Source of the DNA: Lepidodermella squamata
Lineage: Eukaryota > Animalia > Gastrotricha
Direction of reading: 5' to 3'
Assembly: GCA_047495785.1 (NCBI GenBank)
Contig: JBLDXI010000003.1
Span: 2,976,001-3,040,000, forward strand
Length of the DNA stretch: 64,000 nucleotides
Positions within the stretch are counted from its first letter, which is position 1. Every line of letters begins with the position of its first letter. The translations under genes and the position numbers were made by a program. Positions 1-64,000 of this stretch are shown one piece after another. The notes beneath the pieces are model-generated. The model had not been told where the DNA came from, made no database searches, and worked only from the letters and a program-made list of their open reading frames with translations.

Positions 1-2
1 AG

Positions 3-308
3 CGCAACAACCGATTCGGTGCTCGCCGTTACGGCAAGAACCACGGCAAGAAGGGCGGCAAGTGGGGCCACAACTTCGGCAACAACTACGGCCACAATTT
101 CCGCAACAAATGGGGCCACAAGTTCGGAAACAAGTACGGTCACAACTTCGGAAACGAATACGGGCACAATTTTGGAAATCAGTACGGCCACAATTTCGGA
201 AACAAGTATGGCCATAATTTCGGCAACAAGTGGGGCCACAATTTCGGCGGTCACAAGGCCAACAAGGGCTCGTACTCCGTCAGCAAGTCGGTCAGCGTCT
301 CCAACTAA
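3..308 (+). CDS. 3' end of a Gly/His/Asn/aromatic octapeptide-repeat protein, (Y/W)GHNFGNK-type repeat x~8 (5' partial)
   Basis: Frame starting at nt 3 reads RNNRFGARRYGKNHGKKGGKWGHNFGNNYGHNFRNKWGHKFGNKYGHNFGNEYGHNFGNQYGHNFGNKYGHNFGNKWGHNFGGHKANKGSYSVSKSVSVSN* (TAA 306-308). The 24-bp repeat varies largely at synonymous positions in this frame. AATAAA at 375-380. Confidence 0.8.
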   Translation, partial: RNNRFGARRYGKNHGKKGGKWGHNFGNNYGHNFRNKWGHKFGNKYGHNFGNEYGHNFGNQYGHNFGNKYGHNFGNKWGHNFGGHKANKGSYSVSKSVSVSN

Positions 309-670
309 ACACCAATTTACATGGTCAAATGAACTTTTTTTGATAAGCTATATAATTTCCGAGATTGCCTTGGGAATAAAAGATATTTAATTTCCTGATG
401 AATCATCTGCTTTTGTGCTTCTCTCGCTCACCCGAAATGATAGTTAGAATAATAGGATTTAATCTCTAATGGAACATGAAAGCTTTTGAAAAAGTGCGAT
501 TACAACAACTTTTACAGTGACTGAAATTACGTAGCATAGGTACCGTTACAGCGGAGTTGAGAATTCATAAAAAATATGATTAGGTATAGCATTGAAAAAG
601 CTGGGGCACCACATCTTCACTCCTCGTTCTAACAACCTCAGATTAATTTGCGATTTGCGACAGATATATA

Positions 671-1414
671 TGGCGTAGGGGAATGCGCGCAACAGATGAA
701 AGCGCGGTGCGCTAGAGGAACGCGCGTTCCGCTAGGAATCGCTTATATTCCGAAATGCGCGCTTTCCGCGGTATACTCAAACGCTACTCAAATAAGAATG
801 CAAATGAAGTAGCAAATGCCTTCCGCTAGATGAATGCGCAACACTAAACATTTTTTTACATTTACGCGAATGAAATCAAAATTGATCAATCAAAAAACTG
901 CCAATCAAGAGTTGGTGACATTTTTGAACTCCGGAGCTAACGGTTGTTGCATTCAATACCCAGGAAGCATTTTTTAGCCCTCCTTTCTACAGTAACACGG
1001 CCCCTTTCCACAACTCTTGGTACATTTACACAGCGTTTTTCGCGCCAGTCGAGGCTTCTTCCCGGCATATTTGCTTTCGGCATCCTTCTTGGGTCGTTTC
1101 TTGTCGACGCCGGATTGATGCTGAAACGCCGCGGTGACGGCGACCGACTTACCAAGCGGCACCCGAAAGTTCTAAAAATTTTAGGCCATCCTCTAAAATC
1201 GCGCGATTTGCGCTATAGCACACGTTTCCCACGCGTGTTCCGCTAAAATCGCGCGTGTTCCTCTAAATCGCGTGATCACCTACGAGCATTTTCAGATGAA
1301 CACGCTGTTCACCTAGGTGAAAGCGCGTTCACCTAAAAATTGCGAAAAACGCGTGTTCCGCTAGCTATTCCAGCGCAACGCGCTTTCATCTGTTGCGCGC
1401 ATTCCCCTACGACA
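671..1414. mobile_element. Non-autonomous TIR element (MITE), TA-flanked
   Basis: ~45-bp terminal inverted repeat (cgtaggggaatgcgcgcaacagatgaaagcgcg.tgcgct.ga at 674 vs reverse complement ending 1411); TA at 669-670 and 1415-1416; subterminal gcgcg-rich repeats; no transposase. Confidence 0.8.
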
Positions 1415-2089
1415 TAAACAACACTTATCATGGGGTTCGAATCAGATTTCATAACCTATAGTCTGGATCAGATATTGGTGGCTGCTTCATACCTGGAACG
1501 GCCGAGAGAGCTCGATCACAATTATTTCGATTTTTAACACAACGCAATTAGGCTCTCCCCATCCCAGCAACTGAAGGTCACATTGGCGTTTGCCATGATT
1601 TCAACATTTCCAACTCACTTGTTTTTTTGAGGGGTCAAGTTATTTATTCAACCTCCTACTTCCCCCTTCCCGCTTCCTGCCTTCCCTCCTTCCTCGTCAC
1701 GTTTTAAGAGACGGATATTCGAAGCTTAGAATAGCGCTTATTACCTTCACCTATGAATCACCGGCAGTATAGCCTCGCCGATTTGTAAAAACGCATTCTT
1801 ATAATATGCCATTCATGAGAATGTAAAAGACACGCAAAGAAGGTGGTAAATGTCTCTTTCATCGCATTTTTTTACTTCAATGTTACGCTTCATTTTTGTC
1901 TAATATAGTCTGGAGGGAATGCGGTCGATTTTCTGCTCTATTATATCACAATATCCACTACGCTACATACTTGATAGAACGCAGTAGAGACTAATCGATT
2001 AAACTCAATTATTTCCCGCGCCCCATCTTTTCTCTTGTTACAATAGGAGACTTATTGCAAATTAAGCGAAGATTAGGATACCCTTCGCC

Positions 2090-3438
2090 ATGTCGGAAAC
2101 TCGACTGAAGAGTTTAGCCCATGCTTGGCTATGCATCTACAACTCCTTTGCAATGGTAAATTTGACAATTTCCAATAACAAATATTTCAAAGCTCGGTTT
2201 CCTATCCATAGTTTGTTTCGATGATGGGCGCTGTTTTCGCTTTCATTCTAATGATCAGTGCGTCGGATATTCAAGTTTTCGATGGTCAACCGCTGGGCCT
2301 AATTTTCAAAATGTTGAAAAATACCAACAACAATAAGGTCCTAGGCATGAGCTTCTGCTCTTGTTTCTTTCTTCTTTTCGTTTTCTTCTCATCATCGTTC
2401 GGAATTTCCAAGTTCGGCCTTGCACTGGCTTTTTATCATCAACGCTCATATAAGCCTCGCAATCAATCCAAATCAATACAAAAGGAACAGAAGCATGTAT
2501 TGGCTGTAAGTTTCTGCAGCAAAGAAGTCGAAAAATTAGCTGATTTCTCCAATTTCAGTACCAAATTCTGGTTACAATCAACGCCTTTCTGCATTATGTC
2601 GTACTTGTGGCTGTGCTAACCAACTTCGACAGGGTCAAGAACACCATTTGGGACAGTGTTGAATTGGAACAAGATGCCATCAGATCAAGCGGCGATGGAA
2701 AATTGAACAGCGCTGGAGAGAATTTTCTCGGCCTTCAAATTGCTGTAATTCCATTAGCTTATCGTTTTGTTTGATTTCAAACCATTTTTCAACCAGTTTC
2801 AATGCTGCGGGGGCCATGGACCTAGAGATTGGACGACGCGAACAAATTGGTTCAGGGAGAAGTATGGCGAGGCTATACTTGTCGACGAGAGACGACATCC
2901 GCATCAAGATGACAAGCGGAGACTTTTGATGTTTCCCTGTTTGAGACCAGATGAGGTTGGTTCAACGTGGTACGACGACCCCAGCTCATGGTGTTACCAT
3001 TCTCCGTCACAAGACTGCAAGCTGCAGGTTCCACCGCATACTTACGGGTGTAAATATGCCATCGATGCAGCTTTGAGCAAATGGCGAATTCCTATTTTCG
3101 CTATTTTCATCAGTATGGCTTTTCTACAGGTTTGAATAACTTAGCTTACAATTCGTTATGGAAGAGAATGGTTTCCATTACAGTTACTCGGAATGATCGG
3201 CGCCATGGCGTATTTTTGTTTGTTCCTCGACTTTGAAGCAGCGCCTGGTGAATCAGCTCGCCAGCAGGATTGTGATACTTATTCAGATACTGAAAGGCTA
3301 ATTCAAGCTTCGCATTCTAAGAAAAACAAGAAATATCGGTTCTTGAAAAACTTCACACCAGTTAGTGACCAGCATGGAAGTGATCGGGATGAGAAGAGCC
3401 ACGCTAAATTTGCTCGCTTGCCAGGGCTCCAAGATTGA
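2090..3438 (+). CDS. Tetraspanin-family protein (5 exons: 2090-2155, 2212-2505, 2559-2744, 2797-3129, 3184-3438)
   Basis: Phase-0 GT-AG introns of 52-56 bp join one frame; four hydrophobic segments; large loop with FQCCGGHGPRDW (CCG motif) and YGCK before TM4; AATAAA at 3462. Confidence 0.85.
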
Positions 3439-4092
3439 CAATCGGCGTCGTAACCCTTTTTAATAAAAACTTCTGTTAGGAAAATCTAATTTGATTGTCT
3501 CCAAAACAATAGAAACCAAGTGGGACAAGGAATAAAGTGAAAGATGGGTAATGCAAGTTGAACTAAGAGGTAAGAGTAGCTTCCACATGGAACAAAGAAA
3601 CTCGGACCTTCTGCATTGATTTCGCAAGCGAAGAGCAATTCACAACAAAGAGGCATCCCCTATTTGTGAAAAAGGGTGAAAGAAATATTATAAAAATATC
3701 TAATAACCTAATTATAATAATCTGAATACGTGACTCCTACATAAACACGCATCTTTTGCTGCTAATTTTATGGGTGAACTTGAACAGAAGACACCATGCC
3801 ACCACAGTCGTGACCAGCCCTATAAAAAATGCATTCATGCATTTCAATTTTTACGACTCAATCAGCGGCTCCGTATTATACCTAACACTGAAGGACACTA
3901 AAACCGAATGAAAAATATATATATATATAGACTATACAGACGTATTATGCATAAACTTTAACGGACACAACCGGAGTCGTGACTAAATCTGAAATGAATG
4001 AATGATGTAGTAAATACGCCCGCGTTACGTTTTCCCGTTGAGCTATTACTGTTGTTGTTGGGAGTGTCCGCGAATAAGGTTAGAAAATTAGC

Positions 4093-4927
4093 GGTTATCC
4101 CCCACTTGCGCAACTGCCACTTGCGCAACTACCACTTGCAAAACCAGCGCAACCCCACTTGCGCAACTTTTCTAGTTATTTTTTCAGTTTTAAGCAGTTT
4201 TCATCAAGACTGAAGTAGATACATTATAAAAGTAATAATATTTTGGAAATGCAACTATTGAGGCGTCATTTGGTGTATGTTACACGGGTGGCTTTAATAA
4301 CGCGGCTAAAACGGCTATATGGTCAGCAGATGATAATACTCGCAAGTGCCAAAAAGTGCTTCCAACATTTGAACAAAGAAATCGCCTCTTTCTCTGCATC
4401 GAAAATGCGTAAAATCGATCGAGGTCTAAAAGCTGAGCGTGTTTTGCCGAAATACGAACGGGTGGAGTAACATATCCAGCAAGTTGTACGCCATTTCGGC
4501 TACAGCGAAAACACCACCAACGATTTACTCGCTTGCCTAGACAGTATGTCATCATTCATTACTGATTACAAAAAGTTAACATCGTTGATCGGCTCTTCTA
4601 CAAGCTTTTCTACACAATTGGCTTCTTTGCCTCTATATCCGCTCTAGCTATGCGCTAATCATTTTGAAATAAAGCCGGCATTTTGTTTTTTGTAATTTAA
4701 CATCTAAAGGCTTATGACCAAATAATGGATCATCAAATGACATACACCAAATGACGCCTCAATAGTTGCATTTCCAAAATATTATTACTTTTATAATGTA
4801 TCTACTTCAGTCTTGATGAAAACTGCTTAAAACTGAAAAAATAACTAGAAAAGTTGCGCAAGTGGGGTTGCGCTGGTTTTGCAAGTGGTAGTTGCGCAAG
4901 TGGCAGTTGCGCAAGTGGGGGTAATTC
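4093..4927. mobile_element. Mutator/MULE-like non-autonomous element with ~182-bp TIRs
   Basis: 4099-4280 is the reverse complement of 4740-4921; 9-bp direct repeat aaaattagc at 4084-4092 and 4928-4936; ccacttgcgcaact subrepeats in the TIRs. Confidence 0.88.
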
Positions 4928-5230
4928 AAAATTAGCCAACATAGAAATTAGGAAAAAAGCCCGGTAGGGTGGCGGTCACCACGCGACCACGAAACCGCTA
5001 AAGTTGTCTATATGCCGTACATTGCAACCGTCTTCATTCGAAAGTTCGTTACCTAAGAGCGTTACTTGCACGTACAACTCGACTGCCACCCTTTTTCTAC
5101 GACTTGTCTACATCGAAGGAGTCAGAATCTATGTCGTTTCGGGTATATAATCAGCTGAAATGCACATGGTCATCATCAATTCATAGCTTCTCATCTAAAA
5201 GATTAAAAATACTAACTTTTTAAAGGCAAC

Positions 5231-5676
5231 ATGGCTCTCCGAGTTGTTATCATCGTCCTATTCGGCCTATTCGCCTGTTCGAGTAAGACTGCAAATCACA
5301 GTTGGATTCCTGCATGATTGCCCTTTTCTTCGATTTAGGTGGGCTAACCTGCTATGAAGGCGCTGGAAACAGCATTAACACGACCTGCACAAGCAGCTCA
5401 GCGGCAGCTTGCTCTGTAGGCATTCAATTTATGCTAAGTCATTAATCATTTTTATATTTTTTTCAGAAAACTGTTAGCAAAGTGAATGGAGTCGAGTCGT
5501 ATGTCAAGAGCTGCGCCTCATCTTGCACTCCTGCAAGTGCATGCAGTGGAGGAGTTTGTGCCGAACTGTTTTGCTGTACAACGGATAAGTGTAACTCCGG
5601 AATTGTCATTACTCCAACGCTAACAGTTATCGCAATCTTCACCGCTCTGTTCATTTCTCTGGCTGGCAGGAAATGA
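5231..5676 (+). CDS. Ly6/uPAR (three-finger) GPI-anchored protein 1 (exons 5231-5282, 5339-5415, 5467-5676)
   Basis: Signal peptide MALRVVIIVLFGLFACSSG, LTCYEG start, 10 Cys, CCTTDKCN terminal motif, hydrophobic GPI-type tail; phase-1 intron after the signal exon as is typical for Ly6 genes. Confidence 0.88.
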
Positions 5677-6720
5677 TCAAGAGAGAATCTTCATTTATTC
5701 AACATTGATACGCAAAGCTCGTAGCCAATAGCAAGCTAATAGAACATTGTTGCGTTTTCAATATGCTTAGAAACATCAGAGTGTTATATCGCTGCAATTA
5801 TTGCATACACTACACAATGCCTTATTCATTTGTCGAATTCGGCTTTCATTAATTACTCAGCTCTATTGATGTTGCCTGTATTTTTCCGCTTTTACCAAAA
5901 AAACCAATAAACAGCACCGTAGTCTTATTTCGGACGGGTAATTTCGGACACTTTTGACTTAGAACTTGAAGTTCTCCTCAACCCTGGCGAAACTAAAGAC
6001 AGAATGCAGAAGATAGCCACGAGCATTGTCTTTCCAATGACACCTGAAACATAAGAACGGTTGAGTATGCGAAGAATGGTCGAACTATTCGCAGTCATGT
6101 CCCACGTACAACTTTTCACCAAGTAGGTATTTTTTGCTGGAAAGAAGCGGAAAAGATAGAGCCGCTATTATCTATCGATTTAGTAATGCTGCTTTGTTCA
6201 AACCAATTTTAAACTTTTGATCAGACATACTTAAGAAAACAAATTGTGTGCCGGCAGCCTCAAACTACAGAGAATTCATAAAGATGCCAATCGACCTCGA
6301 CATTTTAAAACTCTCGACATCTCTTATGGAGAACTGCGCAGAGCTGCGTTGAGAGAATAATTCGATATCGAGGGTTCGAATTCCTCAACATGCATGCTAT
6401 TTTTTATTTTCTCCCTTTAAATTTGCTGACACGTTTGATCTCGCTTTAATGTGCTCGCTTTGACCCAAATCTGAATATTCACTGAAATATTCACTCAAAA
6501 TGAATATTTCTCAAAGGCCATGGCAGACTAGATGAAGTTTTTTAGAAATTAACTTCCTGTTAGGGTACCACTGATAACCCTAACTGCTGATAACAATAAG
6601 AAAAGTTTTAAATATCACCATCTGATGTCCATTCAACGGCTAAATTACATATCATTTATTTGTCCAGCAAAATAATTCATGAATCATAAGTATGAATCAT
6701 CAGTTATTTGAGCAAGTCTC

Positions 6721-7606
6721 TCAAGCGATGAGTGTCTTGATAGGCACAGGGATGTAGGAACTTGTAGCAGAGTTCAGTGCTGACTGTTGGGTCGAAACGA
6801 ACTTCTGGAGCTCTTGATCAGTGAGGCGCGGCAAAACGGCATCAACGCATAAAATCGCATCAGGGCGCATGTTGCTCTTCAGTTCCATTTTCGAATAATC
6901 AATGCCCTGGAATAAACGAGAGAAGTATGTTGAGAGTTGGGAAAATTCCAAATGAAACCTCAGGCAGAACGACTTTGCGGTGATAGTTGCGCCCGATTTG
7001 ATATTGACCTTCATCTTTCTTACCCGAACCTTTGAAATCGTGATCAGCATCAATCGAAACGGCTCGCTCGGCCTTGCTGAATGTAACCTTGACCTCCTCA
7101 GGGCGAAAGCCAGCCATGTCAAAGCAGAGGCACAACATGCGAGAGCCGTCTTTAGGGTTGATTCGGATCGGGTTCGACAGCGCGTAGTATTCGAACAAGT
7201 TGACTGGTCGCCAAGGGACGGACATCATGTCGCGAGCCGTGAAGTTGTAGAAGTCATCGATGGTGTGATGAGACCAGTTCTTCAGGTGATTCACCTGCTG
7301 TTCAGAAGTTTTTACCAGCCGCTGGTACTCAGGAAAGGTCGAAAACGCCCCGAAGCTGAGAAATAAAGAAGAGTATTATACAACTTAACCCTTAAAATCA
7401 GTCAATCCTTACTTTTGGCTCCAAAAATGACCCCCGAACGGTAGATTGATCGGCAGGGCAGGAAACCAGGAAGATCCAGCGCTCCACGAGCAAGGCTGGT
7501 TAAACCCGGGATGCGGATGGTTGAGGCCGAGGAAATTCGGAGTTGCCATCATAGATGGCGGCATGACCGTTCGAGAACCAGAAATATCAACCTTAGCCGA
7601 AGCCAT
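6721..7606 (-). CDS. Small heat-shock protein (HSP20/alpha-crystallin domain), 3 exons (7606-7413, 7355-~6959, ~6906-6721)
   Basis: Spliced product contains LCFDMAGFRPEEVKVTF...RNYHRKVVLPEGID...LKSNMRPDAILCVDA and a C-terminal IPVPI (IxI-like) motif, after a Pro/aromatic-rich N-terminus. Confidence 0.85.
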
Positions 7607-7750
7607 TTTTCTTGAAAATAATTTGGGAATAAGTTTTCGAAATTCTCGTCGAGTAGAGCTTTTATGTGATGAGATTCGCAGTGATAATTCATTAAAAGTA
7701 TGGCGCAATTTCTCGACGCATTACAATTTATTTGCAGAGAAGGCTCAATA

Positions 7751-8101
7751 TTAAAGAAATAAGTACAATCCAACAAGGATGACTAACAGACCTAAACTAA
7801 ATATGACAATTGATAAAGCGCATAACGTTCTGCAACAACGTTGCCCGCACTTGGATGGGTCAGCCTGTGGAACTTCGCTTGCAGTTATCGTTGAATTTGC
7901 TAATTTCAATTCAGCTGCTATCGCATTTACGTAGTAGGAGTGACTTGGATCTATCGTTTCATAGCTCGGCGGCGGTTCCATATATCGCATTTCGATGCCA
8001 TATTGTGTCAAGTTAGTATCGATAGCCACATCTCCTTGCATTGTTGCCACGCGATGAGGTTCATTTGACACTGAAGCGAAATCATTGGCAAAATGTGACA
8101 T
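7751..8101 (-). CDS. PPxY tail-anchored membrane protein (array member 1)
   Basis: MSHFAND...EPPPSYETI...KCGQRCCRTLC followed by a C-terminal hydrophobic helix ALSIVIFSLGLLVILVGLYLFL*. Confidence 0.75.
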   Translation of the reverse strand: MSHFANDFASVSNEPHRVATMQGDVAIDTNLTQYGIEMRYMEPPPSYETIDPSHSYYVNAIAAELKLANSTITASEVPQADPSKCGQRCCRTLCALSIVIFSLGLLVILVGLYLFL

Positions 8102-8496
8102 TCCAGGTTGTTTAAAAGACTGTATCGTAGTCTCAGACTCTGAGTTTGGCTTCAAGCCGTAGGAGTAACATATTGAGAGATAAGCCTGGCAGTCTTAGTA
8201 GTTCATAGATAAGAAAAGGTACCAAGGTCGCCCTCGGCCATATCGCCCCAGTTCGTGAGTCATCACATGGAAAAATAGAGACATCAAGGTTAAAAAGGAG
8301 GTCTAACGTAACTCAAAACTGGCACTGCTGCTAATTACTATAACTATTTTTCGTTGATAAGAACGGCTTTTAGAACTGGTCTTGCCAATGTTCGTTGCAT
8401 TCAACGGAGATGTTGTCAATTAATTGGCCATGGCGTAGCCATGTAAAAACCATGTAAGACTCCTTTCATTAAGTAATAAGACTCTACATCTCAAGC

Positions 8497-9031
8497 ATGC
8501 ATTTTCAGGTTTTGCCAATTCGAATGAAAATGTTGGTGCTGGCAGCAATCACAGCACAAGTCTTCAACCACAATCTTGCAGGTAAAAATGCGTTTCAGAA
8601 CTGTAAATCATCGAAACTCTTGAATCTTCAAAGACGCGCTGATGTGTATTCAAGGGTCGTCTGGATCCACTTATGCGATGAGGATTTGCCATCCAAGCCA
8701 CTTTTACTGCATGGTAGCTTTTTGTCACAAGGACTGCTTTAAGCCTTCAATGATTTTTCTTTTGAATCAGAAAGCCGTAATAGGTTCCTATTATGTCAGA
8801 GATTGTGCCAGTGAATGTTTAACTATGTCTGTTGGTGCTCCTCTGAATAGCTCCGAAACAGTTAATTCAACTGATTCGAATGGCTCAGCTCCCCAGCAGT
8901 CATTCGCCAGACATTGCTGTAAATCGAACTTATGCAACTCGAGCGAGACTTCATCGCATTTTAACTCGATCATTCTGATCCTCATGCTTTCAATGGGATT
9001 TTTTGCGATCTCGAACCAAAAATGCGAATAG
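8497..9031 (+). CDS. Ly6/three-finger GPI-anchored protein 2 (exons ~8497-8581, 8634-8713, 8771-9031)
   Basis: Signal exon, ALMCIQG...C...YCM, YVRDCASEC...CCKSNLCN and a hydrophobic tail; same intron positions as the gene at 5231. Start codon uncertain. Confidence 0.82.
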
Positions 9032-9269
9032 ACTGTGGTTTTAACAATTTGAAATCAATGAAAACGTGCACCTTTAATAATTGTTAGTTTTTTCTCCTAA
9101 GAAGAGACTTTGAACAGCGGTGGTGTAGCTAATGTGCGCCGGTGTGACTCTTCAACGGCTTAACTGTTACATGTTACACGTGAGGCATACAGAGTGTGTC
9201 AATTAACTACCTTACTACTCACTATAACTAACTTTATGCGAACCTAATTTTATCTCTGTTAATCCCAAA

Positions 9270-9909
9270 ATGAATTCTTTTGTTATTCTGAAAGGGATAC
9301 GAATCCTTGCCCTGGCAGTTATCACTACAACCCTCCTTGAATATACAGGTGAAAGTTTGGTTTTAGTTTAATTAATATTCAGCTAATCGAATCATATTTT
9401 TACAGATGCCTTGATGTGTGTGGAAGGGTCGTCACACTTGCGGTTTAGAACGAAGACTTGCGAATCTGGCCAGCCGTATTGTATGGTAATTTGCCGCATC
9501 AATGCTCTAAGGACCCGGCTCATAACCAGTTAAAAATTCTTATTCTGAATTCGAGTCCTAATTTTTCATTTCCGGTGAATTTAAGACGTTATAGCCGTTC
9601 ATGAGCCGGATGGCTAGAGCATTGATGCTGGCCAAATTTCTCCTATTATATTCTTAAACGTAGAAAGCTGTCATTCAACAGTCATACATCGTGAAAGACT
9701 GTGCCATTCAATGCTCGGCAATTTCAATTGGTACGCAGAATAGTTCAGTTGCAGCTAATGGGACAAATTCAACTTCTCAATCGCCGTTCGCGAGATACTG
9801 CTGTAAATCGAACATGTGCAACTCCGGCAACATCTCATTGAATTTTTACCCGATTTTCGCTGTCATACTGTGCCTTACTCTGAAATTTTCGGTCGCAAAA
9901 CTTGGTTGA
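9270..9909 (+). CDS. Ly6/three-finger GPI-anchored protein 3 (exons 9270-9348, 9405-9485, 9664-9909)
   Basis: Paralog of the 8497 gene: ALMCVEG...CESGQPYCM, KDCAIQC...CCKSNMCN, hydrophobic tail. Confidence 0.85.
9487..9639. mobile_element. Small palindromic MITE-like insertion in Ly6-3 intron 2
   Basis: gcatcaatgctcta (9496) vs tagagcattgatgc (ends 9628), plus ccggctcat/atgagccgg; accounts for the enlarged intron relative to the paralog. Confidence 0.6.
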
Positions 9910-10076
9910 ACAATCAAGCTAAAGCTAAAATCCCAAATTTAACAAACAGCCATATTTTTGTACGCTGAGTTCATGGTCAATCGAATTCTAGGATTAATGT
10001 CACTTATTTTATCAACAGTAAAAGGACACTGATTGAAAATCATAGTTCAATTTTCTAATTTCAAAGGTGCAAAACT

Positions 10077-10305
10077 CTCAATCGAAAAACCATAAATTGA
10101 GCATCTTTTTTCTCTGGGACAATCTGGTTTGTTTGAGATGGGGCGATCTCATCGTAAGGTGGCCTTGAGACCAGTGCGCGAAGTAGGATTCTCGGTGGGC
10201 GGGGTCTCGGTTGGTGAAGGAATTGAACCGCTGCCAATAGTAAGTGCGTCTATCGAAGCCACGGGTATGGAAACATAAGCCGGAGGCAAAGATCGAGGCG
10301 GCTCG
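10077..10305 (-). pseudogene. Subfamily-A PPxY gene remnant
   Basis: EPPRSLPPAYVSIPVASIDAL matches the 11066/25434 copies, followed by an internal deletion/frameshift (PPYDEI out of frame); no intact TM or start exon seen. Confidence 0.75.
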
Positions 10306-11065
10306 CTACGAAGCAATATAGCACTGGTTTATGCTCGGTTAATTCTGTGGACACGTTGAAAGCTGACGTTATACACAGCAGAGACCTAGCTGCTTTAATC
10401 ATCTGAGATAAGGCATTTGATATGACCGTTGATAAGAAAGCACGCCCCGATTTAAGCTGTCACACCTGTCCGGCTAGCCGGCCAGTAATATTTTACCGCC
10501 AAAACAAGATTTTCAACTTTGATGGCATACCGAAGTTTTGATTCAGTGCGAATTATGAAAATGGCTGGCTCTGAATTAGGGATTGTTACATCCATGCACA
10601 CTATATTTAGGCTATTAAGAAGATTAAAACTAATTACTAATTTACTGTGCCCCTATTAATTGGGAAAACGACCCCCTTTTTCCAAAAATTGCCGAAAAAG
10701 CCGCCTTCTATAATTTGTACATTTTCGGCTCAAAATGCTCGATTCTCGATTTAACTAAGAGCTGGATCAAGAAGTCGTAACACTTCTCCAAACTCAACAT
10801 TTGTTGAAGTTCAATCGATCAACTTGCGAGGAATTCAGTAAGTTGGACAAGGTGATGCGGCTGTGGAAGGAGTATGAATCAACGGGTGTCAACATTTTTA
10901 AAATGACAATAAGCGACAATAAGCGACAATAAGCGAATATTGGTAATATTATTTCCTTTCATTTCAATGTTTAAAAAGATGATACAGCGCGGTTAAAATG
11001 AAAAAAAGTGTGTAAAATGAAAAAACACCCCTCGACTGCAATCGCCATAACTATAGTGAGACCCG

Positions 11066-11578
11066 TTAAGGGTTAATCTCTAAAACTATTGTTACTGCTG
11101 ACATAATAATTATAAATATAACAACAAAGGTCCATTGCAAAATTTTTTTACATCTATGTTTACAAGTGCTGTTTGAAGGCGGGTTGTCATCGACCAAAGC
11201 GTCCTCTGTAAACGGATTGATGACAACAGGATCTGCTGTAATACGATCGATCTCTTCTATCATAATTCGAGATACTTCCGGCGGAGTGGTTCGAGAGGAT
11301 CCAATCTCGTCGTAGGATGGTGGTGGTTGAAAAGCCCTGAGCTCAACATGATTCGCGGGAATGGTAATAGGACGATCGCTGCTGTAGGTCGGTGGAAGTG
11401 TCGATCCTGTTGGCGGAGCCTCGGCTGGTGGCGGGATCGAATCATTGCCAACAGCAAGTGCGTCTATCGAAGCCACGGGTATGGAAACATAAGCTGGCGG
11501 CAAAGACAATGTCTGGCTACAAAGCAAGAAAGACTGATTAGCCCCTCCGAGATCAAAGCTTTTGATTTACTTTTCCAT
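11066..11578 (-). CDS. Subfamily-A PPxY tail-anchored protein (exons 11578-11571, 11516-11066)
   Basis: 8-nt first exon ATGGAAAA|gtaaat; LPPAY, LPPTY and PPPSY motifs; CKHRCKK then a C-terminal TM. Confidence 0.85.
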
Positions 11579-12627
11579 CGAGTATTCGCCTGATAACTGA
11601 AATTGTTAGTCTATAGCTGAACCGAATATTTTACAGACACGAGTGCGAAAAGTGAAATTATGGAAACAAGAACATGGATTAAGATAGTTTCTCAGCACGG
11701 ACTGAAATGATAAAAATGCCCAGTCATTACCACCCGAGCTATGATAAGACAGTTAGCACTATCACACTTCAAAATAGACGAGTGATTTCTCTATTACATA
11801 TAATGCAAAAATAAAACATAGATTGAGCTAGTTTTTTTCTTGTTCATGCGTGGAATGATGACGGTGCGAAGCTAGATTAAGAAATCCACCCTACACCCTG
11901 ATAAGACTCTTGGATGTTGCTAATCGGAAACAGAATGTGTATAACGCAACGGCCATTCGAGCACAGTGTGAGCGTATTCTGCTACATACAGGGTGTTCTT
12001 TTTTTAAAACCGAACATCCGCCGCGCGCGTTGGAAAATCGCGTGCTACCGCAAATTTTTATGCACAAAATTAAATATCCTTTTAAAAATATTTTTATTTT
12101 ATTATATTAATAATTTTTTTTAAATAAAAATTTTGTTGCTACGGAAAAGCGTGCTGCGCGATGCCGCGCGTTTTCGCGTTGTAGCCGCTCCGCGCACCGC
12201 AAGTTCCCCGGCGCGCAACTTCATCCCCGTAATTCCGCATTTTATCACCGGTGACGACACCTTTGTTAGTGTTTTTCTGATAGCATTTCAAGCATTTAAT
12301 TAGGCAGCCGGCGTCATTTTTTCTAAATATGGCTCAATTAGACGTATGCGCTAAGCCTAAACAAGCCATTTTTATGCCGTTTTTCGCAGATCTTAAGCGT
12401 TTAACCCCGGAAACTTTCACCTAAGTGCGGTTATACCTTGCGGAAACAGTGTTTCTAAGTACAGTAATGTATTCTCTACAAGACTACCACAGCCGTTTTT
12501 GTAGGATGATGGTTATTTTTAGCACGTCTGCCCTAACAGCCAGCCGGTCTTTCAGAGCATAGATCTCATTATCACCATCTTCAAGGAGGTCTATGCCTTC
12601 AAATCACCCGTCAAAAACACTGTCTCT

Positions 12628-13740
12628 CATTGTTTTCTTGTAAAGCAGAGTAAATACTACTTAGTTACCGTTACTTTTTGGAGGGTCACCGCGGTTTTTC
12701 ACTTGCTGCTGCTATGGATGCATTCTGTCGATAAATGGAGTTTTTCGGGATATTCGGAACATTTACAATGTTAGCAAACAATTCAGCGGTCAAATGGGGG
12801 CTCAAATAAGTGAATTCACTAGGAGACATAAATACTTTGACAATGAAACAAGAAAAAGTCGGTGTTGCCATACTAACTCGTGAGCAGGAGGGACTTCCTT
12901 CTGCCATACCTGCTGTGTTAGATCTCATCCTCTGGCCAGATGAACGAACGTCAAGATGGTCCATGTCATGAATTTTGCTTAATTAGCATTGTTACTCATT
13001 GTTTTCTGGTAGAATAGAGTGTAAATTTCTTAGTTACCATGTCTTTTTGGGGGGTCACCGTGGTTTTCTCGTTTTACGGCTTAGGATGCATTTAGACGTT
13101 AAAATGGAGTTATTCGGGTTTATCGGAACGTTTATTGATGCTGGGAAATAATCAACAGTCAGATATGGGTAAAATTGGGTGATTTCGCTTGGAGACTATA
13201 TCAATATGAAGACAAAGCAGAAAAAAGCTGGTGTTGCCGCCGTAATTCGAGCGCAGGATCGACTTTCGTCTGCCCTACACACTCTGGTTAGACGTCATCA
13301 TTGAGTCAGATCAGCAACCTTAAGGATAGCCCATTTCATGAAATAATCTGGTAAGAACAATCTTTCTCATGGTTTTCTTGTAGAATAAACTGTATATTTC
13401 TTAGTTACCATTACTTTTAGGTTGGACAACGCGGTTTTCCGCTTTAAGTGGCTTGGCATGCATTTTTCGGGTTTTTTCGGGTTTTTCGGGATATTTTTGG
13501 TCGTAGCAAATAATTTAGCGGTTAAATTTTGGCCAACATGAGTGAACTTGCTAAGAGAAGATGTCAGTTTGACAATAGAGCAGAAAAATGCTGGTGTTGC
13601 CGCCCTAACTCGAGCGCTGGGTCGGCTTTCTGATACCATACCATCCTTGTTAGAGGACGTTTCAACGCGTTGTAGCCGCAATCCTTCGTGATTTATGGGG
13701 CCATATGACGTCGATGCATGAATTTTAGGCATTGTGTGAA
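12628..13740. repeat. Three diverged ~370-bp tandem units inside the TIR element
   Basis: cat(t/g)gttttct.gta...ttagttacc at 12628, 12997 and 13368; ggtgttgcc at 12861, 13230 and 13593. Confidence 0.8.
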
Positions 13741-14424
13741 TATATAGCTTTAATCTTGTTAAAATTCTGCAAAAGACTTTACCCGTTGACACATTTCAGC
13801 CGCTGCTACTGGTTTTCAGCGGCCGCATTAGGGCTAAGGTTTGAAATCGTTTGTTTTCGCTTATTCTTCTATTTCTCCGGGAGTGGGGCGCGTTATATTA
13901 TTGTGATTTATTGCGCTTGAAGTTACATCAATCAAATAGTTTACCACTAAAATATTACAAGAAACGTAAAATCTATGCGAGAATGCTGGACTGTTCTTAC
14001 AGGACGCGTAGAATCAGAGATCAAAGGGATGCATATAAAAGACAAAGACTGGCGTGGTGTTAAACTTGCTTTGTTACCGCAGTCTCACAAACAGTTACAC
14101 CCGCCCGCAACTGCGGTTACCGCAGGGAAATGGATGACAGGACACGGGCATCACCATGGAATATTCCCGCCGCTGCCCTGCGCCGCCGCAAACGAGTGAT
14201 CAATGTCTGAATAAGATCTCGGTTATCAGTCCTAAGCGTTGTCTCAGTCATCGGCTGTTTTCAAATCTCCGGCGGATCCAGTGATACCAATGAATTTTTC
14301 GCCGAAAATGATGCTAAATTCTCACTCTTAACGACTCACGCCGCGCGCCGGATGCTGCCAATGATGTTAAAGTTTACATGACGTTTTGTTAAACACTCAA
14401 CTTGATCTGAATGGTGCAAATAAA

Positions 14425-14857
14425 CGGCTGTTCATAGCCTAGCGATGTTGATTTTCCATGCTATGGATGTTATGGATGCACTTATGGGTAAAAGAGATGC
14501 TAAGCGCTCTCTTTACTTGAAAGCAATCTTGCTATAACGAATTCCTTACTAAGGATGTCCTTACTAAGCAAGACATCCTTAGCAAGATGGCTTCCAAGTA
14601 AGGACGCGGTGTCACTGGTATGCTTGGTAGGAATGGCTTACTCAACAATCCTTACTCAGACTTCGCCGCTTCAGACTGAGCGATCTAAGGATCTGATCTC
14701 AGATGGACCTGTGCACCTTAAAAGACGCGGCGTAGAGTGAAGAGTGAGTGTCCATAGTTATGACTATTAGGATGACAGTCCTTACTAAGCACCAAGCTAC
14801 GCTGACTTGTAAACCACTATCCTTAGTAAGGAACATGACTGATGTTACGAACAGCAG
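14425..14857. mobile_element. Nested MITE-like element with tccttactaagga subrepeats
   Basis: Imperfect termini cggctgttcata / tacgaacagcag, taaa on both sides, and an internal inverted pair ttccttactaaggat (14542) / atccttagtaaggaa (ends 14833). Confidence 0.55.
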
Positions 14858-17376
14858 TAAACGAAATGAACTGAGTGGCTAAATCATCGTAATCTAAAAT
14901 ACCTTGTATTTTTCTTTTGATATTATGAACATGTTCTACGAGACAGCTTTGATGATAACGATGGTAACGCCTTTGAGATCAGCTTTAATTAGTCTATAGA
15001 AGTTAGTTACGGCTTCACTGCGGACGACGAAGTATCACACAAGGATGAGAGAACATCAAGGATAAAGAAGGAAGGCAACGTGTCTTCCGCATCAGCAACA
15101 TCTATGCCAGTAAATTCGACATGTTTCCCCCCAGCTTTCCGTTTATTTACATGATACCACTGCCCTTTTCATCGTGAAACAGCTAGTTGCATTGCATTTC
15201 GCCCAGAAAAGGGTGCGTTTCTCTGATCCGCGGACTGAAACTTGAGCGACAAGTTTTCAAGGCCGCTTGTTATATCATTAGACTCCTCAAGACAGCAGAA
15301 AACCACGTTGCACCGCCGTCTTCTTGATTCCAGCGGTGGATTTCAACGGCAAGGAAGCGCAATTTAAGGCTCTTTTCACCGATTTTGGGTATACCACATT
15401 GCGAAAACTGAGACCGAATAAGAAAAAACGGCGCGGCTAAAACATTTAGCTCGCTTAACTGACTTGAATGATGCGCGGCAAGGAGCCGCGCGCTTGCCGG
15501 TTACCTTAGGAACCAGGCGCGAAAACCATGATTTCAGGCGTTTTAACCGCTAAAATTGCGTCGACGTGGCAACGCGCGCTAAAATTCAAGGGCATCGTGC
15601 AATTGAAAATAAAATTAAAAATTTATATTAAAAGTGATAAAAAATTATTTTAGTAAAATTATTTTCGTAAAATAGCCGGAAAATTTATTTTTCGCGACTA
15701 CGGCAGGATGTTCGGTTTTAAAAAGAACACCTTGTATTAGAAAGTAGCTCAGGACAGCGATTAATTCAATCATCTGAAACCGCTATATAGCAAATTAGCC
15801 CAAAAATCGCAAAAAGTCAAAACAACTGCTCATGGAATAATCCCTAGACACAATAAGAGCCAGAAGTATTCTGACAATGAAGAAACTCTGAGAGCCGCTA
15901 TCTTTGATTCTGGGGCTCTGGGAAGGAGCTGCTGCACCTTAAACGCTTAACTTTTGACTAGCGATATTCCATAGCTCGAATCTGATTCCGCTGGACTTAT
16001 TCGCTGGACGCTTTCGGGTTTCTAGCAATCTGGCTTGCCGGCGGAATTTCAATGCGAGAGAACCCAGAATACTGCTGTCGCCGGTTGCTTTGTATTTTTT
16101 TGAACAATCGAAACGTTCTGAAAACAGCCTTGCTTATAGAATTCGGTATTTAAACAAGATTTTAAAGCTCTTGCACATTCTTCGCCTGCCCGTAGCAACA
16201 GAATACGTGGAATTTCCGTAGGATGAAATATGCAAATGAGCTATTTCCGTAATACGGAGCTGTCCGTATCGTGAAAAGTGGCCCGTAATACAAAATAAGT
16301 TCCGTATTTTGAGGTGGATTCCGTATGACGAAATGATCAAAATTTACGTGATTCGTGATACGTAATACGTATTACGTAATGCGTTTAAAGTTCACGGAAG
16401 TCATTTGAGGATCCACCTCAAGTTCGAAGAATGTTAGTAGTCACTTGCAACCACCGCAGAATTACCAGCAAGAGAGAAAAAGTGAGAAAGAGTTCTCTCC
16501 CTACTATGGTTTGCAGAAGTGTGGGTTTATTAAGTAATGTTAGCAAAAACAATCTCTCAGCCCGCAGGCTAAATAGAAATGACCGTACTTAGAGTGGTCC
16601 TTTAGTTTTAGCAATATTTAATATTCACAGCTACGGCCTCGTGTATTAAGCGAGGTCGACGGAATTACAGAAAAACTATATATACAATGTTATATGAGTT
16701 AATATACAAGGAAGCTTCCATCCAACGCCTCGGGCCGCCGCTTTGCGCGTGCCGCCACCCGAGGCCCAACCGCTGCCTGCATCGACGAAAATGTACAAGA
16801 AGTCCAACAACCGCCAGAGGTACCAACAACCAACAACACATCGCCTCGGGCCGCCGCTTGGTGCGTGCCGCCACCCGAGGCCCATCCGCTACCAGGATCG
16901 ACGGTCACCGCCGAACTGCATCAACGATCAGCAAGCTGAGGTCCATGACTCTTAGGTTCATGTCTCAGTAGTACAATTCAATTTAAAGAATCTAGGATCT
17001 AGGACAAAAATAGAAAACATAGCCGGACTTGAACCGGGGCCTCTCACGGCACTAAACCAAAGACGATTTAAACCGGACACGAACCGATGCCTTTCACACA
17101 CAGAGAGAATTTGAAAAGAGAATTTGAAAAGAACTAAAGGGACTAGAGAAAGATATAAGATACAAGAGAGGAACCCAGAGGGAACCTACTGCGCACGGAT
17201 TGCAGCTATCCGCCGCTAGTCAGGAACCGGAAAGGCCCGGCCGCGCAGGGAGCGATGTTACCTTGCACCGCCACCCACAACGAACCGGTCCTCCCCGCGA
17301 CAAGCTGCGCTCGGGCCGTTGCTTCCGTGGACCGCCACCCGCCGCTGGCTAGCCGCCTCTAACACCCGACAGTAAC

Positions 17377-20355
17377 CTAAACAGCTAAAATCGTAGGGAG
17401 TCGATCATCTGACGTTCGAATAGCCGGTAGAGGACCAGCGCCCAGAAGATGGTCAAGAAAGAAACGAACCGGCGATTTACTCTCCGGCATGGGCCTATCA
17501 CGACTCTGGCGAACTATTCCGCCTAGCACACTACCTGCTTCGAGCGCCCTGTTGAAACAATGGAACGACAAGCTGGACAAACGGTCTTGGATTACTTGGA
17601 AGTCGGGAAACGTCGCCTGCAGTCGCCGCTGATAAAGTTGATCCGGGCACCGACGGGGGAGCCCCAAGATGATCTTGAGGGCCCGCCTCTCTAGGACCGC
17701 CAGTGTTTCGATATACTGTGGCTTCGAGTTAGCGAACGCCGGAGCACCGAATTCTAACAACGGCCTGATTACGCTCTTGTAAAACAAGAGGCCCAAGGTG
17801 GGGTGGGTCTTGACTTTTCCGCGAAAAAGAGCGAAAATACGAGGGAGAGCTCGGGACGACACGTGTTGTAAGTGAGGCGTCCAGCATAGGTGCTTGGACA
17901 GCCAAACGCCCAGATATTTGAATTCCTGAACCCTTGGCAAGCAAATGCCGCCTAGCTGGAGCTGACCAGCTGTGTGATTTACATTGGCGCCGAATGCGAC
18001 CCACTCGCACTTCCTCGGGTTCAGGTCTAGTCTCCAACGCTGAGACCAGCGTTCTGTGACCCGAAGTGCCGCTTGGACACGAGCAGTTGCAAGTGGGGCC
18101 GGTCGCCCAGTAGCCCATACAGCCTGGTCGTCGGCGTATGCCGCCGCGGCAGTTCTCTTTAGTGCGTCGTCCTTGTCTACCTCCGCTGGGAGGGACGAAG
18201 ATGTGTAGATGATGAAGAGTATCGGGGATAATGGTGATCCCTGAGGGACTCCGCAAGCTACCTCGACATCCTCACTAAAGCTGTCCCCTACTCTGACTCG
18301 CATACGCCTGTCGCGTAGAAAATCGGATATCCATCGCACAACGGCCACGGGTAGGCCGAGGCCTTTTAAAACCATGCGTAAACCGTTGTGCCAAATGGAG
18401 TCGAAAGCTGCCTTGTAGTCCAGGAACGCCACAACAGTAGTTAATTTATCAGGTCTGCCCAACTCATCTTTATGCACGAACCCGTCTGTGATGTCATGCA
18501 TAAGTCTGAGGATGGCATCCAAGACTGACAGCCACTTCTGGAACCCGACTTGGCTTGGCGTCAAAATCTTGTTCCGCAAGCAGAACTCAAGAATGAACCC
18601 AGCCACGACGGCCTCCAGAAGCTTTGCCATGCAGCTGGTTAAGGAAACTGGCCTATACCCATCCAGGGACCGTGGGGATTTCCCCGCCTTGGGCACCGGT
18701 ACCACAATTCCAATTTTCCAAGCAGCTGGCAGATAGCCGGCGTTCAAAGATAAATTAAACAGGAGAAGGATAGCCTCTAGGAGAGGTGGGGGAGCGTTCT
18801 TAATCAACGGGTTGAGGATCCCATCTTCCCCGGGAGCTTTAAGCTTCAACCGGGCAAGCTGGGAGTTGAAGGCGTTCCTAGAAATCATGACGTCTAATTT
18901 ATCTGGTATTGTTAGAGAGGCATTGAGCTCCTCGTCTACCTCGCATGCTTGGTCGATCGAGTCCCAAAATTCTTGGTCCGCCTGGTGCGGTGAGCTACGA
19001 GGCGCGGCTTGGAACGTCGGCGCCCAATTTTCAGCAAAAACCCTCGCCTTCTCTGGGTTTGACGTCACCTTCGTCCCGTTCGCTAAGTCAAGGGTGGGGA
19101 TCACGCGTTGCGAGCCTTTCGATTCCCCCAAAATACGCTGTGCGTGTTGCCACGCCAGGGCAGCTTGCTGCGCCTGAAAAAGCTGTGCTATGTGGTTCAA
19201 CCGCCGCCGACATTTTTTATCCGCCTCTATCGCGACCTCTCGCGCCACCTGCCGTGTCGCAGCATTTAAAGCCGCTTTAGACGCAGCAGAGCGTTCGTTT
19301 CGATTTTTCCTGTCGCACCGATTCCTAGCTTCGATAGCCCGCTTTACAGCATGGCTGAGACGCACCTTAGGCAATTTAGCCACCGGCACACGAGCTAGCG
19401 TGGTTTTCGCGCTACTCGTTATTACCTCGGATATACTTGCGGCAAAGACGTCCAGCGCCCTAACCGAGTCCCCGCCTTTTGGGCGAACGACTGGCGCTAT
19501 CTTTTCCGCGCATACTCTCTGGTACTCAGGCCAGTCGGCGTTCAAAAAATCGAAACGAAGGTCCCGAGCGGCTGCCGGCACCGAGGCATTGGCCAACGGT
19601 GAACAGGAGTTCCGCTCCGGGAGCACGAGTGTGAGGCCCGCGATAGTGACGGCATGATCACTTCGATAGCAATCTAGAACAGCAGGCGCACGGTTGAAAC
19701 ACTTATCAGCAGCCAGTGAACTGAGCCATACATCTAAGACTCGAGACACGTTACCTTCCCTGAACCGCGTGGGAGCAGTTGGCGAGCTATGCAAAACCAC
19801 AGAGGAGGATTTTAGGTACTCCGAAAGAAGCCCCCCGCTTCCCGTTCGCTGAACGTTCCAGTCCGCGCAACCTAACTCTTCCGCCCAGGCGTTCAAGTCG
19901 CCAGCGAAGATCGAGTTTGTAGACGGATCACTCAAGACCTCTCTAATGAAAGATGTGTCTAATGGGCTATGTGAAGGATTGTACCCTGTGGCAATCGTAA
20001 GTCTCGCTGAGGCGTTGACTTCGCCTACTAGCAGCTCAACTGCAAGCCACTCGCCTCTAGAGGCTGGCGCAAACTTTACTTCGGCACAATCTAGTATTGG
20101 CTTTGACTGACTAATGAAGATTGCGACGCCGCCACAGTTTGGCCCGTACGCTCCTAATCTATCTACGCGGAAAGCAGTGTAGCCAGGGAGGTCGAATTGT
20201 TCGCCGAACTTCAGCCATGTCTCGTTTAAAAGAATGACATTAGGTCCATATTGCTCTATAATGTGGAGAAGTTCAGCTCTCTTCCCCTTGATGCCCTGGC
20301 AATTCCACTGGATTACGATGATTCTACTTTTTCTGAGTGTACTAAGACTAGGCAT
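17377..20355 (-). CDS. LINE ORF2: apurinic-type endonuclease + reverse transcriptase (992 aa)
   Basis: APE motifs QWNCQG, LNETWL, GGVAI, GDLNA, SDH; RT motifs KAPGEDG, YRPVSLTS, FLDYKAAFDSIWH, GVPQGSPLSP, YADD, KYLGV; no RNase H seen. Confidence 0.96.
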   Translation of the reverse strand: MPSLSTLRKSRIIVIQWNCQGIKGKRAELLHIIEQYGPNVILLNETWLKFGEQFDLPGYTAFRVDRLGAYGPNCGGVAIFISQSKPILDCAEVKFAPASRGEWLAVELLVGEVNASARLTIATGYNPSHSPLDTSFIREVLSDPSTNSIFAGDLNAWAEELGCADWNVQRTGSGGLLSEYLKSSSVVLHSSPTAPTRFREGNVSRVLDVWLSSLAADKCFNRAPAVLDCYRSDHAVTIAGLTLVLPERNSCSPLANASVPAAARDLRFDFLNADWPEYQRVCAEKIAPVVRPKGGDSVRALDVFAASISEVITSSAKTTLARVPVAKLPKVRLSHAVKRAIEARNRCDRKNRNERSAASKAALNAATRQVAREVAIEADKKCRRRLNHIAQLFQAQQAALAWQHAQRILGESKGSQRVIPTLDLANGTKVTSNPEKARVFAENWAPTFQAAPRSSPHQADQEFWDSIDQACEVDEELNASLTIPDKLDVMISRNAFNSQLARLKLKAPGEDGILNPLIKNAPPPLLEAILLLFNLSLNAGYLPAAWKIGIVVPVPKAGKSPRSLDGYRPVSLTSCMAKLLEAVVAGFILEFCLRNKILTPSQVGFQKWLSVLDAILRLMHDITDGFVHKDELGRPDKLTTVVAFLDYKAAFDSIWHNGLRMVLKGLGLPVAVVRWISDFLRDRRMRVRVGDSFSEDVEVACGVPQGSPLSPILFIIYTSSSLPAEVDKDDALKRTAAAAYADDQAVWATGRPAPLATARVQAALRVTERWSQRWRLDLNPRKCEWVAFGANVNHTAGQLQLGGICLPRVQEFKYLGVWLSKHLCWTPHLQHVSSRALPRIFALFRGKVKTHPTLGLLFYKSVIRPLLEFGAPAFANSKPQYIETLAVLERRALKIILGLPRRCPDQLYQRRLQATFPDFQVIQDRLSSLSFHCFNRALEAGSVLGGIVRQSRDRPMPESKSPVRFFLDHLLGAGPLPAIRTSDDRLPTILAV

Positions 20356-20737
20356 TATTGGAGTATTGAAGGGGCACTCCAGAAAATGGTCGCTGAACGA
20401 GAGTAGGCTGTTGGCTGTACTGCGACTGGATCATCATGGATTGACCAAGCTGACCAGCGTCCCATTGAAACGTTGGCGAGTTCGGGTTTTCGACGCTGTA
20501 ATGCGAAGGAGAAAGGACGGCCATGTTCTGCGAAGCCATCATGGCTGGGCGAGCGATGATATGCTGGGGGAACGCTTGTGCCCGCATGTCGCCGGCGGTC
20601 TTGGCCCGGTTGAAGGCGTCCATAATCCTGACAAACAGCCGATCCTCCATCTCTTGGATTGGAAAAGGCTGTGCTGCGGCTGCGACTACTGGTGGCACTG
20701 GCAGACCCTGATTCATCAGCCTCTCTAGTGCGACCAT
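20348..20737 (-). CDS. LINE ORF1 C-terminal remnant
   Basis: Open frame whose stop overlaps the ORF2 ATG by 8 nt (aATGccTAG); low-complexity Q/P/A-rich sequence; its ATG lies at the apparent truncation junction. Confidence 0.55.
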   Translation of the reverse strand: MVALERLMNQGLPVPPVVAAAAQPFPIQEMEDRLFVRIMDAFNRAKTAGDMRAQAFPQHIIARPAMMASQNMAVLSPSHYSVENPNSPTFQWDAGQLGQSMMIQSQYSQQPTLVQRPFSGVPLQYSNNA

Positions 20738-21430
20738 ATAATAGTTAAGAATAATTAATCATTGATTTTTTAGACACTTCCCCCTTCAGTCGTGAGCCTC
20801 CTCTGAAATGCTCATCTCATTAGCATATGCACAGTCGCATTTATTTCACTTTTTACAGAATTACGCGCCGTATTCCGTGAAACTTTGCCACGTATCGTGT
20901 AGAATCTCTAAATTATTTTGTATTTTCTAGATTTTTCACGTAATACGGTCTGTGTATACGTTACGTGGCCCGATTTCACGAAATACGGCATTTTCTCACG
21001 TTACGTATCAGGGTTTCACAAAATACGGGATTTTTTACGGAATACGGCCCATATTTCATGAAAATCACAGAATACGGGGCTCGTACTCTGTATTTTGTGA
21101 CATTTTTTCATACGATACGGAGATTTTTCACGAAATACAGAATACGGCATTGAAATGTTGCTACGGGTGGGTCCTAGAAAACAAGTAGAAAACACCTCCG
21201 CTTCCGGATCTTACTTCGCACAATGGCTGGATCAAGAAGTCGTATCACTTCTCTTAACTCAATATTTGTTGAAGTTCAATCGATCCCTTTTTACGATGAA
21301 TGCAGTAAGTTGGACGAGGTGATGAGGCTGTGGAATGGAAGGAGTATCAACAGCTGTCAAAATTGTTGAAATCACAATAAGCGAATATGAGCCAGCACAT
21401 TGGTAATATTAATTCATTTCATTTAGTTGT

Positions 21431-21948
21431 TTAAGCGGTATCAATTTCTAAAATTATTGCTACTGCTGAGATAAGAATTATAACTATAACAACAACGGTC
21501 CACTCCAAAATATGTTTACACTTATCTTTACAAGTGCTGCTTGAAGGGTTGTCATCACCCAAAGCGTTCGCCTGCGTAAACGGATTGATGACAACGGGAT
21601 CTGCTGTAACTCGATCGAGCTCTTCTATCATAATTCGAGAATTCACTTGTGTCGGAGTGGTTCGAGAGGATTCAATCTCGTCGTAGGATGGTGGCGGTTG
21701 AAAAGCCCTCATTCAAGCTCATTCGAGTGATTAGTCAGGGGAAGATCGCTGCTGTAGGTCGGTGGAAGTGTCGATCCTGTTGGCGGAGCCTCGGCTGGTG
21801 GCGGAATCGAATCATTGCCAACAGCAAGTGCGTCTATCGAAGCCACGAATATGGAAACGTAAGAAGGAGGCAATGACAATGTCTGGCTACAAAGCAAGAA
21901 AGACTGATAGGCCCTTCCGAGATCAAAGCTTTTGATTTACTTTTCCAT
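21431..21948 (-). pseudogene. Subfamily-A PPxY gene with a 1-bp frameshift at ~21710
   Basis: Close paralog of the 11066 gene; ...GAG CTT GAA TGA with RAFQPPPSY...TM continuing in a shifted frame. Confidence 0.78.
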
Positions 21949-22143
21949 CGAGTATTCGCCTGATAGCTGAAATTGTTAGTCTATAGCTGAACCGAATATT
22001 TTACAGATAATAGTGCGAAATTTGATTTCTCTATCAAATTAGGAAAACAGGAACATGGATTAAGCTAGTTTCTCGTGCATGGACTATAAGGATAAGAATG
22101 CACATTCATTACCACCCGAGCTATGATAAGACTGTTGGAACTA

Positions 22144-22783
22144 CAGTAAAACCTGTTATCTCGAACTCTGTGTATCTCGAAATCCTGTGTATGTCGAAGT
22201 CTTGACGAGGAACCGTGGGTTTTTCAGCATATAGCCCATATTATTCACTCTGTGAAGTCGAACTCTGTCTATCTCGAAAGTCGAAGGGCGGGAAAGGAAC
22301 GGTAGCCATGTGGTGCATTATTGTGACTCTTTGAAGTCGAATGTTCGAAGCTCTTTCTTAATTTTGAGCGATACCGCGCGCGCAAGGCAAGGCGTGAAGT
22401 GGCTAAAGAGACTCTAAGCGTGTTGTTTACCTACCTGCAGCGCTCTCGGCGAGACGCTAAAGCTGCTCGTAATCGTCAACCCCCGCGTTGCGTAATCCTA
22501 CTTGAACACTTTATTTCAGGTCACGCGGCCTATCCCAGCGCATTTAAGGCCGACAACGCGGCTTGTGACTTGAGTAATTACAGAATATTTCAAATCTAGC
22601 GCTAATATTCAATAAAATGTTGCTATTTGTGCTCTAAAATATTGGGGTGATGAAATAAACGCTTTAAAATAGGCCCATGGGTGATTTTATGCGATATATG
22701 TCAGTCTCCCTCTATCTCGAATCTCTCTGGAAGTCGAATAGGTCGAATGGCACCGTGAGACTTCGAGATAACAGGTTTTACTG
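22144..22783. mobile_element. pogo/Tigger-like MITE
   Basis: TIR cagtaaaacctgttatctcgaa / ttcgagataacaggttttactg; TA TSD; empty site actatcacact in the paralog at ~11758. Confidence 0.9.
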
Positions 22784-23182
22784 TATCACACTTTAAGATA
22801 GACGAGTGATTTCTCTTTTCTCTAACTTATTACAAAAATAAAACAGATTCAGCTATTACATGCGTGGAATGATGACGGTGCACAGCAAGTGCACACCCTG
22901 ATGAGACTCTTGGATGTTGCTACGCGGAAACTGAATTTGTATCACGCAACTGCCATTCGAGCACAGTGTGTTCGTATTGGGCTATTCGAAGTTCGAAGGT
23001 AGCTTTGGACGGCGATTAAGCCACCAGTCAATCATCTGAAACCATTTCATAGCAAATTAGCCCAAAAAAGTTAGAGCCAGCAATCTGTCAACAAAGTAAC
23101 TTTGAGAGCCGCTCTCTTTGATTCTGTGGCTCAAATTTTGAGAAAGGTCTGATGCGCCTTAAACGCGGTGCGATTTTGAGTA

Positions 23183-23352
23183 CAAGTGAAACCTGTTATC
23201 TCGAAGGGCTACGGTTCCGAAAAATGCATTCGACATACAGAGAGTTTCGACATAGAGAGAGAAATTTGGCTTATGTGAACTATAGACGGTTCTACGAAAA
23301 GTGTTCGACATTCGACAGATTTTCGACAGGTTCGAGATAACAGGTTTTACTG
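23183..23352. mobile_element. Short member of the same pogo/Tigger-like MITE family
   Basis: aaacctgttatctcgaa / ttcgagataacaggttttactg termini, TA-flanked. Confidence 0.8.
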
Positions 23353-23416
23353 TATTAGATGACATTTCAAGTTTGATGCGAAATTCAGATATCCAGTTCT
23401 CATAGAGATCAGATTT

Positions 23417-23904
23417 CTATGCCAGTTCTACAATTAGTGTCACTGCTGCAGAAGCAAGTAAAACTACAAAAACGACTATGCAAATTGCGATTTTGATGCA
23501 TTTGTCTTCAGAAGGGCTGCTACCAAGTTCGCCCTGTGTGAATGGATTAACGACAACGGGTTCTCTAACTCGGCTGGCGAACTCGATCACAGTGCGAGCA
23601 TTGGCTTGACTCGGAGGCACTTGCGTCACATTGTAGGATGGCGGTGGTTCAAAAACTCGAAGTTCAAAATGATTCACGCTATTAGTAATTGGATGATCGT
23701 TGCTGTAGGTCGGTGGAAGTGTCGATCCTGTGGGCGGAGCCTCGGCTGGTGGCGGAATCGAGTCATTGCCAATAATAATAGCGTCTGTTGCAGCCACGGG
23801 TATTGAAACATAAGCAGGAGGCAAAGACCGAGGCTCGCTAAAAAGCAATAAGCACTCATGCTTATTTTAGATTCTAGATCGAAACTGTAACATTACTTGT
23901 CCAT
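23417..23904 (-). CDS. Subfamily-A PPxY tail-anchored protein
   Basis: 8-nt first exon ATGGACAA|gtaatg; LPPAY, LPPTY and PPPSY; DKCIK then a C-terminal TM. Confidence 0.85.
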
Positions 23905-24117
23905 CGAATGATTGGCTGATGAGGTTGACAGGGATTCTTCTACAAGGTAGAAAGCCAAGGGGATCTTGCTTTTGAATTACTAAAGTAAGAACGCGTGGGC
24001 TGTGCTGGATTTATCCCGTTGATACGCATGGAATGATAACGATTCAAAGCAGAAACCAAGCGGACTCTCTCTGATAAAAGACCGTTGCAACCTGCCACAG
24101 TTCAAGATAGAACTCTA

Positions 24118-24513
24118 CAGAGTTGTTCACGGTTTTTACCGCAGTTTTTACCGGTTTTTACCAGGTTTTTATTTTTGCCCGCAATTTCAACCGAAAAACA
24201 CCGCCGCCTGAAAGAACGATTTCCGGACTTCAAACCTGTCTATGCGAATTTAAGTCTATGCTTAATCGTATTTAACTACTCATCAGGCGACCTATGTCCG
24301 TAACCTTATATTGTTGGTGCGTCGAAGATTTAGCGGAAAAAACCAGCGGATAGGCTGAGTAAATAGAGATAAACAAGAGATTTTATTTGTTAAAACCTGC
24401 TAAATCTCGGTTTTTGTAGGGTCGGTTTTTTTGAAGTAAAAACTGCGGTATAAACCAGGCGGAAATGGTAAATACGGTAGAAAAAATAAAAACTCGGTGA
24501 ATGAACCACCTTG
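24118..24513. mobile_element. hAT-like MITE
   Basis: Termini cagagttgttca / tgaaccaccttg; 8-bp TSD gaactcta/gaaatcta (7/8); aaaacc subrepeats; empty site gaaaacta in the paralog at ~26137. Confidence 0.75.
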
Positions 24514-24977
24514 GAAATCTAGGACCTAATAGAGCTGACAAAACGCTTATGAGGCCACGGAAGTTCGATTAAAGGCTGAAACTAGAACAATCGAACCTTT
24601 GACCGTAATTACGACTTGAGACCTAACTGAGGTACCAGCGGAAAGCTCTCCCTTGGTTTGGATTTAGATGGATTTGGATCGCTCCGGTTGGGCCTGGCAG
24701 CTGACTTGACGTCACATCAATTCACTAGAAGTATCAAAGTTGATTCTTTCTTATAAAAGAGCGAAATCCGAAATCGAAGATGATAAAAAGGAACCTTGGT
24801 TTGAGTATTCTCAAAATGATATGAACTGAACTGAACATGTTGGAAAGGCTAGAGATGCATCCTCGGAATTGTATCATTTTCAATGGGGAACATATTTGTT
24901 ACCCCACCCAAATGATTGAAACGAGCCGGAGATATGCATATCGTCAACGTGGCTAATGGATCCGAGACAATATTTTA

Positions 24978-25192
24978 TTAGAATGTAACGATACCTAATA
25001 TTACGATTGTGATTATAGCCAAAATTATTATAGCCATTAAGCCTATAACGCAATACTTTTTCCTTTGATAGTTTCACTCGAACCACGGCAACCTAGATGC
25101 TTGAATGGTCGCAGCCTCTTGCGGAGTAATAACCCGGCTTTCGATTGCTTCGTTATTTCAGTAACGAACCCTAGATCAGGTGAATGAACTTG
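24978..25192 (-). pseudogene. Internally deleted copy of the 26495 (subfamily-B) gene
   Basis: TM-coding end and exon-1 sequence (ttcagtaacgaaccctagatcaggtgaatgaacttga) are directly fused; the PY-coding middle is missing. Confidence 0.8.
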
Positions 25193-25433
25193 ACTGCCGC
25201 ACCTTTTAATCGTGGTGCGATTGTGACTGATTAGCGGTTCGATAGCTGGAATCTTACAGACGTGTTGCTTTCAGTTTTATAGCAATTTAGCATGCCGGCG
25301 GAAATTCTAGGCTACCGCGAGGCGCGAGAGAACCCAGGATACTTTCCAGGTTATTTTTCATTTCAAATCTCGAGCCAACATTTTTCGATAATTTAATCTG
25401 ATATCGGATGAAATTCAAAGCTTTATGCGAAAT

Positions 25434-25933
25434 TCATATATCCAGTTCAACAATTAGTGTCACTGCTGTAGAAACAAGTAAAACTACAAAAACAACAAAG
25501 CCAATTGCAATTTTCTCGCATTTGTCTTTACAAGGGCTGCTTGGACTGGAATTGAGACCAAATTCGCCCTGTGTGATGGATTAACGACAACGGGTTCTCT
25601 AACTTGGCTGGCAAACTCTTCGATCATATTTCGAGCATTAGCTTGACTTGGAGGAGTCTCGTTGTAGGATGGTGGTGGTTCAAAAACCCTGAGTTCAACA
25701 TGATTCGCGGGAATGGTAATTGGACGATCGATGCTGTAGGTAGGTGGAAGTGTTGATCCTGTGGGCGGAGCCTCGGCTGGAGGCGGAATTGAATCATTGC
25801 CAATAGCAGGAACGTCTGTTGTAGCCACGGGTATGGAAACATAAGCTGGAGGCAGAGACCGAGGCGGCTCGCTACAAAGCAATAAAAACCCTCAGGCTGA
25901 TCCAAGATCGAAGGCAGAAAATTACTTTTCCAT
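25434..25933 (-). pseudogene. Subfamily-A PPxY gene with a 1-bp deletion at ~25577
   Basis: NPFTQG of the 23417 paralog reads AAT CCA TC ACA CAG; the TM (EKIAIGFVVFVVLLVSTAVTLIVELDI*) lies in the shifted frame. Confidence 0.78.
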
Positions 25934-26494
25934 CGAAAAATTGCTCGATGAAGTTGACGTGGGTTCTTGTACAGGCTGGAGAGCAAGAAGTGTTGCCGCT
26001 ATCAAATTACTAAAATGAGAAAGTGTTTTAAGCTGGACTTATCCCTAGGAGAAGTGGAATATGGAATGATAACGATGCACAGCAGAAGCCAAGCGACTTA
26101 AATCTGATAAGACTGCTGGAACCACACTTCAAGATAGAAAACTAGGATTCAGCAGTTTTAAGTTCGCAATGCAAGAGCTGCTAAAATTTTATTTAAAGCT
26201 GAAACAAAAAATCAATAGTCGAACCTTTGATTCTTCAACCGGACCTAATTGAGGTAATCGCTGAAAGTTTTTTATTAGCTTGGACTAGGTATGACTGGGT
26301 TTGTTTCAATGGTTGACTTGATATCACTCCAAGCAAAAAAATTGATCCTTCCTTATAACTTATAACAACGAAATAGACGAAGAAATGGACGACACAACAT
26401 CATGGTTAGAAGACCTGGAATCTTCTGATTATAATAGGATGAGTCTGAAATGTGCATTATCGCCAAAACGAAAATATGAGACAATAATAGTTTA

Positions 26495-26994
26495 TTAGGA
26501 TGTAACGATACCAAATATTGCGATTGTAAATATAGCCGAAATTGTTATAGCTATCAAGCCTATAACGCAATACTTTTTCCGTTGAGGGTTTCTCTCGAAC
26601 CACGGCAATCTAGCTGCTTGAATGGTCGCAGCCTCTTGCGGGGTAATAACCCGGCTTTCGATTGCATCGTTATGCCGACTTAGCTCCACTGTGAAAGAAG
26701 CTACCTGGTTCGTGATATCTAATGACTCGTATGAAGGCAATTGACGCGCCGATTCTGGCGGAGGCTCGAGACTCAGCAGTTGAGGTGGGCTTGCAGCTGG
26801 GGGTGGTAAAGAATCGAGAGGCTCCGTGACCAATCTTCCTGGTACCAGCGAAGTATAGGCTGGTGGCAGAGAAACACCATTATCCCTCAATCTGTGATGC
26901 GCCGAAATATCAATAAGAATTATTAGTCATACCTTTCAGTAACGAACCCTAGATCAGGTGAATGAACTTGAGGATCAGGTTCCGGATCTTCCAT
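26495..26994 (-). CDS. Subfamily-B PPxY tail-anchored protein (exons 26994-26933, 26891-26495)
   Basis: MEDPEPDP...; LPPAYTSL and LPSYESL; RKKYC then a C-terminal TM. Confidence 0.85.
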
Positions 26995-27199
26995 AGTAAA
27001 GCTCAACAAAAGAAACAAGCTAATGCTGGTTACCGCTATCACTTAGTTTTATGATAAGGCGTCTAGTTTGAGATAAAACCCCGCTTTTGCAACTACATCG
27101 ATTCATGATGGTCGGAAAAGGGTCAAATTGTTTATTCAACTCAAGCAAGCCAAATCAAGTGATTAGTCATCTTATGATTTACAAATATGGATCTTTTGC

Positions 27200-27606
27200 T
27201 CAATAGTAGTAAACCGAGAAGAAAACAGCGTTGAACCCAACGACGAGAATGATAAGGAAAGCTGCAAACAAACGCCAACAGTAATAACTCGAATGAACGT
27301 GTCGCGTGGTGATCACGCGCGTATTGCAGTGGTTGGGTTCCACGATCATGTAAACCGGCTGGCCGTCGCTTCCGATGACAGAGGTCGGGACAATGGCACT
27401 GCTGACTGGGTTGGCGGATATCGACATTGGGCTGGCGTAAGCAGCATATGGGTCGATGTTGTTGTAATCTGGCGGCTTTTCGGGGGTAAAACCGAAGTTG
27501 GTAGCACCAGCAGAAGGTGCTGCCTGGCCGTAATTATACGACGGGGGTTGATCACTAAAATCATTGAGTAAAAAGAATCCTCTCTCAAACAAAATTCTTA
27601 CCTCAT
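27200..27606 (-). CDS. PPxY tail-anchored protein (5-nt first exon 27606-27602)
   Basis: MSDQPPSY...KPPDYNNI...YYCWR then TM LFAAFLIILVVGFNAVFFSVYYY*. Confidence 0.82.
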
Positions 27607-27680
27607 GATGAATTCACTTGTGAGTGATAAAGCTCTATTTAAATTCTAGGAAATAAATTCACAAATCAAATCTTGAACAT

Positions 27681-28103
27681 TTAGGCTAACATGGCAGAAA
27701 TAAGTATGATCACAAATATCAAGAATAAAGACAACAAAATAATACTGATAACTCTCTTTCGTTTTCTTCTATGTTCTTCCATTTCACGAGCTATAATATC
27801 ACTATGAGGATGATGGCTGCCAGCATGCTGCTCTACGACTAGATAGACAGGTCCAGCTTGTTGAGGTTGCTGGCTCACTGCACCGTAAGAAATTGTTGGT
27901 GAAAATACTGCAGCGGTGTTTGCTGGGGAGTAAGAAGGGGGTAACTCCGCAGCCAATTGATCCGGCCTTGCATAGCCTGGGCTCATTGCCTGTGAGGGAG
28001 TGTAAGCTGGTGGCAACGATTGGCCATCAAATCTAATGCGAGCAAATGAGGTCCGAGATATATAGAAGGTTCGACAGCCTTACTGATTAGTGACTGCACT
28101 CAT
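27681..28103 (-). CDS. PPxY tail-anchored protein (20-nt first exon)
   Basis: MSAVTNQFDGQSLPPAY...LPPSY...RRKRKR then a C-terminal TM. Confidence 0.83.
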
Positions 28104-28464
28104 TTTCCTTGAGTATTTTTCGGTTTGGGACCTAATATCAAGAGAAGCGGATTGAGATGCTGCAATTGAAACTCAGCTTATTTGGCAATCTGCGCACTTA
28201 CAGCTATGCTGAAGAAGGTTATGAGTGTGAACAGGTTGCGTTTTATCAGTCCAATTCGCCTTATCGCTTTTCATGAGGCTCTGGCCGATAAAAGAGAATT
28301 CTGAGAAAAATACGTTTCAAAAAACTGTGATTCAGTTGAGCACGATTTTTAGTAGATATTAACCTTTTTGCGGGGTTTCAAAGCGTGAACTCATTCCGAG
28401 AAATACGGTTTCTTGTCTCTTGTCTTAAGCCTTTTATTCAGTTTTAAAATCATAGAATTACTGG

Positions 28465-28719
28465 TTAATGTTTTGGAAAGCAAGTAGCATTGCCGGATCG
28501 CATCATTTTGACCTCATTGTTGCCATTTTCACCAGGATATATTGCTGGAATGAGTTGAGGGTAAGGCTGAGTGTTGATTTCAACGGCATCTTCCCCTTTT
28601 TTGAAGCCAACAGAAGTCGGGTTGAAAACAAGATCTTCAGGGCTGATGTTGTAGACATAGGGTGGCGGAGCATCAGCACCCGTTGAGTGACCGGCAGAGT
28701 TTGCTGAATGAGTTGCCAT
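28465..28719 (-). CDS. PPxY protein lacking a TM (soluble or truncated array member)
   Basis: MATHSAN...APPPY...; stop without a hydrophobic segment; GATA-rich upstream region like its neighbours. Confidence 0.5.
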   Translation of the reverse strand: MATHSANSAGHSTGADAPPPYVYNISPEDLVFNPTSVGFKKGEDAVEINTQPYPQLIPAIYPGENGNNEVKMMRSGNATCFPKH

Positions 28720-28972
28720 TTTCAAAATATTGATTGGAAGTTTTTCGGATCTAAAACGTGCTTAAAAATGAACGTTTTCTTTCGCAATTTAAAAGCTCTT
28801 GATAAAACGCAACTGTGATAAAATTCAGCTGATAAACTCATGCGATGAATAATGACATGAATGATACAGTATAATACACAATTGCCCTATTTAAAGCCTA
28901 ACACCTGATGGTGAATCAGCTATTTAAGGAAATAGTGAATTTTAAGCACGGAAAATATTTTATTATTAGCAT

Positions 28973-29233
28973 CTAGTCAACTACAGCCCAAGCCACACCA
29001 AATACACCGCCAATTATGATGAGGGCTATAATTATTAGCAACGCCCATATCAGAAGTCTGTAATGTCGCATTCTTTTCTTATCTGGGATCGATGCTGGAT
29101 CAGGTTCAGCCAACGTGACTTGCCGAGGGGATGGATACGTTTGATAAATTACGGCATTGCCATCTGGCTTGTAGATAATTGAGCTTTGGCTGTCGAGGGT
29201 CGGTAAATTCTGTCTTCGTGAAGATCTGGTCAT
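28973..29233 (-). CDS. Tail-anchored protein without canonical PPxY
   Basis: Polar N-terminus, KKRMRHYR then TM LLIWALLIIIALIIIGGVFGVAWAVVD*; start uncertain. Confidence 0.6.
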   Translation of the reverse strand: MTRSSRRQNLPTLDSQSSIIYKPDGNAVIYQTYPSPRQVTLAEPDPASIPDKKRMRHYRLLIWALLIIIALIIIGGVFGVAWAVVD

Positions 29234-29536
29234 TCGACTTACAGAAAAATAGCGTGTATAATTGCCATGAAAAGGAACAAACTGAGACGTAAATTCCACC
29301 TTATTAATCGGTCAATAAATGAGCCCACGCGTCAGACCACCGCGTTTGTGATACGTTACAATCGAAATCAACTGGTCGTCGATCCCGGCGTGGGTTGAGC
29401 CAGGGTTTCAACGATAAGGTCCCCCCAGATCGTGGGATAAACGAGGGACGCACGGCGATTTCACACAGTTGTAAGACGTACAAGAACACTGCCAAGCTTT
29501 TTCACCTGAGTCCACTTTATTTATAGAGACAAAACT

Positions 29537-30192
29537 TCACGTGGAAAAAACTACGACTAGAACAGTTACAAAAATAGCAGCGAGAGCTACAATGAACAGC
29601 ATGACACACCATGTCGGCAGGGTACACGTGCATTCGTGACTTTTTAGCGATTTATCAACCTGGTGTTGCTGGTTTTGCTCTGGAATAGGGAGCTGGGCTT
29701 GTCCCGAGTTGATTTTCAAAGAGCTCGATTGTGTATGGCGGACGGTACTCCTTCTCGGGTTCATATTCTGAACGTGCTCGGGGTCCTGGTCGACGGTTCT
29801 CGTGTAGAGAGATCTTCGTTTCGAGTTGGGAGATGGCGAGGCTTCCACCACTGGAACGAATAGATTTTCCTTAGAATTTCCAACCCCAGACTCAGCGTGA
29901 ATGTTTTCCATGCTTATCGAATAGCCGCTGCAGACACGGAGTAGCAACATTTTCTAAAAATGGATCATGCCTTACTTTTTGTCCAAGCCATCTGGAGTTG
30001 GAGGCGGAGTTTCCGTGCCAGGGATGTTTATGTGGACAGAATCTTCCTTATCTCCTGTCGTTTGATTTTTCGTTGTTATTACTTTCAACTCCAAGCCTTC
30101 GCTAGACAGCCAATGGTGAAAGAATACTCATTCAACTACACTGAGTGATATTACCTGTGAGCTTCTTGATTGGCTTCTGCTTCGTCTGTCAT
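29537..30192 (-). CDS. Tail-anchored protein, 3 exons (30192-30155, ~30101-29976, ~29927-29537)
   Basis: Two phase-2 introns give a continuous frame MTDEAEAN...TPPPTP...; CTCTLPTWC then a C-terminal TM. Confidence 0.72.
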
Positions 30193-31102
30193 GTTTTCAA
30201 CCTTGATTGTATCACCAAACCGGAAGAATAGTGTTGTTTGAAAGAAAAAGTTGAGATAAGAAGCTTTTGTCTGTTGGTTTTGCACTTTATCTCAAAGTCC
30301 GAGTGGCGGGTGAGTTGAGGTGCGAACTTGTTTTTGCTACGAAAACACTCATCGGATGGATGTTTTCAACCGGCTCAAAGACCAATCTGGGAATGTTACG
30401 GCCATCAGAGTTGTCCACGGGTTCCGACTGTGGTGGGATGTGGCCAACTAATTGTACCATATCTATTGAATGGCAGCTGTTAGTGAATGGACTTGGGTGA
30501 CTCAGGATGGATATGATACCAAAAGGTCAGCCAAATTTCGTTCCCTGGCAAGATTAAGATCCTCAAGACGTGTCTGTTTCAAAATCTGGACTGGGTCCCG
30601 AATTTTAGACCCGATGATAACTGTGATGGACATAATTCATAGCCCATTCATTGCCATAGCACAAGGGATTTATAGCATTTTTTGCAAGTGATTTTTGCAA
30701 TATTAGGTATTATGTTTTCCCAGGGATTTGAAAATGAAAGATCACAAGGAGAAGCTCATTCTGCTCGACTCAGGGGAAGGTTTGAGGGGAAGTCAGATCT
30801 GTCGCATCAGCAGTAAGTTTCTCAGTCTTATTCAACCCACTCGTCATATGAGCGAGCGGCGAGAGCCAAAAGGTAAGGAATCTTTCAGGAATCCAAATTC
30901 GATTGGAATGCCAAGCTTTGAAGCTTTGAAATCGGTGTTATAAACTTTTGAATAAATCAGCCATGTTATGGATTTGCGATGACCCCAAGAAAATAAGGGC
31001 CACAGCAAAATTCACGTTTTGCATTCAAACTTTATTTCGAAAATACGAAAGAGATTCGTTTTAAATTCATAAAATTGACAAAACATAGCTTCGCAGAAGT
31101 CT

Positions 31103-31527
31103 TCAGTCTGCATAGATTACCAAATAAGCACCGCTAAATGCTATCGCAAGGACAATCAAGACCACTGCAACGAAGCATTTGAACCTCTTGAAGCGTCTTT
31201 CGGCAATATACGCCGTAGTTGAAGCAGCTGTTCGTGATGTGCTCTCGATTGAATCTGAGGCCATGCGGTAGTCACGTGGCATCGGCTGTTGAATGGTTAT
31301 TACATTGTCGAAGTAAGACGGAGGAGGTTCAATGCTGATGCTTGGAATTGAAATCGAATCACTGTAATTCAAATAGTTTAAAGATAATTGAGCTAATTTT
31401 CAAACCACTTTTAATTATCCACCTTAAGAATCTTAGAAAGTTCTATTACTGACCTGTAAGGAATTGGGTCGCCGTAGCTGTGTGTCGACGTTGCGTCATA
31501 AGGTGGCGGCAAGTTGCTCAGCTCCAT
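31103..31527 (-). CDS. PPxY tail-anchored protein (exons 31527-31454, ~31362-31103)
   Basis: MELSNLPPPYD...EPPPSYFDN...RRFKRFKC then a C-terminal TM. Confidence 0.85.
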
Positions 31528-31757
31528 GTTTTTTGACACGTTTCAAACGCAGCTGAATACCTCACGCAGAGTATTTTAAGGTAGTAAAAAAATGTTTTTT
31601 GCATATAACCTGTTTTACTGGCCTCGAGATATCAAATTTGAGATAAGAGTCACAACAAAGTATACAACATAGTGAGCCAAAAAACGTTGATTAATTTAAT
31701 CAGCATTTTCCTACTGTACCGAGCTCTAAAGTATAGCCGGTTGCTGGGAGATTTCTG

Positions 31758-31979
31758 TCACTTGAGGCAGCATCCGATGCATGATCCAATGCATTCGACT
31801 ATGTTGCAGATCAGTAAGCAGCAGTCTGCGCAGCATATAACATTTTCGCAGCAATCCGTACTGCGTGGCTGACTGTGATCATTCGCAACGACAACAACCG
31901 TATTAGGCGCTGTCTGGTAGGAGGCGTCGAAATGCAGAGCGGGAGGTTCTTCCGTTTGAGGTTGCTTCTCCAGACTCAT
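31758..31979 (-). CDS. Small CYSTM-like protein with a Cys-rich C-terminal tail
   Basis: Polar N-terminus, then DCCENVICCADCCLLICNIVECIGSCIGCCLK*; splice acceptor just upstream of the ATG. Confidence 0.7.
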   Translation of the reverse strand: MSLEKQPQTEEPPALHFDASYQTAPNTVVVVANDHSQPRSTDCCENVICCADCCLLICNIVECIGSCIGCCLK

Positions 31980-32788
31980 TGATACCTGAAGAAAGCCTAC
32001 AAGAGGAACAATTGAAAATTATAAGCTTGGCAGCTGGATCTCGGGACGGATGGACCGTATAGACTGTATTGAACCAATAAAGAATTACGATCGTAAAGCA
32101 GTTCAGAAATCGGGGAGGAGGGGGGGGGGTATATAACAAGAAACATGTTTCATGTTTCATAATAGACTTTTTTATCATCCCTTAATACACCGTTAAAAAT
32201 TTAAGTCTAGCCTTACCATTGACTTTGATCACTGTATACTGTATAATTTAGGGGATTGTATTCTCAAAAAAGAGAACAACGCAATAATGCGTAAATAAAC
32301 GGTCGTGATCTGTTTCTTACTTAGCTGAGTCGATGTTCTTCCCGCGTGAATGAACATTTCCTAAAATAGAGCCTCATCACTTGCGGTTTCTAAGAAGAAA
32401 AATACGAGAGAATAATGATGAGTCGAGCCAAAAAGCCTTTTTTGCCTCATTATTATTTCCTTTGCAAAATTGAAAAGAAATTAATCACAAAGGGTGAGTT
32501 TCATCCACTCGCAGAAAAATACTTCTCCATTATATGAAGCTCCATTTTTTAATAATTGCCTGCTGTAAAAGAGCAAAAAGATGATCACGAAAAACTACAA
32601 CTTTGTTCTTTCAGCTGCTTCCAACACGAGATGATCCGACATCCGAGTCTATTGTTGTTATGAGGGAAGATTGTTGTATGTTAATATTCACGTTTTAGCC
32701 TGTATTATAGCGAGGGCAAAGTTCAAACTGGGTGAAATTGATCGATCATATTCCCATCTCCGTAACTTTTGCATCTTCGCAAGTGCAT

Positions 32789-33201
32789 AGAGTAGAAATT
32801 CTTAATTTCGGCCACTTCCTAAATTCGGCCAACGGTCAAAAATTTGGAAACAAAGTGTTGTGCGGCAGGTTTTTGCAAGCAACGCGCGATATTTGCATTG
32901 GTGAATGGTGATCCTATCTCCTATCTGATCCTATCCTATCCTTCAAGCTTCAAGCACGTGATCGCAAGAATGATTATAAATCGGCGAGGGTGCCAGGCGC
33001 CGAATTTCGGCCAGGAGTCTAGGTGACAATAAAATTAGCCATACGTCAAAGTAAAATCGTCCGGACTTGCGAATACCGTCATTCGATAGACCAAGAACTC
33101 CTCTATCATTATGTATTTGCCATATATTTTCTAAAAATGCATCTGGCTGACAAAGTAGGAAAAACCCGAAAGGTGGCCGAATTTAGGGCGGGATGGTCTA
33201 A
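32789..33201. mobile_element. MITE-like repeat (family shared with ~47105-47345)
   Basis: Inverted aatt(t)cggcc / ggccgaa(a)tt ends; shared block aaaattagc.ata..tcaa.gtaaaatcgtccggacttgcg in both copies. Confidence 0.65.
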
Positions 33202-33625
33202 TCAAGGGCAATAGTGGTATTTCAAATCACATTGAAGAATGCATAGAAAAACGATGGTTAGAAACTTTACCAGTAACGAGATTTAGACGAACAACTGAAT
33301 GGGCACATTCAAATGGACTTTTTAATCGATTTCTCTCATGCAATGATTGATATAATTGAAAGGAAATAATAAACAAATGTCAAATTTTAGGCTGAAAAAA
33401 TCGCGAGCAGTAGTCATTGCGTAAGAAATCGTTCCCAATTCTTTCAAAGTTGCCCCGCGCGATCCAGTGACGGCATTGGTTCCGTCGCAAAGAATAAATA
33501 CATGAGAGAAATTTGAAGGCGCCATGTGCAACGTTAAGACGAAAAATGAAACACACCATTAGTCCTCAACGTCCTCCACTGAAGGGGAAATGACTAGAAA
33601 CACGTTAGATCTTTCCTCGTATTAA

Positions 33626-34278
33626 AGGTCTGCGCACATACTCGTATGAAAAAATGTGTATGTGATTTGTAATAAGTTTTTTGCCGGGGTCGTATGTGTT
33701 GGCGAAAAAAAATCGCATACAGACCCGTTCACAAACTGATTTCTTTTCTCCCTGTATGTGATTTTTTTTCCGGCCGAAGAGGCAGCTGAAAAAAATGACC
33801 AACTTCGATGGGGCTCGAACCCCGTCCGCCCGTTGAACAGGCCGGTATGATAGCAAGTGCACTATGTTGCCATCATATTTATCTGTCGCTATAAAAAGGC
33901 TAATTATTGGTTGCTAATATCTATAAAAGCTATTCGCGTTTTCTGGGTCAAGTGCGGGCATGAATCATTAATCTTCGACTTGTTTGTTGACGTTTTCATC
34001 AATGCATTTTTTGCCTTAAAGCCTAATTCATAGGTCACACATTAAGCTTGACGGCTTAGCCATGTCGATATAATTATCGATGTGTGCGAAGTCGTCAAGG
34101 GTTCGATTCGACGTGCCGCCATCCATTTTTTCAGTGGCCTCTTCGGCCAGAAAAAAATCACATACAAGGAGAAAAGAAATCAGTTTGTGAACGGGGGCTG
34201 TATGCTTTTTGCTGTATGTGTATGTGTTTACTCGCATACGCATGAGGAAAAAAAAGAAACGAGTTTGTGGGAAGGCCT
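33626..34278. mobile_element. PIF/Harbinger-like foldback MITE
   Basis: Termini aggtctgcgcacatac / gtttgtgggaaggcct; TAA on both sides; long internal inverted arms 33714-33798 vs 34123-34205. Confidence 0.75.
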
Positions 34279-34426
34279 TAACATTCTTTCCTCAAAACAT
34301 GATGATAATGCTAGAAACACACAGAGGTGTCAGGTGTGTTTCTAGCATCACCACTTGAACAAAACTTTCAGAATTTATTTCAAATTAATTCCAATGTTTG
34401 AAAGACAAGAAACGAGACATTTTACG

Positions 34427-34864
34427 TTAGCTGAAACGAAATAAGTGGCCCGTAATGGCAAGAACAGTCAATAAAGTCACCATCATTACAATAAAAATTA
34501 TCCACAAAAATCTACATTGTGACATGAATTTTTCCCTCACGATGACTGCTGGTTGAAAGGTGTTGTTAAAGTTAACTCGGAAGCCACGAAGTTGGTCCAA
34601 CGTTGGAACTGACACAACGTTGTGATGAACGCTGAACACGCGATAAGACAACGCTAATTGAGCTTGAAATCTGGAACCGCGGTCTCGACGTTGACTGGAC
34701 GGAGTCTCGCTGATAGAACTGACGCCAGAACTTGAGTAATCAACCGAGTAGTTCCTCGCCTGTAAAGATTGCCGAATCAGGGTCACAGGGTCGATGACTG
34801 CTCGGTAACCAGCGGCTGTAACTTGATCTTCATCGTCCTCCGAATTAAAATGGATGTTTGACAT
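34427..34864 (-). CDS. Tail-anchored array member with a degenerate PY motif
   Basis: TAAGYRAVIDPVTLIRQ...AQLALSYR aligns with PPPAYTAIDPVPIIRQ...AEIAFSYR of the 47390 gene; QCR then a C-terminal TM. Confidence 0.72.
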   Translation of the reverse strand: MSNIHFNSEDDEDQVTAAGYRAVIDPVTLIRQSLQARNYSVDYSSSGVSSISETPSSQRRDRGSRFQAQLALSYRVFSVHHNVVSVPTLDQLRGFRVNFNNTFQPAVIVREKFMSQCRFLWIIFIVMMVTLLTVLAITGHLFRFS

Positions 34865-35199
34865 ACGGTGTGTTAGACTGATTCCATTCTACTTCAAAAT
34901 TATTTCCGGACTCAATCATTCATTTCTTATGAGTTTCTGGCAATTGTTCATTAATAATTCCTGATGAATTAAGCGTAGCGGGATCGAGCAAATCATCATG
35001 TAATTGAAGCTGAATATACCCATTTAGCCCCCGGCAAAGACTTGGCAAAAGGAAATGCCTTTCGGCGAGGGTATCGATTTCCAATGAATTTATGTTCAAT
35101 TATTAAGAAATATAATGTTTATTATTTTTAGCATAATATCATCACTTCGCAGGGTTGCAATGAGAAATTATGGCCATTTGGATGACCGGGAAATGTTGA

Positions 35200-35848
35200 T
35201 CAATTATAACTAATGACTACCACGACTATGAAAATCCCGACCATAACTATGAAAATAAACCACAAGAACACCTTGCATCCATTACAATCGCTTTGCTCTT
35301 CTTCCGCACGTCCGTGGAGACTTGTCGAACTGCGGGCATTGTTGTTGCGATCTCGGCTGTTGGACGACGATTGCGCATTGTTTCTGGCGTTAGCTACCCG
35401 CATTTCACGCTGAATATTTTCGCGGACTTCACGCCGCATGGCTGCTTCGAGGTCCCGCCGAATATCAGCCTCGATTTGACGCCGCAAAGTTGCCTCGATC
35501 TGACGCCGCATAGTTATCTCGCTTTGACGGTTTGATGGTGTTACATGCGGAACATGGGGCGGATAAGCAGCCGATGAAGCCGTTACAACGGCCGCCGAGT
35601 TGTTGTTGTATCTGACAGACGGAGTGTTGGCCTGATTCGGCTGTCTAATGACCACAACCGTAGAGCCATCTGCTGAATAAGCCGGGGGTGGTTCCGGAAT
35701 GACATTGCTTATAGGAATAGCCACATGACTTTGCCCAAGATGATCGCTGTGGTATGGCGGCGGTAGTGAGCTTTCCCTAAAATAATTGAAAATGTATCAA
35801 AATCCAGAAAAAGCTCAAGTTAACTTACGCTGATAAATCATTCGTCAT
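35200..35848 (-). CDS. Subfamily-C PPxY tail-anchored protein with a short coiled-coil (20-nt first exon)
   Basis: MTNDLSAESSLPPPY...EPPPAY; RRQIEA repeats; DCNGCK then a C-terminal TM. Confidence 0.86.
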
Positions 35849-36299
35849 CTAACGATGGCAGATTCTCCAAGTCTCTTTTTCTCTGTTATTAGATGCAGTG
35901 GCCTAGAGCCTATAGCTACCTTTGCGCCAGCTCATTCATCGTGAGATATTATAAGTACTATCGTAAGAAGCGGGGCGTGTAACATTGGTTTGATAAGAGC
36001 GGGTTTTAGACTGTCATCAAATGCGATAAGAATTGGTTCAACGGGAGAAAACGTCAGTCGTTCTTACGTCTGGCATTCTTACTAATCTTTATCAGGAAAC
36101 CTTTTTTGATGAATCATCACACTGCCAAATTTGGGCAACACGTATTTTGGCCTCGTCTCCATGTTAAAACTACTATAACAGTGGTACGCTGAATAAGCGT
36201 AAAAATTATCGAGTTATATCACAATCTGGGACAAATTTTGTACTTGCAGATAGTACACAACTTGCTATTTCGGCATGTTGGACCTGGAGATACGAAGGA

Positions 36300-36576
36300 G
36301 ATGAACTCATTGGGAATTTCTTGAAGGTTTAAGAATCTGATCTCCTGCTGGCCGATGGCTGGTGGCTATTACGATGGCTATTACGGCAATCGCGTCGTCT
36401 GCAGAATAAGCAGGGGGTGACTCTGGTATTACACTTCTACTGCTATTGCAACGTGATTTTTCCGAAGTTGTCAGTAAGGCGGGTGGAGAAAATAATCTGT
36501 AATATAATTACATATATCAAGTTCGCAATCGAATTCGCAATCAACGGGGAACTTACGCCGATAAATCATCTGTCAT
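36300..36576 (-). pseudogene. Degenerate subfamily-C-like copy
   Basis: MTDDLSA first exon, HVAIAVE then frameshifted PESPPAYSADD; truncated, no TM. Confidence 0.7.
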
Positions 36577-36703
36577 CAGCGATGCGATAGTATCTAAGGC
36601 CTGTATTATGCCCAGTAATATTACGGTCAAGCCACCTGCAAGCCACCTATGGAATTGGCACTTGTAATTTAAGCTGAATGTGCCCATTTAGCCCCAGGCA
36701 CAG

Positions 36704-37524
36704 TAGTAGTTGTACTTATGGTGTTCAAGTTTTGAAAACATTTCACTGCCGCTCTCCAAAGGTGGCCGCAACGTCCACCACCTTCTGCCAACACTCGTCA
36801 TCGCATCTTCTTGCCTGCATCAGACAGCCTCGATGAATTAGATTTGGCTTACAAGGCTTCATTGCTGATGGTTTCAGGATACCTTGTAACTTATACCGAG
36901 TAGCCGTCTAAGCTATTATCGGTGATGAGAGTCGAGGTGATTCCACTGCGCTTTGGCCACACCATATATGTGCTGCAGTTATATAATAAGATAGGCAACA
37001 CATATGCATTTTAAAGTCGAACTTTCCCTTAGGCAGAAATTGGAAAGAATGTAATTCGACCTTAGCCACAAAGCTTCCATTATGGTAAGTTAGGTCGCTT
37101 TCTAGGAGTTGGGTTGGGTTAGGGTTATGGTTAGGGTTGATAATCGACATTCTTATCCGATTCTCAAAGTCTTCCTTATTCTCGAGGAGGCTTCCAAGCT
37201 TTTTCTCATTTCTCCAGCCACTTTCGTCTTCGTTGCTTCTTATTACCAATACTCTGCTGGTTTTGCTCTTGTTCATTGCGAAGTTATCTTCTTGCAGCTT
37301 ATCTGGGGCGGCCAATTCGATCTCTTCGGCTCTTCCCAAGCTACTAGTAATGAAGTCTGTGTTATCTGCGTAAATCAACTCGGTAGCAGGTTGCGGCTAG
37401 TGGGACCTGAGGGCTCTGAGGCTCGCCTCTAGGTAGATGAGGATTGATTTGCTCAGAGGAAGTACCAACATTTATATTCAGACTAGTGCCTTTAAGAAGA
37501 AGGTGAATCAAAGCCAATTCGGAG
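36704..37524 (-). mobile_element. 5'-truncated, degenerate RTE-like LINE fragment
   Basis: IYADNTDF, NKSKT, KKLGSLL, LLYNCST and ETISNEAL remnants; (ACT)n 3' tail; 10-bp TSD ccaggcacag at 36694-36703 and 37525-37534; empty site in the paralog at ~35027. Confidence 0.82.
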
Positions 37525-37718
37525 CCAGGCACAGACCTGGCAAAAGGAAATGCCTTTCGGCGAGGGTATCGATTTTTATTGTGATTGCGTATATGCCGAC
37601 TCTAAAGCTTCGATTATTAAGAAATATAACGTTTATTTGTAGCATAATATCATCTTGTCGCAGGGTTGCAATAAGTCAAAAATGGTCATTAGGATGACTC
37701 GGAAAGACTGTACAACTA

Positions 37719-38295
37719 TTAGATAAGTACCATGACTGCGATAACCACGACTACAATGAAGAGAACAAAGCAAAAGAACACCTTGCATCCATTGCAATCG
37801 CATTGTTGACCTTCCTCAGCACCGTGATGACTTGACGGTGTCGAACTGGGGCCATTATTGTTGCAATGTCGGCTGTTAGAAGACGGTTGGGCTACCAGCA
37901 TTTCAATCCGCATAGCTGCTTCGAGTTCCCGCCGAATTTCTGCCTCGCATTGACGCCACATAACTGCCTCGATTCCACGGCTTGATGGTGTTACATACGG
38001 AACATGGGGCGGGTAAGCAGCCGATGAAGCCATTAGAACGGTCGCTGAATTGTTGTATCTGACAGACGGAGTGTTGGCCTGATTCGGCTGTCTAATGACC
38101 ACAACCGTAGAGCCATCTGCTGAATAAGCCGGGGGTGGTTCCGGAATGACATTGCTTATAGGAATAGCCACATGACTTTGCCCAAGATGATCGCTGTGGT
38201 ATGGCGGCGGTAGTGAGCTTTCCCTAAAATAATTGAAAATGTATCAAATCCTAGAAAAAGCTCAAGTTAACTTACGCTGATAAATCATTCGTCAT
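37719..38295 (-). CDS. Subfamily-C PPxY tail-anchored protein (recent duplicate of 35200)
   Basis: First exon, intron and N-terminal half nearly identical to the 35200 gene; CDCNGCK then TM. Confidence 0.86.
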
Positions 38296-38884
38296 CTAAC
38301 GATGGCAGATTCTCCAAGTCTCTTTTTCTCTGTTATTAGATGTAGTGTCCTAAACCAACTCATACATCGTGAGATATTATAAGTACTGAGTACTATCGTT
38401 ATAACCGGAGCGTGAGACATGGCATGGATAAGAGCGGGTTTTAGACTGACATCGAATACGATAAGAATTAGTTCAATGGTAATCGTTCTTACGTCAGTCA
38501 TCAGTCGTTCTTACATCTGGCATTCTTGCCAATCTTTATCAATGAAACCTTCCTTCATGAATCATCACGTTGCTTTGTATTCATTTCCAAATTTGATCAA
38601 AACGCATGTTTGCCCCATTCCCATGCATAACTACTAACAGCGGTATGTCCAATAAGCGTGAAATTCATAGAGTTATCAGAATCTGGGACAAACTTCTGGG
38701 ACAAACTTTGTACTTGCAGAAGTACACTCTATAGCAAGCGGAATTATCAATTACGGAATTCTCTCTATGGTATTCAGATCTTAGCTTCAATTGAAGAAAT
38801 CGCTATGCACGGGCTGAATCACCTGAATGCCGGCGACTATAACCGGTATAGAATCGAAGCATTTATTTGTAGCGTAACGGCTTC

Positions 38885-39290
38885 ATAAGCCATTTCGCAT
38901 TACTCCTAGATCTGGCCATCTCGATTATAACGATCATAGCGACGAAACCGATGAAAAAACAGATATTAGAACAGCGGCTACAACACAGTACGCTTTATCT
39001 CTAATTGTTGACGCTTCCTCTTCGTTGAGACCATTTGAAATCACGGCTGTAATTTGGGATTTCGTGACATGGTTGCGCGTCAAAGTGCTCATGGTGTCTA
39101 TGATCTCCAAAGCTATAAACTAGTGACGTAGTGTTGCTCGTATAGCTCTGGTGTTACACTTTCAACTGCTATTGCGACATGATTTTGCCGAATATGGCCA
39201 TAGGGTGGAGGAAATGATCTGTTTCACAATTAGGAATATCAAGTTCGCAATCGAATTCACAATCAATGCTGAGCTTTGATCGTCTGCCAT
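38885..39290 (-). pseudogene. Degenerate subfamily-C-like copy (a further fragment at ~39990-40125)
   Basis: Same intron motif aagttcgcaatcgaattc.caatcaa as the 36.5-kb copy; HVAIAVESVTPE then loss of the PY and an in-frame stop; residual TM-coding sequence. Confidence 0.62.
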
Positions 39291-40182
39291 CACGACGATG
39301 TATCATGCCGTGTTCTACGTATTACGGCCAAGTTAAACTCTGCAGGACATTTTTGGAAATAGCGAACAAATCAAGCTGGGCGCTGGGCACGGTACTATTC
39401 CTAGGCTGAATAAGCGTAAAAATGATAGAGTCATCTGGGAACAATTTTGTACGTGCAGATCGAACTCGCTCAATTTGGGCGATTTCGGACTATACCAATT
39501 CGAGGATTTTACTTTGAAACGCGTTGAAGAGCGTGACCTAAAGAGAAAACGTGTGAGGGTGACAAATCACGTCCTTAAATTGTGTTGTCGATAGGTATGA
39601 AGAGAAATAATCATAAATAATATGCCATATGCCTACTTTGCGAAGCTACCCAGCCGGAGCCAAGCTTAAGAGTATTGAAATTGAGCGAGTTTAGGTTCAG
39701 AAGTGACGTTTTTATGCAAATTTTGAAGTTAAGGACACAGGTTTTCAATTTTTGCTTTTTAAAACTCGAGCAGCTGTGGCGAGGATTTAGCTCATGAGAT
39801 TTTGTGAGCTTACTGACATGAGTTCTGTCCTGAAGGACATGAGTTTAGGACCAGAAGATGAGCCCGGGGAACCTCATGGCTAAGGAATAGTGTTCGAAGG
39901 AAGCCGACAATTTTTATGCATAGCAAGGTAACCTTACCCTAAGTATTTTACGCCAATCAGAATTTATTTTTACGGTCATTTCACATAATTTTGAAATCTT
40001 GTGATCGGGATTGCATCGATGAAACGATGAAACTGATAAGAAAAAAAGACATTAGAATGAGGGCTACAGCTTCGTTTCTCTTCGCTGGGGCTGACGCTTC
40101 CTCTTCGTTTAGACCATTTGAGCTACGATCGCTGCCCACACTTCGGCGGCTATGATTTAGAATTTATTATAAATGTTTTTTT

Positions 40183-40686
40183 TTACAATAAGTTTTCAAT
40201 CGCAGCAAGAACAAAGAATATTACGGAACCCAGAAAAATCAAAACCACTGCAACCACTCTCCAACCCGAACCTCCGCCTCATTCTTCGACTTGATTATCA
40301 CGGCTGTGGGGGTCATGCCATCTCTGATCTTCGCATAAAACTCTCACTTGATTGTTAGAGGTGCTTTGTCTACTTGTATTGCGTGAATCCCGTGATAGTT
40401 GGCGATATTGGTACTGCGATGATGCATTGGCGTTGAATTGAAGCCCAAAATCTTTGCTACTCTGGATAGGTTGCACTATTGTTGGCACTGGGCTAATAGT
40501 GGAATAGGCTGGCGGTGGTTCGGGGTTTACATTTCCAACAGGAATCTGTGCGGAATGCCAAGGTGCTGTGCCGTACGAAGCGGATGATGTTCTGAGGAAG
40601 AATTGCCATCAAATGAAAAAACAAAGGCGTGTAACAAATATTTTTTCTTACAATGCAGAACTAGCAGTGTTACCGTGGTTTGCCAT
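40183..40686 (-). pseudogene. Subfamily-D PPxY gene with an in-frame TGA (40281-40279) before the TM
   Basis: EPPPAYSTI...QVEE*GGGSGWRVVAVVLIFLGSVIFFVLAAIENLL; paralogs read ECGGGSGCK / ECGDGGCK. Confidence 0.75.
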
Positions 40687-41266
40687 TTTCTCATTCAACC
40701 TGTATCATGAGAATGAATAAGGAATATCTCTAGCCATCAAATTATCAGTTCAAACAATATGTGTGTTTAAACAAGGTTATCACAGCCTTCCAATGCGGGT
40801 TCTGATGACACAGATAAGCAAGGTTTTTTTGAGTTGCAATCATTTTTACCACCTAGAGCCCAGAGATTGAATCATGAACTAATTAGCCAACCAATGTGAA
40901 TTCAACTGTTTCAACGTCATTCAGGCATTTCGCGCTATTTTTTGCTTCGAATAGCTTGCCATTTCTAAGAAGAAGAAGAGATGACAGAATAAAGGAATCT
41001 CCACCTTAAAAAGAAAATATAGGAAAATGACAACCTGAAGTTTGGTAGTGGCCTCAAAGATGGCTAGCCCTTGCCAAAGCCCCAAATAACTCTGACCCCT
41101 GAACCCTGAAGGAGCTAGCGATTAGACGTTTTAAGCTCCTATGAACCTCCCTGTGGATGTAACTTAATTATGAAATTTTACGCGAACAGCCCCGGTCCAC
41201 GGCAATATCCACGATTTTGAAGAAAAAAGCACAGCTTTAATTAAAAAAATCTTCAAGAACTCATTG

Positions 41267-41855
41267 TCACAGGTTGGTTACGGAACCTGAAGCGATAGCT
41301 ATAATGCACGCAACAGCAAGCAACACTACAGCTACGTTTTTGCACACATGTTTCCTATGACAGCTTTCATCATGGTAACTATTGCGGCTGTGATGATCAG
41401 GTAATCTTTGATCTTCGCAAATGATTCTCACTTGATTGTTAGATGGCATTTGACTCGGAGCTGAACAGAAATCGAGAGTCCCGTTTGCTGCTGCAACAGG
41501 AGTGTTACCCCGGCTCAGTTGCGCTATTGTTGGAACTGGCCATCTCGGGGAATAAGCTGGCGGCGGTTCGGGAGTAACAAGTGCAACGGGAATCCGAGCA
41601 GAATCCCCCTGTGCCGTGCCGTAGCTAGGAGGTTTGGGATATGATGTTCTTATGGAAAATTAATTTCTTATTAACAATAGAAGGAATTGTCAATCAAAAT
41701 ATTCCTACAATGCAGAACTATCAGAGGTTTCGTTGTAAGGAGGTGGTGCTGTGGGAGCCGTTCTGAGACAGAATTTCAATTAAGTTAACCAAATCATGGT
41801 GCTAAAAGCAAAATCCTTACAATGCAGAACTATCGAAAGAGCCGCTATTCGCCAT
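41267..41855 (-). CDS. Subfamily-E PTAP/PPxY tail-anchored protein, 3 exons (extra exon 41762-41709)
   Basis: MANSGSFDSSAL-TAPTAPPPYNETSDSSAL-TSYPKPPSY...EPPPAY...CHRKHVCK then TM. Confidence 0.83.
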
Positions 41856-43148
41856 AATTGTGTTTAACCTGAAACAAGGCGTTTATTAGGTCATCAGTAG
41901 GTTTAACTCCATAGATATATGTAGGATGACAATGAATAATATCATTGCACTTTGATACAAAGCTATCAATGTCTTTTGAATGCGGGTTTTGATAGCATAG
42001 GTAGATAAGCTATTCCTGGCCGCAGAAATTATTTCAGGATTAGTGTTTTATTTGACCTTCAACGACTGAATGAATAACTTTGGCCAACCATAGACTCAAT
42101 ATTGTTAATTGAAAACGCCACCAATTGACTTGAACAATAAAGAATAATTCTTGTCAATATTTAAGAGAAACGATGACGCAATCCGATATAAGTAGCTATA
42201 TGATTAGAGACGAAAATCGAATCCATATAGAATGTAGTTCAGTGGATTGTGCATTGAGCTGTCTGTTGTGCATTGAGCGTCAAGGCTGTTGAGAACGAGT
42301 TTGATGCCCATCTGGTTCGACCATAATTCATCAATGACGCTCTACCCCGAAGGAGCCGACCACTCCATCGTGTTACAAAAGTTAAAAGTGGGAAATTATA
42401 GGAGTCTCCGCGAGACGGCACTAACCGCTACCAAGCTGTCAGACTGTAGAAACCCTGACAGGCGACTCAAAGCGCTCATTCGGGATCCTTCGCTTCGGCC
42501 CATCCATTTAATTTTCAAAGTTCGCAATCGGATTCGCAATCAATGCCAATGCCAATTAATTGTCAGTCGTCAAACCTGAGGTAGCACCTTTCGCTTAATT
42601 CTGCCTTGATATCATGTTGAGGTTTAGGTCGGACTGAAGGTTGGTTATTTAGTTTAGGACCCTCTTCGCAAGCCTGGCTCGTGGATATCTAGAGTGGCGA
42701 TCTATCTTCATCCAAATAGTTGTGTAGAGAATGCTATCAAATTCGGGGCCTTTGGCGCATCTCTACATCCTGACCACGTCTTTTGAGCCAAGATAGGTTA
42801 CCCTTTTCATGAACCAATTTTCAAAATTTGATTCTCATCAAATGATACCGTCTGCAATAAAAGCTGTGATAGTTTGTTGCTGATCAGCATTTAGTCCTAA
42901 AAATTGTGACCCAAATCACCAACGAACAGCTTTTAAAGATTCAAGATTCTGGAGGATTCAACCTTCAGACGCTTAGAAGGTTGTGAATAGTACTGAAGTT
43001 GAAGCCCGTTTTTACTTACCAAACGCGTTGATTTGGACGTAATACTTCTTTAGGAGTTCTTGGCGATCTGGTGAAAAATTGAAGATCTGGCGACTTGACA
43101 CCACGGCAGGGAATAAGCCGCAAAACCCTAACATTTTTTTATTTTGAA

Positions 43149-43672
43149 TTACAAGGTTCCGATTGAAGCTAGAACAATTATTACTAGGGCACCCAGGAAA
43201 AACAAAACCATAAACAGCGCTTTGCAGCCTGATCCTCCTCCGCATTCGTCATGATGATCATGATGGTGATGGCTGTGCAACCTCCGATCTTCGCAAACAA
43301 CTCTCACTTCATGATGACAGTTAGTTTGCCTAGTCCTATAATCGCTAGATAATTGACGATATTGGTACTGCGATGATATGTTCGAATTGAACTGAAGTCC
43401 AAAATCTCTTTCGTATGGCTGAAGAGGGACTCTTGAAGCTCTGGCATTCTGGCTTGGCTGCGCTATGGTCGGTACTGGAAAAGAGGAATAAGCTGGCGGT
43501 GGTTCGGGGATTACATTTTCAACGGGAATCTGAGCAGAATTCCAAGGTGCCGTGCCGTATCCAGGAGGTGTGTAGGATGATGTTCTGAGCAAATATTGCT
43601 AAGATTATTTAGTTCGAATCAAAATGAAGAATCTTACAATGCTGAAGTATTAAAGGAGCTGGGGTTTGCCAT
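43149..43672 (-). CDS. Subfamily-D PPxY tail-anchored protein
   Basis: MANPSSFNTSAL first exon; TPPGY and EPPPAY; HSHHHHDHHDECGGGSGCK then TM. Confidence 0.86.
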
Positions 43673-44632
43673 GTCCTGGTTTAATCTGTGACAACGCTTT
43701 CAGTTTGTATCACTGATTCACTATCATATTGCTGCAGCGTTATATAGGATGATAGTGAATAATAGATATATTATTATCATTTTCCGCCGTGGGCACGTTG
43801 ATAGATAATTATCAGTGTCTCTAAATGGTTTCGATGATATGGATAAGCATCCCGGCAACATGCGTTACTTGAATTTAACCACGGAACAATTCGAATGATA
43901 ACTTTTTAGCCAAACAACTATCAACTATCCACCCAAAGCGTCTGGTGAATCATCGATCCGGATTTACCGGACCACTCTACTTAAAGCAACCCCCTGTTAA
44001 GATGGAATCCAATTTGCGGTCGTAATTGATCTCATTAGATGCGCCACACCTGGCTACACTTGGCGCATACTTCGATTAGTCTGGCCATGGTAAGGGGTGA
44101 TTAGTGTGGTCAGTCAAGAAACGTCCGTTGAACTCGACGACGTACAATACTGCTGACTCCGTTGTTTAATATGACACTCTCCTGTTGACTGTACGATACC
44201 GAGAGGACGATAGCTGCTACGACGGAATCAACGAGTTACGCAACTCCACTAAGCATTCGATTCAGGAACAGAACTTTAAGAGCATGAGAAACACGTTAAA
44301 TAATCAAATAGCAGAGCTTCTTAGCGAAATCAAGAACAGCAGAGTGTGAGCTCGCCTATCAGAAGAGCACGCTGCGCTGATATGAGTGAATCCATGTGTG
44401 GATTGAGGACGGCAAATGTTAGGCAAACTTTTCAACAACAGCCAAAGCCCCCGATCCACTTTAATGGCTAGTTCACGTTCAAGCACCTGGAAATGATTCC
44501 TGCTAATCTATATGCCAATGTCCCGAGGTTACGAAATAAGTGAAAGGCCAATGTCTCGAACTTCCTCTGGGAGACAACGAAGAAAAGAGACATAGCTTAC
44601 TTCAAAAATGTAGCATAATTTATTTAAAAGTG

Positions 44633-45223
44633 TTACTCGTCGGTAGCAGTTCCAACAGCAAAGCCTAAAATGCACGCAACAACAAGCAACACCATGGCTA
44701 TGGTTTTGCATATAAATTTTCTATTGCAGCTTTCATCATGGTTACTATTGTGGCTGTGATGATCAGACCAACTCTGATCTTCGCAAACGATTCTCACTTG
44801 ATTGTTAGATGGCATTTGACTTGGAGCTGAACAGAAATTGAGAGTCCTGTTAGCTGCTGCCACAGGACTGTTATCCCGGCTCGGTTGCGCTATTGTCGGA
44901 ACTGGCCAAATCACGGAATAAGCTGGCGGCGGTTCGGGAGTTACAAGTGCAACGGGAATCCGAGCAGAATCCCACTGTGCCGTGCCGTAGCTAGGAGGTT
45001 TGGGAGATGATGTTCTGATGACAAATTAATTTCGTATTAACAATAGAAGGAATATTGTCAATCGAAATATTCTTACAATGCAGAACTATCAGAGGTTTCG
45101 TCGTAAGGAGGTGGTGCTGTAGGAGCCGTTCTGAGAAAGAATTTTAATTAAATTAACTAAATCATGGTGCTAAAAGCAAAATTCTTACAATGCAGAACTA
45201 TCGAAGGAGCCGCTATTCGCCAT
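44633..45223 (-). CDS. Subfamily-E PTAP/PPxY tail-anchored protein, 3 exons (extra exon 45130-45077)
   Basis: Duplicate of the 41267 gene, 3368 bp away: TAPTAPPPYDET, KPPSY, EPPPAY, CNRKFICK then TM. Confidence 0.83.
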
Positions 45224-45617
45224 AATTTTGTTTTACCTGAATCAAAGCGTTTATTAGGTCATCAGTAGATATCACTGTATATATAGGGAGAGAGTGAATA
45301 ATAGATGATGATAATAGATATATCTCAATATTCTTTGATACAAAGCTATCTCTGTCTTTCGAATGCGGGTTTTGATAGCACAGGTAGATAAGCTATTCCT
45401 GGCCGCAGAAATTATTTCAGAATGGATGTTTTTTACCTCTCAACGAAAGATCATTCTTAAAATGAGGTAACTTTAAGCAAGTATATGGTTGGATATGACT
45501 ATCGAATCCCAATTATGAATGCAATTTTCAATTTTCCTAAAACTTCTCTATAAATTGATGCGCATTCTAATCACTGGCCACCATGTATGCGTCAAGTTGA
45601 AATGTTTTTATTTTTAT

Positions 45618-46322
45618 TTACAAATTCCCGATCGCTGCAAGAACAATTATAATTACGGCACCCAAGAAAAACAAAACCATGAACAGCACTTTGCAGCCTC
45701 CATCACCGCATTCTTCATCGTGATGATGATGGCTATGCAATCTCTGATCTTCGCAAACAACTCTCACTTCATGATGACAGTTCGTTTGCCTTGTCGTATG
45801 ACGTGTATCTCGTGATGATTGCCGGTATTGATACGGCGACGATGAATTGCTGGTGTGCTGTACCTCGCCATTTCTTTCGGAAGGTTGGGAACGGGGGCTT
45901 CTGCCTCTTCTTCCCGAACTGCTGTTACCTCGGCTTGGCTGTGCTGTTGTTGGCCGGATTGGGCCGGAGCTCCTTGAAGTTCCGCTTGATAATTGGCGAT
46001 ATTGATACTGTGCTGATCTATTCAGCCCAAAATCTCTTTCGTATGGCTGGAGACGGGTGCTTGAAGTTCTGCCTGGCGCCGAAGGTCTGGTATTCCGGCT
46101 TGGCTGTGCTATGGTTGGAATTGGATAAATAGTTGAATAAGCTGGAGGTGGTTCGGGAATGACATTTTCAACAGGAATCTGATCAGAATTCCAAGACGCC
46201 GCGCCGTAGGAAGGGGGTGTCGGGGATGATGTTCTGAGCAAAAATTGCCATTAAATTGGCTAAGTCATTCAAAACGAAGAGTCTTACAGTGCAGAACTAT
46301 CGAAGGAGCTGGGGTTCGCCAT
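45618..46322 (-). CDS. Subfamily-D PPxY/PSAP tail-anchored protein with an internal duplication
   Basis: TPPSY, EPPPAY and PSAP; two copies of PT.AQPSR...QP.ER...YQYRQ; HSHHHHDEECGDGGCK then TM. Confidence 0.86.
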
Positions 46323-47104
46323 GTCCTTGTTCAACCTCAACATGTAACTGTTCTTTTACTCGGTCAATTATTCACAACATAGCTGCTAAGTTATATATAG
46401 GATGAGCGTGAATAATGAATGCATCTCGATACCAAGTTATCAGTCCCAACCTTATGCACGTTGATACCAAAAGTATCATGTTTTCAAATGATTTGAATGA
46501 TATAGATAAGCTTAAAGGTCCCGGCAGCTTAAAAGCACTCTGATTTGACCACGGAACCACATCTGTTTCATGATTTTTCAAGCACGTGATCGCAAAAAAA
46601 TAATTCTAAATGCGAGCGAGCGGGCTTATGTCGCTTCTCGAGTGCTCTGTTACCGCTACTTAGCAGGCATAATTTACCTGAAACTGGCTCTTTAAAATTT
46701 ACTGCTTTCACCTCAATAATTACCAGCTAAACGCCAGCTTCATTTTGGTATAAAATATTCTATGTAAAACCGCCCAGGTGAAGAGATCGAGAGGGCCAAT
46801 TTCAGGGTTTTCAAGGGTTCGATTCCAAAAATTAGCAGTGAATAGTGGAATTGAATTCGGGAAAACAAAATCGATACTCTCATTCTTCAGAAGGCAAGGG
46901 ATTTTTTAGATATTTTTCCAGAATTTTAGAAAGTCAAGCGCAGTTAGGCTATTAGGTAGAAAACAAGTTATCAAACTTGTACCTGTCAAAACAAGTTTGA
47001 GTTTCAGGCATCACGCCGTCAAGGAAAGGTTCACAGGTGGAGCAACAAAGGCGGTTTTTATAGTCAGCTTTTTGAGACGAACGATACCAAACTTATGGTA
47101 TTAG

Positions 47105-47345
47105 TGTACCTGGATGAGGTGGCCGAAATTAAGGCACCCCGCTTCCTAATTAGGGCCGGGTGTCTGGGTGACTAAAAAATTAGCTATAAATCAAGGTAAA
47201 ATCGTCCGGACTTGCGGAGAGCGGCATTCGATAGCTTGGGAACTCGTCTTTAATTTTGCTTTTGCCGAATATTTTCTAAAAATTCACCTGGCTGGCAAAG
47301 TACGAAAAACCTGAAAAGCGGCCGAAATTAGGGCGGGGTCCTCTA
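47105..47345. mobile_element. Second copy of the 32.8-33.2 kb repeat family
   Basis: Shared internal block and ggccgaaattagggcggg terminus. Confidence 0.6.
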
Positions 47346-47389
47346 AAAAGTCATCTGAAAAGTGATTTATTGAAAACGATATGGTGCTT

Positions 47390-47882
47390 TCATCTATACA
47401 CAGCACCGAAAACTATCACTATTACGGCGCAAATAAAGCAGAAAACAAGCAGCATTATTCTCAAGCCTTGTTTCTGATGAGGAGTGTAGCCTTCATTCAG
47501 CCTTGGATTGTGATGGCTATTCCTAGCTAATTCTTCAATTCTCTCGATTCTCTCCAAATTCTCGAGATAGGCGCGGTAGGAGAAAGCTATTTCAGCCTGA
47601 TCTCCAACCTGTGAAGTTCTGGAACTCGCTGGAAAATTGATCGGATGATCAGCGCCATCAATCGGCTGCCTTATGATAGGAACAGGATCGATTGCTGTAT
47701 AAGCCGGGGGAGGCTCAGGAATCACATTGCCAATTACTATCGAATTAACTGCTGCATCTGCAGGTGGGCCACTGTAAGGTGGAGGTAGCGATATGGTACT
47801 AAAAATTCAAAATTAAAGCGGTTATAAAAGATCGTTTTGAAGACTTATACAGGTCGAAATTGGTCGTGGTGTGGCTTGACAT
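47390..47882 (-). CDS. PPxY tail-anchored protein (32-nt first exon)
   Basis: MSSHTTTNFDLTISLPPPY...EPPPAYTAI...; C-terminal TM IMLLVFCFICAVIVIVFGAVYR*. Confidence 0.85.
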
Positions 47883-48018
47883 GTTTTAGTGTACAGGAAA
47901 CCATTATTGGCATAAAAATACAAGACTGTTAGTATCAGAATACTGTGGAGATAAATGATAAGAGTTCACTTAAGTTTCTGATAAAAAATGATTAATCATA
48001 ACCTCATTTTCCGTTTTA

Positions 48019-48538
48019 TTATTGCCCTGACCCTGTACTATTCCCCGGCATAGTGTTAACTGCCGGACTGTCTGGCACGACAGAAGTGCCCTTTTCATAG
48101 ACGACAACCACCCCGAATCCGAGGGCAAGAAAAACGCCTAGAAAAATGCCGACGGCAAATAGGACCATGTAAGACCTAGACAGCCATTTGCATCGGCTGC
48201 GGCGTTGATACTTCGGCCTACGAGGTGGGGGCACAGCAGCGAGGGCTTTCCTAACGAATTCGCTGTCCTTTGATAGCAAATGCTCCACGGTTATGTGGCG
48301 AGGCTTTCGAGGTACAAGGAACAGTTGTTTGATCACGGCGATTTCCCGCCAATCCACTCGGCCGTTTGTTTGTAGGACTGGAGTGATAACTATACTGACA
48401 ATCAAAATGTCAAGACCAAATTAGGAATTTCAAATAGGGGTAAGGTCTGTACCTTGGATTGTTGGCTGAAAGAGATGGATGGATGATTATTAGGTGCTGT
48501 TTCGCAGGCCGAAGCTCTTCCCCGGATTCCATCAGCAT
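48019..48538 (-). CDS. Single-pass type II/tail-anchored protein, 2 exons (phase-2 intron)
   Basis: MLMESGEE...NNPS|IVITPV...PPPRRPKY...RCKWL, TM, then a short luminal tail with an NST sequon. Confidence 0.62.
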
Positions 48539-49361
48539 GGCCTAGTGGGAAATTCATCAAAAATAGGCTGGCTTTAAGCCATCCGTAGTAGTTAATCAAG
48601 AATAATTTTGCGTGACATAAGGCCATTCAAGGAATGATTGCGAATCGTCCTTTGTGGGCACGTGAGTTGTAAAACGAATTAGTGACCAGGCTGAAGTCTT
48701 CAAAAAGAGTTTAATCCAACATCTGGTTACGGAGATTTAGTTTGGAATTTTCAATTGGCCCAAAACTAATTTTCGAAGCGTTGAAGTATGTCATAATTGA
48801 TCAGCATAATTCAAAGTCATTTATCTTCAAATTCAGCGTGAAATTTCTGTAAAAGATTCATTATTCACTATGGATTTCATACAGCGCCCTAATTTCGTAG
48901 AAATATTCGAAAAGCGACTCTTTTCTTATTTAAAATCAGGTTCCGCGATATGCAGATTTGGTTCCGCTAAAAGATATTCTGATTTAGTTATGGGAAACTT
49001 ATATGCCAAGTTGGCACCATAAATGTAAGGTAAAAGTGACAAATTTGAAGTTACAGCATTTGATTTCCCTAAACTATATTGGGTTTTCGAGCTACAAGTT
49101 CGCCATCAAAGCTCAGTTTAGATTCAAGATTCATTCCTCAGCTTGCCGAGCCGATTCCAGTATTAAAATCGTGGTTTTTCTGATATCAGAAGCTTGGAAG
49201 CCAACATTGACAAGTTATTTTACGAACTACCTGAGGTTCCAGAAAAATCTCAAGGTGCCAGAAACTGTATTTAAAAAAACTGCTAGAAATATTTGAAAAA
49301 TATCTGAAAAATATAAAAACTTGCATTTATTTATGAATACATATCAGCCATTCATTTCAAA

Positions 49362-49670
49362 TCACAAATCGCCTTGGCAAATGATCAAAAAGTTTGCGCA
49401 TAAGCAGCAACAGCCGGAAATAGCTGAGCCTAGCAATACAAAGTAGCTGCAACAGTTTCCGGAGGGGTCGTTTTTACTCTTCGCAATCACGTAATAATTC
49501 CCAGCCGAACTATTCATTTCCAGTAAATGATCTCGCCTCTCAAGGGACAAGCTGTCGAAAGGTCAAAACCGAGTATTAGGCAACCTTTGTTTATTAAGTT
49601 GAAATATTCCTTACTCCTCAGTTGCTATGAGCGGACTGGATGACTCTGTCTGCAGCAAATAATTTTCCAT
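49362..49670 (-). CDS. Second CYSTM-like small protein, 2 exons (phase-2 intron)
   Basis: MENYLLQTE...ED|LSLERR...GNCCSYFVLLGSAISGCCCLCANFLIICQGDL*. Confidence 0.68.
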
Positions 49671-50444
49671 AAATTTATTTTAAATAAAATATAATTCTTT
49701 CTTGATCAGGCTTCCATCTCTCGTTTTTAAGGCCTTCTTAGGGTGAATCAAGCGAATTTAACTTCCTGCAATATGTTTTATTTCTATGACTAATATGAAA
49801 AATATGCCTGAAAAAAATTGAAAATAGTGTACTGAACAAGGGCAGCATCTCCGCGCGTGGTATTAGCTTTGATGATTAATGGACCAGATGACGGATTAAC
49901 GCGGTATAATGAACAAACAACCAATGGCCAGTTTATCGATCGCGCTGAGACATCAACGCGTCTTTTTATGTTGTTGTTTACTTGAAATTTCAGTCTTCGC
50001 AAAACAGGAAATTTTTTCTTAATTCCGAGCGACATCTTTTTGGACAATTTCTGCGATTTTTCTTGTAAATTTCGAGGTTAGTGCGGTTAGCATTTCCGCT
50101 CTTGAGAATTGTTCCCGCCGATATGTATGAATCATCATTTTCCGTTATAATCTCGCACCATCATTCGCTATTAGCAGTTCAATCGATTTTAGGGATCTGT
50201 TTTTCTTGAGCCTATAAATCCAGGAGTAGGCTGAGTGGGGGAGCGGAAATCTAATCTGAGTGTACCCCAGCCTAGTAATTACTAATGATCACCAGATTTC
50301 AATCGTGTTGGTTCCGGCCTTATATTATTATTAGGTTCATTCGTTTTTCCCAAAATCATATTTTTTCAACTAGCCAAATGCAAGAAAATGCGATCGGATT
50401 AAAATCTGAGATACAGATTTTCTATTTGGTACAAAAAATCTATC

Positions 50445-50912
50445 TATAGCTGTAAAATCATAAAATCGCTTATTTCATGCTTTCCTTAATAGTAAACTTC
50501 CTTAAAAAGAACAAAAGTCCAAAGTTTAACGATATCTTCGGACTGCGCGCTTTGATGTCAAAGGGCTACTTTCGGATAATGCGGCGGTATTTATGCCAAA
50601 ATAAAATTCGGACAATTCTCTATCGATTGGATATGGAATTCTCACTCACGCGAAAGAATTAATGAAAAATCACCCGCAAACTCAATTTTTTGTATTCATT
50701 CTTAAGCGCCAAGATTTCTCATGGCCATTCCATAGAGAATTTCTGAATTTTATTTGGTAAAAATACCGCCGCGTAAGTAGCCCTTTGAGATCTCGCAGTC
50801 CGAAATTCCCTATAAATTGTCCATTTTTCTAGGAGGCCTAGAAAAAATAAGCCGCGAGAATCCGTGGTGAGTCATTTTTTGAGTGGCTTCACATAGGATT
50901 ATTTTATATATA
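50445..50912. mobile_element. Diverged foldback/MITE-like element
   Basis: Inverted arms, e.g. ttcggactgcg..tcaaagggctactt..gcggcggtattt..ccaaaataaaattc (50537-50609) vs the reverse complement at ~50744-50805; ends approximate. Confidence 0.6.
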
Positions 50913-51481
50913 AAAAAGCTTTTAAACCTTGAAGTCCCTATAAATTGTTAACTTTTTTACTCCACTAATGACGCATTTCATTGAGGAATTTACGCGTAAA
51001 TCAAGTCTTTTAGATTCAGACATTTTGACGTATTTCAGATTGCTCCATGACAGAAAATTCAATAATAATACAATTAACGTAATATTCCTACTATAGCGTT
51101 CGTTGGCTGACTTTCTTGCGCGTTTTTTTTCCTCACTTGTGTAGCCGACAATTAGTCGAAGGAGAAGGAAAATATTTTCCATGCACCAATACGGCTTATT
51201 ATTGCGGGCCGCGCGTGGTTGCTACGGCGCTCATTTCCCGCCGCCTTAATTAGGCGCGCGCGTGATGCGCCGCGCTCTTTTCGAAACGCGCAGGTGGCAT
51301 TGGCTTGCTTTTGCGCTGATGATCAGTGCTCGAAAACGTGTTGCCACCTACTTCGAAGGCTAATTTCGCAACAGTACTTAAACGCCCATCCAACACTCCT
51401 CCCATTCATATCATTTTTTTCACGCGAAACTTTATTCTATATAGGCGAGTCTTTTGTAAAAGATTTTTACATTTTCTCACT

Positions 51482-51887
51482 ATGAATTCGAGCGTTTTCG
51501 CTGTCGTTCTATCGCTTCTATCGCTGGCGACGTTGGGCTATTGTGCCGAGAAAGATGCCGATAGCCAGAAGAAGAACGAATTATTCGCGCCTGCCCAGGA
51601 AGAAGCGGCTAAATCCCCCTTCAGCACGAAAGAGCTCGAACATTTGTCGGATGTTGAACTTCAAACCCTTCAAGACAGCCTTGTTTCGTGGATCGAAGAC
51701 AACTTGGGCGCGACAACAGAGGCTGCCTGCAATAAATGCTTCAGGGTAAGCAAATTATTGAACAAATTATTGAATTTTTTATATCAATTTCTCCTTTCAG
51801 ATGAAGCGATCATTCGGTAGAAAGTGTTTGAATCTACCTGTTATGGAGCGAATGAACATGTTGGAGGACCACGGCTGCAGTTTCTAG
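51482..51887 (+). CDS. Small secreted prepro-type protein (exons 51482-51745, 51801-51887)
   Basis: Signal peptide MNSSVFAVVLSLLSLATLGYC, acidic middle, C-terminal ACNKCFRMKRSFGRKCLNLPVMERMNMLEDHGCSF*. Confidence 0.75.
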
Positions 51888-52380
51888 TTCTTCAAGATCT
51901 ATAAAAATCTATAAAAAAAATCATTGCTAAAACTGGTATTTTCCATTTCATCATCATCATCATCATTTCTCATTGTTGTTATTGAATACTGGACATAATA
52001 ACTTTTTGTAACAGCCAAATTATATATTTATATAAAAAAAGATGATCGGTACATTACCTTTTTTTTTATTACACACATCTGATATCAGGCAAAACGATAC
52101 TATTTTATCAAAATATTATTGTTACGAACTGGAATAAAGCTTTTTTTAGGTGTGCTGGGTTTTGTTGCATATAGCCTTCAGGTAACCGCTGCGTGATTGT
52201 TTCCAGAGGTGTATTTTCATGTGTGTTTACAAATCGTGAAAATGCGCCTCAACAAGGCAAATCGCCTGTAATTCGTGGTGCTAAATCATCATCATCCGCA
52301 TTCTCCGTTCATTTTTCATCCGAATTCTCGTTTTTTTTTATATTTTTTATCAGCCGAACTTGACCCGTCTTGAACAGGAA

Positions 52381-53207
52381 ATGCGCAGTGATTTTTGCCG
52401 CCTTTCAATCATTATTCTGCTAGGTAATTTATTTTTCATAAATTTTTTCATTTTTTATTAGTGTCCCATTTCTTATTTTTAGTCGGATTTTTTCGAGAAA
52501 TTTCCGCCGCTGCTAAGCAAACAAATTCGAAAAAGGAAAACGCGGAAGGCGCGAAACAAAAGGACCACTACGCGAAATGTCTCGAAACGCATACAAAACA
52601 CCACAAGGACCATTTCGCGTTGTACAAGGAAACCAAGGCGAAATACGTCGAGTTGAAAACTGATTTCAAGCTAAAAACCGATCAACTCGCGTTGATTTAC
52701 AAGAAAAAACGAGCGGAGGTCTGCACTAAGGACGATGAAGATACGATTCATATAGAACACGATTTCACCTGGTATACTTGGGGTTCGATTATTAGGAATT
52801 CTAAAGACGACTCAAAGGCCCCTTCTGTCCCGCCGAAGAAGGATCCTGAGGTCCCAAAAGCGCCTGTCAAGCCTGAAATCGAAGCGAATCATGACCCGGA
52901 GCCTGTTGCTAAGGAAACAAATGATGTTGCTAAGGACGCTAAACCCGAGCCGGAAAAGCCTGTCGAAGCTAGACCGGAGCCGGAAAAGTCACCAAAACCA
53001 CCGAAGCAGAAGACGAAAAAGGACATTTCTCCTGAATCTGTCGAAAAAGCTGGATCAGATTTGGAACGCAAAGTATCGGATGACAAGGCTGTGGAGAAAC
53101 CTGATGACTCTAAGGACGAAGCTGCGTCCAAGTGCTCTTGCTCCTCCTCATCAACACCGGCCGCCAACAGTAATGAAGGAAAAAAAGCGAAGAAATCTGA
53201 GCTTTAG
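52381..53207 (+). CDS. Signal-peptide-bearing Lys/Glu/Pro-rich protein (exons 52381-52423, 52483-53207)
   Basis: MRSDFCRLSIIILLVGFFREISA; helical His/Lys segment, PEPEK repeats, C-terminus KKSEL*. Confidence 0.72.
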
Positions 53208-53494
53208 ATGGTAATTATTAGCTCAAAGGACTGCAGTGCAGCAAATAATAATAAATAATTATTATTATCATCCCCTTTTACTCATTACAGCTCATTAATT
53301 ATTATAACAACCTCGGTCAGTGATCAATAAATGTCCTTATATTATCATCTCATGTTCCGAAAATCTTAATTATTTATTATTTAATTATCCATATCGCTAA
53401 GATGATTCAGTCTGATGGCAAGGATACGTAACAAAAACAGAAAACAGCGATTTTTTGTTTACGAAATATTTTTCTAAGGTATTATTTGAAAGAT

Positions 53495-56400
53495 TCAGGA
53501 GAAGCGACGGCGAATGCATTGAAACCTGATTGCCCAAGCATTATCGGCCAAACAAAATACACTCGCCGATCCGAACATCATCTGGAATAAAAAAAATCAG
53601 AATTAAGAATATGAATGAAAAATCGGATTTAAATCGTATTTTTTTTAATATTTTCAAAACTAAAAAATGTGATGATCCAGCCCAAATACTTCCAATTTTT
53701 TGCGATTTCGGTCATTTCCTTATCGATAATTTTTCAATATTGACCTCTAGATTGCTAATATCAGAAAAATAACTACTTGGAATTGATATCGGCTCTGCAC
53801 TATAAGAGTTAGGAATCATACTAAAAAACTGAGATTTTAAGGAGAATGTTCAACTTGAAAAGTTGATTTTGGAAAAATCTAGAGCTGAATCCTCAAATTT
53901 AGGGCTGGAACCTTTATTGAAAGTTCGATAAATACTTACATAGCCCTTTTCGCAAGCGTAAGTGACTTCATCGCCAATGTAGCCAATATCCGAAGTTGGA
54001 TCTTTGAATTTTCGCCGTATTTCCCGAGCATTTTCGATCACCAGAGGTTGGCCACATTGCAGTTCAACGTCATCTGTCTCGTCCAAGTTCAGAGGCTGGC
54101 ACGTGAATTCAACGTTCCAACTGAGGTCGCCCAGGCATTTAGCCTTGCCAAGTCCGTTCATTATTGTGCCCTTCTTGCACGTGTAATTGACCTCATCGCC
54201 TGGGATGCTAGGCGTATCGGCCGGATAAGACCGGCTCTGCTCGATAGCATTGTCCAATTTTGGCGGCTGACCACATGAATAGACGTTTGGCAGGTCGATT
54301 ATAGGAGCTTGAAAAATTTGAAAAATTAAAATTAAAAATTTGAAAATAATTCGAAAAATAATTTCGATATGTAGAAATAAAAATGAAGAATTATTTAATA
54401 AATACAAAATTTAAATAAAACTGAAAAATTTAGAATTTTCGGCGATTTTTAGCCATTATTGAAAATTTAATTAATTAATTAACTAATTATTGAAAACTCA
54501 CGACGTGGAGCAGCTTCTGGGACGCAATCCGGATCTTTAGTGCTCCAGACACCTTTATTACAGCTAACAATAATTCGCCAGGTAAAGTCCGGTGCCCGAT
54601 AGCCATCGATGCATTGAAAAACAATGACATCACCATCTTCGGGGATCGAACCAAGCGTGTTAGTTTGACTGTAGACAACGGCGTACTTCGGCTGTATAAC
54701 CTCGCATGGGATTTTTCGTAATTCGCATGACGGCAATCGCGACCAAGTTCCATCGTAGCGGCACGTGACTCGGGCTTCGTCTGGCAAGCCGCGAATTTCG
54801 TAGCCATCGTAACAGCCGTAAGTTATTGAATCGCCGGGTCGAGCTTCCCCGTAAAATGTTCGCTTAACCTCATAGCCGTAAGGCGGCGATCGGGGAGAGA
54901 AGCGGCATAGAGGAGCTCGGGTTTGGGACATGAATGACCCAGGAGTTGTTGTAACTGAAATTTGAAAAATATTTTTCAATTTTTCAAAAAATCGATCCCA
55001 AGGCTTTAGAGAAAAAATAGCCTAATATGGACTTTTTTCAAAAGGAGACATTTCCTAATTATTCATGAAAATTAGACGCTTCACGTAAATTTTTTAAATA
55101 ATTTTCTTCATTCTATTTCAAGATAGAAAATCCATCAGATAAGGTTTGGCGAATTTTCCAAATATTTTACAAAAAAATTCGAAAAATGCGTTTAATTGAA
55201 AACGGGTCGCCTTAATTTCACCAGTGTTTCTCTTAGCTTTTTAATTTTTAATTTCACACCATCCTCCTTAAAATACGGGATTCACACATTTTATCTGCGA
55301 GTTTGAAGTCTTTCTAGAATCGGGATCTATTTTATCAATAACAGCTTATGATTATATTATGATCAGGAAAAAGAATCGTGAAAATTGGAATTTTAGCCTG
55401 GACGCCTAATTTTAGAGCTGGACCCTTAAAGTAAAAAGATGTCCGAAAACGTCAATTTCAAATTTTCCCGAACCTATTTTCTCTTTAAGGATCGAATCCT
55501 ACCTGTTACATATGTTCTCCTGTCGACAACGCATTGCGGCAACGCAGACCATTGAGCTGGCTCGGGTTCCATACAAGAAACCCTAGCATAGGATCCAATT
55601 CTCAGCCGATAACCAGGCTTACAAGAATACTCAACAACATCCCCGATCCAACTGACATCTTCATAAGACTGGAAAACGACCTCAGCATTGGGGACATAAG
55701 GCGGCTTCCTACCACATGATAACCCATCAACTGGCCCATTATTTGCCGAAGTAGTCGTAGCTGGGCTGGTTGAAGTCCTGATGGTTGTAGTAGGCGTTGT
55801 AGTTGCCGCCAAACTCGAACTGACAGTAACTACAGCCGTTGAAGCTGGGGTTGTAGTAGTTGTTGTAGTGGTTGTAGTCGATGTGGTAGAGGTAGTGGTT
55901 GTAGTGCCCTGGTCGTTGCTTATCACGATTTGAAGCGCCGGGTTCCTCGCACTGGGTATCAGCGACAACTCACCCCCTACCCTCAATTGATTAATAACCT
56001 TAAGATCAGGCTCGGCAAACTGCCCGACATAGGTGTTATACTGACTAGCAGTCGAGTCGAAAATCCCCATGTAGGGTATAACCTGGTCTGAAACCGGGGT
56101 GTTAGCGCTGTCGTAGAAGTACCCGAAAACATCGCCGGTCGAGACTAGTAAATCGCCAGGGTTCAAATTGATTGTCCTAATCGCCGGCGATCCAGCTGGA
56201 ACATCGATTGCGTAAGAAGTGACTAGTTTATAATAAGCAGTTGCGAGTCGAAGTGGCTTGAAAATGCCTAGATAGACGCGGCGAGGCGTGGCCGTTGACC
56301 CGAGGACACCGTGAGATATCGTAATAATCGAACCGTCGCAGGGTGACTGCAAAAAGTCGAAAATTTGAACGTAACTGCTAAGGAAGGCGTAGTTTTTTAA

Positions 56401-56496
56401 GGTAGCTGGAATCGTGCCAACTGTTCCGCATATCGTCTGTGCGGAAATCGCCGGTACATTGGACAAAACGATGACCAGGCTGGTCAGTAGGTTCAT
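53495..56496 (-). CDS. Secreted Sushi/CCP-domain protein B (N-terminal unknown domain, Thr-rich stalk, 5 Sushi)
   Basis: Signal peptide; poly-Thr; repeated C..PP...NA...GD.V.Y.C..GY...C....W...P.C units across exons; last exon ends CIRRRFS* (53497-53495). Confidence 0.85.
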
Positions 56497-56906
56497 CGCA
56501 ATCTCATTCTCTTCATACTATTATTTCTCTAACAGCCGTGTGTTTTGGTATAGCGTAAAAATACTCTTTGAGCAGACTTTGTTTTAAGGTGGCGCCGAAA
56601 AATCGATGGCCGAAAGAGCAACGCGACGTTGTTTTATCGACGTTTCCCTCCCCATTTCAAATCAGCGATAATTATTCGCGCGTGTTTATGTGTGAGTGGG
56701 AGCGCTTCCAAGGTGAGCACAGCGTGACGTCATATCACTTTGATCGAGCGATTGATCGCTCGCACTTTAGACAGGGCGTGACACCGATTTTTTTTACAAT
56801 AATAATAGTGGGTGCATATCAGTGCGACGTAAACAAAAATTATCCACAATTTTTATTAGTATCACTTCAACGATTTTATAAAATTTTTGGAAAAAAATGA
56901 CCTAGG

Positions 56907-59198
56907 TCAGACGCCTCTCGGGACACATCGGAATCTGACTGACCAGGTATAATCGGCAGTGCAGAAAACGTTTCCAGATCCGACCATCGCCTAAAATAAA
57001 TCAATTAAATCCGCAAAAAATTGAAAAAATCGAATTTTTACGTAATATCGAAGGCAAATATATGAGACAAAATCCCCAACTTTTCCGGCTGTATTAGCCG
57101 AGCTGACCCGCGTGTCTACAACGGCGTTTTCGATAGATGGTGGCAGGCCGCAGCTGTCCTTCGTACCTGAGCCTGATTGCCGAACACAATCGAATTCAAT
57201 GCTCCACTGTAGATCGCCGAGACATTTCGCCTCGCCGTTGCCTCGCATCGAGTAGCCGGGTAAACATGCGTAAAGCACGGAATCGCCTGGCTTACTTTGA
57301 TAACCGCTGAACCATGACCGGCGACTCTCGACTGCGTTCAATAATTTAGGCGGATCGCCGCAGGTGTACCAAGGATCAGCTGGTGGAGAACCTAAAAAAA
57401 ATGAATTAATAAAAAAATAATTAATAACTTATTTTATCGAAAATTATTAAAATTAAAAATTTGAAATTTAGATTGAAATTTTAAATGAATAAAATTAATT
57501 CTTTCTAATTTTAGAAATTAATTTTAAATTAAGTTTATTGACAAAATTTGCCAACCTGATGGTACGGTGTTTGATACGCATCGTGGCTGTTCGTTATCCC
57601 AAGTTCCGAAATTGCAGGTCACAGTAATAAATCGGCCATCTCCATTTCGATTTCCACCGAGCAAATTGTTGTTATAACCAGTGAGGCATAAATAAGTGAT
57701 AGTATCGCCATCAAGAGCTCGCTGTCCCAAGATGAATGACTGGTTGTAGAGGATGGCATTGGTCGCTTTCGGTTGGGAATCGCAGGATCGTCGATTTTTG
57801 ACGCAAATTGGTAATTGTGACCAAGTTCCGTTTTCGAAGCAGATCACATTAGCGCCATTCACGCCGCTTATATCGAAGCCGTACAGGCAGCGGTATACTA
57901 TGACGTCACCTGGGAAAGCCTCGCCTCGGAATGTACGCCTTTCCTCGCCACCATTGAGAATTAAACCAGGAGATGGGGGACACCTGGCGCCTTTAAAAAA
58001 ATCGAGAAAAATTCCAAAAATTTCTTAGTTTGAAGTAAACTCACTCGGCTGTGTTTTTGGTGCCATGGTGGTTGTAGTTATTGGTGGCCATACTAGGAAA
58101 TTTAAAAAAAAATTAATTATGGCAAAATTAATTAAAAAATAAAATTAATCAATTACCTCAAAAATAATCAAAAAATTGTCTTTTACATTTTTTATATTTT
58201 TCAAAAATTAGGTAAAAATAAATAAATAAATTGTTTGAATCACCTATGATTCTGCGAGTCGTAGTTGTCGGACCCTGAGGTATGCAAATCGGCAATTCAG
58301 ACCACCGCCTCGCTCCATTGCACGTGACCCGATAATACGCACCAATAAACACGCGATAATTATCATTACACGAATATTCAATAGTATCGCCAACCCACGC
58401 CCAGGGCGTGTCAAATGACTGAAATGTGATGTAAGCGTTCGCCACAACCGGAGCTGGCCCACATCCGTTTCCGTAATCAGGCGTAGTCGGCTCGGTAACC
58501 GGCTCCGGGGTCGGTTCTTCCGTAGTCGTTGTCGTGGTAGTTGTAGTCGTAGTTGTCGTAGTCGTTGTCGTAGTCGGGAGCTCAGTCGTCAAAGTAATCG
58601 CCAAGGCCATCAACCGACCACTTGGAACAACCGATAACTCACGGCCAACAGCTAGTTGACCTACTTTCGACAGTTCCGGCAGACCGAACTGGCCGACATA
58701 GGTAGAATAGGCCGATGCGGTGTTGCCGAACAGGCCCTGGTACGGCACGACCATGTTCGACTGGTCCGAGTTCCAGTTATCGTAAAAAATTCCGAAAACA
58801 TGGTCTCTATTAACCGGTAAATTACCGATCGGTATATCAATCGTTCGAACCGTTGTACTGCCCAGTAATTGCTCATCCAAAACTGGGACATCGATTGGTA
58901 GGTAATTAACCAATCGGTAATAAATGACTTTCGATAATACAACTTTATCGAAAGCGCCGAGGTAGAAACGAAGGGGTAGATTTTTTCGGCCGATATTTGC
59001 GAAAGTGATTGAGGCGACGTAGCTATCGCATGGCACGACGAGGTAGTCGAAAATTTGAACAAAACTCGATGCAAACGGGTAGTCTTTGATGTTATCCGTA
59101 GGTATATGGCCGAGGATGAACTGGTCCAATTCGCATTGCGCATCGCTTCTTTGAAAATAAATCAATATTTGAAGTAATAAGAGCCAGCTTAAAATCAT
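56907..59198 (-). CDS. Secreted Sushi/CCP-domain protein A (tandem paralog of B)
   Basis: MILSWLLLLQILIYFQRSDAQC signal; same N-domain (FVQIFDYLVVPCD...YLGAF...FGIFYD), poly-Thr and 5 Sushi; last exon ends CVPRGV*. Confidence 0.85.
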
Positions 59199-60379
59199 GG
59201 TATTTTTGTGAGTTTGTATTGATAAAAGTGTTTTGGTGCCTTTTATCTTCTCACCTTTGATGATAAGATTGCTCCTTTTATTTAACGGCATGCGGGGGGA
59301 AATAATCGATGCGTCATTAGCAGGCGAGGCCCGGCTATTGTTGTAGTTACTTTTTTGTTGTTGATTGCGCTTTCCATTGATCTGTTTTTGGCGACACTGT
59401 GAAAACATGCTACAACGGTAGTGAATGCAATCCGATTGATGATTCAGGTATTATGAGGCCAAACAAGAACGGAGTTGTATTTTGACAAGCGGAATGTAAT
59501 TTTTTTGCAATAATTGGCTAATTAAAAAGGGATCTAAATATTTGCACCAATACATTTCAGGTTCCAGCAATAACTGATGTTCTCAATATTTTGCGGTAGT
59601 TTAATGATTGATAATGATGCCCATTGTGGCTTTCTAATTGAGTCAAAATATTTCCACCACTAATAATGAGGTTCCAGCACTAAATTTAAGCGTCCTGGCG
59701 CTACATTTTTCAGATTTTTTAGATATCGGCGTTTTCGGTTTTTGATCGATATTGAAGCCCTCGTTGAACATAGGATTTTTATTTTAGCTACATGGTGCAC
59801 TAAGCTACGTAGAAAAATTAGCGATGTTGGGTTCCAAGACGGTTGATATCGGGAAAATCACTGATTTGTAAAATCGATACTTGGTATCGATATCGGCTCT
59901 ATAGGATGAAGTATAATTCGTAAACTGACCACTAATAGCGCGAAATACGCGTAATATTAAGGTCTTTCCGTTAGGCATGATAACAAAAAATTTGAGATTC
60001 TAATGAAGACTAAAAATTCGAAACATATATTTAGGGAAATCTGATGCTGGAGTCTCAAATTTAGCGCTGTGACCCTAAATTTAGGGTGCGTACTTGGCTC
60101 ACTCTTTCTTATTTTACCAACCTATGTACCTCAGGTATGTAGAATATTGGCCTCTAAGACTGCTGATGTCGAAAAAATCACTGATTTGTAAAATCGATAA
60201 TTGAAATCGATTTCGGCTCTGCGAGCTCCAAAAACCATTGAAAAACACAATTCCAGAAAATCCCAACTCAATTTTATTGATTTAATGCTAACTTTTCATC
60301 AAATAGTTCATTACAAAGACTAATAACAAATTGAACATCATAATCCTAACAGCTAACGTAATCGAAGCCTTGAAGTCTT

Positions 60380-63300
60380 TTATTCGTAAACGAAATCGTT
60401 GATTGAAGCATCGGTATCTTCGATATCCCGATCAGCCAAATCAGCGTATTCCTCCACTAATTTATCAATCCAACTCCGCTTGCTAGGGCAGCGCGGGACA
60501 TTGCAGTAATCAGTGCGCACGTTGGGGTCATTTGTCAAGCACCAAACGCCGTTCGGGAAATTAACTGGGTCAGGATTGCGGCAGGCATTGCCAGCCTGTG
60601 ATGCCCATTTGTCGGGAAAATTGACATCGGTGTAGCTATGGCTTTGCGGCCATTGGTTGTCCCAGCGTTGGCAGGTGAACCCTCGAACTGTTCGGTTTAC
60701 AGACCCAATGTAGCTTCGCCCATCTTCAGTGCTGCGGCAGTTTGCGGAATCTCCAATGGGCCTAGGAAATTATATTTAGAATTGATTAGCTGTATTTGAC
60801 CTTTGAACACTATAAGTTACTCAGGCTGAGCTAAATCCAATACAAAAATCCAATTTCTTCCAATTTCGAACTTGAACTTGGGCAAGAAATTTAAAAAATA
60901 TTTTAAAATATAAACATTTAATTTATTGTTTGTAAATTTTAATTTCTAAATTTAAAATTTATTTTTTAATTTTCACATTTTTGGTTGATTGAATTTTTAA
61001 AAATTGAATTTTTTTGAAAATTATTTTTATGATTTACTTTATAGAGCTAGGCGTTGCCCGGCTTGTCGTAGTACTAGCCGCACGGGTTGTTGTAGTAGAC
61101 GCTGTCGTTGTAGTAGTTACCCGGGTTGTGGTTGGGGTTGTAGTAGCCGCTCTGGTTGTGCTTGTTGCCGTAGTAGCTGCTGTAGTTGTAGTCGTTGTTA
61201 CCGGACCAGCAGTAGTCGTAACCGTACCAGTTGCTGTTTTCATCAACGCCATCAAATTCAATCGACGACAAAATCTTTGTAAGACTTACGACATTGTGGG
61301 AGCGAGCAAGATCCAATGGTCTGATAATTGCCAGTGAAACACCACGGCGAAGACCTGGCATCAGGATTTCGGCACTTGCTACCAGCCGCCTGCAAGGTTC
61401 CATCGGGGAAACTAATCGCTGAGTAGGTCGACTGACCAGACCAAGCTAAGCAAGACTGACCGCTACTCGATCTCGTCGAACCGCCAGCATAGTCGAAGCC
61501 CGTTTTCGAAATAACGCATTCTGTAGTAAGACTAGAGCCGGTAGTTCCAGGGCATGTTGCGTAGACATTGAGTCGGAAGCCTGAACTACCCGAGCTGGCG
61601 TAGCCGGCGAAGAAAACTACTGCCCTATTAGCGTTAGTCGTAAAGCGACCACTAGCTTGGCCGCAGGAGCAAAACCTTTGAAACAAAATTAATAATAAAA
61701 AATCCAAATTTTAGGGACATATCGAAACAAACTTGTAACCGTTATAAGTCGGGTCACTCTGGTTAGTTCTGATTTCAACAAAGTCGTTACAAGTATCTGC
61801 AGCGTTGCAAGACATTCTAGGCTGTCCTTCGAAGCCGAAAACAATTCCTGAACCAGATGGCTGAAAATTATTAAGGTAGCAAATAGTTTTTAAAGGCAAT
61901 TTAGAAACTTACAGCTTGTATCACCCATGAACAACTCGCCCCGGCTGGGTAGTTTGACGGGCTGTTCGGTGACGTGATGGTGGTCTGCGAGCAGGCGGTG
62001 AGATTGATGACCCCGCCGCAAGTTAGGCCCTTCGAAGCGGCATTGATCGTGCAAAAATCACCGCCCCAGCCATTCGGGCAGCGGCATTTGACGCAATTTT
62101 TAGGGTCTTGATAGCCGCCGTTTTGACAGGGCTGGGGGAGTCTTGTGCTGCTACAAGCAGACGCTGAAAATACGTGAGAGTCGATGATAAGAAGTTTCAG
62201 AGGTTAGAAAATGAACACCCGAAAAAAATCAGAAAATTATAGAGAAAAAAATAACTGATCCGATTTCTTGCGATTTAATTTGCAAATTTAAAATCGCAAT
62301 TTACAATTAAAAAATTAAAAAATTAAAAAAAATTAAATGGATTTAATAAAATTAATTAAAGTTAAAAATTGACTGTAATCAATTTAAATTTTTTTTTAAT
62401 TTTCCGCATCACTTTCTACCTCGATGTCCATCGTAGAAATTTAGGATTGAGAAAAACGGCTAAAAATACATACCGATGCAGTTGTAGTGGTAATTGATGC
62501 GTTTAACGTCATTGAATGATAGATAATTCCGATTGCCCAAAGACGTGAGAAATTTGACATCAAGAGGTTCGATGACGCGCTTCTTGCCCCAATAATCGAT
62601 CGAGAAGCCGAGCGAATCGTAGTGCATGATTGACTCGAAATCGTACGGCGCGCCGTAGTTGTTCAACTCAGAGGCAGAAACTTTCGCGAAATTCGATTCA
62701 TATCCACTAAAATTTATTTGATTTTTACCTGGCTCTAATAAACAAATTAGACTTACGCCATGCAGTTCGCAAGATTCACCCTGATCGCGCTGTCCCGATC
62801 GTTGCGCATTTGTTCGTGGTACATACCCAAGGCATGGCCAACTTCGTGAGCAGCAATACCAGCCTATTTTCGATAAATAATTCAAAAATAAAAACGTATA
62901 AAAATAAAAACTTACCACAACGCAACCACTTCCAAGAGATATCGTCTGCGTTCTCGAAGAAATTGTTCCTGATTTTTTGAAAATTTAGAATAAAATAAAT
63001 TCGATATCCATTAAAATCGCTAACCGATATATGACCAACATCCGGAGCCTTTATTGAAAGTTATGGAGGGTGTGTTGGCAATGTCGCTAGGTCGGCTGAA
63101 TTCTTGGAACGAAACGCAAGTTGACGAAGACCACATATCGAGGCCTCGGCGGATAATAGCTTTCTCAGCATCACCTGTAATAAATAATATCATAATTAAA
63201 ATAAATTAAATGAATTAAAATTAAAATACTGTGAGTTCCATCGAAAGCGTATTTAATAGGGAAAGGCCATTTTCCGGAAGTAGTTGAAACTCGTTTAGCG

Positions 63301-63584
63301 ATTCCGTTCTGAACGCCCATTTCCTCTTCAATTGTTTGCAGGATCATTTTCGCTTGGTCGACAGTGAGTCGCATATCGTCCTCGAACAGGTACTCAGGCG
63401 GCGTATTAACGGGGCCGACTGGGTCGAGAAACGGCCTGGTTATATTATGCTTCTGGAGCATCAGCTGCGAAACCTGGCGCATGATCATCAACGCGTTTAT
63501 TGAGTCTTCAAAGGGCAAATCGCCAACAACTGCAGCAAAAGCCGCATTGCTTGAAAAAGCGAGAAAAATAACCGCCAACAGCAT
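60380..63584 (-). CDS. Astacin (M12A) metalloprotease: signal-pro-astacin-EGF-CUB-kringle-Thr-rich-kringle
   Basis: Prodomain FEDDMRL; [19 protein letters not shown] zinc motif; YDFESIMHY Met-turn; [29 protein letters not shown]; [22 protein letters not shown]; kringles KCRNPD..PWCF and CQRW..ACRNPD..WCLT..YCNVPRC. Confidence 0.92.
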
Positions 63585-64000
63585 TAAAAAGTAGGGTGAG
63601 ACCAAGTGAGTGTCTCAATTTGCTTGGACAGCTTTTTAAAGCGCAAAAAGGACGCTGCGCGAGAATTTATTACGAGTGCGCGCAGACAAAGGCGCGGCAG
63701 TGCGCGCGCGTGAGCGCTTGATCGCGCATTTTGATAATAACTTCAACAAAAGAGTGAGAAACTTGCCAGCGGCATGAAATTATTCAACGTATTTCCCGGT
63801 GATTACCGCTCGTTCTATCTTCGTGTCGCATCTTTCAGGTTAAACTGCAATTTCGACTCTAATTTTCAAACAAATATAAATGAAAAGGGTGTTTGCGACA
63901 TTTCAGCCCACGACAAATCAGCCAGGTTCTGATTTAATGATAGCGGCTATTATCGGTTACCGTATTTGCTCCTATTGCAGCACGGGCTGCTAAAACTTCA

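What the first reader, a model, noticed from the sequence alone, without database searches (positions are those of the whole stretch)
7751..49670. A ~42-kb same-strand array of ~28 small PPxY tail-anchored proteins: candidate lineage-specific NEDD4/ESCRT adaptor family
Seen: roughly 18 intact, 8 disrupted and 2 Cys-tail genes, all on the - strand, sharing one design: no signal peptide, disordered N-terminus with usually 1-3 PPxY/LPxY motifs, basic/Cys juxtamembrane patch and one C-terminal TM, although subfamilies are otherwise barely alignable. Known: PPxY binds WW domains of NEDD4-family HECT ligases, and the herpesvirus adaptors HSV UL56, HCMV UL42 and HHV-6 U24 have this same tail-anchored PPxY topology. 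LITAF, PMEPA1 and NDFIP are host PY adaptors with different architecture. Inference: a large, fast-evolving host repertoire of ubiquitin-ligase adaptors or vesicle-sorting proteins, possibly for defence or secretion. I recognise no named family.
Basis: partly seen in the sequence, partly recalled or inferred. Interest (0 to 1): 0.88.

Follow-up and report, generated by a model that had tools for sequence, protein, structure and literature searches.

The report
Lysine-poor PPxY tail-anchored gene cluster
A small invertebrate carries a transcribed, fast-evolving cluster of about 29 tiny membrane-protein genes that share little beyond two ubiquitin-ligase docking motifs, an almost lysine-free cytosolic part and a membrane anchor at the very end. 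Among described proteins this design matches herpesvirus UL56-type ligase adaptors, which suggests a host-encoded family of the same kind.

Summary
Between 7.7 and 49.7 kb, all on the - strand, I count:
- 14 intact genes with PPxY motifs and a C-terminal transmembrane (TM) helix
- 8 broken copies
- 1 PPxY gene without a TM
- 4 TM genes without PPxY
- 2 genes with a cysteine-rich tail

PP.Y occurs 42 times on the - strand and twice on the + strand.

The genes are real. cDNA contigs cover six of the eight genes I could test and confirm three short 5' introns, all in phase 2. Variants between strains are mostly synonymous.

In a 14-member alignment the only invariant columns are P, P and Y of the second motif. 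The usual pattern is LPPxY, about 24 residues, then EPPPxY.

New here:
- The cytosolic parts hold 5 Lys against 99 Arg in 1,631 residues, while Lys is common next to the membrane.
- The promoters are about four times enriched in GATA sites.
- The genome encodes at least three WW-HECT (NEDD4-family) ligases.

No Pfam family matches. A profile search of 1.84 billion proteins gave no true homologue, and metagenome and viral contig scans gave none.

The best reading is a set of membrane-anchored scaffolds for NEDD4-family ligases that resist ubiquitination, a cellular analogue of herpesvirus UL56, UL42 and U24. Binding is inferred and was not shown.

The parts
7751..8101 (-). g07751: intact member with one EPPPSY motif, a Cys-rich juxtamembrane patch and a C-terminal TM. 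The start codon is uncertain.
10038..10402 (-). Broken subfamily-A copy. It keeps SLPPAY but has a stop and no TM.
11066..11578 (-). g11066 (subfamily A, 152 aa). Exon 1 is 11578-11571, the predicted intron is 54 nt, and exon 2 starts at 11516. It has three PY motifs, an NPF motif, the patch CKHRCKK and a TM.
17377..20355 (-). Not a member. A LINE-type retrotransposon ORF (endonuclease + reverse transcriptase) inserted in the cluster.
21431..21948 (-). Subfamily-A copy with a frameshift near 21712.
23417..23904 (-). g23417 (subfamily A, 142 aa). Three PY motifs, an NPF motif and a TM. The predicted intron is 59 nt.
24984..25300 (-). Decayed copy of g26495, with an in-frame stop and an internal loss.
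25484..25933 (-). Subfamily-A copy with three PY motifs. A frameshift has removed the TM.
26495..26994 (-). g26495 (147 aa) with PPAY, LPSY and a TM. Exon 2 is covered by a cDNA contig.
27112..27606 (-). g27200 (119 aa) with PPSY, PPDY and a TM. cDNA confirms the 47-nt intron at 27555-27601. The poly(A) site is near 27112. It has the highest cDNA depth of the stretch.
27681..28103 (-). g27681 (123 aa) with LPPAY, LPPSY, the patch HRRKRKR and a TM. cDNA confirms the 51-nt intron at 28033-28083.
28465..28719 (-). PPPY-bearing ORF without a TM, transcribed. It is either a truncated or a soluble variant.
28973..29299 (-). Tail-anchored ORF without a PY motif. It has almost no cDNA cover.
29537..29950 (-). 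Tail-anchored ORF without a PY motif and not lysine-poor. It is transcribed (cDNA contig 29504-29927).
31103..31527 (-). g31103 (110 aa) with LPPPY in exon 1, EPPPSY in exon 2 and a TM. cDNA confirms the 92-nt intron at 31362-31453.
31758..31979 (-). Cys-tail member. The PY site has decayed and 13 Cys in the last 32 residues take the place of the TM. cDNA cover is very weak.
34427..34864 (-). Tail-anchored member whose PY site has decayed to AAGY. It keeps the IDPVxxIRQ motif and is lysine-poor.
   Evidence: sequence read directly
35200..35848 (-). g35200 (198 aa) with LPPPY, EPPPAY, an Arg-rich stretch, the patch CNGCK and a TM. The predicted intron is 52 nt. There is no Lys outside the juxtamembrane patch.
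36307..36507 (-). Remnant of a g35200-like copy, next to a reverse-transcriptase fragment at 36908-37378.
37719..38295 (-). g37719 (174 aa), a recent duplicate of g35200. The first 65 aligned codons show one synonymous and no amino-acid change.
38934..39223 (-). Frameshifted remnant with a PPPY piece and a TM piece.
39914..40163 (-). Remnant. Only the juxtamembrane and TM piece is left.
40189..40686 (-). g43149-like copy with an in-frame TGA. The first PY motif is lost.
41267..41855 (-). g41267 (138 aa) with PPSY, EPPPAY, a His/Cys patch and a TM. The predicted intron is 172 nt.
43149..43672 (-). g43149 (156 aa) with PPGY, EPPPAY, a His run, the patch CGGGSGCK and a TM. The predicted intron is 53 nt.
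44633..45223 (-). g44633 (138 aa), a close paralogue of g41267.
45618..46322 (-). g45618 (216 aa) with PPSY, EPPPAY, one PSAP and a TM. It has 21 Arg and 0 Lys in 184 cytosolic residues.
47390..47882 (-). g47390 (146 aa) with LPPPY, EPPPAY and a TM. The predicted intron is 52 nt. In the AlphaFold2 model the N-terminal part is unstructured and the C-terminal helix is confident.
48019..48405 (-). Doubtful member. It has one TM that is not terminal and no PY motif.
49362..49562 (-). Second Cys-tail ORF. Expression was not tested.

Best explanation
This is a real, expressed gene family found only in this lineage. It makes small (110-216 aa) tail-anchored membrane proteins.

Anatomy, shown here:
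- The N-terminal part faces the cytosol and is disordered.
- It carries two (sometimes three) canonical class-I WW ligands: LPPxY, then about 24 residues on, EPPPxY.
- It holds almost no lysine.
- A basic, Cys-rich patch sits next to a strongly hydrophobic C-terminal helix, which is followed by only 0-5 residues.

Mechanism, inferred:
1. The proteins are inserted after translation into ER-derived membranes. The Cys patch may be palmitoylated.
2. The paired PY motifs dock the tandem WW domains of the animal's NEDD4-family HECT ligases (Su(dx)/WWP1-like and two others) and may relieve their autoinhibition.
3. The ligase then ubiquitinates neighbouring membrane or membrane-associated clients, so that they are sorted or degraded.
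4. The scaffold offers no lysine outside the juxtamembrane patch, so it is largely spared and can act repeatedly.
5. The variable linker and TM would select different clients or compartments. This would explain the tandem expansion and the turnover of copies.

In function this is a cellular analogue of herpesvirus UL56, UL42 and U24, and of Ndfip and Bsd2. It is not a sequence relative of any of them.
For: Shown:
- Strand-specific enrichment of the architecture and of PP.Y, 42 against 2.
- cDNA with SMART-adaptor and poly(T) ends covers six of the eight genes in 26.3-32.2 kb. It confirms three GT..AG introns on the - strand.
- All 13 gene models have a phase-2 first intron, 3 of them verified.
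- The listed strain variants in coding exons are 12 synonymous against 8-9 non-synonymous.
- The only invariant columns across 14 members are P, P and Y of PY2, and a P of PY1 is nearly invariant. With the two dispersed paralogues, both PY motifs plus V, E, I and Q are invariant.
- The cytosolic parts hold 5 Lys against 99 Arg in 1,631 residues. About 3.6% Lys is expected from base composition, and control ORFs have 5.7%. The juxtamembrane 12-mers hold 20 Lys in 168 residues.
- The AlphaFold2 model has residues 1-67 as coil and a TM helix at pLDDT 84-95.
- The genome encodes at least three WW-HECT ligases. One is a Su(dx)/WWP1 orthologue with four WW domains.

From papers:
- Herpesviral tail-anchored PY proteins bind Itch and Nedd4 through their PY motifs and act as adaptors, although they are barely similar in sequence (PMC5849660).
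- UL56 has no lysine and is proposed to act catalytically, and its equine herpesvirus (EHV) homologues have few or no cytoplasmic lysines (PMC7539533).
- Lysine deserts are enriched in disordered components of the ubiquitin system (PMC10169902).

Lead only: protein-language-model features of two different members both place Herpes_UL56 as the nearest named cluster, at 0.84 and 0.87.
Against: - No binding, localisation or ubiquitination data exist.
- PPxY also serves as a degron or sorting signal for the protein that carries it, and it binds WW proteins that are not HECT ligases.
- Conservation was seen only within one genome and its near-identical strains. No orthologue from a second species was found.
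- In close paralogues the PY region also has low synonymous divergence (pS 0.02-0.08, against 0.24 in the rest of the gene). Gene conversion therefore explains part of its similarity there.
- Four TM genes in the array lack a PY motif.
- Expression was tested for only 8 of about 29 units, from contigs of a single cDNA run.
Confidence: 0.5

Rival explanations
1. The proteins are clients and recruit nothing. PY motifs plus the retained juxtamembrane lysines form a self-contained signal: NEDD4-type ubiquitination at one defined site sends the small protein itself into multivesicular bodies, lysosomes or extracellular vesicles, or sets its half-life. Sna3 and IFITM3 work this way. Any effector function would then lie in the TM and juxtamembrane part.
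For: - Lys is concentrated right next to the membrane (20 in 168 residues) and absent elsewhere, as expected for one designated acceptor site.
- 11 of 29 PY motifs have I, L or F at Y+3, which gives overlapping PPxY and YxxPhi endocytic signals as in IFITM3 and ENaC (the comparison is from my own knowledge).
- Subfamily A keeps an NPF motif.
- Cys next to the TM, small size, tandem arrays and fast evolution recall IFITMs.
Against: - Five of the fourteen have only a single juxtamembrane Lys.
- Basic residues at that position are also what the positive-inside rule predicts.
- Two PY motifs at a fixed spacing of about 24 residues are more than a degron needs. They fit the multi-PY requirement for ligase activation described for Ndfip proteins (abstract of PMC12720080).
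- The TM and linker, which would carry the function, are the least constrained parts, with pN/pS 0.45-1.4.
- There is no CD225 domain.
Confidence: 0.2
2. The proteins are membrane tethers or decoys for WW-domain proteins. Either they hold non-HECT WW proteins (WWOX-, Kibra/WWC-, MAGI- or BAG3-like) at membranes, or they sequester and down-regulate NEDD4-type ligases without presenting any client. The second case could limit PPxY-dependent budding of retroelements or viruses.
For: - The genome has 19 WW matches, several of them outside HECT genes.
- Herpesviral tail-anchored PY proteins lower Itch levels and impair the formation of virus-like particles (PMC5849660).
- A lysine desert suits a stable decoy as well as it suits a scaffold.
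Against: - No evidence points to any particular WW partner.
- LPPxY and PPPxY with an acidic residue before them are the classic NEDD4-family ligands (from my own knowledge).
- A decoy would not need a diversified array of 14 or more paralogues.
Confidence: 0.15
3. The array is non-functional: chance ORFs, or a decaying family whose PPxY motifs are just proline-rich low-complexity sequence.
For: - 8 of about 29 units are pseudogenes.
- dN/dS reaches 0.76 in some pairs.
- No orthologue was found outside this genome.
Against: - The transcripts are spliced and polyadenylated.
- Intron phase is conserved.
- Strain variants show an excess of synonymous changes.
- The PY columns are invariant against a 24% background.
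- Lysine avoidance has a binomial p of about 1e-25 against a 4.5% Lys rate.
- GATA sites are enriched in the promoters only.
Confidence: 0.03

Closest known systems
Herpesvirus tail-anchored NEDD4 adaptors: HSV UL56 (Pfam PF04534), VZV ORF0, HCMV UL42 / MCMV m42, HHV-6/7 U24
   Same: - No signal peptide, and a disordered N-terminal cytosolic domain.
- One to three PPxY motifs.
- One TM at the extreme C-terminus.
- Few or no cytoplasmic lysines.
- Members barely alignable with one another.
(PMC5849660, PMC7539533.) UL56 is the nearest named cluster by language-model features for two members.
   Different: - These are cellular genes with spliced introns and GATA-rich promoters, in a tandem array of about 29 units.
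- No member matches PF04534, and a scan of IMG/VR found no relative.
- Lysines are kept next to the membrane.
- Binding to a ligase has not been tested.
Ndfip1/Ndfip2 (animals) and Bsd2, Tre1/2, Ear1, Ssh4, Sna3 (yeast): cellular membrane adaptors of Nedd4/Rsp5
   Same: - Small membrane proteins with several cytosolic PY motifs.
- They recruit WW-HECT ligases to endomembranes and activate them.
- Multiple PY motifs are needed for activation.
(Abstracts of PMC12720080 and PMC5892558, and the discussion of PMC5849660.)
   Different: - Ndfip proteins have three TM helices and are conserved across animals (from my own knowledge).
- The proteins here have one terminal TM, no detectable homologue outside the genome, and massive tandem duplication.
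- No Pfam match.
IFITM / CD225 family (PF04505)
   Same: - Small proteins encoded in lineage-specific, fast-evolving tandem clusters.
- A cytosolic N-terminus with a PPxY that overlaps a YxxPhi signal.
- Palmitoylatable Cys next to the membrane.
- A C-terminal TM with a very short luminal tail.
(From my own knowledge; the review PMC13194588 turned up, and I saw only its abstract.)
   Different: - CD225 proteins have two hydrophobic segments and a conserved intracellular loop (from my own knowledge). The proteins here have one hydrophobic segment.
- Only one member gives a sub-threshold CD225 match, at E = 0.18.
LITAF/SIMPLE and CDIP1 (PF10601)
   Same: - A proline-rich N-terminus with PPxY (and PSAP) that binds NEDD4-family ligases.
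- A C-terminal hydrophobic membrane anchor flanked by Cys.
(PMC5095921, PMC5142333.)
   Different: - LITAF is monotopic. It has a zinc-binding CxxC ... HxCxxC domain on both sides of the hydrophobic stretch.
- Here nothing follows the TM, and there is no Pfam match.

Membership tests
Herpes_UL56 (PF04534) / UL56-UL42-U24 class | Sequence match to the family profile | tested here: not met
   hmmscan of 10 and then 14 members, at E up to 1 and up to 10, gave no PF04534 hit.
Herpes_UL56 (PF04534) / UL56-UL42-U24 class | Tail-anchored topology: no signal peptide, and a single TM at the C-terminus | tested here: met
   The TM ends 0-5 residues from the C-terminus in 14 of 14 models and the N-termini are hydrophilic. 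The AlphaFold2 model has a confident helix at residues 106-134 of 135.
Herpes_UL56 (PF04534) / UL56-UL42-U24 class | One to three N-terminal PPxY motifs | tested here: met
   29 [LP]PxY motifs in 14 proteins. The PY2 columns are invariant.
Herpes_UL56 (PF04534) / UL56-UL42-U24 class | Few or no cytoplasmic lysines | tested here: met
   5 Lys in 1,631 cytosolic residues. 10 of 14 proteins have none outside the juxtamembrane patch. For UL56 see PMC7539533.
Herpes_UL56 (PF04534) / UL56-UL42-U24 class | PY-dependent binding of Itch, NEDD4 or WWP ligases | not testable with these tools
   The one complex prediction gave no verdict. This needs pull-downs.
Herpes_UL56 (PF04534) / UL56-UL42-U24 class | Encoded by a herpesvirus genome | tested here: not met
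   The genes are spliced host genes in a 121-Mb animal assembly, flanked by host genes. A viral contig scan found nothing.
NDFIP | Three TM helices after a PY-rich N-terminus (from my own knowledge), and a match to a Pfam profile for the family | tested here: not met
   The 14 models show one strongly hydrophobic C-terminal helix and an otherwise hydrophilic sequence. No NDFIP-named family appeared among the Pfam matches.
LITAF / SIMPLE-like (PF10601) | Zinc-knuckle pairs on both sides of the hydrophobic segment | tested here: not met
   Only 0-5 residues follow the TM. No Pfam hit.
CD225 / IFITM (PF04505) | Two hydrophobic segments with a conserved loop, and a profile match above the cut-off | tested here: not met
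   One hydrophobic segment only. The best match is E = 0.18 in one member, 12.1 bits against a cut-off of 27.1.
Class-I WW ligand (PY motif) proteins | [LP]PxY in an accessible, disordered cytosolic region | tested here: met
   LPPxY and EPPPxY lie in a region modelled as coil at low pLDDT.
Lysine-desert proteins of the ubiquitin system | A long disordered stretch without Lys, conserved among relatives, while Arg is tolerated | tested here: met
   Lys-free stretches of 78-184 residues in 10 of 14 proteins, with 99 Arg overall. By my reading of their ORFs the dispersed paralogues L020 and L034 have almost no Lys outside the juxtamembrane patch. The concept is from PMC10169902.

The most novel reading that the evidence does not exclude
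The array is a diversifying, GATA-controlled host repertoire of non-degradable 'degrader' scaffolds. Each paralogue would steer NEDD4-type ligases to a different membrane client, which could include proteins of viruses or endogenous retroelements that use PPxY budding. That would make it an innate-defence or surface-remodelling system built on the principle herpesviruses use with UL56. It could also be the kind of host gene from which such viral adaptors were captured.
Probability: 0.12. Interest if true: 0.85.

Novelty: new variant of a known kind. Interest (0 to 1): 0.62.

Why it matters
Membrane adaptors decide what NEDD4-family ligases ubiquitinate. The known cellular ones (Ndfip, arrestin-related proteins and the yeast Bsd2 group) are few per genome (from my own knowledge).

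A host genome that has expanded a UL56-like design into about 29 tandem copies would show three things:
- The tail-anchored, multi-PY, lysine-free scaffold is not a viral invention. It is a solution that cells reach too.
- Lysine deserts can serve as a sequence signature for finding ligase adaptors that have no homology to known ones.
- The family offers a natural series of variants, with the same docking module and different linker and TM, for asking how such adaptors choose clients.

If the function is wrong, the locus is still a clean example of a young orphan family evolving by birth and death, in which only short linear motifs are held constant.

Tried and rejected
- Word-indexed homology searches with g45618 and g27200 found nothing.
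- The profile of all 14 members against 1.84 billion representatives gave one hit, at E = 1.3e-4. It is a 1,324-aa repeat protein with repeated 'GTLPPEYSxWT' units, so it is a motif coincidence and not a relative.
- Scans of JGI metagenome contigs and IMG/VR viral contigs with the B-clade alignment had pattern matches, but none was confirmed by tblastn. The 14-member alignment was too variable to seed such a scan.
- Exact look-ups of five ORFs found none in the collection. This genome's proteins are probably not in it.
- Pfam gave only scattered sub-threshold hits driven by the TM, and no family matched more than one member.
- Complex prediction with WW1-4 of the Su(dx)/WWP1-like ligase and the first 50 exon-2 residues of g35200 scored 0.01. 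That is no verdict, and I do not use it as evidence for or against binding.
- Hits in the protein atlas are leads only. The nearest cluster, of unnamed proteins mostly from nematodes (0.86 and 0.92), could not be inspected.
- The gene model of the dispersed paralogue L034 stayed ambiguous.
- I considered a viral or endogenous-virus origin for the array and rejected it. The genes have conserved spliceosomal introns and sit among host genes.
- I considered secreted or cuticle proline/tyrosine-rich proteins and rejected that too. There is no signal peptide and the only hydrophobic segment is C-terminal.

Full report
**1. Setting**

The window is G000:C3:2976001-3040000 of a 121-Mb animal assembly in 151 contigs. 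The flanks hold ordinary animal genes:
- an Hsp20 gene (Pfam);
- ORFs that I read by eye as tetraspanin-, Sushi-, kringle- and astacin-like.

A LINE retrotransposon lies inside the array.

The animal's Su(dx)/WWP1-type ligase is at most 60% identical to any named protein. The best named matches are a brachiopod and molluscs. The host is therefore probably a little-sampled spiralian. I did not identify the species.

Yes.
- Open frames of at least 50 aa that end in a hydrophobic helix number 20 on the - strand and 3 on the + strand. With a [PL]PxY motif as well, the counts are 15 and 0.
- Strict PP.Y occurs 42 times on the - strand and twice on the + strand.
- All-against-all BLASTP and tblastn, plus reading the remnants in three frames, give this tally:
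  - 14 intact PY + tail-anchor genes
  - 8 broken copies
  - 1 PY gene without a TM
  - 4 TM genes without a PY motif
  - 2 Cys-tail ORFs

All units are on the - strand.

A profile search of the whole genome finds only two more members, one on C7 and one 91 kb upstream on C3.

**3. Are they genes?**

One public run (X1, 2015) is cDNA. Its contigs carry SMART-oligo and poly(T) loose ends. I laid it on 26.3-32.2 kb.
- Its contigs cover the exons of g26495, g27200 (very deep), g27681, the 28465 ORF, the 29537 ORF and g31103.
- The intergenic DNA is left bare.
- The 28973 ORF and the 31758 ORF have next to no cover.
- Two joints have CT..AC ends, which read GT..AG on the - strand.
- A loose end at 27556 fits a third intron.

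Reading the sequence shows that each joint links a tiny first exon holding the ATG to the main exon:

| Gene | Intron | Length |
|---|---|---|
| g27200 | 27555-27601 | 47 nt |
| g27681 | 28033-28083 | 51 nt |
| g31103 | 31362-31453 | 92 nt |

Applying the same logic to the other members gives complete ATG-to-stop models for 13 genes. In all 13 the first exon has a length of 2 mod 3, so the intron is in phase 2. Three of these are verified and ten are predicted. A shared intron phase across subfamilies that hardly align argues for common descent.

A second run (X2, DNA, coded as another organism) holds the same stretch with 2-3% differences. Of the listed variants that fall in coding exons, 12 are synonymous and 8-9 are not. 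Only a subset of the variants was shown. Even so, this is far from the roughly 1:3 ratio expected without constraint.

**4. What is conserved?**

The 14-member alignment has a mean column identity of 24%. Its only invariant columns are P, P and Y of the second PY motif, and a P of the first motif is nearly invariant.
- The first motif is usually (S)LPPxY and the second EPPPxY. They lie 23-25 residues apart in most members.
- With the two dispersed paralogues added to the B clade, both PY motifs stay invariant. So does a short third element after PY2, roughly PVPxI(R/A)QP. I cannot explain that element.
- Subfamily A keeps an NPF motif.
- I, L or F stands at Y+3 in 11 of 29 motifs, against a 19% background.

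An AlphaFold2 model of g47390 shows no structure in residues 1-67, a low-confidence helix at 68-92, and a confident terminal helix at 106-134.

The TM helices are very hydrophobic (mean Kyte-Doolittle 2.5-3.6). They are followed by 0-5 residues that are mostly not basic. By the general rules for tail-anchored proteins, which I recall from my own knowledge, this points to the ER and secretory pathway and away from mitochondria.

**5.

| Region | Residues | Lys | Arg |
|---|---|---|---|
| Cytosolic parts, leaving out the 10 residues before the TM | 1,631 | 5 (0.31%) | 99 (6.1%) |
| Juxtamembrane 12-mers | 168 | 20 | 16 |

- The base composition of the same exons predicts about 3.6% Lys. Other ORFs in the window have 5.7%.
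- Ten of the 14 proteins have no Lys at all outside the juxtamembrane patch.
- g45618 has 21 Arg and no Lys in 184 cytosolic residues.
- By direct reading of the ORFs:
  - The transcribed 29537 ORF, which has no PY motif, is not lysine-poor.
  - The 34427 ORF, whose PY site has decayed to AAGY, is lysine-poor.
  - The two dispersed paralogues have almost no Lys outside the juxtamembrane patch.

This matters because of what is published on HSV-1 UL56. It is a tail-anchored protein with three PPxY motifs and no lysine, and it is proposed to act as a reusable scaffold that brings NEDD4-family ligases to clients such as GOPC. [quoted passage not shown] Lysine deserts are also reported to be enriched in disordered proteins of the ubiquitin system (PMC10169902).

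**6. Possible partners**

The genome has 19 WW matches and 23 HECT matches. At three loci WW domains sit directly upstream of a HECT domain: C13 with four WW, C1 with three, and C38 with two. The C13 gene is a Su(dx)/WWP1 orthologue. So the usual readers of LPPxY and PPPxY are present.

One complex prediction gave no verdict, and I do not count it either way.

**7. Evolution**

- Pairwise dN/dS is 0.21-0.76 and dS is 0.17-1.0. Together with the 8 pseudogenes this indicates continuing birth and death of copies.
- Split by region, the linker and TM evolve almost freely, with pN/pS 0.45-1.4.
- In close pairs the PY region has low synonymous as well as low non-synonymous divergence. For g35200/g37719, pS is 0.02 there against 0.24 in the linker.
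- The 5' part is therefore homogenised by gene conversion, or it was duplicated later. Conservation between close paralogues overstates selection.
- The invariance of PPxY between subfamilies at saturated dS does not suffer from this.

**8. Regulation (noticed in passing)**

- WGATAR sites number 33 in the 200 nt upstream of the 13 start codons, where about 7.6 are expected. None of 2,000 resamples reached 33.
- The 3' flanks of the same genes hold 5, and the exons have 0.43 per 200 nt.
- Paralogues are not independent samples. But every subfamily has sites, although the promoters do not align by eye.
- A GATA factor probably drives the family. In many invertebrates such factors control gut and immune genes (from my own knowledge).

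**9. Is it a known family?**

No.
- Pfam: no family matches more than one member, and every match is below the cut-off.
- Two word-indexed searches: nothing.
- HMMER profile search of 1.84 billion representatives: one spurious hit to a repeat protein.
- Metagenome and viral contig scans: nothing.
- Full-text searches for tail-anchored PPxY proteins return the herpesvirus adaptors and LITAF, but no cellular family of this design.
- Language-model features of two different members both place Herpes_UL56 as the nearest named cluster (0.84 and 0.87). An unnamed cluster, mostly from nematodes, is nearest overall (0.86 and 0.92). These are leads about architecture and say nothing about homology.

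**10. Verdict**

Shown:
- The family is real, transcribed and spliced, and under purifying selection.
- It is confined to this lineage as far as the databases reach.
- It is defined by paired PY motifs, a lysine desert, a basic and Cys-rich juxtamembrane patch, and a terminal TM.

Inferred, at about 0.5: the proteins act as ubiquitination-resistant membrane scaffolds for NEDD4-family ligases, like UL56, UL42, U24 and Ndfip.

Rivals:
- a self-sorting client or degron (0.2)
- a tether or decoy for WW proteins (0.15)
- no function (0.03)

The family fails the sequence test for every named family, so I do not file it under any of them. It shares every architectural trait of the UL56 class that I could test.

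Noticed in passing
window, 200 nt upstream of the 13 modelled start codons (for example 27607-27806, 43673-43872): GATA sites (WGATAR) are about four times enriched in the promoters: 33 against about 7.6 expected. The 3' flanks (5) and the exons are not enriched. This suggests control by a GATA factor.
   Followed up: partly
window, the stretch right after the second PY motif of the B-clade genes (for example in g47390 and g35200), also L020 and L034: A third conserved short motif follows PY2, roughly PVPxI(R/A)QP, with invariant I and Q. It survives in the 34427 ORF, whose PY site has decayed. I have no explanation for it.
   Followed up: partly
window 8642-9031 (+) and 9691-9909 (+): Two + strand ORFs end in a 'CCKSN(L/M)CNS' motif followed by a hydrophobic tail, which recalls Ly6/uPAR-type GPI-anchored proteins. 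Pfam gave no hit for the first. The second was not scanned.
   Followed up: partly
window 17377-20355 (-), and 36908-37378 (-): An intact-looking 992-aa LINE ORF (endonuclease + reverse transcriptase, locally GC-rich at 50-55%) sits inside the array. An ORF further on looks by eye like a reverse-transcriptase fragment (not scanned) and lies next to a family remnant.
   Followed up: partly
window 35200-35848 and 37719-38295; 41267-41855 and 44633-45223: In close paralogue pairs the 5' (PY) part has much lower synonymous divergence than the 3' part. This points to gene conversion or mosaic duplication within the array.
   Followed up: partly
window 43149-43672, 45618-46322, 41267-41855, 44633-45223: B-clade members carry a His run and two Cys just before the TM (such as HSHHHHD...C...C-K). 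This could be a metal-binding or palmitoylation patch.
   Followed up: no
window 12686-12964 (-) and 13367-13792 (-): Two neighbouring - strand ORFs share a similar segment (...ATP(T/A)F(S/F)C(F/S)IVK...LTA(E/K)LFA...). This is probably a repeated element and is unrelated to the family.
   Followed up: no
window 6899-7294 (-): An Hsp20/alpha-crystallin exon lies directly beside the first family member.
   Followed up: partly
window 26672-26934: The DNA run X2 has a contig that skips 261 bases here, within and upstream of g26495. This suggests a structural variant between strains.
   Followed up: no
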